Made by a program: the position numbers and the translations under genes. Positions 1-64,000 of a stretch of DNA of 64,000 bases are shown here, piece after piece. Numbering within the stretch: the stretch's first letter is position 1; every line of letters starts with the position of its first letter. The DNA comes from Gekko japonicus (Eukaryota). Under the pieces are notes generated by a model. The model worked only from the letters and a program-made list of their open reading frames with translations, was not told where the DNA came from and ran no database searches. The stretch lies in the NCBI RefSeq assembly GCF_001447785.1, contig NW_015160220.1, positions 429,333 to 493,332 on the forward strand, given 5' to 3'.

Positions 1-3000
1 GAATACTGATGGAAGAACAGAGCCAGAGCGCCTTGATTTACCCTCGTGATTCCTATAGTAGCCTCTAGCCATTTGGAGACACAGAAAAGTATGCCCTCAG
101 GATGCCAAGAAACAAGTTACAAGTTCTATTCCCTACTAGAAAAAACAACAACCCAAACCCACAGTTTTAGAATCACTGAAAATACTCTAAGAAGACCAAG
201 AAGCTTTTACTGACATACACAGCGCTCCAAAAAAAGAAAGAAACCACAACATGTCAATTAAAGAATCGGTTTTAAAATGAGGCTGAAACAGACATGTTTT
301 CAGATGGAAGCAGCACTCTTTTCTGAAAGAAAGAGTAAGCCTGTGTGTGCGCGTGCACACACCCTTGAAACAGTTAACATTCACAGTGTTTCAAGACTGG
401 TTCACCCATGCATATTTATGCATGCTTTATGACTTCAAGACTCAGCAATGACTACTCCGTATGAATGAGCCATCACTGATCAAGCAACGCAAACGGAACA
501 TTCTGGCCTCCTTGCTTCATTGTGCGGAGCTGTCCCTTCCATTTCAGGAGATCATAACCGCAAAGGACATTGGGGAGCACGTTCATGCCTGGCAGGGTGG
601 TTTCGTTATTTTATGCGCGTTATCTCAGCCCTCATGCAAGGAGTTCAGGGCACCAGACACTGCACTCCCATCCACATCCTGATGGACTCAGATGAGCCTA
701 TTTTCAGCTCAACGTATTTTTCTGTGCAAAAAACATTGCATATTTAAAATTCAGTGCATATTATTTAGCGTTTCATATCTCTTTTGGAGGGGCCATGCAA
801 GAGATGAAAATAAACAGCTCTCAAATGTGTTACTAAAGGACAAACATCTGAACTGAACACGTATTATCAGAATCGGCCTCATTTATTCTGTCTCCCACTG
901 GCAACACCCTGAAGTGCACTTTCCCCCTTCACTGGTCATTATATCAGCTGCATCAAATTTTATTGAGTCTCCATTTTTTCTCCTCTCTACCAACCGACCT
1001 TCCCTATTCTGTCCTTCTGGCACAGGCCAGAAAATGTGCATTCCTAGTGGTTAACAACACTATAGTTGTTTTGTCTTCACAATCAAGCTCTTTAACCAAG
1101 TGCCATACAGTAGCTGGCTCAGTTAAAATATGTGGGACGCAGGAAAATGATGTTCAGCATAAGTAAGCATAAAATGATGCATGTTTAGGATCAGAGTGTA
1201 GACAGCAGCATGAGAACCCTTCTCTCCACACACAACTGCTTGACAGGTTAAACGCACTGAGATAACATCATCATAAAGCTAGCTCATAAAATAGCAAATG
1301 CTCATTCCCAGTTGCCCATGCTATTTAAAAAGCAAAAGCAGAGCACAAATAAAAGGTTTTCAGATGAACTAACAGTTTTGTTCAATCCCGTGCCCATGAA
1401 AAGGCCAGAAATTAACATGAAAGTACAGATGTTAACAGAGAATAATCCCTAAATCCTCAGCATCCTCATACAAGCACTTCAGTGTGGATTTACCAAGAAT
1501 ATATCACCATGAGACCTACTTTCATTACTCCAAACAGACAAAATATATAGGATGTAATCCAGTGGGAATTTCTCTAGCACACGCAACACTGAAATGAGAT
1601 GGATGCCTATCCTTGTGCAAGTCACATTCATTTCTAGGGGGGTCCCTCAGGAGAAACAAACTGAGCCCTTCACAAAGCACTTGGCATAGAACATCTTAGC
1701 ATATACAATCACTGTGAAATAAATAGTTCCACGTAATAAGAGAGGTGAAAACACTTGTTTTAAACATGGGCACTTGGCTCGTAAAATTTGACCAAAATGT
1801 TAGAGTTAGGGAAGCAGGTCATTCTTTCAAGGTTTCTTTTTTCTTGTTAAATATGCCACAATGAATCAAATTCATGTGTAAATACAATAGAAGAGAGTGC
1901 TTCAATTAAGATTTGACCTACTTTTCTCCCATGAAAGCCATAGAAAACACACACACACTCCAACTTATTTCCTCAAAATAAAACAGTTCATTTCAAGCCT
2001 GCACTACAAGTCAAAACAGTATATCTAACTAACACTGCAGGCAATCTAGCCAATATCATAAGGCTATGTGAAAAAATGTCTTTGTTTTGTTTTAAATTCT
2101 CAAATATTTGTATTTTTTTTTAAACAAAACAGTACAGCAAGCTATTAACAAAGCAATACGGGAAGTGAAGTCTAAATAATAATGCAATGAGCAGGACCTC
2201 TAAGTAGTATTGCAAGCAACCCAACAACTTTCATATAAAAAGATGGAAGGGAAATATGGCCTGCGAACACACGGTTTAAAAAAAGGCAAGGAAGGTCTGT
2301 TTTGCATCCATCTAGTCAATATGCTAGCATATGAGAATTCACTGAAAGCTGCTAAAATATATTACAGATTATCTGAAGAATACCCACCCCTTGCTGACAG
2401 CTTTTTAGTGTTGATAATTTTGGCAGCATATTCTTGTCCTGTAGTGATTTTCATACATCTTCTCACCACCGAGAACGCCCCCCTGTAAGCCAATAAACAG
2501 AGACACGTCAGTTTCCAGTGGGCTATGCTCCTAAGAAAATGGTCTCCTAAATTTGAGTGTGTTCACCAATCTGAGGAGGATCAATTCAGGAGGCAGGAGA
2601 ATGAGCATGTCACGGCAATCAGCCTTAACGTGATGGACTGTAACATTAAACGGTATTTAAAAATGTGAGCACAAGCCATACCATTAAGCAGACTACAGAA
2701 ATGTACATCTAATTATAAGTGACAGCTTTAATGTGCAGAAATTGTGCCTGCATCCTCTGACTCAGAGAGAAAGGATGCTGTGTGAATATGTATTATTTGT
2801 GATGGAATGGGGAGAGAGAGAGAGAGAGAGAGAGCCTGGCGGGAAGCCCCCTGCTCTTGCCCGGTAAACATGCCACTTGGTGTTTATTTAAGCATAAACA
2901 CTTGTGTCTCACTGGAGTGCCAAGGATGCAATAAATCTTAATAGACACAGTTCTGAGCCAGAGCATTCGTTTGCTATTCCCCCATAGAAAAGAGCTCTAG

Positions 3001-4011
3001 AATTAGACTGCTCTTTGCAACACGTTCCCCATGTTAATACTACTCTTGCCATCCGGTCAAGCGTTTTTGAGTCATTTATGTAACAAAATTACACAGTACT
3101 GAATTCACAGCTATTTTTTTTCAATGGGGCCAGGGGAGGGAGGAGGAGATGCAAATAAAAGGGATATCATGAGCCAAGGCAGTCAATGCACTCCAGGCAC
3201 ATAACAATCAGCACATTATGTTTCTGAAGACTTGAGTTACAGTTGCCCATCTCACCACTGTCAGATTTTGGGCTGCTAATTTACTGGGCAACATGAAAAT
3301 GTAAGCCACCCACGTTGCCCAGGGGCACATGTCGTCATGGTTAGCTCTCTCCTCTCCCTCTCGTGGCCCCTCCACCTCGGCAAACGCCAGAATGGTGAAG
3401 GATACCCTTGCCTATATTCTGTTGATACAGAGACAAGAAGATTGATACGGGCCAGCTCAGGACAGCCAGGGGCAGTTCGTCATAAACAACATCGCTGGGT
3501 GGGAGGGGGGGGGCACGGGGCTTCAGGTCGCCTTTCCTCTCAGTGGAAAAGTGCAAGATGTTTTGTATGCGTATATAAGATACAAGCCCAGAGGAACTTT
3601 CTGCCTCAATAAACGTGGCACCTAATTGCAAAAAGGCTTCAAGGAGAATCGCATGCCAAGCGACGGGGGGTGGGGGGGGGGGGGGGAGAGAGCCGTGTCC
3701 CCTCATGTCAGCGATCATTTGCTTCCCCCTAGATCTGTGCAGACAGTCCGTTGACCCTTTCCCTAGTTCAAGCCCTCTCCCCGCCCCACCTCCCCGGAAG
3801 CTTCAGCCGGCAAGCTGATTAGCGATGCCCTGCCCCACTGCCAAGGTCTCGCCTAGGGCAGGGATCAGCTCCCAGCCCCTCCAGCTGTCAAAAGACATCG
3901 CTTCCCTTGATCCCCCCGATGCCCCTCGCCGTGCCCACCTCCCCGACCGAGCCCGCCCCGTCTGTCGCCCCCAGAGCGGCTGCCCCCCCCCCCCCCCCCC
4001 CGGGCACTTAC
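1..4011 (-). other. CAMK2D: 5' part of CAMK2D intron 1
   Basis: Follows the GT donor at 4011. No further kinase-domain exon is recognisable in the window. Confidence 0.9.
2812..2834. repeat. (GA)n microsatellite
   Basis: Direct reading. Confidence 0.9.
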
Positions 4012-5460
4012 TTCCCCAGCTCCTCGAAGAGCTGATACTCGTCGGTGAATCGGGTGCAGGTGGTGGTTGAAGCCATCATTGAGCCCGGCTCGGTGCTGCT
4101 GGCGCCTCGCAGGAAGGGAAGGTGGAAAAGCGGGGAGGGAAGGCAGGCAGGCAGGCAGGCAGGCAGGGAGGGGGGCGGGAAGGAAAGGAGGCGAGAGGGG
4201 AGGGCAAAGAGGCGCTTCTCCTCCTCCGGGCGCGTCCCAGTCACGCTCCCGCCAGGCTGGCTCGCTCGGATCCGGGGCGGGGGGCGGAAGGGAAGGGAGA
4301 GGCGGCTTTCTCCTTGGTCGTCCCCTCCTTTCCTTTCGGGGAGCCTGGTTCTGACCCAGCCGGCTCCCGAGCAGGAGTCGTTCGAGGGAGGGGGGGGACC
4401 AAAAGCAGCCGAGGACGGCTGGAGCTGCAGTTCCCGGGGACAAAGAGAGGGGAGCTGGGGGCGAAGAAGAGCCGAGGACGGCTCAGGCTCCCCTTCGCGG
4501 AGACCACTTCAGCGGCCCGCCTTCCCNNNNNNNNNNNCGCTCTTCCCGGAGGGAACGGGGGACGACGGCACGAAGTTTCGGTGGAGGCGCTGCAGCGAAC
4601 CGCGCCGCTGCTTTCCCGCTTGTCGTCTGGATCCAAGGAGCTCGGGGAAGCCGAGCGGCGGCCAAGGGCTTCTCCTCCCTGCCCTCTCTTCCCCCGGCAG
4701 CGCGGCCGCTTTTCTGGTGGTGGCGGCGGCGGCGGCGGCTGCTGCTCTCTCCCTGTCCCACACCTCCCTCTAGCGACAACCGGGCAGGTCCTTCGGCCGG
4801 GTAAATAAAGCCGAGCTGCCGGATCTCCCCTGCCCGTGAGTCACAAGCGCCCCAGCCACAGAAGGAAGGTCGGGGGGGGGGGTTGGCTGCCAGTGAAGGA
4901 TTTTGCTAAGAATTCCCCCCGCCCAGCCTCATGGTTTCCAGGAGGAAGGAGAGATGCGTGAACACTTAAAGGGCCATTCCGTGGTGATCGTCTTTTTAAC
5001 TAGCGACAGGGTGGACTCAAAGCGTTCTCGCCTGGACGGATGCTAAAGGCATGTTGCAATTCCCTTGATCCGCACACGCACCCCCAGGGGCATTCTGCCA
5101 AACGTGGCGCCCTGCGAGTCTGGCTCTTTAAGCAATCCTCCCAAACCCTTTCAACTCCATCTTTAGCCGCCACTGGCCAAAGGAAAGGTGTATGAAGCCG
5201 CTTCACTTCACTGGGAGGGAAGACGCCCCACCCACCCTGGGCGACTCCACCCGCCCTCCACTGCGTTCCATTCGTTGGCGTCATAACTGACACGCTACCT
5301 CGTGCGTTCCACACTGCTGGAATGGGGGGGGGCGGCGGAGTGGACGCAATTTCCAGACTCTCGCGAGATAGCTAGACCTTTTCATGAAGGAGTGGGCGGG
5401 GAATGAGGCTTCTCCTGTGGAATGTGGGGATACGGTTTGTGGGTGCGCTGTGGTGCCCCC
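3640..5460 (-). promoter_or_regulatory. CAMK2D: CpG island: CAMK2D promoter and 5' UTR
   Basis: Very GC/CpG-rich segment around exon 1. Contains an AP-1 site TGAGTCA at 4837-4843, a TATA-like TTTATTTA on the minus strand at 4809-4802, and GCC and CCTG repeats. Boundaries are approximate. Confidence 0.85.
4012..4076 (-). CDS. CAMK2D: CaM kinase II delta, first coding exon (MASTTTCTRFTDEYQLFEELGK, 65 nt, phase-2 donor)
   Basis: Translation matches the CaMKII-delta N-terminus. The exon ends AA|GTAAGT with a canonical donor at 4011-4006. It sits in a CpG island and next to ARSJ, as in other vertebrates. An extra in-frame ATG at 4079-4077 immediately precedes it. Confidence 0.96.
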
Positions 5461-6578
5461 GTTCCCAGTAAAGCGTGACGTTTATTTTAAAATGCACACC
5501 CCACTCTATAGATAGATACTCTGCATGATGCTTCGCCTTATGGAAATATAGTCTGTCAATTATCAGAAAAGCCAACAGTATGCTGAGAGCTGAGCGGTTT
5601 ATATTTGGCTGTGCCTTTGTCATAGTAGTTTGCTGTCATGAGATTTACAGTCTGATGCCATGCATTCCCTCCCCCCTCGGAATCAGCAGGGTTCAGTGCC
5701 ACATGTGTGACCATAGAACTGCAGCCTAGGTTTGTGTTTAAGCCAGGCTGTATGCTCGGCATGGGGCACACTGACAGTGACGCCATCAGGGCAAGACTTG
5801 GGTGGAAATCCCAGGCCTTGGCTCACAGACTCAAAGGGGGCCCTGAAGCAAACTACATTGGAAGTATTATGCATTTCCATTTAATGAGGGGGCCCAGAAT
5901 ACCATTAAGTCCTGACTCTAAAATAACCTACCTGCAACTGGTTGAACTGAGTGGGACTTGCTTCAGAGTTATTTCAGAGCATCCAGCTGAAAATCAAGTT
6001 AGATTTGCCAGGATTCTTCAGTGACAATATGGGCATCATGTGTAGTCTTATCATGTATTACGAATTGCAAACTAAGGTCCATGTTCCTCTTAGAGCAGGG
6101 ACAGTCATCTGTTTTGGCCCAAGTACTGAAAAAGTGTTGGAAAAAAGTCTACAATGAAAATAGCATGCAGGCAACAAGGGGGGGGGGAACATGGGCTCTG
6201 GTTGAGAGGGCGGGGTAGAAATTCAATAAATAAATAAATATGTTATATATGGATCTCTTTTTTTCATGTTTGTCTTTGTTGGTGCGTTTGCTGTCAATGC
6301 TCACATTCCATGTGATTACTATGGAGGAAAATAATACTTGTGTAATGTCTAGTTCTAAAAAATCTTTGGGAGGGGTGTGGTCATCTGGAGATTTATTCTG
6401 TCAGTTTTAATTGTAACTTGTAAGCCGCATTGAGCCACAAGGAAAGTCAGGGTATAAATATGCATGTGTGTTGTATAGAGAAATGTCACATAATATACCT
6501 CTTGAATGTCACAGCATTTGGAGTTTGTTGCTTACATTTTCCCCCTCTGCATATATATTTAGCAACTGAGAACACCAT

Positions 6579-6618
6579 GTATCTGATGAAGTAGGCTGTA
6601 GTCCAAGAAAGCTTGCAC
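6579..6618 (+). ncRNA. Minimal type I hammerhead ribozyme motif (degenerate stems) in a Penelope-like repeat fragment
   Basis: GTAT-CTGATGA-A-GTAGGC-TGTA-GTCCAA-GAAA-GC-T-T-GCAC. Core boxes are intact and stems I/II are partly mismatched. Confidence 0.7.
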
Positions 6619-6769
6619 CACAATCAGTCTGTTAGCCGTCAAAGTTTTTAATGCTAGACAATTGGGATATTTTCACAAGCAATGACCATGTGAAAGGTAC
6701 ACACTTGTTGGGATATGGGAGAGAGCACAACTAAGAAAGTGCTAAGAGGAAGTTATACAGAACTTTGAA

Positions 6770-7645
6770 AGAGGTGATTGAGAGACTCTCTCTCTGGACT
6801 CAAATGATCTAAATAACTACCAGCTGGTGGCAGATTCCATTCTTGCATAAGGTGCTCAAACAGGTGGTGGCCATACAGCTTCAGACAATGTGGGAGGAGA
6901 CTATCTAGAGACCACTTTTAATCCAGGTTCTGGCCTGGTTTGGTGATGGAAACAGCCTTGCTTGCTCTGACCAGTTATCTTCACTGGGAGAGTGACAAGG
7001 GGAGTATGTCCTTGTTGATTCTCCTGGACCTGTCAGTAGCTTTCAACATCATCTCCATGGTATACTTCTGAAGAAGCTAGCTGGGCTGGGAGTGAGGGAC
7101 ACTGTGGTTCTGTAGTTCTACTCTTACTTGGCTGATCTATTAAAGTAGCCGGTCTGAGGGATTGCTGCTTGGCCCCATGCAACATGCTATGGAGTCCCAC
7201 AGGGATCTGTTGTCCCCAATGCTATTTAAGATGGAACCACTGGGAGAGTTCATCCAGGAATTTCAAGTGAGGTGCTACCAATATGTGGATGACATCCATA
7301 TCCATATCTCCTTAACAGGTGAGTCTGTGGAAGTCCTGAACAGGTGCCTGGACAAGGTAATGGGATGGATGAAGGCCAATAAACTGAAGCTCAGTCCAGA
7401 TGAGACTGAAGTGTTGTTGGTCAATGACTAAACAGCTCAAGGACTGAGGAATCAGCATGTCCTAGAGAAGGATGTACACACATACATAGACCCTGCTGAA
7501 GGAGCTGGTTCATAGCTTGGGAATTCTGAGCCTATGGTTGGAGGCTCAAATCTCCACTATGGCACACAGCAGCTTCAGCTGCAGTCCCTCCTCAGAAAGC
7601 TTGACTTGACTACCTTGATTGATGTTGTGATCATATCTAGGTTAA
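6770..7645 (+). mobile_element. L2-clade LINE, decayed reverse transcriptase fragment
   Basis: Frame-broken RT residues, including CYQYVDDIHI...RCLDKVMGWMKANKLKLSPDETEVL (ORF 7162-7431). Confidence 0.85.
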
Positions 7646-7659
7646 TACTCTTCTTAGAA

Positions 7660-8030
7660 GCAAGAATATGTGAATAAACTGTTGGAGATGGCTGAAAATG
7701 ACAAATTGTCATCATTGATGAGAGGGACAACAGACCCAACATTTCAAATGACATGGAAAAAACTGTATGATTGCTATAATATAAATGCATAGTTTAATGA
7801 AATTTTTGGTATTATTAATCTCTTTGAGTTTAATAGAAACTATGGTAAAAAGATAAGAGTATACAGAAACTTAAGCAAACCTATAGAAAGCGATTTAAGA
7901 AATTTTTTAAAAATATGGTAATAGAGTAATAAGAAAATATACTGATCTCTTTGTATGTCTTATGTATGTAAGTGGTTGTTTGTTTATATGTTGTATGTAT
8001 GTATGTGTATAATATGAAAAATAATAAAAG
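7660..8030 (+). mobile_element. L1/Tx1-like LINE 3' end
   Basis: ORF2 C-terminus-like peptide (KLLEMAENDKLSS...FQMTWKKLYD), then an AT-rich UTR with AATAAA. Confidence 0.6.
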
Positions 8031-8149
8031 TGTACCTATGGGTATTTTAAAAAATACTCTTCTTCTTTTGTTCTTTTTAATCTTCTTTTCATTAGAGTGC
8101 AGGGCTGAAACTCTGGAGCACCTATCCTAATCTAGACTGGGCATCAATA

Positions 8150-8775
8150 TGCTCAGTGTACAATTCTATATTTCAGGTATGTCCAACAGGTAGATTGCGA
8201 TCTACCAGTAGATCGCAGAGGAATGTCACTTTTCATCTGTATTCTAGCTGTTTTATGCTGAAAGACTTTTGTATACTCTTTATGATTATCAGGGGTAAGA
8301 TACAGAGTTTGTATTACCCTTGTGTTGAAACATATGCATTGGCTGTCCCAATTCAGAATGCTACTCCAATTCAGAATGCCAGTTCTTACTGCTAACACTG
8401 TAATGACTTGGGCCAGGGTGCTTGAAGAGCCTCCTTCTCCCATAATATCAATCCTGCCAGCTGACATTCTCTTCAAAGGTACTAAAGAGACACACATCCA
8501 GACACTTTGGATATTTGTTATCAGAACAATTAGGAGAGCATGTGCAGTTACCATGAGCGATTATCCAAGAAAATCTTTTTTCATATATTTATTTCTGGAT
8601 GTGTGTTGTTTTACAATGGTAATATTGACCACTGAGGAAGGCCCTAAGGGGCCGAAACACATATGGTCTACTAGTCATAAGATATATCCATCAATTGTAT
8701 ATGTAAAACTCAGCTCTGTGTGTAAAAAGTTTTAAAAGAGTCTGATATTTGGATCATTTCTTTTAACCTATTTTA
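8150..8775 (+). mobile_element. Non-coding Penelope-like element (pLTR-type) carrying a hammerhead
   Basis: Contains the hammerhead at 8627-8668, and its flank aligns with the minus-strand element at 22480-22565. Ends are approximate. Confidence 0.55.
8627..8668 (+). ncRNA. Minimal type I hammerhead ribozyme motif
   Basis: GACCA-CTGAGGA-A-GGCCC-TAAG-GGGCC-GAAA-CACA-T-A-TGGTC. Stems I and II are perfect 5-bp helices and the core is intact. Confidence 0.85.
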
Positions 8776-9965
8776 TCTTTTACTAATGCGTACACCATAA
8801 TAAATATTTGTCTTTTTATAATAACTTATTTTGTTAGCTTGACCCTCATATATCACAGCCATATCTTGGGTTGAGTCCCCCCACCCTTTTTTCCTCAGCT
8901 TTTGCCTGAAATGCCACACCTGAAAAGGGCTCAGCCCCTGCCCATAGCCTGACATGCTTTAGGCAAGATGCATGTTAACCATAGCAATGAAGGCAGAATT
9001 GCATATAGCTCCATAATTGTTTTCCCTGAGGGTTATTTTTAAAAACCATGGGCATGGGAGGAGAAAAGCCAGCTCTCTAGCACCATTTTCACAGAAAAGT
9101 TGCCACCACCACTCCCAGCTACTTTTACCCCAGCAGAGAGAACATATTATTTTTTCCTCATTGCAGGTAGAACAGCTTAGGGAATGTGATTTTTAGCTGG
9201 AAGAAAGGATAAGGATTAGATAGCCCCTCCTCTGTCCTGCTTCTCTGCCTTTTAAAATCTCTACCCATGTCAATGTAATAAAATCCCAAGAATTATTCAC
9301 AACATGTAGTTCTGCCCGGGGTTCTAAGTCCAAGTTGCAAGTAAGCCAGGCAGTACAGCCTTAATGCACTCATTCGAGCACAGCAGGAAAAGGAAGCCTG
9401 GAGAGGCAGAGGGGAAACCAGATAATATAAAACAGAAGACTAGAGAAATATTTACTCTGTGCTGCCAATGGACTGTGAGTTGTAGTATACACATTCAACC
9501 CCCTTTTGAGACTTTATTTGCAGAGTTCATTGAGGTCAGAAAAGAAGTTGCCAGCTGCTTCGAATGGTGTATGTGTGTAAAAGCATCATCAAATATTTGA
9601 CTAGCCACAAAGACCAGTAGAGAGACAATCACTTACATCCAGTGACTGAGGACAAAAGTAGAGGGAAATTGACAATAGTGCAAGTTTGCCTTGCACAAAG
9701 TGGAGACTATGGCTCTATGGGAGAGGGGGGTACGGCAAAGGTTTCAGTGGAGATAGGCTTGGGGAGACATAGAAGGCTGCTTGATGAAAAGAGAAGTGGA
9801 CGGGATAAGTAGGTAGCAAAGGATACAACTGATTTTATTATTTTCTGGATATCTATTCACAGGAAGCACAAAAGCCTTTCCCATGCCAAGGTAATTTTCA
9901 GCACTTTTTACAACAGATGTTTTTCAATATTGCTTTAGTATGAATGTTCTGAAAATGGATGGTGA

Positions 9966-10145
9966 GAAGAGCTCTTCTAGGTCAGACCAGTTGTCCTGAA
10001 AGGCCCAGGGCATAGAGGCCAAGGCTTTCCTCTGATGTTGCTTCCTTGTGCTGGTATTCAGAAGATTCCTACCTCGGTATGCGGATGTTCCTTTTAGTCA
10101 CCATGGCTAGTAGCTATTGATGGACCTATCCTCCATGGATCTGTT
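9966..10145 (-). mobile_element. CR1 LINE 3' UTR fragment
   Basis: Similar to the CR1 3' ends at 33826-34070 and 59266-59520. Confidence 0.65.
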
Positions 10146-10187
10146 TAATTTGTTTCAATAAGAGGAACCATTTATTTCAGTATTCTT

Positions 10188-10448
10188 GAGACCCAGTTTG
10201 GTGTAGTGGTTAAGTGCATGGACTCTAATCTGGGAGAACCGGGTTTGATTCCCCACTCCTGCACATGCAGCTGCTGGGTGACCTTGGGTCAGCAACAGTT
10301 CTCACAGAGGTGTTCGCTTGAGCAGCTCTCTGAGAGCTCTCTCAGCCCCACCTACCTCATTGGGTTTCTATTGTGGGAAGAGGAAGGGAAGGTGATTGTA
10401 AGCCACTCTAAGTGAAGGGTGGGGTATAAATCTAATCTCTGTTCTTCT
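10188..10448 (+). mobile_element. tRNA-derived SINE (Squam3-type)
   Basis: A box TGGTGTAGTGG, B box GGTTTGATTCC, MIR-like core and TCT tail. Homologous to 25518-25807. Confidence 0.85.
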
Positions 10449-10587
10449 CTTATGACTTTCTGATATGATGGAAAGCTGCATCCAATATTTATCTGCAAAA
10501 ACTTTCCCTTTTTCTTTTCAGAAATTATTTCACTTGCGACAGACATGTGACTATAATGTTAACCTTTTGAATGAATGGTGGATATGT

Positions 10588-10898
10588 TAGGGTTGCCAGG
10601 CACGATCATTGTGCCAGCGGGGGGATTTGAGGGGCAGTCCAGGTGACACCCCCAGTGTGATGTTCTGCTTTTTGGGCAAACTCTATAGTTAAAATTGGGC
10701 TCAAACCATAGAGTTTTGCCCAACAAGCAGAGCGTCACAGTGCGATGACACTGATGCAATGACGTAACTTCTGTGTGATGTCATCATACTGGGGACGTTG
10801 CTGTGCAGTGTCGCTGTTCAGGGACGGGGCTTCCACCACCTGCCAGAGCCCCAAAAATCAGGGGATCCCCCACCAGGACCAGGGGTCTGGGAACCCTA
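10588..10898. mobile_element. hAT-type MITE (TAGGGTTGCCA termini)
   Basis: Termini TAGGGTTGCCAG...CTGGGAACCCTA with an internal palindrome. The TSD is not clean. Confidence 0.75.
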
Positions 10899-11215
10899 AT
10901 ACTTGTCTTGCTGGCAAACATAGAAAAACTGGACTTTCTCTTTTTATTTAAAATCATTTTAAAACATGTTCTGTAATGATGACCAAAAAAAGATAAATGA
11001 ATGCAATTATCAGGTTATGACTCCAGACATCCTTGGCTTCTTAGCAATACTTTTTGACTCAAATGAGATATTTCCTCATATTCTAATGAAAGTCTATATA
11101 AAATTATTTATATCCAAACCAGTAGTTGGTATAAGGCATACAATTAGGCTGATAGCTATTATTTGTGCAGCAACAAGTGCCCATACCTTTCTATAAATGT
11201 AGGTTAATGGTGAAA

Positions 11216-11453
11216 TTCAGAACCTAAAAAGGTTAGTCAAGGATAGAAGAGAGCCAACTCTAAAAATCATACAAAAATATACATGTATTTATTACACACA
11301 AATTAAAATAACAAAGAAGGGCCGATGTACATACATGTATATTTTTGTATGATTTTTAGAGTTGGCCCTCTTCTATCCTTGACTAACCTTTTTAGGTTCT
11401 GAATTCTAAGATTTAGGTTCAGTTTTTGTCCCTTTTCCCTTTTTGTCCTTATT
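11216..11453 (+). mobile_element. Short retro-insertion with inverted 5' duplication (Penelope-like), 14-bp TSD
   Basis: 75-bp inverted arms at 11214-11288 and 11331-11405. TSD GGTTAATGGTGAAA at 11202-11215 and 11454-11467. A second copy is at 54710-54801. Confidence 0.7.
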
Positions 11454-11859
11454 GGTTAATGGTGAAACCCATTAAAATTAAAAAGTGTACATTTGGGGTT
11501 GCTTATAACTTTTCCATGCAGCTGCCATTGGTTACCCTTCACATAGCTAAGTATTTGTACCAAAAAGATGATATCGTCCAGACATATTTTCCAGGAATCT
11601 CTGTCAGGTTAAGTCCAGATTAAGTAAAGATCCATTTTGATTGGTCCATCCTTGTGGTGAAACAGGTATCAAAGAGATGCCTGAAGTGAAATATAGAGGC
11701 TTGGATACACAAGGTAATTTACATGAATGGGTGACAAGCATGACTTATACCCCAAATGCCCCCTGAAATGCTGCCCACGCTATGGCACAAGAAGCAAGAT
11801 GAGAAAGTTGCTCTCAGCCAGTGGAAAGGCTCTGGTGGATCCACGCCCACCCCACTGAG

Positions 11860-12303
11860 CTCCCTCCCCTCCCCATTTTCTGCCCCCCTAATATCCAGGA
11901 TTTTCCTGACCCAGAGTTGACAGCCCTAGATGCTCCCTCTTTGCCTGTTGTTTCTTGGCTGGTGTTTCTCTCTTATGGCTGCCAGATCACAGGGCTCCAG
12001 CTGGCTGAATTTCTTGTCAGGGAATCAACTCCAGGCCTAGCAAGTCCTATGAGACCTCATTTCCCTCCTTTGCCCTCCCTCCCCTCCCCATTTTCTGCCC
12101 TCCTAGGCTCTGCCCCCTAATATCCAGGATTTTCCCGACCCAGAGTTGACAGCCCTAGACCCTCCCTCTTTGCCTGTTGTTTCTTGGCTGGTGTTTCTCT
12201 CTTATGGCTGCCAGATCACAGGGCTCCAGCTGGCTGAATTTCTTGTCAGGGAATCAACTCCAGGCCTAGCAAGTCCTATGAGACCTCATTTCCCTCCTTT
12301 GCC
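11860..12303. repeat. Tandem duplication (215 + 229 bp)
   Basis: Copies at 11860-12074 and 12075-12303 differ by about 3 substitutions and a 14-bp indel. Confidence 0.9.
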
Positions 12304-13063
12304 TGCCCACCTCTTCCCTGCTCATAATGCACAGTTCCAGTTCAACTTGGCTTCTTTCCATAGATTGTCACTGTTTCCTTGCGTTTCAGTTTCTCAGCCT
12401 GTTCCCAGCTTTGCTTCACTGCCTTTAGTTATCCTGAGTTTGGATCTGTCCTCACACAACTGCTCTCTCTCCTTCCCTACCATTCATTGCCTCTGTTATG
12501 TTCTGAGTTTATTCTATGCTGTTTGGTTATGGGTTGTGCTAAGGTATCCTAGTTTCCTTTGTCGTAATTGGCTGTCTAATAAAGACCTTCTAGTGGTCCT
12601 GAAGCCATACAGAGTACCCTATCAGGAAGCTCCACTTAGGTCCAATCAGACCTCATGAAAGTAGCAACATTGTATATAGTTCAATATTGGAATGGTATAA
12701 GTCTGGGTGCCGCTCTTATCAGAGCAGATCAGAGCTGAGTAATGTTATGAATAAAGCCTTGAACTGAGAATCGTCTCCCGCCTTTCAATACACTAAAGCC
12801 TCCTGTGTGTGTGGTTTACTCAACCCTTCCACATTTTCGTTTGTTTTTTAATATTTCTGTCTCACCTTATGAAACAAGTCTTTCCAAGGAGGCTAAAAGA
12901 AACATGTACAAACATGACATGTAATAAATGAAAGTAGGAAACTTTCAGCACTGGTCAAAGTTGAAAGCCAATAGCAGCAGCAGCAGCAGCAGCTATTGGC
13001 AGTCCTTGGTCCTGCACTCAGATTGGGAGAGGCTGCAGGTGGTTGACAGCTGGCCATGCAAAT

Positions 13064-13414
13064 GGTTGAGATGATATCTGGCATCGATTGGCATTCATCA
13101 GCTTCCACTGGTCGTAGCCAAGCCAAAATAAAGCTAAGGGAAATGTTATGAATACGTGGGACAGCAGAGCTTATAAAATCTATCACATCACATACCCTCA
13201 CTGGCACTGTCATTCTATTTAGACATGACACACATTTCCGGTTGAGATGATATCTGGCATCAATTGGCATTCATCAGCTTCCACTGGTAGTAGCCAAGCC
13301 AAAATAAAACTAAGGGAAATTTTATGAATACGTGGGACAGCAGAGCTTATAAAATCTATCACATCGCATACCCTCACTGGCACTGTCATTCTATTTAGAC
13401 ATGACACACATTTC
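13064..13414. repeat. Tandem duplication, 176-bp period
   Basis: Copies at 13064-13238 and 13240-13414 differ by 5 substitutions. Confidence 0.9.
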
Positions 13415-13829
13415 TGCACTTATCCTTCTTTACCCTGTAATCTCTTAAATGGAACATGTCAGTTACAAGAAAGAGGATATGATTAGTAAAAATGCTTGTA
13501 ACTTGATGCCTGGTGTTATGACAGCCTGGTTGGTCCTGCAGCGGGGCTTGGATGTTGAAGACGTGGCTCAGTCACTGTGGAAATAACTGGATTTGATGGT
13601 TCATTGCATTCCTTAGTTTAAGACTTCAGTTTTAAACCACATACTTTGCTATCTGTTTTATGGGACCATAGGTTAAGTTGCTGGTGATTCTTTCAATTGC
13701 ATTTTTAAAAAGCATGGGGTTTTGTGTTGTTTTTATCATAGTTGTTGCGAGTTGCTTCCACCTGCAAGGCAAGGTAACTTCTATAAATTGTGGTCACTAG
13801 ACTCAAGGCAGGTACTGGAAATATAAGCA

Positions 13830-14365
13830 GCCAAGACCTAATTTGACACTTATGTTGTGGGTATGTCCAATTATCATGCCATTGTGGTATATATTAATAG
13901 ACATATTAATTTATTCATTGGAATTTAACACACTTACCTAATGCTGGAGTATATGCCTTCTTCCTGAAGCCTCTTTACAGACTCTGGATCTTACAAACTG
14001 GCAGTAGCTAAACCAATAACTCTTCTAAAGGGGAAAGCAAAAGCTATGCTACACATTGAAATATGGATTAGAGCAATATTGGACCTTCTGGCTAAAGAAA
14101 GAGTTGTCTTTGAAAGGTGAGAAGCAAATGTAAAATATCTTAACATGCAGTCTGAATGTGTGGATTTATTTCAGTATTAACAGGAATAATTTTTCATTTT
14201 GTTTTGTATTGTCTGTTTTACAAATTGTATGATTTATTCATGGGGTGCAGACTTCTTTTCTCAGGCATGGTACTGAATTTCCTCCTGTCTTCTGTTAACT
14301 GTCATTTTGTTTTAACATCATTTTGGTAACTTTTTCTTAATAAATTAAACTGAAAAAGAAAAAAA
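13830..14365 (+). mobile_element. Old L1-like LINE 3' end
   Basis: Peptide KLAVAKPITLLK...IEIWIRAILDLLAKERVVFER, then a T-rich UTR, AATAAA and an A-rich tail. Confidence 0.55.
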
Positions 14366-14513
14366 GCACAGTATCTATTATTTAAATAAGATGTAAATAA
14401 ACTGGATGGTAGTTAATGAAAACCAAAACCATTAAAACCAAAGCAGTATTAAATCCCACAGGGAGTTGCATGCTATTTGCATAGGTTTTGGTCTTCTGTT
14501 CATGGGGTGCAGT

Positions 14514-14718
14514 CAGTGTTCCCTCTAAGCTGAGTTAGTGTGAGCTAGCTCACAATTTTTTAGCCTCCAGCTCACACATTTTTGTCTTAGCTCAGGAAGA
14601 TGTCTCCTGAGCAAACGAATGTATGCAGTAGCCAAACTGCTTGCTCACAACTTTAAAGCCAGTTGCTCACAAAGTAGAATTTTTGCTCACAAGACTCCAC
14701 AGTTTAGAGGGAGCATTG
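14514..14718. mobile_element. hAT MITE (CAGTGTTCCCTCTAAG TIR)
   Basis: TIRs plus an 8-bp TSD GGTGCAGT/GTTGCAGT. Same family as 22049-22466, in the opposite orientation. Confidence 0.88.
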
Positions 14719-15007
14719 GTTGCAGTCTATTCATCTGTGCTCTGTAGAGTAATATAACAGTCCTACTGATGTCTCTAGTATTACTTGACTTTTTTGTCCT
14801 CATTTTGTAGCAAAATGTCCTTTAGGTGACCTGTCCAGACATTTGATGATTCTGAAATGGAGGCTGGCAGACAGACTCTCTTTGACACAAGATACTACAA
14901 GATGATGTTAGTTTTGTTATCACCTGGCTACCCCTCTAAAACTGCATGGTTGTATTTAATTAATGGCTTTCTGTTGTAAATCATATCCAAGGCAGCATAT
15001 GTATGTA

Positions 15008-15192
15008 CATGTGCTGTCCAGTCTCAGCAAACTTATGGCAACCTCAGCAAGGAGCTTTCATGGCAAGTGAGAAGCAGAGGTGGTTTGCCATTGCCATTGC
15101 CTTCCACTGCAGAATCTTCTTTGTTCATCTCCCATCCAGGCACTGAACCTGCTTAGGTTCCAAGATGGGATTGGATCAGGCTATACCATACC
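15008..15192 (-). mobile_element. 5S rRNA-derived SINE, diverged
   Basis: Reverse-complement homolog of 40155-40373. Confidence 0.7.
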
Positions 15193-15472
15193 ATTCTACA
15201 TCCTAAGGCAGATTACATCAGCAAATTAAATCCATACATTTTAGTGAGGGATGAGTAAAGAATGGAATTAGCACTTGCTCTGTTACTGTGGGCAATACTG
15301 TCCCCCCCATCTCAGTAGTTTAATGTTCTTTCTCCAAAACCAAAATGCATATCAGCAGTGCTACTGCAATGCTCTCGCCACAGGCTCTGTATAGCCAATA
15401 ACTGGGCAATCCCTCTCCCCACCAGGAGTAATGTGCTATTAATGCAACATTTTGTTTCAACAATGGTAAATA

Positions 15473-16339
15473 CAGCCCCATAGCCAGAATTTTTGGGGAG
15501 AGGGGGCACCGGGGGTACACATTGTGACACAGCTATTTAAATAAAATTAAATTAAATTAGCAGTGCCCCCCACCTCAATCTTCCCCCGGCTTAAACTCTC
15601 CCTCCTCTCCAGGCACAAAGGGGAGGGAGCGGAGGAGTAGCTGCCTACCCCGGCTCTTCCCACTTGGCGGGCCAGGCCAGTATTTTTGGGTCCCAAAGTC
15701 ATTGATCCTCCCTCTTCGGGGAAGGAAATGGTACCCCATTCTTGCAGACTGCTGAAATGAGACCTTTCCTATGTGATGGTGGGAAAGTTATGTGAGCTTG
15801 GCTGCCTCCTTGCTGTACACAATAATTGGGGGGCACAAACTCTCAGCCCCTATTTAGAGAGCAGAGAAGCCCCAGGTGGATGTCAGATGTAATTCATTCT
15901 GGGGGTGGGCGGGGGGGGGAAGAGCTGGGGCAGGTATGGTGGCCCCATCCAAGCAATGATACACTTTCTTTCAATGCAAAAAGCAAGCCTGACATTCTTC
16001 TCCCTCCCCTGTCCTTTGCAGAGATGCTGAAAAGCGCCTGATTTGTGAACAGGGACTCTATGGCTACCGGCCTTCACTAAGGGAGAAAGAGCCTGGGCTC
16101 TCCTGACTCCTTCTGCTGCCCCCCCCCCCCGGCAGTTCCCCAGCCAGTCTGCGGCTTGCAACCTGCCATCCTAGAGACACACATGCACCCATGACCCAGG
16201 TGGATGGTGGCATCCTGGTCTGCTTGCTTGGCTACCCCACCAAAAATTGTAATTAAATGGGGGGATTGGGGTAGGAGCACAGCAAAACCAATAGGGGGTG
16301 CGGCCTGTAGCACCCCTTCCCCGGCTGGCTATGGCCCTG
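15473..16339. mobile_element. Non-autonomous hAT element (867 bp)
   Basis: TIR CAGCCCCATAGCCAG / CTGGCTATGGCCCTG and TSD GGTAAATA/GGTAAATG. Confidence 0.75.
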
Positions 16340-16567
16340 GGTAAATGTACTCTGCTGAGAGGGTTAAGGAAGGGCCAGATAATGAGGAAATGGTAGGATG
16401 ATAGAGAGGTAGTAGGTAAGTCCTTGATGATTGAACAAGGGACATGCAGACGTTCCCCAGTTCAACCATAAACAATCCAGAGTAAATGAGTTCATTTTGC
16501 AGACATGCTCTCGATACCTAAAGAGTTGATCTTTACTCCAGACTGAGTCTTGGGACTTGTTTTAAAC

Positions 16568-17101
16568 TAGGGTTGCCAAACTCCATTTGGGGCTTGGAGA
16601 TCTCTTGGAATTATAACTGATCTTCAGACTACAGAGGTCAGTTCCTCTGGAGAAAATGGCTGCTTTGGAGGGTAGGCTGTATGAACCACATGTGCACTGA
16701 GTAGGGTTGCCAGGTCCCTTACCTCTGCTGATGGGGGCCTTTTGGGGCATTCTAGGAGGTGGAGGTTTTTGCCTTCAAAACCATAGAGTTTGCTCAATTA
16801 CCAGACCACCCCCGTGACGTTTCTGGTGTGATGACATCACTCCCAGGGGTTGTCATCACGCCAGGGGTGGTACTTCTGGTTTTACTGGAAGTAGCCCAAA
16901 AACATCATTTGGGAGTGGGATTTCACCCCACTGAGCAGCTCTCTGGTGGTGGGGAAGGCCACTCCAAAACAGGGGATCCCCCTCCCAGACCAGGGGGCTT
17001 GTGTCCCTAGCACTGAGCTCCCTCCCCTCCCCAAATTCCACCCTCTCCAGACTCCACCCCCAAATCTTCAGGAATTTCATGATCTGGAGTTGGCAAGCTT
17101 A
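16568..17101. mobile_element. hAT MITE with a nested second MITE (16702-17009)
   Basis: Both start TAGGGTTGCCA. The inner element has a perfect TSD GCACTGAG at 16694-16701 and 17010-17017. Confidence 0.85.
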
Positions 17102-17413
17102 GTGCTAACTGATGACCTCACACACTATTGTGCATCAGTTCATGGAGACAGAAGCCCCTGTTAATACTGAAACTGGGTCATGATTTCTACCTGATTTCAG
17201 GGACATCTGATACAGTCCATTCATGCCATGAGGCAACAGCATCCGAGGATTCAATGTGCCATAATAACTGGGGTTTGTTTTAGTTTGCACAGTCTGAAAA
17301 CCAGTTCAAAATGGATCTGCAGGGAGAGAGATCTTCATATGTGTTTTAAAATTTGGGGTTGGCAAAGTTAATCCAACTGAGGATTGCATTTTTGAGACAA
17401 GTATGGTGACGGT

Positions 17414-17775
17414 GGGGCCGCGTGGCTCAGAGGTTAAGACGCTGAGCTGCAGATTGGAAGGGCTGTAGTTCGGCAGTTCAGTACTCTAGTGCCGTGTGTA
17501 CTCTAGTGCCGTGTGTCGGAGTGAGCTCCCGTCTCTGGGCCCAGCTCCTGCCAACCTAGCAGTTCGAAAGCAAGAAATTGCAAGTGGATAAATAGGTACC
17601 GCTTCAGTGGGAAGGTAACAGCATTCCATTTGCCTCAGCATTTAGTCATACTGGCCACAGGACCATGGAAACATCTTTGGACAGTGCTGGCTCTTCGGCT
17701 TGGAAACAGAGATGAGCACCACCCCCTAGAGTCGGATTTGACTGGCTTTTGAGCAAGGGAAACATTTTACTTTTT
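17414..17775 (+). mobile_element. Sauria SINE, full length
   Basis: tRNA-like head, diagnostic core GCCAACCTAGCAGTTCGAAAGC...ATAAATAGGTACC and an ACCTTT-like tail. Has an internal 17-bp duplication at 17481-17514. Confidence 0.88.
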
Positions 17776-18904
17776 AATGCTGACAGTAAAATCCTAAGCA
17801 TGTACGTTCAGAAGTGATTCCCACTGAGGTTGATGGGCTTGCTTTCTAGTAAATGCATTTAAGACTGCAAGCTGATGTTATTGTTTATAAAACCTGGAGA
17901 TGGGCAACAGTGTCCAGAATAAGGAGATCCTATTGTAGACGAATAAGAAGATCCTACTGTAGTTTCGTCACTATATAATATGAATACAGAGCATAAATCC
18001 CAGTTTTTATATGTGTTGAGAGGCAGTTCACCTATCTGCACAACCGCCTTAATACTGGCCTCATTCAGTACCAGTATTAGCAGCTTCTGGCATGCAACTT
18101 CCTCATCTAAATTACCTTTACTGTGTAGAGGGCAAACAATAATGGTGGAAAAGAGCATCAGATTGGTTATTCAGACTCAAAAGGGGAATTCAGAAATTTC
18201 ATGAAGATTTATGAGCCTTTGAGCAATGTCATTATTTTGCTGGCTGTGGGCCAGAAGACTTTGTGCTAAAGCACCTCTCTCTCTCTTTTACTTCCTGGAT
18301 TCTCAGGAGGATTTAAAAAAATAGATTTGGTTGCTGCAGTGTATTTCGGTATTGATAGCTTGAAAAGGTAGTTAGAACATTTGCCTGTGAAATATTGAGA
18401 CAATCAGCTCAGGATCCAGCAAAGAACTGGGATAAATGTCTGAATGCTTGTGGATGCGGTCTTTGAGGTAGTGATGAGCATAAGCCTATTCTGCCTGAAT
18501 GCAAGAGAGTCATTAGTCAGGCTGAAAAAACACTTGGCTAAGATTCAGCAGCAACCAGTTTTTAAGGGCAACAGCAAAAGACAGTTCTGTACAAAGGCAG
18601 GCAGGACGAGGCCACAGATGAAACACAATCAAATAACAAACAGATTTCTTCAAGGTTTAATGATAAAATACTAAATTGTAATTTAAAAATTGTACATTTG
18701 AAAAAGCAATCATTTCTGCTATATAATTATCCAATCAACATATTAAGCATGATTCATATTCAGCACTAAAATCATGTTCTTCACCACTATAATACTTTCT
18801 TTATTCTGAGCTTTCTTAATAACATAGTTAACAAAAAAAAACTTGTAACACAAATAATAATTCAATAAAGAGCGGAATGGGGAGTTCAGAGTATGTGATA
18901 AAGG

Positions 18905-19613
18905 TATTTATTTATTTATTACATTTCTGGATCACCCAGTCCCTGAATACACAAGGCTCTGGGCAATTTACAACAGGTTAAAAACAGTACAAATTCCAGA
19001 TTAAAATCAACAAATCAGTTATCCTTAATTTAATAGTCTCCAGATGGCTTTCTTAATTTTAAGCAAAAATCCTCTTTTGGCAATTCTTCTATCTCATGGG
19101 CAGGTTAAGGAGGAGGCTGAAGTGGGCAGAATGGAAGAAAAGAGGGTGCCACCTATGATAGAAAACCGTTGCTGTCCTCAACCAAAAACCCGGTGCAACA
19201 TCTCTGCCTTACAGGCCCTGTGGAATTGCATTAAGTCCCACAAGGCCTTGATGGAAGTGAGCAGAGAGTTCCACCAGGTTGGAGCCAGGGCTGAGAAAGC
19301 CCTGGCTCTGGTCAAGGACAGCTGGATATCTTTCGGGCCAGGGATCACCAGCAAAATGCTCCCAGCAGAGAGTAACGCTCTCCCGGGGACATACCAGAGG
19401 AGACAGTCCCAAATATATGCAGGTTCCAGACCACTCAAGGCCTTAAAGGTCAGTACCAACCCTCAATCGGACTCGGTACTCCACTGGAAGCCAGTGCAGC
19501 AGTTGCAGCACAGGTTGTATATGTGCTGTCCATGGTGTTCCCGTCTGGACTCACGCCGCTGCATTCTGGATCAGCTGGAGTTTCCAAGTCAGTCTCAAGG
19601 AAGGCCAATGTAG
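18905..19613 (-). mobile_element. L2 LINE 3' fragment
   Basis: ORF2 C-terminus (LTFKALSGLEPAYI...TRARAFSALAPTWWNSL) followed by a (TAAA)n tail. Confidence 0.88.
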
Positions 19614-20889
19614 AAGGTAGAAGAGGGAAGGTACAATGTCAGGCTGTACATCTACAATCATGTTATGCTAGATGAGGAAAGCCAGATTCCCCAAACTTCT
19701 AATATTTAGTGCCGCACTGTATTTAATGTACTTCATTTATTCCCCATTGTTCTCCTCTCCTCCATTTTATCCCTCACAACAACCCTGTGTGGTAGATTAA
19801 GCTGAGAGTGTTCATATTAATCATTTTATTCCAGATTTGAATAACCACCACTGAGAAAGCCTATAGGAGTCACTGACTGCATTTCTGGGGATGGAAACAC
19901 ACAGGGAAAGACCTCTCCAACAGTGAATAAAGCTCTTTTAGTACTGGCAGAACCTAACACCAAACAGTAACCTTGCTACTGTGTTTTGCACTAATGGAAA
20001 CTTCCAAACAGTCCTTAAGGGCAGTCTTACATAAACTGCTTATTAATGAAAGGCTGCAGTTTATTCATCAGATTAACCACAGCAGAGCCATCATAAGTCA
20101 CAGAAGAGGATTGTGCTTCACTCTATAAAACTAAATGTTACACTACCCAGAAGCTGTGAACCTGCAGTTTTAAGATAAGTGCAACTATCCATAATCCTCT
20201 GTTAGTTGTATTGACAACCAGGTGGACAAGATGTCACTTGTCAGGGCTGAGCTCCAGTTTGTTAATTCCCACCCAGTTCATTGTCAGCTCAAAGCACTTG
20301 TTCCAGATTGCCACTGTCTCAACTGCGTCAGATAAAAGACAGCTGGGTGACGCTACCATATTGATGACACCTTACTCCAAATATACAGATGATCAAGGTC
20401 ACCAGCTTTATGTAGACGTTAAACAGCAAGATCAAACCTCGTAGCACAGGTGCCCACAGTGTGCTGGAATACAGCAGTACCTATTGTACAAAGAAGAAAG
20501 AAAATCCTGCAAGGGGCAGCAAGCTGTAACTAGACAGGACTGTAGGGGGAGTACCTTCCTTCAAAAATGGGGCTCTCCTTGTCAGATTGCAGATTTTCCC
20601 CAGAACTATCTAGAACCCTTTCTCAGCTAGTGAGTCAACTAAGTTCATCTCTTCTCTTTTCCATATGGTTTGTTAGTTCCATAAATAAAGCTTTTATTAC
20701 TCTTCCAGTAACATCTTTTGATATCATTCTGACAGACTAGAATCCCTAGCACATAGTGCCTTCAATATCCTTCTCAGTCAGTCAAACTTGAAAGTTTCCA
20801 CAGTCAGTGTATCTCTTCTCTAGTGAACAGCATCAGTCAGGGAAAATAAGGCAGTTCCTGTTCCAGAACCAGGGCTGGAGGTGGATTGA

Positions 20890-21462
20890 GTCCTCACGTG
20901 ACCACATGGCCCCCGCTTTGATGTAGGATAGAATATCTGCATATCGCCCCTTCCCCTTCATTAGGACGTCACCCCTTGTGGACCTATGGCCTTAGTAGAG
21001 AGGACGGACCCTGAGATTTATGGCAGGCAAAGCCAGCCCCAAAAACACAGCTTTTAAAAGAAGAAACACAGCGACTGTTTCTCTCTCTTGCTCTCTCTCT
21101 GCCCTCTGATCTCGGCCTTGCTCCCTCCTCTCCTGGCCAACCCCCCCTCCTTCCCTACCCCTACCCCCCTTCCCGACCTGCAGCTTAAGTGCTGTGGGTG
21201 AGTTTTATTGTGTTCTCTGGAATCCGGACCAGGGAACCCGCACGTGGCTTGGCTGATCCAGCTTGTGTGCTTTTAGAGTTCACCCACTGATCCTTAACCT
21301 GCCCCTTGTTTCGCTACAAGGAGATTTCTTCTCAGCTGGACCTCAGATAAGTATGACTGTATACCTATAGTGTCATCCCCCTTATTTGATGCTTTTGTTA
21401 TTTTCCATGCTGATTGTTTCTATATTCTATTGTAACTAAGGAGCTTGTGCGAATCTTGTATG
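20890..21462 (+). mobile_element. LTR-like insertion truncated by an assembly gap
   Basis: TATA-like TTTTAAAAG, CT-rich R-like tract and GGTGAGT donor. The 96-bp left flank is repeated after the gap. Confidence 0.5.
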
Positions 21463-21881
21463 NNNNNNNNNNNNNNNNNNNNNNNNNNNNNNNNNNNNNN
21501 NNNNNNNNNNNNNNNNNNNNNNNNNNNNNNNNNNNNNGTTTCCACAGTCAGTGTATCTCTTCTCTAGTGAACAGCATCAGTCAGGGAAAATAAGGCAGTT
21601 CCTGTTCCAGAACCAGGGCTGGAGGTGGATTGAATTGGATCTAGATTAAGGTTGCCAGGTCCTTCCTGGCAACCAGCAGGGGATGGGGGAGACTTACCAG
21701 TAGAAAAAAAGGCCTAGGTCACATTGCCAGCATCACATAGGAAGTGACATCATCAAGCCAGCAACTTCCAGCCAACGCTCTGGTATTTGGGCAAAATTCT
21801 GTAGTAAAACTAGCTTCTACCATAGAGCTTTTGCCCAAATACCAGCCCATCACCTGGAAGTCACTGGCATGATGATGTCAC

Positions 21882-23334
21882 CTAGAAGGTTGAGCAGCTA
21901 AAACATAGAACAAAATAATCTATTTATTACAAAGTGCATAGTAACTACAATTTTTAAAAATACATGCATAGAATGTAGCTCCAAACAGAGAGGTAGTGAG
22001 TATCATATTACATCCACATAGCATACAGCAGCAAATGTAAGTTGCATGCAATGTTCCCTTTAAGCTGTGGAGTCCTGTGAGCAAAAATTCTACTTTGTGA
22101 GCCACTGGCATTAAAGTTGTGAGCCAGCGATTGGGCTACTGCATCAATTAGTCTGCTCTAGAGCCATCCTTCCTGAGTGAGGACAAAAATGTGTGAGCTG
22201 GAGGCTAAAAAACTCTGAGCTAGCTCACACTAACTCAACTTAGAGGGAACACTGGTTGCATGCAATGTTCCCTCTAAGCCGTGGTGTCCTGTGAGCAAAA
22301 GTTCTACTTTATGAGTTACCGGCATTAAAGTTGTGAGCGAGCAATTTGGCTACTGCATAAATTAGTTTGCTCTGGAGCCATCTTTCCTGAGCGTAGACAA
22401 AAATGTCTGAGCCAGAGGCTAAAACTGTGAGCTAGCTCACACTAACTCAGCTTAGAGGGAACACTGGTTGCATGTACAATAACTAAGACCAAAATATTGG
22501 TTATACATACCATAACTACTAGACTAAATGCATATTGGCCCTGAGGGCCCTTTTCAGTGGTCTAAATACTAACAAACATTAACAACACACACTAGAAATG
22601 TAAATATGAATATCTGTTCCAGGCCAGGCAGGTTGTATGTGAATCAACATAATAGTGTAGCTCCAAATAATAGTTACAAAGTATTGATGTCAATCAGGCC
22701 TGAATCTATTGAGGAGCCCACACCCATCAAATATGATAGCTTTATGCAACCATTCTGCCCTTGGCCATTGCTGTATTCACTATGGACGAGTTCAGACTGG
22801 GAGTTCGAAGCGAGAGGGAGTCATGGCAAAAAAGACCCAGAACAAACTGTTTCGGGTTTTCCTGTTCACACTGCAGAGACTGATGCAAGAGCATACCGAG
22901 AGAAGGCGCAAGGGATCTGGCAGAGGCATGACTGTAAAGCCCGGTTTTCTTTTTGGTAATCTGGAGATATGCGCATAGGCATATAAGCACACAAGAAAAA
23001 CACGGCTTTTGGCGTCCACACTTTGTTGGTGCGGGACGGACACGGGATAATTGTGCTTTCCAAGGTTTGATACCACTTTCACCTGGTATATTTTAAACTT
23101 GGGAGGGAAGCATTACCAGATAGGTTGAGTACGGCTCAGGAAAGCTGGACAGATGTGCTTGTGTAAATGGCCCCTTTAATCTGGTTGTGGAACGGGCTCG
23201 GGAAAGCCGGACAGATGTGCTTGGCCCCTTTAATCCGGTTGTGGAACGTTTCTGAAACGTGCCTATATCGGGGCTAACTGCCAGTCTGAACTCAGCCGAT
23301 GTGTGTCCATGTGTCATCCAAAAGTGAAGAGGCG
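21882..23334 (-). mobile_element. Non-coding Penelope-like element with a decayed hammerhead (22563-22521)
   Basis: Minus strand reads AGACCA-CTGAAAA-G-GGCCC-TCA-GGGCC-AATA-TGCA-T-T-TAGTCT, homologous to 8627-8668. Has an internal ~55-60-bp tandem repeat at 23133-23248. Confidence 0.55.
22049..22466. mobile_element. Head-to-tail dimer of a hAT MITE (22049-22254, 22263-22466)
   Basis: TIRs CAATGTTCCCT / AGGGAACACTG on each unit. GTTGCATG occurs at 22041, 22255 and 22467. Confidence 0.92.
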
Positions 23335-24618
23335 ATGCCAGCAATGTGGCCTAGGGATGCCAGCAATGTGGCCTAGGCCTTCTTCTTTCTACTGGTAGGT
23401 TCCCCAGCCAGCCAGCTGATTGGCAATTGGGGGGGAAGGCCTGGCTGCAGGGGACCCCGCCTCCACCAGGTAGTCTAGCAACCCTAGTCTAGATACTATT
23501 TAATTTAATTTATTGACTTTCTTTCAGCTAAAAGAAGTCCTGAGGTTGGTTTACAACACAATAAAAGTCAATAAAACAGTGAAATTCAATGAATATTCAG
23601 TTAAAATACAATCAAAGCAGTCAGGAGTTCACATAACAAAGTCTCAGCTAAAAGCCTTTAAAAGTCCCACCAAAAAATATGGATCATGGATATTCCATCC
23701 CCAAATGAATTCTGCTTGTTGAACATCACAGTATAAGAATGTGGAACAACAGAGGAGAGATCTCACTCCTTTCTGTTCTCCTTACAAGTTGGATTTTAAT
23801 TCTCCGTATGTACAGGAAAGTAACATCAGGGGCAAATCTCAAAGTGGGAGCAAAATTTTCTTCTATAGATAGTGCATAACCACTCAGTAAGCTATTCAGT
23901 TTTCCTAATTAAAATGGACGATTCTCAGTAATATCCTATCTGGCCTTTAAAGATACATTAAAGTGATCACATCAAATCAGGATAGTATACTCACACTGGA
24001 AGGAACTGAAGGAATGCCAGTTTTATGAAGGACACCTGGGTGGATGAAGATACAGAAACGCTTGGGGAAGTACTTTCAAGCTAACACATTAGTTAGTGTG
24101 ATATTTGCAAGCTTCTGACTTCATTCCATAAAGTGAAATTCTCCCTAGGGTGTAACTTCATTCAATTAAATGTTGTCACAGCAGGCACTCAAATGTTTTA
24201 AATGTCAGATGCAACCACTGAGAAGATGCAGTTTATTTTCTCACACAACAGATGTTGAATTTCTTCCTGAAATGATGATTGGCTAATGGGATGGCATTTA
24301 TCACACTTTAGAGGGAATCCCTGTATTCTTATCCCTTTTCTATGTGTTGGAATGACAGACAAATCCAGCCAAGCTAGGCTCCTTACTATATTGATTTGAT
24401 GCATTAACAAGATAGCAAACAAAGATTTTAGGATAGTCTGGTTTTTCAGAATTCAGTGTTACAAAGCCACGCTGCTTCTGGTTGTTGTGAAAGTTTCCCT
24501 AGCATTGAAATGCAAAATGGTGGGTTGAATCCAAAGCGTGACCGGTGGAATGAAGCCAGTGGAGCAGAATTTCCCTGCCCCCCTGTGGCAATCCCCAACA
24601 TTTTATCACTGCTTTAAC

Positions 24619-24998
24619 CAGGGCTATTTTTGTAGGAAAAGCCCAGCAGGAACTCATTAGCATAATAGGCCACACCCAACAGCAAAACTCATTAGCATAT
24701 TAGGCCACACCCTGACAGCACTGCTCATTAGCACATTAGGCCACACCCCCATGTTGCCAGAAGTGTGGTCATCCAGTCACACCCACCTTTCCCTTCTTAT
24801 TCTGTTTACCTTGTTTGTTGTCAAAACCCAGGGCTTTTTTTGTAGCAGGAACTCCTTTGCATGTTAGGCCACACACCCCAATGTAGGCAATCCTAATGAG
24901 TTTCTGCTATTGGGTGTGGCCTATTATGCTAATGAGTTCCTGCTGGGCGTGGCCAACTCAAAAGCCAGCCGGTGCGTTCCTGCCCAAAAATAGCCCTG
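24619..24998. mobile_element. hAT MITE with CTCATTAGCAT repeats
   Basis: TIR CAGGGCTATTTTTG / CAAAAATAGCCCTG and perfect TSD GCTTTAAC. Confidence 0.92.
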
Positions 24999-25131
24999 GC
25001 TTTAACAGTGTAAGAAAAGGCTTACATAGAAAACATGTTACAGAACGAATACTACTTGCCTGACCATTTACAAAGTTAAACCCTTCTAAGCTTATTGAAT
25101 TCAGTGGACCTAGAAGGATGTGATTCTGTTT

Positions 25132-25347
25132 TAGGGTTGCCAAGTCATTTTCGCCCCGCGGTGGGGGGCTCCCGGACGATGTCTGTTGTGAGTGCGCGTG
25201 CATACCGTGTGCACGCCACATGCACGTCACCTCCGGGTGATGTGCACGCCGGGGTGGGGTTTCCCCCGGGGCCCAATTCCGCAGCGGCAGAAATCGGGCC
25301 TCCAAAGCGGGGGGAAATCCACCCCCCGGGGGGACTTGGCAGCCCTA
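25132..25347. mobile_element. Young CpG-rich hAT MITE
   Basis: TIR TAGGGTTGCCAAGTC / GACTTGGCAGCCCTA and perfect TSD TTCTGTTT. Confidence 0.92.
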
Positions 25348-25517
25348 TTCTGTTTAGGATTGCACTGTTAAGACCCCTCAGCACAGAAAGGGAGTTTTCA
25401 AATTCATAATAAAAACAGGAATAAAAACACTTGTGCATCCACTGCTCACATTTCAATTGGCTTTTGTTAATTTTCTACCTAGTGTGTCATCTACAATTAT
25501 TCACCAGGGTTGTTATT

Positions 25518-25807
25518 AGAAGAAGAAGAAGAAGAAGAAGAGATTGGATTTATACCCCGCCCTTCACTTGGAGTCTCAGAGCGGCTTACAAACTCCTTTC
25601 CCTTCCGCTCCCCACAACAGACACCCTGTGAGGTGGGTGGGGCTGAGAGAACTCTGACACAAACTGCTCTTTTTCAAGGACAGCTGTGCCAGAGCTTGTG
25701 ACTGACCCAAGGTCACATCAGCAGGTGCAAGTGGAGGAGTGGGGAATCAAACCCAGTTCTCCCAGATTAGAGTCCACGCACTTAACCACTACACCAAACT
25801 GGCTCTC
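25518..25807 (-). mobile_element. tRNA-derived SINE (Squam3-type) with (TCT)n tail
   Basis: Reverse-complement homolog of 10188-10448 with A and B boxes present. Confidence 0.88.
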
Positions 25808-26109
25808 ATATTATAAAGACTAGCATATTTTTCTGCTCCTCACAAGGACCTGTATGTTTCAAATATCCTGTGTGGTGGTCAGTAGTGCTGGGTTACACTG
25901 GGTTCTTTATCATCCCCAGTAGGAAAGCACAGACTCAGGGGGTGGGGGTTAAATGATATGAATTAAACAATAAATTAAAGCACAAGGTTACAAAGAAAGG
26001 GTAAAAAGCTAAAAGTAGGAATAAAAAGGAATTACAGACAGAGAGGAGATTTGGATGGAATACCTTGCAAATAAAACAGTGGAAAACCCAATAATAATAA
26101 GCGGCAATG

Positions 26110-26802
26110 TGTCACAACAGAGCCAGGGGGCCGGGCAGAGAGGGAGAGTTTACAGTTCAGTCCGTGAGTCAAAGCCAGAAAGATCAAAAACAAGCAGAGC
26201 CAGCGTCCAAATACACAAAGCCAAGCCATAGTCAGAGCGTTACCAAGGGTCAGAGTCCAGAGAAGTGAGTGTCGAATGTCAGAATGCAGAGCTGAGGATC
26301 AAAAGCCAGAGAGTCGTCAAAACGCGGACTGGATTCAGGAACCGGGAAGTCAGTCAGTACGGGATCTCAGGAATAGCATCAGAGGTGCAGAGCTTCTGGT
26401 CCGAAGGACTAGTTTGCCAGCACGATTTGCCAGCAGTCAGTGACCTGTTCAAATAGCGTGCTGGGTCATTAACTCATTAGCACTGCCTTGCAAAGTCCTT
26501 GATTCTGCTAGAACTCCGGACTCATTGTTCTCCAACTGCGCAAGCGTGCCTCCTTGCGTCTGGTTGCCAAGTCCCGGCATCTCTGATTCCTCAGCCGGTC
26601 AACAGGTGGCGGAAAATTGGGTGGTGTGCTGCTGGAGCCAGGCACTGCCTGATCGGCTTCAGGTGCAAGCTGTCCTGGGGTTTGGTATTCATCCTCTCGA
26701 GCACTTAGGTTTGGCAAGGACTCTTGTGCCTCTGATGATCTTAAAGGCACGGAGTCCTCCGTTTCAGAGCTCCCAGGTGCCGGATCGGGGACAAGCATGA
26801 CA
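26110..26802 (-). mobile_element. Solo LTR, Gypsy-like (693 bp)
   Basis: TGTCA...TGACA termini and perfect 5-bp TSD CAATG at 26105-26109 and 26803-26807. Confidence 0.9.
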
Positions 26803-27152
26803 CAATGAAGTCAGAGCAAATGGGCTGATATGCTGCAGTTTTTATATTTTCAAAGGGAGAGTTTCCATTTTTGCTTCTCTGTCCCAGGAGTCTCTGGAAA
26901 TCTGACATGCATCTAAGGAAGGAGGTCTAAGCAGATCTGCTCAGAAGTAAGTCTCATTTTATTCTGTGGGGCATACATCCAGGAAAGGGTTCTTAAGACT
27001 GCAGCCTAGTCTGCAACTTGCTCTGCAGTCCAGTTAAAGAAAACTACACACTTCTGAGCTCTGCTAACATGGTCTGAAATCTCTGTCCCCACCCTTAACA
27101 TATTTAAGCTACTCCTAACATATTTAGGCTAAAGATTTAGGCTAGTCCTAAT

Positions 27153-27522
27153 TATGGGTGCCAGACTCCCTGGTGGAGGTGGGGGTCCCCTGCTGTCAGG
27201 CCCTACCCCTCACCCACCAATCAGCTGGCTGGTGAGGAGAGTTACCTAGAGAAAGGCCCAGGCCTCGTGACTGGCATCACAGAGGAAGTGGCATCCCACC
27301 AGCAATGTCCAGGCAATGCTCTGGTATTTGGGCAAAAAATCAATGGTAGAAGCTGGATTTACTATAGAGTTTTTGCCCAAATATCAGAGCATCGCCTGGA
27401 TGTTGCTGGTGTGATGACATCACTTTCTATGTGACATCAGTGATTTGGTCTGTGGCCTTCTTTTTCTCCAGGTAAGTCCCTTCCATCCCTTGCCAGTTGC
27501 CAAAAGGACCTTGGTAACCCTA
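27153..27522. mobile_element. hAT MITE, palindromic interior
   Basis: Degenerate TAGGGTTGCCA TIRs and TSD GTCCTAAT/CTACTAAT. Confidence 0.75.
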
Positions 27523-28058
27523 CTACTAATGAAAAAAGTATTGAATTCATAGCAGGTCTAGAGAAAGAGAGATTTCCCACTGATTTCCCATCAGCAGAAT
27601 CCTATAATTTTTGTCTATGATCTGTAGGAATGGCAAGGATGCACATTAAGAGTTTTTGAATGAGGTTTCAAAGAAGTGGTTTTCAAACCATGGTTCAGGA
27701 CCCAAACGTGAGTTGTGATTCTCTCACAGGTGAGTGACAGGGTGAGGAGGAGGCAAAGAATGAGTGGAGAGGAGGCTGGGTGGCTAATTTGGCTTGCCTC
27801 TACATAGTTCGCAATTATGAACACAGCCGCTACACATTTACTAAAGTGAAAAATAAAGTATAGACCTGTTGAGTGTTCATTGATAGGATATTCTTAGATT
27901 TTATGTCAGGAAAGGAGCGCATAATGTGACATTTCTTTGCAAGTGGGACCCTAAAAATACATAAAGTTTAGAATTGTGAGTCCCATTTACAAAAGTTTGA
28001 GAACTGGTGTTTTAAAGTATGATTGAAGTGGGTTTCTAAAGTGTGTTTGTATTTGCAT

Positions 28059-28150
28059 TAGAACAAAGTCTGGGTCCAGCAGCACCTTTAAGACCGACAA
28101 AGTTTAATTCTGGGTATAAGCTCTCATGTGCACACACACTTCCTCAGATA
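28059..28150 (-). mobile_element. Penelope-like pLTR fragment with hammerhead motif (28150-28114; GAAA changed to GAGA)
   Basis: Minus strand reads TAT-CTGAGGA-A-GTGTGT-GT-GCACAT-GAGA-GC-T-T-ATAC. Same family as 58196-58321. A partial plus-strand relative is at 28282-28368. Confidence 0.75.
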
Positions 28151-29163
28151 TTTGTATTTAAATATTTGGTGTTTTAAATACAGTGTTGCTAGCCACCTTG
28201 AGCACTATTTTTGAAGACAGGCAGCTTGAAAATGCCATAAATGAATAAATCAATAGTGTCGCTTTTGAAGATAGTTCCAGTTGTGTATGCAGACAGAAGC
28301 TCATACCTTGAATAAACCATTGTTGGTCTTAAAGGTGCCAATGGACTCTAAATTTGTTCCGTTGCTTCTGAAGTTACTAGATGTGTTTTGATGGTGCAGA
28401 AAGTAGAAAGTAGTTTCATTTTCTTTTATGTTATTTCAAAGACCACTGAGGCACAGCACAGGTTATCAGCAATAGCTGTACAGCTGACAGAAACATAGAT
28501 ATGATGCTGCCTTGGGTACTGAATGCTATTTTGCCAGCTGCAAAACTGGCCAAGGCAGTTCTCAAAGGCACTGCTGAGTTTTAATTATCTTTATTTTTGT
28601 GGGTGCAGCAATTTAGATGAAAAAGGCTGCTATGATTCCCACTGATAATTTTCAGCTTTGTAAAGGGCTGTCATGATTTCTGGGGACACCAGCATCAATA
28701 CTGGGAAAGAAGCTTATTTTTTCTTTCACATAATTGAATGAAAATAACTGTTAGTCTTTGTAGAAAACAATGTTAAGAAAATCCATTCGTACCTTTAAAC
28801 CTTTTTTCTTTAATGTATAATGCTTGGGGCTATATTGTAGGCTACTTCATCCCAGTGGGACTGGTAGGGTCAGCTGCTTCCTCCTAGTGGGGAAAGCAGC
28901 TGTTGGAATGTTTATGCAAGGATTCTTGAAGAAATCCTTGTCAGTGAGGCTTATGCATGGGGAAGTCAAGGCCCAAAACAAGGTTCCTCTCCGCAGGAAG
29001 TGACAACCCTTACTCCCAGCAAAGTGTTCTTAGGGCTATTGGTATAGTCACATTTCTGAATAAATTCCTGTTCTGCGGTCTCATGTTCCACAGTTCCACA
29101 TAAGTATTCTGAGGCCTCTGATGAATTCAGTCATCTTACCTCATCACAGCAAACCAACTTTTT

Positions 29164-29519
29164 AAAGGTAAAATGTAAAGGTAAAGGTTCCCTTGCTCGA
29201 AAGCCAGTCGAATCCGACTCTAGGGTTGCGGTGCTCATCTCCGTTTCAAAGCCGAAGAGCCAGTGCTTTCCGAAGACGTTTCTGTGGTCATGTGGCCGGC
29301 ATGACTAAACACCAAGGCGCACAGGACGCTGTTACCTTCCCACCGAAGTGGTCCCTATTTATCTACTTGCAATTTCTTGCTTTCGAACTGCTAGGTTGGC
29401 AGGAACTAAAACTAGAGATGGGAGCTCACTCCATCATGCGGCACCCGGGTATCGAACTGCTGAACTACTGACCTTCCACAGCCTGCAGTTCAGCGTCTTA
29501 ACCACTTGAGCCACCGCAG
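29164..29519 (-). mobile_element. Sauria SINE, full length, 24-bp TSD
   Basis: (ACCTTT)n tail. TSD CTCATCACAGCAAACCAACTTTTT at 29140-29163 and 29520-29543. Confidence 0.93.
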
Positions 29520-30314
29520 CTCATCACAGCAAACCAACTTTTTCAAAGCATGCTATAAAAATCTCCTCTCTTAGTTTTGAGACTAGATTATAACATAATA
29601 CATTTTAAAGTATTTCTTTTTCCCCCCTTTCCTTTTGTCTTTTTTCACTTCTTTCCTGGGAAGAACTTTTGTATTTTTGGCTTCCTTCCTTTCTGAGTAT
29701 TTCCTCATTCTGCATTGTTTGTGTGACAGGCATTCCTTTTACCTCAGGCAGTCTTCTCCATCTTAAAGCTGTTTGTGGAATCATAGGCAGTGAGGGATTT
29801 TTATCCCTTGAACTTAATATTTTATTTCTGTGACTCTGTTGGATCTCGCTCATCAAACTCGCTCCTGCCAGCTCTAAGGCTTTTATGCCAATTTCTTTTC
29901 TTAAGATAGATTCTGTCTCAGATCAACCAAATAGACACAGCTTTCCCCATAGAATGAGCCCCCTTCTGCTTAATTACAAGTAAAACAGCATTGAGTTCAA
30001 GTTGTCCCAGGAGGTGTGTAAAAATAAGCCAAGAAGCTTATAAAGTGCACAAGAGACAGCAGTACTAGAAAGAGAAAAGAAAGCTCATTAATTAGCAAAG
30101 ATGTACAGCTAATATTAGGTTTTGGTTACATAGCACTTTGGGCAATCCATAAGTCACTCCTCACTCACACCTACCATCATGGTTTCTCTATGCACCACAG
30201 TTCATAGGTCAAGGTGAGCATAAAAGCTGTCTGCCTAGCAGCACTTCCCTATACAAGGAAGGGTGATAAAGATACAGAATATGGGATGCTATATAATACA
30301 CCATTATGAGCTGA

Positions 30315-31631
30315 CTAGTAATAAGGCCCGTTGTGGAAATAAATTCAATGAGCTCTAGAAAGAGGTTCCGGGAGAGTGCCAGTTTGCTGTGGCAACCTCA
30401 GCAGGGTATAATGACACAGAGCCCACCATTTTCTCCAGGGGAACTGATCTCTGCCATCTGGAGAGCAGTTGTAATTCTGAGTGATCTTCAGCCCTCACCT
30501 GAAGATTGGCAACAATGGTTCCACAGGAGGAACAGTACAGTTTTTTTCTGCAATGGGTACCAAAGCAGCTTACATCATTCTCCTCTCCCCCTTTTGACTT
30601 GCACAACAACCCTGTGAGTTAGGTTAGGCTGAAAGTCTTTGAGTGGTCCAAAATCACCCACTCAGCAAGTGCTCTGAAGCACTGACTAGGGTAGCCAACC
30701 TCCAGGTGGAGCCTGAAGATCACCAGGTATCACAACTGAACTCCAGACAACAAATCTCCCGCCCCAAGAAAATAACTGCCTTGGAGGGTGGCCTCTATGG
30801 CATTCTGTTCAGCTAAGGCCTCACCCCTCCCACACCCTCGCTTCCGTAGACTCTACCATAAAATCTCCAGGAGTCTCCCTACTTGGAGCTGGCAACCCTA
30901 ATCAGGACTGGCCCCAATGAGTTTTCTCCCAAAGGCCAAAATAGGTGTGGAAGGGGCCTTTTACTGACAGAACCAAGCTTGGTTGCCTAGCAACAGGCAC
31001 TGAGGGGAAAGTAGGATTGCCACCTCTCAATAGGGAAATACCTGGAAATTGGGTATGTGTGGATCCTGTGGAGGGCAGGGTTTTTGGGGGGAGGACTCAG
31101 CGGGGTATAATGCCATAGGGTCTATGCTCCAAAGCAGCCATTTTCTCCAGGGGAACTGATCTCTGTCATTTGGTATCACCTGGTATCACAACTGAGCTCC
31201 AGACAACAGATCTCTTCACACACACCCCGGAAAAAATAACTGCTTTCAAGGGTGGCCTCTGTGGCATTGTATTCAGCTGAGACCTCTCCCCTCCCCAAGC
31301 TCTGGCTTCCTTGGTAGTTTTTTTTCCCTGTTCTGGAAAGTGTTGTCTCAGCAAGCCTGGCTTGGAGGCTCAAGACGGTGGGTTTTGTTCCCTGAGGGAA
31401 TCAATTGTCATCTGGTGATCAGAGCAAAGACAGTACCTGTGTTCACCAGAGCAAAGCAACTGTCTTCTGGGGAAAGTTTCTGCAGGCACTGCTTCTGTGG
31501 GCAGAACTCAGGCAATGCAGCCCATGGATAGGGACAGCTTCTGAGTGACACATCATGGAGCCAACTGATTTAGGAGCGTGTGGAATGTTCAGAAAGTGCC
31601 ACCCCACTACTCAATTATATATAAGGAGAGA
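30315..31631 (-). mobile_element. Non-autonomous Helitron containing MITE fragments
   Basis: Minus strand has an A|TC 5' end, a subterminal hairpin and a CTAG|T 3' end, with no TSD. Termini are shared with 36295-37154. Confidence 0.72.
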
Positions 31632-33825
31632 TAGACAAAAGAAGTATGTTTGTATGAAGAATCGAGAGGAGCTGAGGACTCTCACATAGCACTCAATAGT
31701 ACTGATGGTGTTCATCCACATTTAGCATTTAGCATATTCTGATACATTCAGTACTGTGATGTCAGAAATGACAAGAAAAGGACCAACAAAGATTTACAGA
31801 GAAGAACTGTGGTTTTCCCCTTATGTACACTTTCCTCCTGCTAGCCATTGCCTTTTTCTCTCCTTGTGGTTGCTGTGGCCTTCCTGTCCTATTTCATTGT
31901 TTCTTTCCTTCCCAGTTGCCATCACCTACCATTGCTATGTCCTCCTTCCTCTTGTTCTGAGACCTCTAAGGTCCTGTGCTAAATTTGCAGACTGGTGCAT
32001 TGACATGCATTACGGTCATTACAGCAACACACAACATTAGCTGAACTCTAGTCAGAATTCTCCCAATGTCTGTGAATATTTAGAAGAGCTGCTTATCCTT
32101 TTAAAACTTTTTTAGATTTTTCAGCAAGCCCAGAATATCCCCTGAGGCTGCTGAGTCCTAAGTGGTAACTGGCCCTGGCCATGGATTTCATTATTCACAC
32201 ATAATGTTTCCACACACTGAATGCATAAGTAAAAAACAAATGCAGCAAATAATAATATTAGTGCTGCCAACTTGCCAGTGTTAGCAAGCTATGCTTTGCA
32301 CTTGTGCTGTTAACCAGGATTACAACCTGGGAAGAAACCAGAGTTTGCAGTACGAGCATAAACTATAGTTTGCTGCAAACCAGAGAACAATTTGATAAAG
32401 AAGGCAGGAGCATGTGAACCCAATGATTTCCCCAGGTTTGATTTAGCATTGCATCTGAACCAAGTCTTTGCAATTAAGCTTTCCATCTTACCTTCTTTCT
32501 CATAAAGGAACAACCATTTTTGTTGTGGTTGTATGGACAATAAATACATGCTCACAGATTGGGTCACAGGATTGTCTCAGGCATCTGCTAGGTTATCTCT
32601 TGAATGACATTACTGATTAGAAGCTCAGCTTGCCCACAGTCATCTCTGCACTGGTAAAGTTCCTTTTAAAAATCTAAACTCAGCAATGGCTTAGGTACTC
32701 CTTTGTTGTAATAGTTAACTTTTTAATGACAAGGAGTAGCTCTTTCCCCTGTATTGTGAACAACAACAGCACCCTTGGAAGGTTGTGCAGGAAAGGCCAA
32801 AGTGCTGGTGAAGGGCAGCTTGGCTATTCTTCAGATACTGTTTCTCTCCCCACCCCTTATTTTGCTGTGATGGGATATTACATTAATTCAGGATATTACA
32901 TTAATTCAGATATTACATTAATTCCTAGCTGGAGTATACTTAGAGCACAATCCCAAAAGAGATATACTCAGAATCCTATGTAGGTCTATTCAGTGTGGCT
33001 TACTCCCAGGAAAGTTTTTTTAAAAAGTTTTCGCTGCTGCCATGGAAGCTTGTTTCGGGCCAGTAGCATAATCTCAGCCCAACCTACCTCACAGGTAGAA
33101 CTGTCAACTGTCTGGGGGGGAAATGCCATGTTCCTTTAAGAGATGCTTAAAGTGTGCAGATGAGCAACCATGAAGCTTTTCATGACATGGAAGCAAATAA
33201 CACCCCATTAAGCTTCTATTAAAGGGACAAAACTCCCCCCCCCAAGCTGGCAACTCTGCTAGGGTTATCAACTGCCTGTGGAATGATGTTCTGTTAAAGA
33301 TGTTAACCAGGTGATGTTGCTTACCTCCATGCCAAAGCTTCAGTTGCCTATTTACATGAATGAAACCTTGATTAAGGGGACAGAGATTTTCCCCCAGCCA
33401 TTTGGCAGTCCTAAGCTTAACTCATGCATCAGCCTCCCAACCCCCAGAAATAACCACAAACATCTTTCTTATGCACATGCATAATACCCTAATTCAGTGA
33501 GTATCCTTAAGGAATCATAATGTAAGAAAGCAGGGCAGGGGCGGAATGTTGAAGGAAATCTGAATCCAAAGCATTTACATTTTAATTAGACAGGCAGAAA
33601 AAAACCCTATACACAAATGTGATGGTGGATCCTTCTTTAGAGAAATTCTTTTGTTGTAATATGAATTTTTGTGTTATTTTAGAAACTTGTCTTTAAAGCT
33701 TTAAAAAAATCTTTAAAAAGAAAGCATACAGGAAAAGAAGGAACAAAGAATGTTGAACTAATGAAACATCTTATGAAACCATTATTCTTTCTAGTTTGCT
33801 AGTTAGAAATAAACTTGAGTAATTA

Positions 33826-34790
33826 AGAGCATAAGGATGTAAGAGCCTTGCTGGATCAGATCGATGGTCCATCTAGTTCAGCATCCTGTCTCACAGTGGC
33901 CAACTAGTTTTTTCTGGAGGGCCAACAGCAAGGCAGAGAGGCCAAGACCTTTCCCTGATGTTGCCTCCTGGCACTAGAATTCAGAGGTTGACTGCCTCTG
34001 AACATGCTAGCCAGTCACCATGGCTAGCAGCTGCTGATAGACATATCCACCTATCCTAATCCCCTTTGAAAGCTGTCTGTTCCTGTGGCCATCACTACAT
34101 CCTCTGGCAGCGAATTCTACATTTTAATCATTCTCTGTGTAAAGAAGAGAGTTTTATCTGTCCTGAATCTACTGCCCATCAGCTTCATTAGATGCCCTCA
34201 AGTTCTAGTATTTTGGGAGAGGGAGAAACAATTCTCCTTGTCAACTCTTTCCACTCCATGCATAAACCTCTATCATGTCCCCCCTTAGTCATCTAACCTG
34301 AAAAGTCCCAGACTCTTCAGCCTTTCCTCATGGGGTAGGTGTTCCAACCCCTCTAATCATCTTGGTTGCCCTCTTCTATACTTCTTCCAGCTCTGCAATG
34401 TCCTTTTTGAGATACGGTGACCAAAACAGTATTCCAAATGAGGCCATACCATTGTAATATCAGGCATTTTACGTTCACTACTTTTCTTAATAAGCTCTAA
34501 CACAGAGTTTGCCCTTTTCACTGCTACAGCACACTGGGTGGACACTTTCATTGAGCTATCCACTGCAACCCCAAGATCTTTTCCCCTTTCGGGCTGAATC
34601 TGCATCTTCATATTTAAGTCTCAGCAAGGTCAGACTTCATTAGCCTATACTTGAAGTTCCCAGTGTGCATCACCTTACACTTACCAACACTGAACTTCAT
34701 TTGCCACATTGTCTCTCACTCATTCAATTGGTGGAGATCCTCTTAGAGCTCTTCACAGTCAGCTTTGGTTTTCACCATCCTGAATAATTG
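33826..34790 (-). mobile_element. CR1 LINE 3' fragment
   Basis: ORF2 residues KDLGVAVDSSMKVSTQCAVAVKRANSVL...WPHLEYC and a CR1-type 3' UTR. Confidence 0.9.
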
Positions 34791-35289
34791 CTTTAATATT
34801 GCACAAAGCATCAGCTCCATTTCCTTGTATTTCCTTATAGGATAGAGCTGTATAGGTAGAGCTGTATAGAACAAAGAGTTTCTATCATAATGTATATATA
34901 TGTATTATGTTCCTTTCAACAGCTTTGTAACTTGCTGTGAAGGGGGAGAAGAAGCTTCCAGTTTACCTTCCACCCCACTTTTGCCCATGGAAAGGGAAGC
35001 AGAATGGCGGGCAGGCGGGGAGGTCCTTCTAGGGCACTTGGAGCCAGTGGAAAAAGCTGCGAAAAGCCCCCCATCTCCTTTTCCACTGGCAAAAGTGGGG
35101 GTGGGAAGGAAACTGGAAGTTCCTCCTCAAGCAAATGAACACTGATTTCCCCAAAAGTACATCTGACTGTGAGTCTTATTGTACATCCATGACCTGGCAT
35201 GTGTCAAGCATATCATGTGCAGCCCTAGGTGCTGCACTTACTGGAAGAGTCATTTTTTAAACAGAGTTTATGCTTTGACCTATAGACAT

Positions 35290-35462
35290 GGGAAAGACTG
35301 AAGGTCAAAGAAGACGGGGACGGCAAAGGATGTGTCATAGATGCAACAAACATGAAATTGAGCAAACTTCAGAGGACGGCGGAAGACAGGAAGGCCTGTC
35401 GTGATCTGGTCCACGGGGTCGCGAAGAGTCGGACTCGACTGTGCGACTGAACAACAACAAAA
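35290..35462 (+). mobile_element. BovB/RTE LINE 3' end, 5'-truncated
   Basis: GKTEGQRRRGRQRM peptide, GGTCCACGGGGTCGCGAAGAGTCGGAC, (CAA)n tail and TSD ATAGACAT. Confidence 0.88.
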
Positions 35463-36294
35463 ATAGACATAATGACCTTTCCTCTTTAGTCACAGTTCCC
35501 TAAACTGCCAGAAGCAGCAGTCTAACATTCCCTGATGGCATGCATAAACTCAAAGCTGTTCTAGTCACCATTTTATTTGTTAATAATTATAACCCACACA
35601 ATACTCCAATAACATACACTGCATTTTTCCTAATAATTTTAATTCGGTTTTGCAGACCAGTATTGTGCTAGGTTTATAAATATATCTAACAAATGTAAGG
35701 CAAGTTGCTATCTAAACCAAGTCCACTAAATCTCATTTTCCCCCATGGGGGCTTAACTCCCTAGAAAGTATTCTTAGGATTGCAACTGTAGCATTGTTTT
35801 TTTTAAAAATCGAGGACACATTTTCTTTGCAGTCCTCTTTAAACAACCAAAACAATTTAAAAGGATAACAGAACCCTTCTAACAGCAGCATTCATTTAAA
35901 CCTACAAGTAGCAACTACATTTTAAAATTTAGACCCTTCGGTCTATTATGTTTTTTATTTCCAAATATATGGTCAAACGATTTCCATAACAACATATAAA
36001 ATAGTTTCCTTTACCGTTGCCCAGAATAATGCAAAACTTGAGCTCACTTAGCTTTCAAAACTGTAAATGAAAAAAAAAAGCTTTACTGCATAATAAGAGC
36101 TATTATGAAAACACTAGCGGGGGGGGGACAGGTGAGCAAGCTGACTGCCATTTATTGAAAATTAAGGGTCTCCTCCACATTTTCTACTGAGCACTGTGTG
36201 CTATACTTGCCAGTCTCATACTAGTGCCAGAAGTAAGATCCTTCCTCTGGGTGCATCCTACAGGAATGTCTCTGTTTATTTATTTATTTAAAAA

Positions 36295-37154
36295 CTAGGA
36301 AAAAGGCCCGTTGTGGAAATAAATACAACGCCCTCTAGAAAGAGGCTCTGGGCGGGTGCCCCGGCCTTGGACACTCAGTGTCAATTTGCTGTGGCGACCT
36401 CAGCAGGGTATTTTCTCCAGAGGAACTGATCTCTGCTACCTAAAGAACAGTTGTAATGTTGAGTGATCTCCAGCCCTCACCTGGAGACTGGCAACGATGG
36501 TTCCCCAGAAGGGAATAGTTGGTTTGGAGGATAGAATCTATGGCTTTGTACCTGTCCGAGGTCCCATGCCTCCTGAAACCTCACCCTTTCCAGGCTCCAT
36601 CCCTCACATCTCCAGGAATTTCCCACCTGGAGTTGGCAACCCTATCTCCTGCCCAGCCAATCATCAACCTACCTTTATTTCCCCCTCACTCTTCAGCTTT
36701 CCACCCCCCACACACCTGCAGCCTCTCCCGTGCTCTGAAGCCCTGACTGCTACGTCACATTGGCTGTCATTTGGGGGCCACCTCAGCAGCATATAAGGAT
36801 ACAGAGCGCACCATTTTCTCCAGGGGAACTGATCTCTGCCATCTAGAAAGCAGTTGTAATTCTGAGTGATCTCCAGCCCTCACCTGGAGATTGGACACAT
36901 TTTACCTCAGAACAGCAAACTGTTTAGAATGTTAGAGGCAAAAGCTAATCAAGTTGCCTATGCAAACAACCTCTGTGTTGGAGGCGAGACTCAAGCAATG
37001 CAATGTTTAGAATGTTGGAGGCGAGACTCAAGCAATGCAGCCAGTGGATAGGGACAGATTCTGAGTGACACACCAGGGCGCCAACCAATTCCGGAGCGTG
37101 TGGAATGTTCTAGAGAAGTGCCATCACCATTCGGTTTTTTATTTATAAGGGAGA
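36295..37154 (-). mobile_element. Non-autonomous Helitron containing MITE fragments
   Basis: A|TCTCCCTTATAAAT 5' end, CGTTGT/ACAACG hairpin at 36309-36330 and CTAG|T 3' end. Confidence 0.75.
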
Positions 37155-37989
37155 TGCCCTGGGGGCGTGTTCCATTGCCAGGTTTTCACAGAAAGGAAGA
37201 CACACAGGAACTGAGAGCATTTAAGATAAACAAGAGCATTTAAGATAAACAAGAAATCATAAAGTGAGACGGGCATGAATGATGACAGAGGCAGAAATGT
37301 GTCACACATCGACACCAATGATGCTTGTGAGAGTCAGAAAAACAACTGGGAAATGCAGATGGCAAACTGGTTGCGGCTGTATTTGAGGAGGGGGAGTTCA
37401 GAGTGGTGCAGCTGAGATTTCTCTGCTCATCTTCCAAGAAGTCAGCTGCATGACTAATGAGCTGATGTAACTGACAAAATGGGTGCACTGTTTGTATGGC
37501 AGCTTTAAGTTGGCAGAGAAATTGGAGAGGCTGAGCAAACTGAAAGCCACAGCATTTGTTTAATGATTGTTGCTATCAGTAAAGTTTAACATACACTTCT
37601 TGAATAATAAACTGGGGGGGGGGTTAATTACTTGGAACTTAAGAAATCTTTCCTAAGTCTACAGTGGAGCATTGTACAATCAAAACTGTCCTTAGTTGAT
37701 CTTTGGAGGGAGAATCCTGGAGGAACTCAGTGTGAAAGAGTGCTCTCTGGAGTCACTGGAGGCAAAGGATTTTAGGCTCTGTTCTGGTTTATAGCTCAGA
37801 ATCTTTGCACTGCGGAGAAGCAATACAAACCCCTTTGTCTACACCATGTAGGCAACATTGTTTGAAGGGGGCCTTTATACAAATACATGATAGTGTTGAA
37901 GGAAGGGTAAACAGGCTCTCTGCACATTCAGGTGTTAGTGTGGAAGTGCAGCTTATATTATAAATCATGTTATAGGATGAACTGATAAT

Positions 37990-38105
37990 TTGTTAGTTGC
38001 TGTAGATTTTCCAGGTTGTGTGGCCATGGTCTTGGCATTGTAGAACCTGACGTTTCACCAATAACTGTGACTGGCATCCTCAGAGGCATAACACAGAAAG
38101 ATGGA
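37990..38105 (-). mobile_element. Penelope-like pLTR fragment
   Basis: Hosts the hammerhead at 38086-38046, followed by a PLE-type 3' segment. Boundaries are approximate. Confidence 0.7.
38046..38086 (-). ncRNA. Minimal type I hammerhead ribozyme, intact core, GUC cleavage triplet
   Basis: CCT-CTGAGGA-T-GCCAGT-CACAGTT-ATTGGT-GAAA-CG-T-C-AGG. Confidence 0.87.
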
Positions 38106-40154
38106 AAGCCTTCGACAACAAAGTAATAATTTCTCCACCACACAAAGGTGCCAGGTAATGTATGAAACAAGGCTTTGCATCAGGCATCATCTTAGGAAAC
38201 CTGGGATTGGGTCCAGCGCAAAATTTCTGCTTGAACTAGAGCTTTTGTACAAGTGGAAACACAAGAGAACTCATGCTGGAGCCAGTGCCACTGGCACTAA
38301 GCCAGACTTATTGTACGCTCACTGGCATTTTGGCTTGTGCAAGATGTGCAACCAATTTCTGGGCACTATAATAGAAAGGGATAATTGCATTAGGTGTTGC
38401 ATAAGCTCAAGCACAAGTGGAACTGCACAGAATCCATTTATGTTTCTGTTTGTGCATCTCTAGATCCAGGTTCTTGTTCGGTACACTTTCTTATCCCCAA
38501 TGACTTTAAGATTTGGACTGAACTCAAAAGCCAGAATGCCCAGTGACTTTGGGATTTGGACTGAACTCAAAAGCCAGAATGGCTGGCCATGAAAGTCCTA
38601 TAGATTTTACTCATCTGACAAAGGCATTTCCCCAGTCTGTAAAGAGCCCGCACTTACTATTTTTCACCATTCTAAGGAATGGGAGGGAAAGGGGCTTTGC
38701 ATGCTGAAGATCCCAGAATCAATCCCTGTCATCTCCAGCTAAAAGGATTAACAGTAGTAGGTGATGTGAAAGACTTCTGCCTGAAAACTTGGAGAACTAC
38801 TGCCAGTATGACTAGACAACATTGATTTTGCTAGGCCAATGAGGCCCTTTCATGTGTTCAAAGCTATGCTGAAATACAGCATGAAAGTTCTGGGTTACTT
38901 GCCTTTGCTCAGTGAAGTTCAGAATGAAGTTAAACTTGTATGCAATTGTAACTGACAACTTCTATTATATTCCTTCTGCATAGGAATTTCCATCTCCTAT
39001 TCCCTTAATAAAATAAGAACAAACTCCTCATTGTATGGCAATTTAAAATGAGATATTTTGTTTTGTAAAATATAAACAACTGCAACTTACAAAGTAGCAA
39101 ATCAACATGTTCATACCTGCAGGTGGGCTGTCTTAAAAAAAAAAAAAACTCCCTTGAAATTTCTGTGCTCAGACAGTAGGGGGTGCTCTAAGTTCAATGG
39201 TGTTATTTCTCTGCAGCCAAGCATACTTCCCTTCCTTAATATTGGTCCCAGAGAAGTACATCCAAGCAAATGCCCTAACTTGGTTCCTCAGTCAAAGGGA
39301 TGCAGCTGCTCTTAAAGTAGTCTGCAGATTAATTTCCTTGTGATTCTAGAATTGTTTTGAGGGCAACAGTGACACAGTTGTCTTCTTTACAAGAGAGTAT
39401 GGCATTTTCTTACACAAAGATATCATATTGATATTTATATAGTGCCATTTATGTACATGACACATTCATAGAGAATCACCCAAACAACAAATCTGCAGCC
39501 AAGAAGTTTACAATCTACGAAAAAAACACTTTGAGGAAAAGTAAAAAGCAGGGAGAGAGAAAGGTTAGCAAAAGGAAAATGTGAACAAATGCAGTTACAT
39601 AGGCTTACAGTGAAATCCTTAAGCAGAAATATACTTTTCCATGCCCATTGACTTTAATGGATTTAGAAGAGCATAACTCTCCTTAGGATGGTACTGTTGA
39701 ACTTGGTTACACATTTGGAATGAGGACTAAGTGGTTAGTTTTAAGTCCTCCCAGGGGGAAAGGGGAAGGGGTTAGGATAAATCTGAAAAAAGTGAAGGTG
39801 AGTAGTGGTATCTTGTCCGTGTGTTGGGAAGAAGTTCCATATTGCAGAGCAGTGGGTCTGCAAGGTGTGTACACCAACACGGATGGAGAATGCTCTATCT
39901 CTTGCCACGTGTACATTCACTCAGAAGTTGAAACCAGCTGTGTGTACACCCAGTGAAAACGTTGTGTGTGCATATTCTTCACACATACTAGTGTACACAT
40001 GTTGCACATAGGAAAATAGATGTGAAGCAGCTCTTTGTGTTTTGATTTCTCATGTTTATCAAAGGTTGTGATTCAGGGATATACTGGAAACATTGAAGTA
40101 AGTAGACAAGAACACTGATTACCTTTGCAGTTTACACCCTTCTAAGTCAAATTA

Positions 40155-40373
40155 ACCCTGACCTGAATGGCCCAGGCTAGCCTGATCTGGTCAGTTTTCA
40201 GAAGCTAAGAAGGATCATCCCTGGTTAGTACTTGGATGGGAGGCCACCAAGGAAGTCCAAGGTTGCTACGCAGAGGCAGGCAATGACAAACCACCTCTGA
40301 ACATCTGTTGCCTTGAAAACCCCGTGAGCAATCACCATAAGCTGGCTGCAACTTGATGGTACTTTCCACCACC
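40155..40373 (+). mobile_element. 5S rRNA-derived SINE with RTE-like tail
   Basis: 5S internal-promoter region GAAGCTAAG...CCTGGTTAGTACTTGGATGGGAG, an RTE-type 3' end and an approximate TSD AAGTCAA(A)TT. Confidence 0.82.
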
Positions 40374-40949
40374 AAGTCAATTGAAGTCAATGGACTTAGA
40401 AGGGTACACCACCGCTTCAGATTGCGCCATGGTTCACTTTGAACTGCCAATTTGTGGCTGAGTTCTCACAGGCCTACAATTTTAAATATGTTTGTCAATA
40501 AATCTGGAAGGTGTGAAAATAGCAGTAAATAAGGAGAAAGACATCACCTATCTAGGTAACTAACTAATGGGAATGCACTGCACTTTACAAAGCATATCTG
40601 AGCATACCAAAGAAAGCCTCACCATCTATATGTCTGGGAAGAATGAAACTGCACCAAAACTTTGCTCCAACTTGTTGGGTAAATAAGGCACATAGACTAG
40701 AGTTGTTAATCAAAATAAAGGGGAAAATGAGAAAGTTCTAAAAAAATAACAAGGTCCTAAACTACATATTTATACAGTAAAGTAGGCTAATACATGCTAC
40801 AAGTCTCTAAGAGGAAAAAGATAAAAGCCCGGGCAAGGCTGCTGAGCAAGTCACCTCTCTTCTAGAACCTTAACAGGAAGAAGCTCAAGTTCATTAGCCA
40901 ACCCAAAACACTGGTAAATTAAAACCATCCAATCAGTTTCTCAAACACA

Positions 40950-41213
40950 CAGGGCCCAGGCGGGNNNNNNNNNNNNNNNNNNNNNNGGGGGGGGGGATAT
41001 GCACAATGAAGTGGGGAGGAGGGAGGAAAGGCGCTACCCGCCTTCATTGGCCCCTTTCCCACCCCACACAACACAGGGCTGGGAGCGGCAATGGCGCCTG
41101 GGCTTTTGGCGGGGGGAGGTGCAGTTTGGCGCCCCATTCAGGGCCGGCTGCCCCATCCAGGACCCGGCGCTCTAGGCGAATGCCTAGTTCGCCTAGAGGG
41201 TGAGCCAGCACTG
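40950..41213. mobile_element. GC-rich hAT-like element spanning a gap
   Basis: CAGGGC... / ...GCCAGCACTG ends. No TSD seen. Confidence 0.45.
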
Positions 41214-41500
41214 CCTGTTCTGACAAAAAGTCATGGAGGATCATGGTCTTATTCTTTATGGACCTGGAATTGCACCAGTGTCGGAGAGGGGTCAATAATC
41301 CTGACCTCACTACCTACCACTTGCCGGATGGGACTGGAAGAGGACCAAGCCCTTCTATGTCTCCGTTCCCTTCCCTTCCAATTCTGCCTGGTCACACCGC
41401 AATACTTTCCCTGCCCCAGGAGGACTGGTATCCCTTGGCTGGCCATCATCCACTAGTGGCCTTTGCACATTAGCCTCAGCCACCACTGAACTACTGTCCC
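41214..41500 (-). mobile_element. L2-like LINE fragment, start of the AP endonuclease domain
   Basis: WCNSRSIKNKTMILHDFLSEQ resembles the N-x-R-S...NK endonuclease N-terminal motif. Confidence 0.6.
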
Positions 41501-41515
41501 GTTGTTACTTGGTCA

Positions 41516-41724
41516 CAGGGGTCATTTCGTAGAAAAAGAGCTAGGGGGACTCATTAGCATAACTCATTAGCATATGCCACACCCCCTGACATCACTGGAA
41601 GTGTGTCCTCCCCACAGCCGGCGGCGACCTGCAGCGGGCACCAGCAGGGAGCTCCAGGCCTCGCCCTCCCGCACCTCACCCAGGGGGATGGCGTCCCCCC
41701 GCGTCCCCCCCCAAATGACCCCTG
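41516..41724. mobile_element. hAT MITE related to 24619-24998
   Basis: TIR CAGGGGTCATTT / AAATGACCCCTG, perfect TSD CTTGGTCA and two CTCATTAGCAT motifs. Confidence 0.92.
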
Positions 41725-43119
41725 CTTGGTCACCTGTCTCCCGGGCTTCCCACACCCACCCGCCAGGTAATGACCAACCACTCAAATGTAGATCAAACCA
41801 AATTCAGCAAATTACCAGTTACAATAAATAAACCTTAAAATCCAATACAGAAAACAACCCTACCCACCCTGACCTTCCTTCTTGCTACTCCCTCCCCTGC
41901 AAGATTAAACTACTCTATTCTAATGACTAACATTAAAGGGTGGGAAGAAGGAGGGAGTTGAAGACAGGGGAACAGATAAATGTAGGCAGGTGGGCGAGAA
42001 GAAGAGAAGGAAGCAGGAAAAGGGGACAGGCTCTAGGGGCTTCCAGGGACAGGAAGCAGGACACAATGGGAGAGAGATACAGAAGAGAATGAGATGCTCC
42101 CACATGTCCTTGCAGGTCCTCTGCCTGCCAATGTCTCTCTCTCCGTGTAGATAACTGAGAGTTTGGGTCACCTTTTCTAGACTTAAAATCGAGTACTTTA
42201 CCCTTTACATTTAGACATCATCTGACAGGGAGGCAGTTGGTGGGACAAAGAGTGCTTTTGAGACTCACTGGGGTCAAGTCACTTAAAGCCCCATTCCAAT
42301 TTATACATTCCAAATAATCTTTGCACAAGCAGCACAAACCTCCACCACACAGATAGCATTACCTTGGAGTTGGTATGTGAATGCCTGACTGGGGGAAGTC
42401 AGTCAAACAGGTATATAACTGGAGATATGTATAGTTTATTACTTGGTTTCTTTGTCACCATCCATTAATTAGGCTGTGTTTTCCCCTCCTTTGTGCTCTC
42501 GGCAGTGGCCTAATGGTTTTCCCTACTCTACATTTACCTTTGAAACTCCACTACCTACCACCTGCGGGATGGGACGCCAAACAGGTTTTCCCTACTCTAC
42601 ATTTACCTTTGAATTTAACAGAAACAAAGTTTGTAAACACTTTCTGTTTTTATGTTCGTTAGATCCTTGGTACTTTTAAGTGTTTTCTGGTTTCTTTAAA
42701 GTGTTTTCTGGCACAATCATTAATTTATTTTTTGAAAGCAGCTGAGAGGCAGAAAGATTAATTTCCCAATAATTCTACTCTGTATATTTTACATTCTGGA
42801 GTCAGGAAGAATGTAGGTTTGTATGTAGCAGGTCACAAAACATCTATAACATTAAAAGGAATCAGAGGAGACAAGACATTCCAGCTTGAAAAGCTTCCTT
42901 CTTGTCTTTTGTGGGAATGAAAATGTTGTAAACATGAACACAGCCAGGAAACCATGATTTATTTACATCTACTCAACATGAATTTGTAATAGGATTATAT
43001 AAAGTGATTTATCTCAAGCTGTCAGATCCATACTGTCTGTTGGATGTAGCTTCTCCCTCTATGTGGCTTTTTAAATGACAGCTCAACAACTATGGAATAC
43101 TTTAAAAATCCAAAAGCCA

Positions 43120-43333
43120 TTCTGATGCGGCAGTTAAGAGTACTGTAGCTGGATCTGGGAGACCCAGGTTGGAATCCCAACTCTACCATGGAATCTTGCC
43201 GGGTCACCTTGGGCTAGTCATTCTATCTCAACCTAACCATACGTCACAAGCTTGTTGTGAGGATCAAAACAGAGGAACGGAGAATGATCCTTTGGGTCCC
43301 TATTAGGGAGAGGCATGGTATAAATAAATAAAG
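43120..43333 (+). mobile_element. MIR/Squam3-like tRNA SINE, older
   Basis: B box GGTTGGAATCC, core GACCTTGGG-like motif and (TAAA)n tail. A similar minus-strand copy is at ~47265-47455. Confidence 0.7.
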
Positions 43334-45284
43334 TAAAAAAAAAAACTATTTTAAGGAACAACATTTTCTTAATTTTAATTAATAATTAATGCAAATAACT
43401 TTTAAAGCAAAGTATACAGAAAATGACCAAGCACTCTCTGCATGCCTTCTATTTGCCATAATTTTAAGTTGGTTACACAGATGACTTTTACTCAAATGAA
43501 CACTTCCTAGCTGTAGTTTAAATATGTGCTTACAAATTATGTTAGTGTGACATTTCAGGTGCATCAGATATAATTATGGAAGTGGGGCGCCCAAGCTGGT
43601 TATGTTATGTTTTCTTGCAACAGAATACTTGTGAAATGGGCCACTTTACAGAATATGCCAGGCAGCTGCAATTATAGTAGTTGCAAATGTCATGGTATTA
43701 ATTTGAAAGGGTTCCTGTTAAGCATTTTAGACTATTTTCATGTCTTCTGCCATGAACATTTCCTCGCACAATGATACCGAGCATGGAATTGTTTTCCTAA
43801 TGGTTCTTTCCCCTGCTACCCCCTTTTCTACCCATTAAGGAGCAAAAGTATACATTAGACAAAATGTAACAAAGCTCTGACAGGTTTTTTTTAAATGAAA
43901 AGCAGCCTTAGGTAGCTGTGATTTCTAGTGGAAGAATGGGGGAGGTTCCCTCCCTGTTAGCTGTTTTTCTGCACAAATGTTTACAACGGTAATGGCAAAT
44001 CTGGAGCTTTGCAGGGAGGAAGGAATCTGAGGGAATGATTTGGAGTGAAAAAAAGAAAAGTGGAGAAAGAACTGAGCAAACCTTCATCTTTTGCCATGCC
44101 CCGTTGAAAATGGCAGCCACCGAAGGTAGCTTTTCATTAAAAAAGTTGGACCTTCACAACATACATTTTCATGTATGCTTCCTCCATGTTCCCCTAGCCT
44201 AGCAGCGCATAGTGCTGCCACTTGCCAGGCTGAAACTCTGGTATCTGTGCTGTCCATTTAAAACTACCAGTCACATGGGAGGCACAGCTGCCTAAAGCTT
44301 AAGGCTTTTCTGCCTGTTGCTTCCTCAGTCTTTCCCTGTGTCCATCCTTCACATGCTGAAATAAATGGGCCTCCAGATGGGTCACACAATAAGCAAAGGA
44401 GAGGTGAGGGGAAGCCAACAATATGTGGTAGAAGCCATGGCTGTTGTGTCTTCCTCTTATTTGGTAGTTTGTAAGAGAAGGAGCAAACCTCTGGGTTGGA
44501 ACTTCACAGTCATAGCAACAATGATTTTGAGAGTTTGCAGTCTTATTATTATGAATGGTCTATATCCTATGGTTGGGACTAATGAGATGGGGGCACAGGC
44601 TATGACAAAAGAAAGGGAATGTTTCTTACCAGATGTGGGTGTTTCCTTAAGAAAAACAAATGGCTCGGAAAAAGTTCTCTGATGGGTCTACTGAAGCACT
44701 TGTCAGTGCTTGAAGGAGGTACCCCCTCCAAGCTTTAAGGAGAGGCAAATGCATGCCTGTGTTTGAGCAAACAGCAGGTTTATGGAATGAGTGAATGAAG
44801 TGGCCATATGATAAGGCAGGACCTCTCTTTCTCTCTGGGGATCTGATCTGAGGTAGTGATCAGCTACCCTGTCAAAGAGTGCCTCTTTGGATCAGTTTCC
44901 ACGTTAAAAAAGTACATGTGGTGGATTTTGATGTGGTGTCACCATATTAGACATGTTTGTGGAGTTCCAGCTTGGAAACTTAGTTTATACGTACAAGGGG
45001 GCTCATTCAGTTTCAGACCATGGCACCCAGGGAGAATAGGCTTCAACCCCTCCACCCTGTTTTGCCAGGTTGTCCACCATGGGAACCTCCCACCCCACTG
45101 ATCTTGTGCAGCGGAGCAGTGGGAGCAAAAGGGTGAGGTGTTACATTATGCTCTAGGAATTTCCCAAATCTTTATGGTTTTTACTGCCCCATACCTTTCC
45201 AGCTGGCAACCCTACCACCACCAATTTCCTAACCTAAAATGGGTCCAGGAAGCTGCTGCTTGCATCTTTTAAGGAAACTTAGAT

Positions 45285-47255
45285 GTAGGGGCGGACATGA
45301 ACCAGCTCACAAACTAAAATTTGTGATGAATTTTGGCTGGTTCGCGGTTCATGAACTGAAGTTTGTGGCAGCTCTACCAGCACAAACTTTCAAGGAGTTT
45401 GTGAAGGTTCGTGCTGGTTCATGAATGGATACAACTCCAGACAGACTGTCTCCACTCAAACAAAATGTTTACCTAACTTCAAAGCAGGGGTGTGTGTGGA
45501 ATTATCCAGCCTGTAAAATACTGTTGTCAGTTTCAAACTAGTCATGTCAGTTTCAAGAGACTTTGCCCATTCCTTTGTGTGCACTTCCCATTGTCTTGCA
45601 CAAAGCTTGCAAAATCCCACCCACCCCTTGCTTGGATTTATTGCACAAAGCTTGCGAAGTCCCACCTCCCTTACTTGGATTTGTGACTCTGTGCTTTTGA
45701 GATCAATCCTTTTAAGCTTGCAATGACAGTGGCACTGGGTTCTGCTGGGCACTCTGTGAATGCACTGGTACTGCTGGGCACTTTGTACATTGTACTGGTT
45801 CTGCTTGGCTTGCAAAAATGCCCCCTTACTTGGATGGTGATTGAGCTGGCATTGCCACATTGGCACTGGGTGCTGCTGGGCACTAGTACATAGCACTGGT
45901 TCTGCTGGATTGCAACCCCACCCCCTTGCTTGGAGTGTTTTTCTGTGCTATGGAGGAGCATGGAAGGGAAGCTTAAGGCCATTATTCCCATGCATCACAG
46001 TCCCAATCCAAATCAGCCCCCCATGTATCTTGGAACTGAGTTCTTCGCACAGAACTCTAGGTGTAGGTAGTCCATGTGGACTTCCCATTGTGTGAATTGT
46101 ACTCTAGTAATCTATAAATTAATTCCCAAAGTCCCCTTTGCATTGCAGATACTTATTTCTGCCAACAGAGGGCTCCCTCTCCTCCAACAGGTTTTTCTAC
46201 AGACTCAGGGAAATCTGTGGGTCTGCAGAAAAATCCAAAAAGGTTTTTTTTAAAAAAAACCTCAGTGAGGGTTGACCCCCCCCAATACTTTTTTTTTGAA
46301 ATGGCCACTGCAGGAATCTACTGCAAGCATCAACAGTGAGAGCTTAGAAAGTTGGGGAGGGAGATTTCTAACTGGTTCTGTCAGTAAAAGGCAGGGGGAG
46401 GGGGAAGGGCCCTTTCCAGGCCTATTTTGGCCTTTCAGGAAGGGATCCTTAGGGCCAGACAAGGGTTGCCAGTGCCAGGCTGGGGAATTTCTAGAGATTT
46501 TGTAGTGGACTCTAAGGAGGGCTGGCTTGGGGAAGAGAGTGGCCCTAGCTGGATATAGTGCCACAGAGTCCAGCCTCCAAAGCAGCCATTTTGTCCAGGG
46601 AGACAGACCTCTGCTGTCTAGAGTTCAGTTGTAATTCTGGGGGGGTCTCCAGGTCCCACTTCCTCCCCCACCCTGCACAGCAGCAGCATTGGTGGCCGTG
46701 CCCCCAGCCACCCACCTGCTTCCTCTCCCCCCACAGCAGCAGTGGCAGATCTCCAGGAATCACAATGGATCTCCCAGCTACAGAGATCAATTTACCTTAG
46801 GGCTGCCAGTTCCAGGTTGAGAAATTCCTGGTGATTTGGGGGTGGAGCCTTGGGATAGTGAGGCTTGGGGAGGGAGGGAAGCAGCCTCAGCAGGGTATAA
46901 TGCCAAAAACTCAACCCTCCATAGTAGCCATTTTATCCAGGGTAACTGATCTCTGTCACCTGGACAACAGTTGTAATTCTGGATGATTGAATTCTAACCC
47001 TCACCTGGAGGTTGGCAATGGTAGTTCTTGTGGAGGAAATGACTGGTTTGGAGGGTGAAGTCTATGACATTATACTAGTCTGAAGTTCCTCCCCTTAACA
47101 AATCCCACCCTCCCCAGGCTCCACTCCTCACATGTCCAGGAATTTCCCGACTTGGAGTTGGCAACCTTATTTCCTTCCCACCCAACAGCCAACCTACCTT
47201 TATCTGCTTCTCTGTCTTTTCTGTCTCAGCCCCCCTTCCCCACAGCCTCTACCTA
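45285..47255. mobile_element. Cluster of composite DNA-transposon/MITE fragments
   Basis: GAAC/GTTC subterminal repeats at 45285-45425, GCACTGG minisatellite at 45730-45910 and several TAGGG(T/C)TGCCA units. Confidence 0.55.
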
Positions 47256-47505
47256 GAATAATTAGTCTTTCTCCACAGTGGGGACCAAAGCAACTTACAT
47301 TATCCTCTCCTCATTTTTATCTGCACAACAATCCTGTAATGTTGGTTAGGCTGGAAGTATGTAACTTATCCAAAATCTTCCACCACAAGATGGGGATCTG
47401 AACCTGGGGCTCCCAGAACCTAATTTGAAGCTCTAACTGCTGCACCACACTGGCTTTCATAGGGTGGTTGCTGTTGAAGAGTAGCAAGCAGTCAGGCCTA
47501 GTTGA

Positions 47506-48592
47506 TGTTGCCATGCAAGCCTATCAATGTGTTTTTATTAACAGTATGGACTGTGCAAAGAGACTGTATAATATGGAGACCTGGGAATACCTGTTGAGAC
47601 TGCACACCTGAAAGAGGGACACCTTCGTTTAGTGTTGCTGCCACAGTGATAGCCCAGAGTCACCAGACATTTCACCTGCTGTGAGATGAAGCAGTTCCAT
47701 AAACCTGTACACCTCAGATGCCATGCCATGGAAAGGCACAAGGACAGAGAACTTCAAACTCCATTAGGAGTTTCTTCAAGCACATGTAGGCAACTCCCCC
47801 CTCCTCCAAAGCTGCATAGCTCTGAGACTCCAATAATAGTTGCTTAGCAACTAATTGCTTAACCATCAGCCAGCCGCTAGAGTCATCAATAGACAATAGC
47901 CCTAGCCTGATGATTCAATCACTCTTCATCCAGGTGCCAGTCCTCAGTCTAAGTTTCTAGCTGTCAATATTGACCACTCCTTAGTCCCTTTCCCCTCTTT
48001 CAGCCAGCCAATAGTATGTTTTATGGGACCGACTAACAGAAGGTGTCACAGGGGGATGTGGCCAGCCTAGCCTGCCCCCCCACACCACATTATAAAAGAT
48101 GCTGACCGACCACATACTCTCTCTTTTACCCTCTGCACGACCCCTATCGAAGCTTTAACCCTCTTACGTCCAGCTTGCTATCCACATACCCTATCACCAT
48201 CTTTAAACTCTAGATCTGCAGCTAGAGTCCACGTGGTTCTGCCGGTTCAGAGCACGTGTTCCCCATTTTCTATTTCTAAACTCCTCCATTCTTCCATTGG
48301 AACGACTCAATCAATGAGGACAGGTAAATATTACCCAACCAACGAATGTCCTGCTAATGCAACTGTGTTAAGGATCGATCTCTATTTCTGAAAAATAAGT
48401 ATAAATGTGTGTGTGTTTGTGTATTGTTTGAATGATACATATCCTACAGTAAAAAGACATTATATTTTACTGAAAAAAGTCTCTGTGTCTGTTCTGGTAT
48501 TTACAGCAAAGGTGGGACTTCTGTATAAATTGGTGTGAACCCTAATTTGCCTATTGCCTATTAATAATAATAAATTCCCCTAGACATGGCAA
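47506..48592 (+). mobile_element. Probable solo LTR (~1.09 kb)
   Basis: Inverted termini TGTTGCCATG...CATGGCAA, CCAAT at 48008, TATAAAA at 48091 and AATAAA at 48569. No clean TSD. Confidence 0.65.
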
Positions 48593-48651
48593 TTTGGCTA
48601 ACACTGAGTCATGCAAATCAGGTAGTATCAGACCACCCAGAGGGTGGTGCC

Positions 48652-48899
48652 TAGGGCTGCCATCTCCCAGGTGGGACCTGGGGATGCCCTGGAGTTACTG
48701 CTCATCTCTAGACTACAAAGATAACTTCCCAGGGAGAAAATGGATGCTTTGGAGGGTGGACTGTGTGGCATTGTACTTCACTGAAGTCCCTGTCCTCCCC
48801 AGGGTTAACTCCCAAATCTCCAGGAGTTGCCCAACCTGGATCTGGCAACCTTCCCCCCCCCATCCCCTGCTGATGGCTAGAGGGAATCTGGCAACCCTA
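48652..48899. mobile_element. hAT MITE (TAGGGCTGCCA...TGGCAACCCTA)
   Basis: TIRs present and the body is shared with other copies in the window. Confidence 0.8.
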
Positions 48900-49284
48900 G
48901 ACTGCTGCCAGGCTTAGGGTTGCCAACCTCCAAGTGGGACCTGGAGACCCCCCCTCCCCAGAATTACAACTGAACTCTAGACTGCAGAGAGCTGTCTCCC
49001 TGGAGAAAATGGCTGCCTTGGACGCTGGGCTCTATGGCATTATATCCAGCTGAGGTCTCTCTCTTCCCCAAACCAGTTTGACAGAACCAGTTAGACACCT
49101 CCCCACCCCCAACATTCTAATCTCTCACTGTTGATGCCTGGAGTAGATCCCTGGAGTGGCCATTTCAAAAGGGGGGGGGATTCAACCCTCCTTGGGGTTT
49201 TTTTTAAACTTTTTCAATTTTTCTGCAGACCCACAGGATCCCCTGATTCTGTAGAAAAACCTGTTGGGAGTGCCAGCCGGATGG

Positions 49285-50010
49285 AAACAGTCACTGTCCT
49301 CAACCAAACACCTGTCCTCTGCCTTACAGGCCCTGTGGAACTGCATTAAGTCCCACAGGGCACAGACGTTACTTGGCAGAGAGTTCCACCAGGTTGGAGC
49401 CAGGGCAGAAAAAACCCTGGCTCTGGTTGAGGGCAGCCAGATGTCTCTTGGGCCAGGGACCACCAGTAGGTTCTTATCTGCTGAGCACAATGCTCAATGG
49501 GGGGGGGGTATACCAGGAGAGACAGTCCCAAAGATACGTGTGTCCCAGACCATTAAGGGCCTTAAAGGTTAACACCAAAACGTTGAACCTGATCCAGTAC
49601 TCCACCTGGAGGCAGTGCAGCTCATGCAGGACAGGTTGAACAGGTGCTATTCACGGGGTCCCCATAATGACCCATGCCACCACATTCTGGACTAGCTGGA
49701 GTTTCTGGATCAGTCCCAAGGGTAGCCCTATGTAGAGCAAGTTACAGTAGTCCAATCTGGAGGTGACCGTTGCATGGATTACTGTAGCTAGGTCACGACG
49801 GGACAGGAAGGGAACCAATTGCCTGACCTGGCACAGCTGGAAAAACACCATTCTAGTAACATTTGTGATCTGGGCCTCCATTGATAGGGAGGCAATCCAG
49901 GATCACAACCAGGCTCCTGACAGTTGGTGCCAGTATCAAGGGCACACTGTCAAGAGCTGAGACTTGGCACCCAAAACCCGAATCCCCCCCACCCAACCAC
50001 AGGACCTCCA
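49285..50010 (-). mobile_element. L2 LINE ORF2 3' fragment
   Basis: DLATVIHATVTSRLDYCNLLYIGLP...KLQLVQN and TRARVFSALAPTWWNSLP. Confidence 0.9.
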
Positions 50011-51187
50011 TCTTAATAGGATACAGTCTTATTTCTTTAAATTGCACCACTGTTAAGGGATTTGTGTAGTCTGATTAGTGCTGGGAAAACATCTGGTTAA
50101 CTGCTGGATTTTATTTTTTTCAAAAGGAGTGTGGTCACAGAGGGGCTCTGTGTGTGTGTGTGTGTATGTGTGTGCTTCTCCTTTCCAGCCATCTTGATAC
50201 TTTCCAAAAGCTGTTTGCACAACAACTCCAAGTAATCCAATCAAGTCAGCAGTCTGTATTCCATCTTAAGACTCTGGGAACTGCAGACACATGGGCAATT
50301 CCACCATGCCTGGCCGGAACCATGGTGTTCTCTCTCTCTGTGTCTCTTGCATTGAACATCTAGCCTAATACAGAGAGCCAAAAACCTTAAAAGCTTGCAT
50401 CTGCTTCTTTGTGACCTTTGGGTTAAGCCTAATATTGCACACATTTTGCTTTTGGAATTCACCCATTTGCAAGAAATAGAAAAAGAAACAATAAGGGAAA
50501 TTCTCCACAGGAATTCTGCAAGGATGAGTGGTCTTTGCATGGGGCAAATGCAAGACTAGTAATCAGAGCTGTTGGGCAAGCTGCATGGCAAGGTTTTCAG
50601 TGCCTGTGCAGGAAAATAGACTTCCTTTATGAAAGGATGCTTACTGTACTTCCAGTTTAGCATGGAAACAATCAAGAGCACCTTTTTCAAGTGGGATAGA
50701 AGGCTCTGGCAAAGGGAACTCAACCACCAAGTTTACATTGCTTGCTGCTGGACCGGGAAATGGTCTTTTGTGCCTATCAGAAAGCAGCACAAATGTTAAG
50801 ACAAGGAAGTTAATACAAGGGTTAGGCCAATGATCCCCAACATGAATATTATGGCACCTGCCCACGTGTTTCCTGCTGCCCTGCTTCCTGTTTCCACGTA
50901 CCTTCCTTATCTCTTTCAAGTTCCTTTCTGTTCTTGGTTCCCCTTCACCCTGCTCATATTCCCTCTTGTTATGTATTGGGACTGAAACATTACAGGACTG
51001 TTCTACCAGAGACAGGCTGAGCTTAGAGCCCAAGAACAATAGCCCACCAGGACTCTGAAAGTAACCAATCAAGAAGTAATGTTATGTAAATAGCCTATCG
51101 TTGGGAGTGGGGTGTGTTTGAGTGTGGCAATTGCATGTTATTTAAACAGGGCTGTGGCCCTGGAATTCAGTCTTGCTCTTGCTGAAA

Positions 51188-51782
51188 TCTCTCTATATAA
51201 TAATTCTGTTTTGGTCATGGACTCTCCTGAACATTCCACATTCCCAAATCAGTTGGCTCCCTGATCTGTTGCTCAGAAGCTGTCCCTATCCACTGGCTGT
51301 GTTGCCTGAGTCTCACCTCCAATATTCTAAAAATATTGTTGTTCCTCTCCCCCCAATAGCCAGTCAGAACACAGAGGTAATTTGCATATGCGGCCTGATT
51401 GGCCTTTGCCTCTAACATTCTAGACTGTTTGTTGTTGCTGCGAGGAGTAATTGAATGCGTCCGGAGATAAAATACATATCCAAATTTTCCCTTAAACAGT
51501 CACTGGAGTTGCCAAAATACATATCCCAATATTCCCTTAAATGATCACTGGAGTTGCCAATCTCCCTGTGGGGCCTGGAGATCTCTCAGAAATCACGGTG
51601 TTCCCCAGCCACAGCACATCATTTCCTCTACAGAAAATTTCCCAGGTATTACAGTGGTTGCTTTGGACAGTGGAATCTATGGCATTATACCCTGCTGAAG
51701 TTCCTCCGCACCCCAAACCCTGCCCTCCCCAGGCTCTAACCCTCAAATCTACAGGTATTTCCCAACCCATTGTTGGCAACCC
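51188..51782 (+). mobile_element. 5' part of the same Helitron family plus MITE unit
   Basis: A|TCTCTCTATATAAT start. 51188-51430 is the reverse complement of the 36900-37154 segment. The 3' end was not identified. Confidence 0.6.
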
Positions 51783-52188
51783 TGTAACTGGCTATGGAAC
51801 TGCTTTCTAGACCCAGAAGACATGGCATAGGAGGAGGTGCTTTTCTACCTTAGCTGCCACTGCATAACCCCAAGTCAACATAAGTCAGGGGTGAAGGGAA
51901 CCATACCTGTTACCATGAGACTGTCCTCCCATAGTACCCACTTGGGGCAGCAAAATGACTGGAGACAGCCCTGCCGTATAGCTAAGCAGAATGAAATAAA
52001 CATGGCTTGCCTCCCTCTATTTTCCCCTTCCCTCTGCCGCCCCACCAGCCACAGCCGGGACACTCACCTGGAGCTTCCTTCTAGAGCTCGTATTTCTTCC
52101 CAAAACGGGCCTTACTCCTAGTCACTAATAAAGTATAGCTGGTCACTAGACTTGGGGTCTGCTCATCCATGGAACCCACTATTTAACA
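51783..52188 (+). mobile_element. Possible solo LTR (406 bp)
   Basis: TGTAAC...TTAACA termini and AATAAA at 52127, about 55 bp before the end. The TSD is not clean. Confidence 0.5.
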
Positions 52189-53056
52189 CCTCTTCTTTCC
52201 CCTCCATCTACTTTCACATACCTTTCTTCCTCTTTCTTTGCCTTCCTTGATTGGCTGTCACACCCTTCAACTTCAGCTGGCTTTGAGGTGTACTAAAGAT
52301 GGACAGAGGAGTTGCAGTAGTAGCACTAGAATAGACTGGAGAGGGACAAACTCCAGTCACTTTCTGGGAAATTTGAGCAATAGGTGCAGTTTGAAGATAA
52401 TGGGCACCTGACCTTGTAGTTTAGCTCCAATTTCATGTGTTTGCCTGAAACACTTTAACTGCAACAAGATTTGCTGAAAGGGAGAGGGACACACACTATG
52501 AGAAGGGAAAGTAAGTATCAGAAAAGCTGGAAGATATGAAAAGGAGGACAATGTGGGATTTATGCTTCCCTTGGCTTAGCTATTCCACCCTAAAATCTAC
52601 TGTACAGTGGCTTGTGGATGGCTCAGTACTGGTTTAAACAGGATCTCCCCATCAGAGCCCTCAATCCCACAAAGTCTTGCAGATGTTGACTAATTCCAGA
52701 GATGTAGCAAAATTACCCAGGAGTCCATTAGCACTTGAAAGACTAGGGCTGCCAGCTGGCTAAGGAAAAAGCAGCCTGTCCCTTTAATGGAGGTTTAATG
52801 TGTGGAAATTGGCAGCCGAAGCCTTTTGTGACATGAAGGTAAAAGACCCGATCAATTCCCAGCAAAAAAGGGGGGAGGGGATCTAATAAGTCTACCTTTC
52901 ATACAATTTTTCACTTTGATAAATATTAGTAAGCTTTGATAATGTCACAATTACCAAAATGTTACTTGATGCCCTAGAGAACCTGGAATTTTTCTATATT
53001 TCCCTCCAAATATTTCATTTAACTGAAACTTTGTTTTAAAATATGTATGGGTTATG

Positions 53057-53780
53057 GTCATTTGAAATGTAGTGCTGGAGGAGAGTTTTACAGCTACCAC
53101 GGACTGCCCCAAAAGACACATAAGTGGGGTACAAGAGGTGGTTTTTATACCCTGCTTTTCTCTAGCCTAAGGAGTCTCAAAGTAACTTAAAATTGTCTTC
53201 CCTTCCCCTCCCTGCAACAGGCACCTTGTGAAGTACGTGGGGCTAAGGGAGTTCTGAGAGAACTGTGACTGGCCCAAGGTCACCCAGCAGGCTTCATGTG
53301 AAGGATTGGGGAATCAAACCTGTTTCTCCAGATTAGAGTCTACCACTTGTAACTACTATATCACGGTGGAGCATAGAGCAGATCAAGCCTCAATTCTTCC
53401 TAGAAGCTAAAATGACTAAACTGAGGTTATTATATTCTGGTCACATCATGAGAAAAGACACTAGAAACACTAGAAGAGATAATTACACAAGGAAAAATTG
53501 AAGGCAGTAGGAAAAGAAGACTCAAGAAGACTATAGGCTTCAGTTTTAAAGACCTGGGCAAGGCTGTAACCTGAGGTTATTATATTCTGGTCACATCATG
53601 AGAAAAGACACTAGAAACACTAGAAGAGATAATTACACAAGGAAAAATTGAAGGCAGTAGGAAAAGAAGACTCAAGAAGACTATAGGCTTCAGTTTTAAA
53701 GGCCTGGGCAAGGCTGTAACTGACAGGGCATTCTGGAGGTCATTAATTCATAGGGTTGAAGCGACTTGATGTCACAGCAC
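53057..53780 (+). mobile_element. RTE/BovB-like LINE 3' fragment interrupted by a minus-strand Squam3-type SINE (53137-53370)
   Basis: FEM*CWRRVLQLPRTA...EQIKPQFFLEAKMTKLRLLYSGHIMR. Contains a 150-bp tandem duplication at 53421-53720. Confidence 0.82.
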
Positions 53781-54709
53781 ACACTCACGTGGGCTAGGGT
53801 CCCCATGACAGCCATTTTATGCTAGCATCCACTATCCTTTCTCAAAACACCGGTAGTGCACATAGGTTCAACAACTCTGTGGCTCTCAGCCAGCTATCAC
53901 CACATTTTTTTTCTCACTGTAGACTGTACAGAATATGAGGTGCTTCCTATTGGGGGTAGGTGGAAAATACTATTTCCTTGTCTCCCAATATGGGCTTCAT
54001 GACAATGTCAAAGGCCTAATGCACATTATTAAATGGTAAGAGTGATTTGAAGTGTTAAGAAAAGCATCTGACATTATCAAAGCCATATGTCATTTCTCAG
54101 ACTTGTTTCATGAGTTTGGTTACTTAATCAAGTCCAGATTCATCTGGGACATTCGTTTATATACATACAGCTCAGTGCAAACAAGTTTAATCCTTTTGTT
54201 TTCAAATGTCCACATTAAATGCAAATTCGCATGGATGAGCATGCATACACTCGGGGCAAATTTTAAAATGTTCCAGTTTGCGGTTTAAAAGAAATGTGTG
54301 TTTTAGAATATAACTGGAGCACAGCTAAGTATGAGAGAGAAAGAGTTATCACTAGAACTCTGGCCTTCATTGGAAGCCACAATCTCTGATTCCTCGTTCA
54401 ACCTAGGCGCTTGTAGTGCCTCGAAGGAAAGGAATTTTGCCTTAAGTTACTTTACTTGCCTACGAGAAAATAACCCTTGAACACAAGCATCAGCCCATTC
54501 TCCAAGTCCAAACTCCAAAGGCAAATATATTTGAAAATAACTTTAGCCTTTTGCTCACTGATGTGAAATATTAAGCAGAAATCTAATAATCCTGAGAAAG
54601 AGTTGGTCTCTCACTATGCAGTCAGTTGCTCTGGGCACCAGATGTCTCTTATAAATGTGATGCAGGACATGTTTACTGTTATAAAAATTATGTTGTTGTT
54701 GTTGTTCAA

Positions 54710-54801
54710 AAAGGACAAAGAAGAAAAAAGGGGAAAAAACTGAACCTAAATCTAGAATTCAGAACCTAAAAAGGTTAGTCAGGAATAGAAAAGGGCCAAC
54801 T
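54710..54801 (-). mobile_element. Second copy of the 11.2-kb Penelope-like family, running into a gap
   Basis: Reverse complement of ~11359-11450. Confidence 0.8.
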
Positions 54802-56066
54802 NNNNNNNNNNNNNNNNNNNNNNNNNNNNNNNNNNNNNNNNNNNNNNNNNNNNNNNNNNNNNNNNNNNNNNNNNNNNNNNNNNNNNNNNNNNNNNNNNNN
54901 NNNNNNNNNNNNNNNNNNNNNNNNNNNNNNNNNNNNNNNNNNNNNNNNNNNNNNNNNNNNNNNNNNNNNNNNNNNNNNNNNNNNNNNNNNNNNNNNNNNN
55001 NNNNNNNNNNNNNNNNNNNNNNNNNNNNNNNNNNNNNNNNNNNNNNNNNNNNNNNNNNNNNNNNNNNNNNNNNNNNNNNNNNNNNNNNNNNNNNNNNNNN
55101 NNNNNNNNNNNNNNNNNNNNNNNNNNNNNNNNNNNNNNNNNNNNNNNNNNNNNNNNNNNNNNNNNNNNNNNNNNNNNNNNNNNNNNNNNNNNNNNNNNNN
55201 NNNNNNNNNNNNNNNNNNNNNNNNNNNNNNNNNNNNNNNNNNNNNNNNNNNNNNNNNNNNNNNNNNNNNNNNNNNNNNNNNNNNNNNNNNNNNNNNNNNN
55301 NNNNNNNNNNNNNNNNNNNNNNNNNNNNNNNNNNNNNNNNNNNNNNNNNNNNNNNNNNNNNNNNNNNNNNNNNNNNNNNNNNNNNNNNNNNNNNNNNNNN
55401 NNNNNNNNNNNNNNNNNNNNNNNNNNNNNNNNNNNNNNNNNNNNNNNNNNNNNNNNNNNNNNNNNNNNNNNNNNNNNNNNNNNNNNNNNNNNNNNNNNNN
55501 NNNNNNNNNNNNNNNNNNNNNNNNNNNNNNNNNNNNNNNNNNNTGTGTAGCTCGTCTGACTCCTGCATGACAGCCCTGTGTATTACTGGAGCCAAGCTAA
55601 CTTACCTGTGCGTGGTTTTTCTTTCTCACGTCATCCTTTTTGTCTCAACGGAGACCTAACCAAAAAGAAAACCTTTTTTTCAAGCCTTGGCAACCTTAAC
55701 TTGGAGCATGGCTGTTATACTCAAGAGAAGTTCTTGGTCCATGGAGGAAATTATGTAGCTGATACAGCAAAAAAAAAAGTGATGAATGAGTTGGAAATGT
55801 CTATATCAAATGCCATTTATAGATCNNNNNNNNNNNNNNNNNNNNNNNNNNNNNNNNNNNNNNNNNNNNNNNNNNNNNNNNNNNNNNNNNNNNNNNNNNN
55901 NNNNNNNNNNNNNNNNNNNNNNNNNNNNNNNNNNNNNNNNNNNNNNNNNNNNNNNNNNNNNNNNNNNNNNNNNNNNNNNNNNNNNNNNNNNNNNNNNNNN
56001 NNNNNNNNNNNNNNNNNNNNNNNNNNNNNNNNNNNNNNNNNNNNNNNNNNNNNNNNNNNNNNNNNN
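54802..56066. other. Assembly gaps (54802-55543, 55826-56066); smaller gaps at 4527-4537, 21463-21537 and 40965-40986
   Basis: N runs. Confidence 1.
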
Positions 56067-57220
56067 GCCATAAAAATAAACTATTTTAATAGATATATAA
56101 ATAAAAAAGCTTAATTTTCCCCCCTGTTCCCATTCCCCCCTCCTTTAAACATACATGATTTTGCTATTGTAAAGGAACCTGAACAACCATATTCCAAGTG
56201 AGTACACAGTCAATCACCTAGGACATGTTTGGAAACAAACACAGAATGAAATAATGCACCTGAATAACTCTTCGTTTTACAGCTACTTTTGATTTTACAG
56301 TACTTTTCAAATACAGCTTCATGAAATACAGATCTCAGAAATAACAATAGAATACCCTCTTCAAAACTACAGAAGTCATTGGATAAATTGTGACTTGAAA
56401 TAAATTATGCCATTTATGCTTTGTAAGTTGCAATACCTTCCATCCCACCTTGCCTTGGCCTGGTGCGAAGAAATTAGCCATCTGTCACAGCTGCTACATG
56501 ATCTCACTTTGCTTGGGAATGACCAGGCTTCTTCCCTCTCTCCCACCACACACACAAGCAAAGAAAGTGCAACGGAATCCAGTGTCTGCCCCTGGTTGGT
56601 CTGCAGAATTCTGCAGGAAGACATAGGGACAAAGACTAGTGGAATAGGCCTAGTTTTTCAGGCCTATCCCCACTCCTCACTTGCCCAACAATATCTGACT
56701 GTGGTGTTTAAAAGTGGAGAGCGTCAAGATTCCATCTCATAAACTGTCTCCTGTGAAAACTGCTGGAAATGGAAGGAGTCAAGACACCCCATATTTTCTG
56801 GAATTCAGTTCCTGACTTCAGTGTAGCTGCAATACTACAACCACCATACAGCTGCTCAGAAGCCTAAACATCCATGAACTTTGCCTTTTGGCTTGTGCTT
56901 CCATAAACCAACAATGGTACTAGGTTGCATGCATGTTTCATTAATTCATTGCTTCTGGCTACAAGCCTGACATATAAGGAATCAAAAGAACTTTCTGTGG
57001 GCTGTCACTCTGATTCACTGGTGGGCACAAGGGCTCCAATGTGAGCAATGGGGCTCCCACAGCTGCAAGACTACCCTGATCACCTTAATGAACATGGGAC
57101 ACTTTTTGAGTGCATGTGGGGAGTCCACTCATACTGGAACTTTGTCCACTGCAGCACTTTAAAATCCAGGTATGGTTTACAATCCATCAAGCATAACAGC
57201 AGCTCATTTTCCACCCACAG

Positions 57221-57509
57221 ACTGATTCCCCACAAGCAGCTGTGCCGCCGTCACTCTTCCGTTTCCCCTGGTTGTATTGGTCAATTTCACACTATTGTCT
57301 GTGCGGCCACATTTTGAGCCGCATCTCCCCCCAATTTCCCCCGCATCTTTTGATCCTAAAAAAAAAAAAACAGGATCGAGAAGATGCGGGGGAAATCAGG
57401 GGGAGATGCAGGTCAAAATGTGGCCGCACAGCAAATAGTGTGAAATTGACCAATACAACTGGGGGAAATGGAAGAGCAACAGTAGCACAGCTGCTTGTGG
57501 GGAATCAGT
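57221..57509. mobile_element. Fold-back MITE, PIF/Harbinger-like
   Basis: ~138-bp inverted arms around an A-run. Termini ACTGATTCCCCAC / GTGGGGAATCAGT and possible 3-bp TSD ACA/GCA. Confidence 0.8.
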
Positions 57510-57572
57510 TGCAGTGTAACAAGTAGAGGAACCTTTGTAGCAGTTGTTGTTGCTGTGAGAACTGCAGTCCTT

Positions 57573-57730
57573 CATAAGAACATAAGAGATGCCAATGTTG
57601 GATCAGGCCAAAGGCCCATCCAGTCCAACACTCCGTATCACACAGTGGCCAGAAATACCAGTGCCATCAGGAGGTCCACCAGTGGGGCCAGGACATTAGA
57701 AGGCCTCCCACTGTTGACCCCCCCAAGCAC
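57573..57730 (-). mobile_element. CR1 3' UTR fragment
   Basis: CATAAGAA tail repeats. Homologous to 59266-59420. Confidence 0.85.
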
Positions 57731-57968
57731 CACCTTCCATTAAGCATAGCCAGTCTGGTACGGTGATTAGAATGTCTGGATAGGACCAGAGGGGCTATGA
57801 AACTCACAAAGTGATCTTAGGCCAGTCACTCTCTTTCACCATCACAGAGCAATGTCACACAGTCATTGTGTGAAGTTAAAATGGCCAGAGAAATATAGGT
57901 GGTAAGGGGAGGGAGGAGAGGATGCAGAACGTTCCTATATCTCTGGCCAGTTTCTTCATACCCTTCAT

Positions 57969-58098
57969 GCATCTGATGAAGAGAGCTGTGTTTCTCAAAA
58001 GCTTATCCTACAGTAAACTTTGTTAGTCTTAAAGGTGCTACTGGGCTTTTTACTATTTTGCAGCAATAGACTAACACGGCTAACTCCTCTGGATCTAT
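57969..58098 (+). mobile_element. Penelope-like pLTR fragment with hammerhead motif (57969-58008; GAAA changed to AAAA)
   Basis: GCAT-CTGATGA-A-GAGAGC-TGTG-TTTCTC-AAAA-GC-T-T-ATCC. Confidence 0.75.
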
Positions 58099-58195
58099 GG
58101 ACAAAAATGGTAAGAGACAGAACTAAGCTTTCACGTGCCTGCACATTTCATTAGATACATACAAGTGTTAAGGCTTGAGGAAAACTGTTTCAACA

Positions 58196-58321
58196 TATCT
58201 GAAGAAGTGTGCATGTACATGAAAGCTTATACCCAGAATTAAACTTTGTTGGTCTTAGGTGCCACTGGATTCAAACTTTGTTCTATTGCTTCAGACCAAC
58301 ACAGCTATCCACCCAAATCTA
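58196..58321 (+). mobile_element. Penelope-like pLTR fragment with intact-core hammerhead (58196-58232)
   Basis: TAT-CTGAAGA-A-GTGTGC-AT-GTACAT-GAAA-GC-T-T-ATAC. Confidence 0.8.
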
Positions 58322-59265
58322 AGAGACTGAACTGTATGCTATGGTAAAGCTACTTGGGATGGCGGAGAGGAGACCCCATTTCACCCACTAATTTATGTAC
58401 CTGCAAGTAAAAGGGGGGGGGGTTGGATCCTCCTTAGCCAGTACTGACTTGCTCCTGTGCGATGACAGCAGTATCACTGGCAGATGACCAACTACCTACT
58501 GAACCTGACAGTCAGATATTAAGCTATGCATGCTGTGAAGAAATGCATTTTTTCCCCTTTGGTGGTTTGAACTAAGCAAAACCTTCATGCTGCATTTTAA
58601 AAGTCTTTCTCTCTCTGGGCAAAGAACAGGCAGAGAAGAGAAGTCAGTTCAATGGCTTTCCAGCCTCAAGCCTCAGTCACGTTTTTTAGAAATGCTAATA
58701 GGTCTAGCTAGAGACAATGGGATTGTCCTGTCCCCCCTCCACTCCCCATCAGGAACAGAGATTTGGAGATATTAAGTACTAGAAAGACTTAAGGAAAAAA
58801 CTCCTGGAGACTTCAGGAAAAGATTTTCTTGACCTGGCCTGGTCTGGTCAGTGGGAGGAGAGAGGGGATTGATAATACTCCTGGGATCAAGGAGGAAGGT
58901 CTTGTTGCTGCTGATTCCACTGAGGCAGACAGAACTCTTACCTGAGGTCTGTGGGAGGCAACCATTACCATAAGAACATAAGAGAAGCCAATGTTGGATC
59001 AAGCCAATGGCTCATCCATCTAGGAAGCCATTTTCAAGACCTGGGCAAGGATGTTAACAGTAGGAAGTTTGGGAGGCCATTGGTCCATAGGGTTGCCATA
59101 GGTTGGAAGCAACTTGACAGCACTTAAGAGACACACAACTTAGTATGGGATATGGTGCCTGGAGTGCCTGGAGTGGTGAATGGTGCCTGGAGTGGTGAAT
59201 GGGGCATATGTGACCAGGGCTGTAGCTAAGGTGGGGGGGGGGAGGTGCAATCTTTCACCTCACCC

Positions 59266-59803
59266 AAGAACACAAGAGAAACCAAGGTTGGATCAGGCCA
59301 CTGGCCAATCCAGTCCAACTCTCTGTCACACAGTGGCCAAAAATACCAGGTGCCATCAGGAGGTCCAGCAGTGGGGCCAGGACACTAGAAGCCCTCCCAC
59401 TGTTGCCCCCCCCCAAGCACCAAGAATACAGTGCATCACTTGCCCCAGCCTGAGAGTTCCTATCTATACCTTGTGGCTAATAGCCACTGATGGACTTCTG
59501 TTCCATATGCATATTTAATTCCCTCTTGAAGCCGTCCATGCTTGTAGCTGCCACCACCTCCTGTGGCAGTGAATTCCACGTGTTAATCACTCTTTGAGTG
59601 AAGAAGTACTTCCTTTTTTCTGTTCTAACCCAACTGCTCAGCAATTTCATGGAGTGCCCACGAGTTCTTGTATTGTGTGAAAGGGAGAAAAGTACTTCTT
59701 TCTCAACCTGCTCTAACCCATGCATAATCTTATAAACCTCGATCATGTCATCCCTCAGCTGTCGTTTCTCCAAGCTAAAGAGCCCCAAGCATTTTAACCT
59801 TTC
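59266..59803 (-). mobile_element. CR1 LINE 3' fragment
   Basis: GLFSLEKRQLRDDMIEVYKIMHG...TRGHSMKL...YFFTQRVINTWNSLP. Confidence 0.93.
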
Positions 59804-61259
59804 TGCACACCTGAAAGAGGCTTGAAGGTAAAGGAAACCCTGTAGAATATCTGCAGCTTTCTAAGCTAATAAGCCTACCTTATATTTAACATCTGGTAGG
59901 ACAGGTATAGAGGGAGTGACAAAGGAATTGTGTTTTACCCTTTTCTTTTGAATCCCTTGCTCAATATGGTGCTGTGCTAAAAGTATGCTTGTGAACATTT
60001 TCTTAAATGCTTTATAACTTTTAATCCTGGTAGGAGTTCACTATGCCACACAGGCCTCCACCATATTGGACATGCCATTTTAAAAGGAGCACCAGGAGGA
60101 AAGGGAGGGCAGGCAGTTGGCAAGTGGCTATTCCCCCAGTGGTGCACAAGGCAGTAGGCTGTCCTTGTGGTAACCAGGTGCTGGATAGCAGGAGATGCAG
60201 AGGCAGTAGGCCTCAGAACTGGGAAGCTGGGAGTCCTGACCCTCCCAGGGGAAATTCCTACAAAGGTCAGGTGGCAGCAGCAGTTGAACAGAGAGAAAAG
60301 CCCTTCCCAGTTTTTGGAAAACGTTGGAGGACAAGGTGGAACAGGGCCTGCAGGTCAGAGCAGGATTGTTCTGCCACACATACTAACAGCAGATTGTGTG
60401 ATTTGTTTTCTTACCATTTGGTTGGATCTGGGCAAGGGGGAGTCAGAGGAAAAATCTGTCGAAATGCCCAAAGGCACCCTCAGTAGCTCTATTCTAGGGC
60501 TATAATTCTGCACACTACCACATGTGAATATTGATTTTTAAAAAGGGATTGCAGACATGTAGGGCAGCATAGCACTGCAGTCTACATCTTTCTGTAATCA
60601 TAACCATGCATGTGTGTGTACAGAACAAAACTTGTTTCTTTTGGAAAGTACTGTACCCTGGCACATCCTGGAAAGGAAAAAAATAATCCTTTCCAGCTAA
60701 AAGTAGGTGAAATGTAATTAAAAGCAGCTTTTTCACAACTTATCCAGTCTATTCTGGAAGCTTAATGATTGACTATGTTTCAACAAAACAACATGGGGCA
60801 ACTCACACTTATTTTAATGGCACGATTAATTCCTTTTTGATCCGTCTGTAGTGAACACTTACCAGTTGATTTCCCCATCATTATTGAAACAAGCAGGTTA
60901 ATATGAACACATAATCTTATTGCCATGAGTTCAACGAACTAGAGTTTGGAGTCTTACACATGGTGAGAAACATAATGAGAACTGAAGAGGTTTTCTGGAC
61001 AGGTAGTGATATGAACTGCACATCATACATGTTTCTGGTACCACAACAGAAGACCAAATAAAAATGGCACTGAAGTAAAAGTGGTATTTCAATTGTGGTG
61101 GAACTTCAGGGGAAAGATTTTAGAGACCATTTGACTTTACTTTAAGCAATGGCACCCTGAGCCTAAGCACATTTACCCGGAAAAGTTTCCACTGATTTCT
61201 TCTGTCAGCTCTTTCCTTGCAACTCTGTTTACGACTGCAGCACACAATAGCAGCTGAAA

Positions 61260-62649
61260 CTATCCACCCACAAAACAATCAACAGAATGCCCCTTTTTTC
61301 TATTAGGTTTCGTCTTGGTTTTATTTTGTTTCTGTTTATCTGCTCCCTTTTTATTTGGTTTCTTCTTCCTTTCGTCCTCCTTGAACCAAGGGCCCCAAAC
61401 TCCCCCATTAAAATTTGGGTTACTCCTTGGGTCTTTTGCTGGATATCGAACAGGCACAGCAGTTTTGTTGAACTGTGAAAGCCTGCGCAACAGCTGCTTT
61501 ACTACCTCTGGATACCTACTGGAAAGGTCCACTCGTTCATATGGGTCAGCAGTTATGTTGAATAGCCACACAGTTTTACCCGTGGTCCATGAAACCCTTT
61601 CATTGTGCCAGCGACTGGAGCCTACATTACTAAATGACTGAGGAGGGACCCAGTCACTGTATCCTGGATTTCCTGTCAGTAGTTTCCAGTGGTTCACTCG
61701 AATGGCTGACTGAATTGCTGTGTTCCATATCCCAAAGCCAGCTGCCCAGGAACCATTTTTTGCTTTGGTGTAGATCGGGTCAATATTGTGTAAAATATCT
61801 ACTCTCGGAGACCGTCTACCTTCACTAATGGTCTCCCACACATCATAGCCATCCAACTGGGTGTCTTCATCAATCTGTCCTTCTGCTAATGTGATCAAAG
61901 TAGGAAACCAGTCTGTTATATGTATAAGTTCCGTGCACATGCTCCCTTTGTTTTTGAGTAGAGGGCTATGCACAAAGCCAACTGCTCGGATCCCTCCTTC
62001 CCAGTAACTCCCTTTGCTTCCTCTGAGAGGCCAGTTATTTCCACCAGCAGTTGGCTGCCCTCCATTGTCTGAAGAATAGATGATAACACTGTTGTTATAA
62101 TAACCATATTTCTTCAGTGCAAAGGTCACATTGTGAATAGCTTCATCCAAGCATGCCAGCATAGCAGCATACCTTCGCCGGTTTATATTATTTATTGACC
62201 TGTAGCGTTCATAATACTTGCCTGGTGCCTGGAGTGGTGAATGGACAGCTTGGTATGCAATATATAAAAATATAGGTTTTCTTGGGTTATGGGAGGCTAA
62301 GATTTGTTGTACTCTCTGTGTGTACATCTGTGTTGAGTACATGCCATTATCATGTTCCCAAGCAGCATTGTCATTCTCATATAAGTCATAGCCACACATT
62401 CGAGGACTATCACATTTGTAATGAGTATAATAATCACCACTTCCCAAGAGAGAGCCGAAAAAACTATCGAACCCTCGCTGGGTTGGCATGCACTCTCTGC
62501 GGTAAAAGCCCAAGTGCCATTTTCCAACCATATGTGTTGAGTAGCCAACTTCCTTCAGCTTCTGAGGTAGTGTCGCGTTATCCAAGGGTAAACAGTTAGG
62601 CTGGGTGGGCCTTATAACTGAATGCTGAAGACCTGTGTGGATTTGATAC
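61260..62649 (-). CDS. ARSJ: Arylsulfatase J, last (second) coding exon; 1 nt plus 462 codons plus TAG
   Basis: Acceptor tgtgtctctttcAG|G at 62650/62649. Sulfatase motifs [19 protein letters not shown] and [12 protein letters not shown], followed by a Lys-rich tail. Synteny with CAMK2D favours ARSJ over ARSI, which neighbours CAMK2A. The CxPSR active-site exon is outside the window. Confidence 0.95.
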
Positions 62650-64000
62650 CTGAAAGAGACACAAAGAAAGAAACCGCATCTTAGAGAAGGCAGAAAAATG
62701 AAGGATAGATTATTATTATATAATTGCAGGCCTGATGGATGCAGGGAGACCCACACTAAATGAACCATTTTTGCACTGTTAAACAAGAATAAGTCAGGTG
62801 AATGTCTCTGTTTCAGGCTTACTTGCAGAGCACAACTAAAACACCTGATTTTGCTTTCTACATAGCACATTTGCCTGTGCCTGAGCTACACAAAAGCCAC
62901 ATTTGACATAAATTGGTATATAAGTGTACTTAATAATGAAGGTAAACATCACCTGTACACAAATGGAACACTCATAATGGTTGAGTTTTGAGAATATCAA
63001 GCCACATGGCTGTTTTCTTATGCTGTGTTTATCTATTACCCTTTTCCTCTCGACCCCCCCCCCGTCTTCTTCAGTGGCTCAGCCACATCACTATTGCTTT
63101 ACTAATCTAACATTATTTATATTGAAATAAAATATGAGAATCCTTGCTACACACATATTGTCACTTTTTCATAGTAAAATATACGTTTGGTAAGTTTACA
63201 TCCTAATGTCATCACTCTCAGGTTTATTGTGTTTGAAATAGTCTGTAACATGACAATATATTTAAGTGATCAAATAGGGTAATCAGAGCAATTGTGGGAT
63301 TTGTATTAAAAAACAGATGGCATCCACATGAATATAAAATGGATTCACTATGACAATTAGCAAGTAAAACACTAAAAGCCATAATACACTTGGCTAAAAT
63401 AAATAAATAAATGCCATAGGTCTCTTTCCTGATGAGAAACCATATGAAATATGAACCACATAAGATCATGAAACCTTATCTTTATTTCAAGCCATGCTAG
63501 CATTTCTGTGTTAATCATTCAGTGTTTCTGTATTTTTAAAAAATCCTGTGCTACTAAAGGTATTCAACTATTTGGAGAGTTTTTACAACAGAAATAGTAA
63601 CAGAAATAGAAGCCGGTCGGGATACTTTTTATTATTTCCAAATTACTAATTAATCCAAACTGTGTTTTGCATCATGTAGCTATAAATATATCCCCATTTT
63701 CAAAGTCTATATAAAGATACAACTGAGCAAAATCCAAATAATTAGCAACCACTTTTCAAGTTACATAGAGTGCCATTACAAAGGTCCTGTGAATAGGGAT
63801 GTGCAGTATGAAATTCCTGAGCCAAAGTAGAGAGAAGTGCAGCTGCACAGAGTCACCTACTTGGAAGTCTGTAAAACCAGACCTCTTTGTTCAATCTGCT
63901 TGAAATTTAGGGGATCATAAGAGGAAGGACTGTGTTCTGTGAAAATTTGTTGCCATTATCTTCATAAACATCTGCAATGGTCCTATAAAAACCAACTCTT
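62650..64000 (-). other. ARSJ: 3' end of the ARSJ intron
   Basis: Polypyrimidine tract and AG just upstream of the exon. Confidence 0.88.

Follow-up and report, generated by a model that had tools for sequence, protein, structure and literature searches.

Decayed minimal hammerhead ribozyme motifs of probable Penelope origin between two genes of Gekko japonicus

Minimal type I hammerhead ribozymes (min-HHRs) have been described from the Penelope-like elements of metazoans (Cervera and de la Pena 2014, PMC4209133), where the motifs counted are intact matches to a descriptor (about 4,000 for the coelacanth and 9,000 for Xenopus) and where pairs on opposite strands are found 100–700 bp apart. 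Insertions of Penelope elements are typically truncated at the 5' end and carry inverted 5' pieces. Reptilian systems include PAc, the green anole's Poseidon element (Frangieh et al. 2024, PMC11167929), and the non-LTR retrozymes found in four of the five reptiles sampled (bioRxiv 10.64898/2026.07.22.740005). The motif class is already published, reptiles included (from the Penelope terminal repeats of turtle, snake and anole), and is real and known biology. Our literature search, which did not extend to subscription journals, Repbase or closed preprint supplements, found nothing on gecko hammerhead ribozymes and no genome-wide count of Penelope-type hammerheads in a lizard.

We analysed a 64,000-nucleotide stretch of G. 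japonicus DNA (contig NW_015160220.1, positions 429,333–493,332; referred to here as the window), for which the original prediction had listed at least seven motifs from several families. All seven were found at the positions predicted, each of which marks the low-coordinate end of its motif, and two additional copies (h8 and h9) bring the total to nine, or at least nine hammerhead stubs in 63 kb. These sort into three families, with six copies in Family A, two in Family B (h2 and h3) and one in Family C (h5), and lie between two ordinary genes, with the first exon of a CaMKII-delta-type gene on one side and an exon of a sulfatase gene on the other. The features are listed below, with the position of the core C3 given for each hammerhead that could be parsed.

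4011..4076, minus strand: first coding exon of a CaMKII-delta-type kinase gene (20/20 residues as in the CaMKII delta chain 5vlo_A)
6579..6618, plus strand: h1, Family A hammerhead remnant with an AGCU palindrome, a G10.1–A11.1 mismatch and partly broken stems (C3 6583, H17 6614)
8627..8668, plus strand: h2, Family B hammerhead with both boxes, a 5-bp stem I and G10.1–C11.1 intact; stem III has lost its palindrome (ACACAU), and the H17 base at 8663 is A (C3 8632)
22522..22562, minus strand: h3, Family B hammerhead remnant with both boxes mutated (CUGAAAA, AAUA) and AUGCAU in stem III (C3 22557)
28042..28151, minus strand: h4, Family A stub with the hammerhead at 28114–28151, GAGA for GAAA and G10.1–U11.1 (C3 28147)
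28282..28371, plus strand: h9, Family A stub ending inside the hammerhead, without the CUGANGA box
37991..38087, minus strand: h5, Family C, with the hammerhead at 38045–38087, an ACGU palindrome and G10.1–U11.1 (C3 38083)
57868..57935, minus strand: fragment of the repeat family in inverted orientation, immediately 5' of h6 (57868–57895 matches 57961–57936 at 82%)
57936..58099, plus strand: h6, Family A stub of a second subfamily with the hammerhead at 57969–58008, G12 changed to A and one stem I pair broken (C3 57973)
58121..58158, minus strand: h8, Family A hammerhead remnant with G5 changed to A, stopping just past the cut site (C3 58154)
58195..58321, plus strand: h7, full-length Family A stub of ~127 nt with the hammerhead at 58195–58232, both boxes intact, G10.1–U11.1 and one stem I pair broken (C3 58199)
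61260..62885, minus strand: long sulfatase exon (Pfam Sulfatase, E 3.5e-42)

The sulfatase gene is likely to be ARSJ, going by synteny. The nine motifs are damaged minimal type I hammerheads carried in short repeat stubs of three families, which in our judgement are probably the 5'-truncated terminal-repeat (pLTR) ends of Penelope-like retroelements, probably copied from RNA that had not been cut and since then subject to neutral decay; the copies in the window are likely to be dead fossils.

In a chance control using 300 dinucleotide shuffles in 2-kb blocks, the type I descriptor found three sites in the window with zero core mismatches (shuffle mean 0.03, maximum 1) and five with at most one (shuffle mean 0.47, maximum 3). 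Two of the seven predicted sites (h1, h3) have decayed beyond the reach of this descriptor even with one core mismatch tolerated, and were placed through homology to other copies (h1 and h6 share 68% over 71 nt, and h3 and h2 70% over 98 nt). These two failures, together with an Rfam scan in which none of the 32 hits with E values of up to 5 was a hammerhead, would be expected if a short, degenerate pattern had simply been matched by chance, but we give this a negligible probability as it is already contradicted by the excess over the shuffles, by the grouping of the sites into homologous families, and by the pile-up data described below, where the stems are whole again in the family majority letters. 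Viral and metagenome contigs, which are collections not built for animal DNA, gave no matches when scanned with exact patterns of the three families.

The extra base after the CUGANGA box, predicted for all seven motifs, is present between position 9 and stem II in each of them and in all eight parsed copies once h8 is included. Both CUGANGA and GAAA are literally intact in h1, h2, h5 and h7 (4/7), with variant boxes in h3, h4 and h6 (the last having AAAA), and the descriptor finds the core with its stems in h2, h5 and h7, while h3, h4, h6 and h8 have one to three core changes; every copy is damaged in the core or in a stem. G is found at 10.1 in 7/8 parsed copies, and the 10.1–11.1 pair is G–C in three (h2, h3 and h6), G–U in three, and G–A and A–U in one each. 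It had also been proposed that much of the decay falls on the CpG spanning C11.1–G12, and this is borne out by CpG-type changes in six of the eight parsed copies, with CG kept by one only (among h1–h7 the 11.1/12 dinucleotide is CG in h2, UG or CA in five and AG in one); the CpG observed/expected ratio outside the island is 0.19. That the ancestral letters were C at 11.1 (58220 in h7) and G at 12 (57997 in h6), with decay from C, is inferred, as is the proportion of cores still intact. Positions 15.2–16.2 are palindromic in 7/8 copies (AGCU in five, ACGU and AUGCAU in one each), the exception being h2.

Across five Family A copies, 83.6% of the stem I and II cells are paired, a level reached by 5/500 shuffles, and a weak covariation signal is seen in two pairs changed on both sides (163/500 shuffles as high). 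The majority stem I letters are GCAU/AUGC in h6-type and GUAU/AUAC in h7-type copies, a difference which suggests covariation between the subfamilies. The isolated window copies are predicted not to cut. It should be noted that self-dimer folding energies were rejected as evidence, as the predicted dimers pair via stem II and not through the stem III palindrome.

The Family A copies vary in extent and arrangement. Four of the six start no more than a few bases away from stem I, while h6 reaches about 35 nt upstream of the hammerhead and adjoins the inverted fragment, where the contig pile-up shows a depth peak and opposite-strand joints. The h4 and h7 stubs share 83% identity over 111 nt, and h9 lies head to head with h4 across a gap of about 130 nt; we considered whether h4 and h9 were a single inverted insertion and rejected this, as the sequence between them is unrelated and the two are likely to be separate. 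A second head-to-head pair is formed by h7 and h8. There is no poly(A) or simple-repeat tail after h6 or h7, and the 3' junction of h7 is common to organism B (run X14).

We obtained a rough measure of abundance by aligning contigs from DNA runs, at 80% likeness, to 661 nt spanning two Family A copies, which recovered 33,530 contigs from run X5 and 26,659 from run X14 (organism B). The summed depth over h7 was 4.6–6.2 million compared to 72–89 on the unique flanks, a ratio for one Family A copy of ~50,000–90,000x by this rough measure. Family A is very abundant genome-wide, and the pile-up points to copies in the tens of thousands, most of them decayed. The majority letters repair the broken stem pairs at 58007 (315,661/323,688), 58195 (229,181/249,251) and 58216 (3.04/3.20 million). 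The prediction of a very large, multi-family ribozyme pool stands for the abundance of Family A, but to speak of ribozymes overstates the condition of the window copies. Beyond 58196 and 58313–58321 the flanks are heterogeneous (agreement 0.36–0.48). Penelope-like retroelements are characterised by an AT-rich target and a tail of 30–40 bp, and the consensuses of the loose ends past 58313 look AT-rich.

Sequence upstream of the cut site is retained, with the depth 12 nt upstream (58216, 3.20 million) similar to that downstream (58270, 3.38 million), and for this reason the copies are likely to derive from uncut RNA, in line with in vitro work in which the RNA inserted was found to be uncut. We suggest that a Penelope-type RT/GIY-YIG protein would prime reverse transcription shortly 3' of the hammerhead and that copying would stop soon past it, leaving stubs of ~90–160 nt in which methylated CpGs, above all C11.1–G12, would mutate after insertion. 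Cleavage in the parent elements would be expected only when two hammerheads pair via the AGCU, ACGU or ACGCGU palindrome, or with the element protein, and cleavage through dimers or with protein help has been reported for other Penelope elements.

The sharp borders common to the Family A copies, the heterogeneity of both flanks and a single contig in the pile-up with a head-to-tail joint from 58306 to 58196 could also be explained by a self-standing, non-autonomous unit of ~125 nt derived from a Penelope terminal repeat (a retrozyme- or SINE-like monomer), amplified via its own master copies or tandem arrays with borrowed Penelope protein rather than by independent truncations. Retrozymes, whose families can comprise many monomers (176 bp on average in reptiles), have been described as non-autonomous derivatives of Penelope, and a tandemly repeated peptide resembling the start of the h5 ORF exists (P0003, see below). 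Nonetheless, the window has no tandem array, the extension and inverted piece of h6 and the ending of h9 inside the ribozyme are at odds with a fixed unit, and the RNA reads lack discrete ends, so we consider such an origin unlikely. We are similarly doubtful of the proposal that Family A is a ~125-nt hammerhead mini-element, amplified in this lineage to tens of thousands of copies, in which the 5' border was set by the folded ribozyme, with copying halted at stem I, and not by cleavage. Were it true, the youngest Family A copies, in introns and UTRs, would be by far the largest vertebrate ribozyme pool, and the function of Penelope hammerheads could be addressed by counting.

The original assignment to Penelope-type minimal type I hammerheads holds as far as the motif form is concerned, which is as published for these elements, but no RT or GIY-YIG gene was found beside the copies. 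A search of 150 of the 172 stop-free frames of at least 45 aa near the sites gave no Penelope-type RT or GIY-YIG remnant, an absence which is expected for truncated stubs. The one RT fragment seen (7144–7428) is generic and sits between h1 and h2 in the same orientation as both; our search found no relatives of it, and presumably it belongs to an L2/CR1-type LINE. Such findings might indicate that the stubs came from another mobile element, such as a LINE/SINE pair, with a hammerhead of similar form. This is most improbable, as the fragment is 530 nt 3' of h1 and 1.2 kb 5' of h2 with unrelated sequence between, h6 and h7 lack a poly(A) or simple-repeat tail, and the motif form, the inverted 5' piece and the start-codon layout of h5 are Penelope features. 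A Penelope origin also agrees with the truncation of h9, the inverted piece adjoining h6 and the opposite-strand joints in other copies, and the four hallmarks of metazoan Penelope min-HHRs (PMC4209133), namely the extra base at 9/10.1, a palindromic 15.2–16.2, G at 10.1 and stem covariation, appear to be present or recoverable in the window copies.

Local copies, the best candidates being h2, h5 or a cis dimer of h6 and h7 with a spacing of 226 nt, might still cut and be kept for a host role, such as trimming RNA that reads through between the kinase gene and the sulfatase gene, as domesticated hammerheads are known from amniote introns and the h7 insertion is common to organism B. Both stems form in the predicted folds of h2 (−16.5 kcal/mol, with both boxes kept) and h5. 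We regard this as very unlikely, although a shade less so than an origin in another element: the h2 palindrome is lost, h5 and h7 have U11.1, h6 lacks G12, which is the general base of the hammerhead, and a long hairpin is predicted to form between h7 and the antisense h8. Furthermore, h1, h2, h6 and h7 are on the strand opposite to both genes, and there is no sign of expression in RNA reads over the h6–h7 region, where depth on the unique flanks is 0–2 and just 111/10,314 reads from run X21 are at least 99% alike. No cut-site pile-up or discrete ends were seen in two RNA runs, noting that standard RNA-seq is a weak test of cleavage.

The two Family B copies share upstream sequence over ~50 nt, and we expect the family to have had a 4-nt CGCG-type loop. 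Loops of this type are given for mosquito elements (PMC4209133), and no match to Family B is found among the vertebrate rows of the table in that work.

In Family C, the h5 ATG at 38077 is formed by A9, the extra base and G10.1, with H17 at 38049 placing the cut site 26 nt past the start codon, and this layout, with a start codon at stem II, is absent in Families A and B. The ~28 codons which follow are likely to be the start of an ORF. A search of 1.84 billion proteins with this peptide returned three hits at E ≤0.001, all of them tandem-repeat proteins and none a full-length relative; two look like chance matches, while the third, P0003, has 7/10 identical residues in a tandemly repeated peptide. 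P0003 has no RT or GIY-YIG domain and its first 52 residues retrieved no longer relative. There was no usable hit in the ESM Atlas, and another protein search yielded one unscored candidate.

These results add little beyond confirmation of known biology in one more reptile genome, and the useful points are quantitative, with the size of Family A providing the statistics for asking if young copies keep the core and where 5' ends fall. The window copies are like the animal non-LTR retrozymes (bioRxiv 10.64898/2026.07.22.740005; see also PMC7229834) in being dispersed monomers of short, non-coding hammerhead units with kinship to Penelope terminal repeats, but retrozymes have tandem units with complete hammerheads, whereas the window holds single, damaged copies only. 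The likeness of h5 to PAc (PMC11167929) is one of layout: in both the ORF begins at stem II, C3 and G8 lie ahead of the start codon and the cut falls 26 nt past it, although h5 keeps only ~28 codons and has U11.1. As with PAc, the copies appear to be made from uncut RNA and no RNA-seq ends fall at the cut site. The closest agreement is with the min-HHRs of metazoan Penelope-like elements (PMC4209133), which are intact where the window copies are decayed. The matching painted-turtle row in Figure S3 of that work is without the asterisk for 'found in a PLE', so the link between Family A and Penelope rests on motif type and structure, with stem I (GCAU/AUGC), stem II (GUGGG/CCCAC), the GCUU cut site and the flanks all similar to the turtle sequence. 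More generally, the window copies share with the published motifs the type I layout, a stem I of 3–5 bp and a stem II of 5–7 bp, the extra base at 9/10.1, a palindromic 15.2–16.2, and the occurrence of several families per genome, mostly as single copies and with opposite-strand pairs.

The window contains vertebrate DNA, and every hammerhead motif lies between a CaMKII delta exon and a sulfatase exon from two flanking genes which we take to be CAMK2D and ARSJ, in what is presumably the neighbourhood of those genes. Repeat types and the reptile matches described below suggest that the animal is a lizard. All seven of the hammerheads originally predicted (h1–h7) are present, the coordinates first assigned being the low ends of the motifs, and two further copies (h8 and h9) give a total of nine stubs in about 63 kb of called sequence.

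Features of the window (hammerheads are placed by core position C3)
4011–4076, − strand: CaMKII delta first exon, 20/20 residues identical
C3 at 6583, + strand: h1, parsed site, both boxes intact
7144–7428, + strand: RT fragment between h1 and h2 (Pfam RVT_1, E 3e-6)
C3 at 8632, + strand: h2, parsed site, both boxes intact
11195–11424: long inverted repeat, arms 97 nt at 89%
C3 at 22557, − strand: h3, parsed site
C3 at 28147, − strand: h4, parsed site
About 28282–28371, + strand: h9, further copy without the first box, head to head with h4
C3 at 38083, − strand: h5, parsed site, both boxes intact
57221–57509: long inverted repeat, arms 129 nt at 89%
C3 at 57973, + strand: h6, parsed site
C3 at 58154, − strand: h8, further copy, head to head with h7
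C3 at 58199, + strand: h7, parsed site, both boxes intact
61260–62885, − strand: long sulfatase exon, by match to sulfatase

The extra base noted after the first box is found in 7/7 motifs, between position 9 and stem II, and both boxes are intact in 4/7. A descriptor combining the boxes, the extra base, 4/5 stem II pairs, 3/4 stem I pairs and UH matched the window three times with zero core mismatches and five times with no more than one, while the corresponding means over 300 dinucleotide shuffles were 0.03 (maximum 1) and 0.47 (maximum 3). That the motifs arose by chance is scarcely conceivable. Both h1 and h3 fail the descriptor and were assigned by homology, and an Rfam scan of the window returned no hammerhead match. 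The head-to-head h8 and h7 are spaced 41–45 nt apart and are predicted to form a long hairpin (58121–58232), which could yield double-stranded RNA if transcribed; it is also a weak microRNA-like fold match in the Rfam scan. Other microRNA-like matches are explained by the two long inverted repeats, which are likely to be MITE-type DNA elements. Elsewhere, a 96-nt exact duplicate (20794–20889 / 21538–21633) flanks an N gap (21463–21537) and is likely an assembly overlap artefact, and a weak 5S rRNA-like match at 40166–40263 (+), scoring 28.6 bits against a gathering score of 38, may represent the head of a 5S-derived SINE or a pseudogene.

The stubs fall into three families. Family A includes h1, h4, h6, h7, h8 and h9 (identities of 83% over 111 nt for h4–h7, 69% over 116 nt for h6–h7, and 68% over 71 nt for h1–h6), which have in common about 90 nt 3′ of the cut site, with the palindrome AGCU in all five parsed copies. 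Family B consists of h2 and h3, which are 70% identical over 98 nt; CpG transitions from ACGCGU would, we infer, produce both of their stem III words, ACACAU and AUGCAU. The sole member of Family C is h5, with the palindrome ACGU.

We aligned the h6–h7 region (57800–58460) to two RNA runs (X21 and X22) and to DNA contig sets from organisms A (X5) and B (X14) at 80% likeness, with 33,530 X5 contigs and 26,659 X14 contigs aligning. Summed X5 depth was 4.6–6.2 million over h7 versus 72–89 on the unique flanks, a ratio of about 52,000–86,000 (54,000–75,000 in X14, and about 4,500–8,000 for h6 in the bin at stem III); summed depth is not copy number, and we take these values only as showing that Family A comprises tens of thousands of related stretches. 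The majority letters of other copies repair three broken pairs, at 58007 in stem I of h6 (315,661/323,688), 58195 in stem I of h7 (229,181/249,251), and 58216 in stem II of h7 (3.04/3.20 million). By these letters, the two subfamilies differ by a compensatory stem I pair; the covariation signal alone is weak in the five window copies. The flanks are heterogeneous before 58196 and after 58313–58321, and the Family A stub is therefore about 127 nt long, starting at stem I, which is the exact 5′ start of many copies. That it is a self-standing mini-element seems unlikely to us. Sequence upstream of the cut site is kept in 6/6 window copies, and the depth 12 nt before the cut site matches the depth downstream, so that uncut RNA was the likely template of Family A copies. 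On its 5′ side h6 is directly adjoined by an inverted fragment, and the 3′ junction of h7 is spanned by one X14 contig (58286–58450, 12 differences), which places the h7 insertion before the divergence of organisms A and B.

RNA reads aligning to the region numbered 10,314/16,753,912 in X21 and 1,005/16,260,634 in X22, with 111 and 3, respectively, at least 99% alike. Depth on the unique flanks was 0–2 and the two directions were equal; Family A RNA comes from copies elsewhere, and neither run gave any sign of expression of the h6–h7 locus. There was no pile-up of read starts or ends anywhere in 57800–58460 in either run, which in fragmented cDNA libraries is a weak test for cut ends. We consider it highly unlikely that a local copy has been co-opted or is still active.

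The suggested CpG decay at C11.1–G12 was borne out, as CG is kept only in h2 and replaced by UG in h4, h5, h7 and h8, CA in h3 and h6 (and, judged by eye, h9), and AG in h1. With a CpG observed/expected ratio of 0.19 outside the promoter island, this loss is the expected route for methylated repeats. Because G12, the general base according to PMC6155905, is changed in h3 and h6, these are predicted to be dead; A14 is gone in h4 and G5 in h8. The boxes are kept in h5 and h7 with a G–U pair at 10.1–11.1, and h2 keeps the core and lacks the palindrome for dimer pairing. Free-monomer folding predicts both stems in h2 and h5 only, and for h7 it predicts pairing with the antisense h8; these window copies are predicted to be inert.

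Among 172 stop-free frames of at least 45 residues near the sites, 150 were scanned and the single mobile-element match was the generic RT fragment, which we presume to be of the L2/CR1 LINE type. A 127-codon frame (59480–59860, −) had no Pfam match and presumably resembles the C-terminus of a CR1-type LINE protein. Scanning viral and metagenome contigs for the family patterns yielded zero matches, and protein searches did not retrieve a full-length element. Just upstream of h5, on the opposite strand, is a short AC-rich stretch (38092–38112, +) which we take to resemble the lizard Poseidon 'tail' and which would be inverted. The extra base of h5, between A9 and G10.1, is the T of a likely start codon (38075–38077, −), and ribozyme and coding constraints therefore overlap. 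The 378-residue protein P0003 has tandem repeats of about 51 residues resembling the start of the h5 ORF, and is likely a translated tandem array of Poseidon-type terminal repeats from another genome.

Comparison with published elements provides a strong, if indirect, link between the stubs and Penelope elements, and we give almost no credence to a different carrier element. The original identification was largely right, and the underlying observation holds. In parent elements, the hammerhead would lie within the terminal repeat and, going by the literature, would cleave either as a dimer or when assisted by protein. The element protein would nick DNA and prime reverse transcription within the RNA a short way 3′ of the ribozyme, and copying would usually stop early, leaving a stub that retains the entire uncut hammerhead and in some cases carries an inverted piece; everything from priming to truncation is modelled here on published elements. 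Methylation would afterwards erode the stub.

Cervera and de la Peña (PMC4209133) list as hallmarks the extra base, G10.1–C11.1, palindrome and covariation, with reptile examples, opposite-strand pairs and mostly single copies; Family A matches the turtle motif printed there, in a row without the found-in-element mark. The layout of h5 is exactly that of the anole Poseidon as described by Frangieh et al. (PMC11167929), where the ORF begins at stem II and the cut is 26 nt past the start codon; in that account cleavage requires the element's protein, insertion is from uncut RNA, and the cut site shows no RNA-seq ends. Craig et al. (PMC8557442) report 5′ truncation of Penelope elements, along with inverted copies next to them, and term the hammerhead role unclear. 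A preprint (10.64898/2026.07.22.740005) considers short hammerhead repeats to be non-autonomous derivatives of Penelope, with 1/9 tested dimers cleaving. The stubs are a further instance of this already published class.
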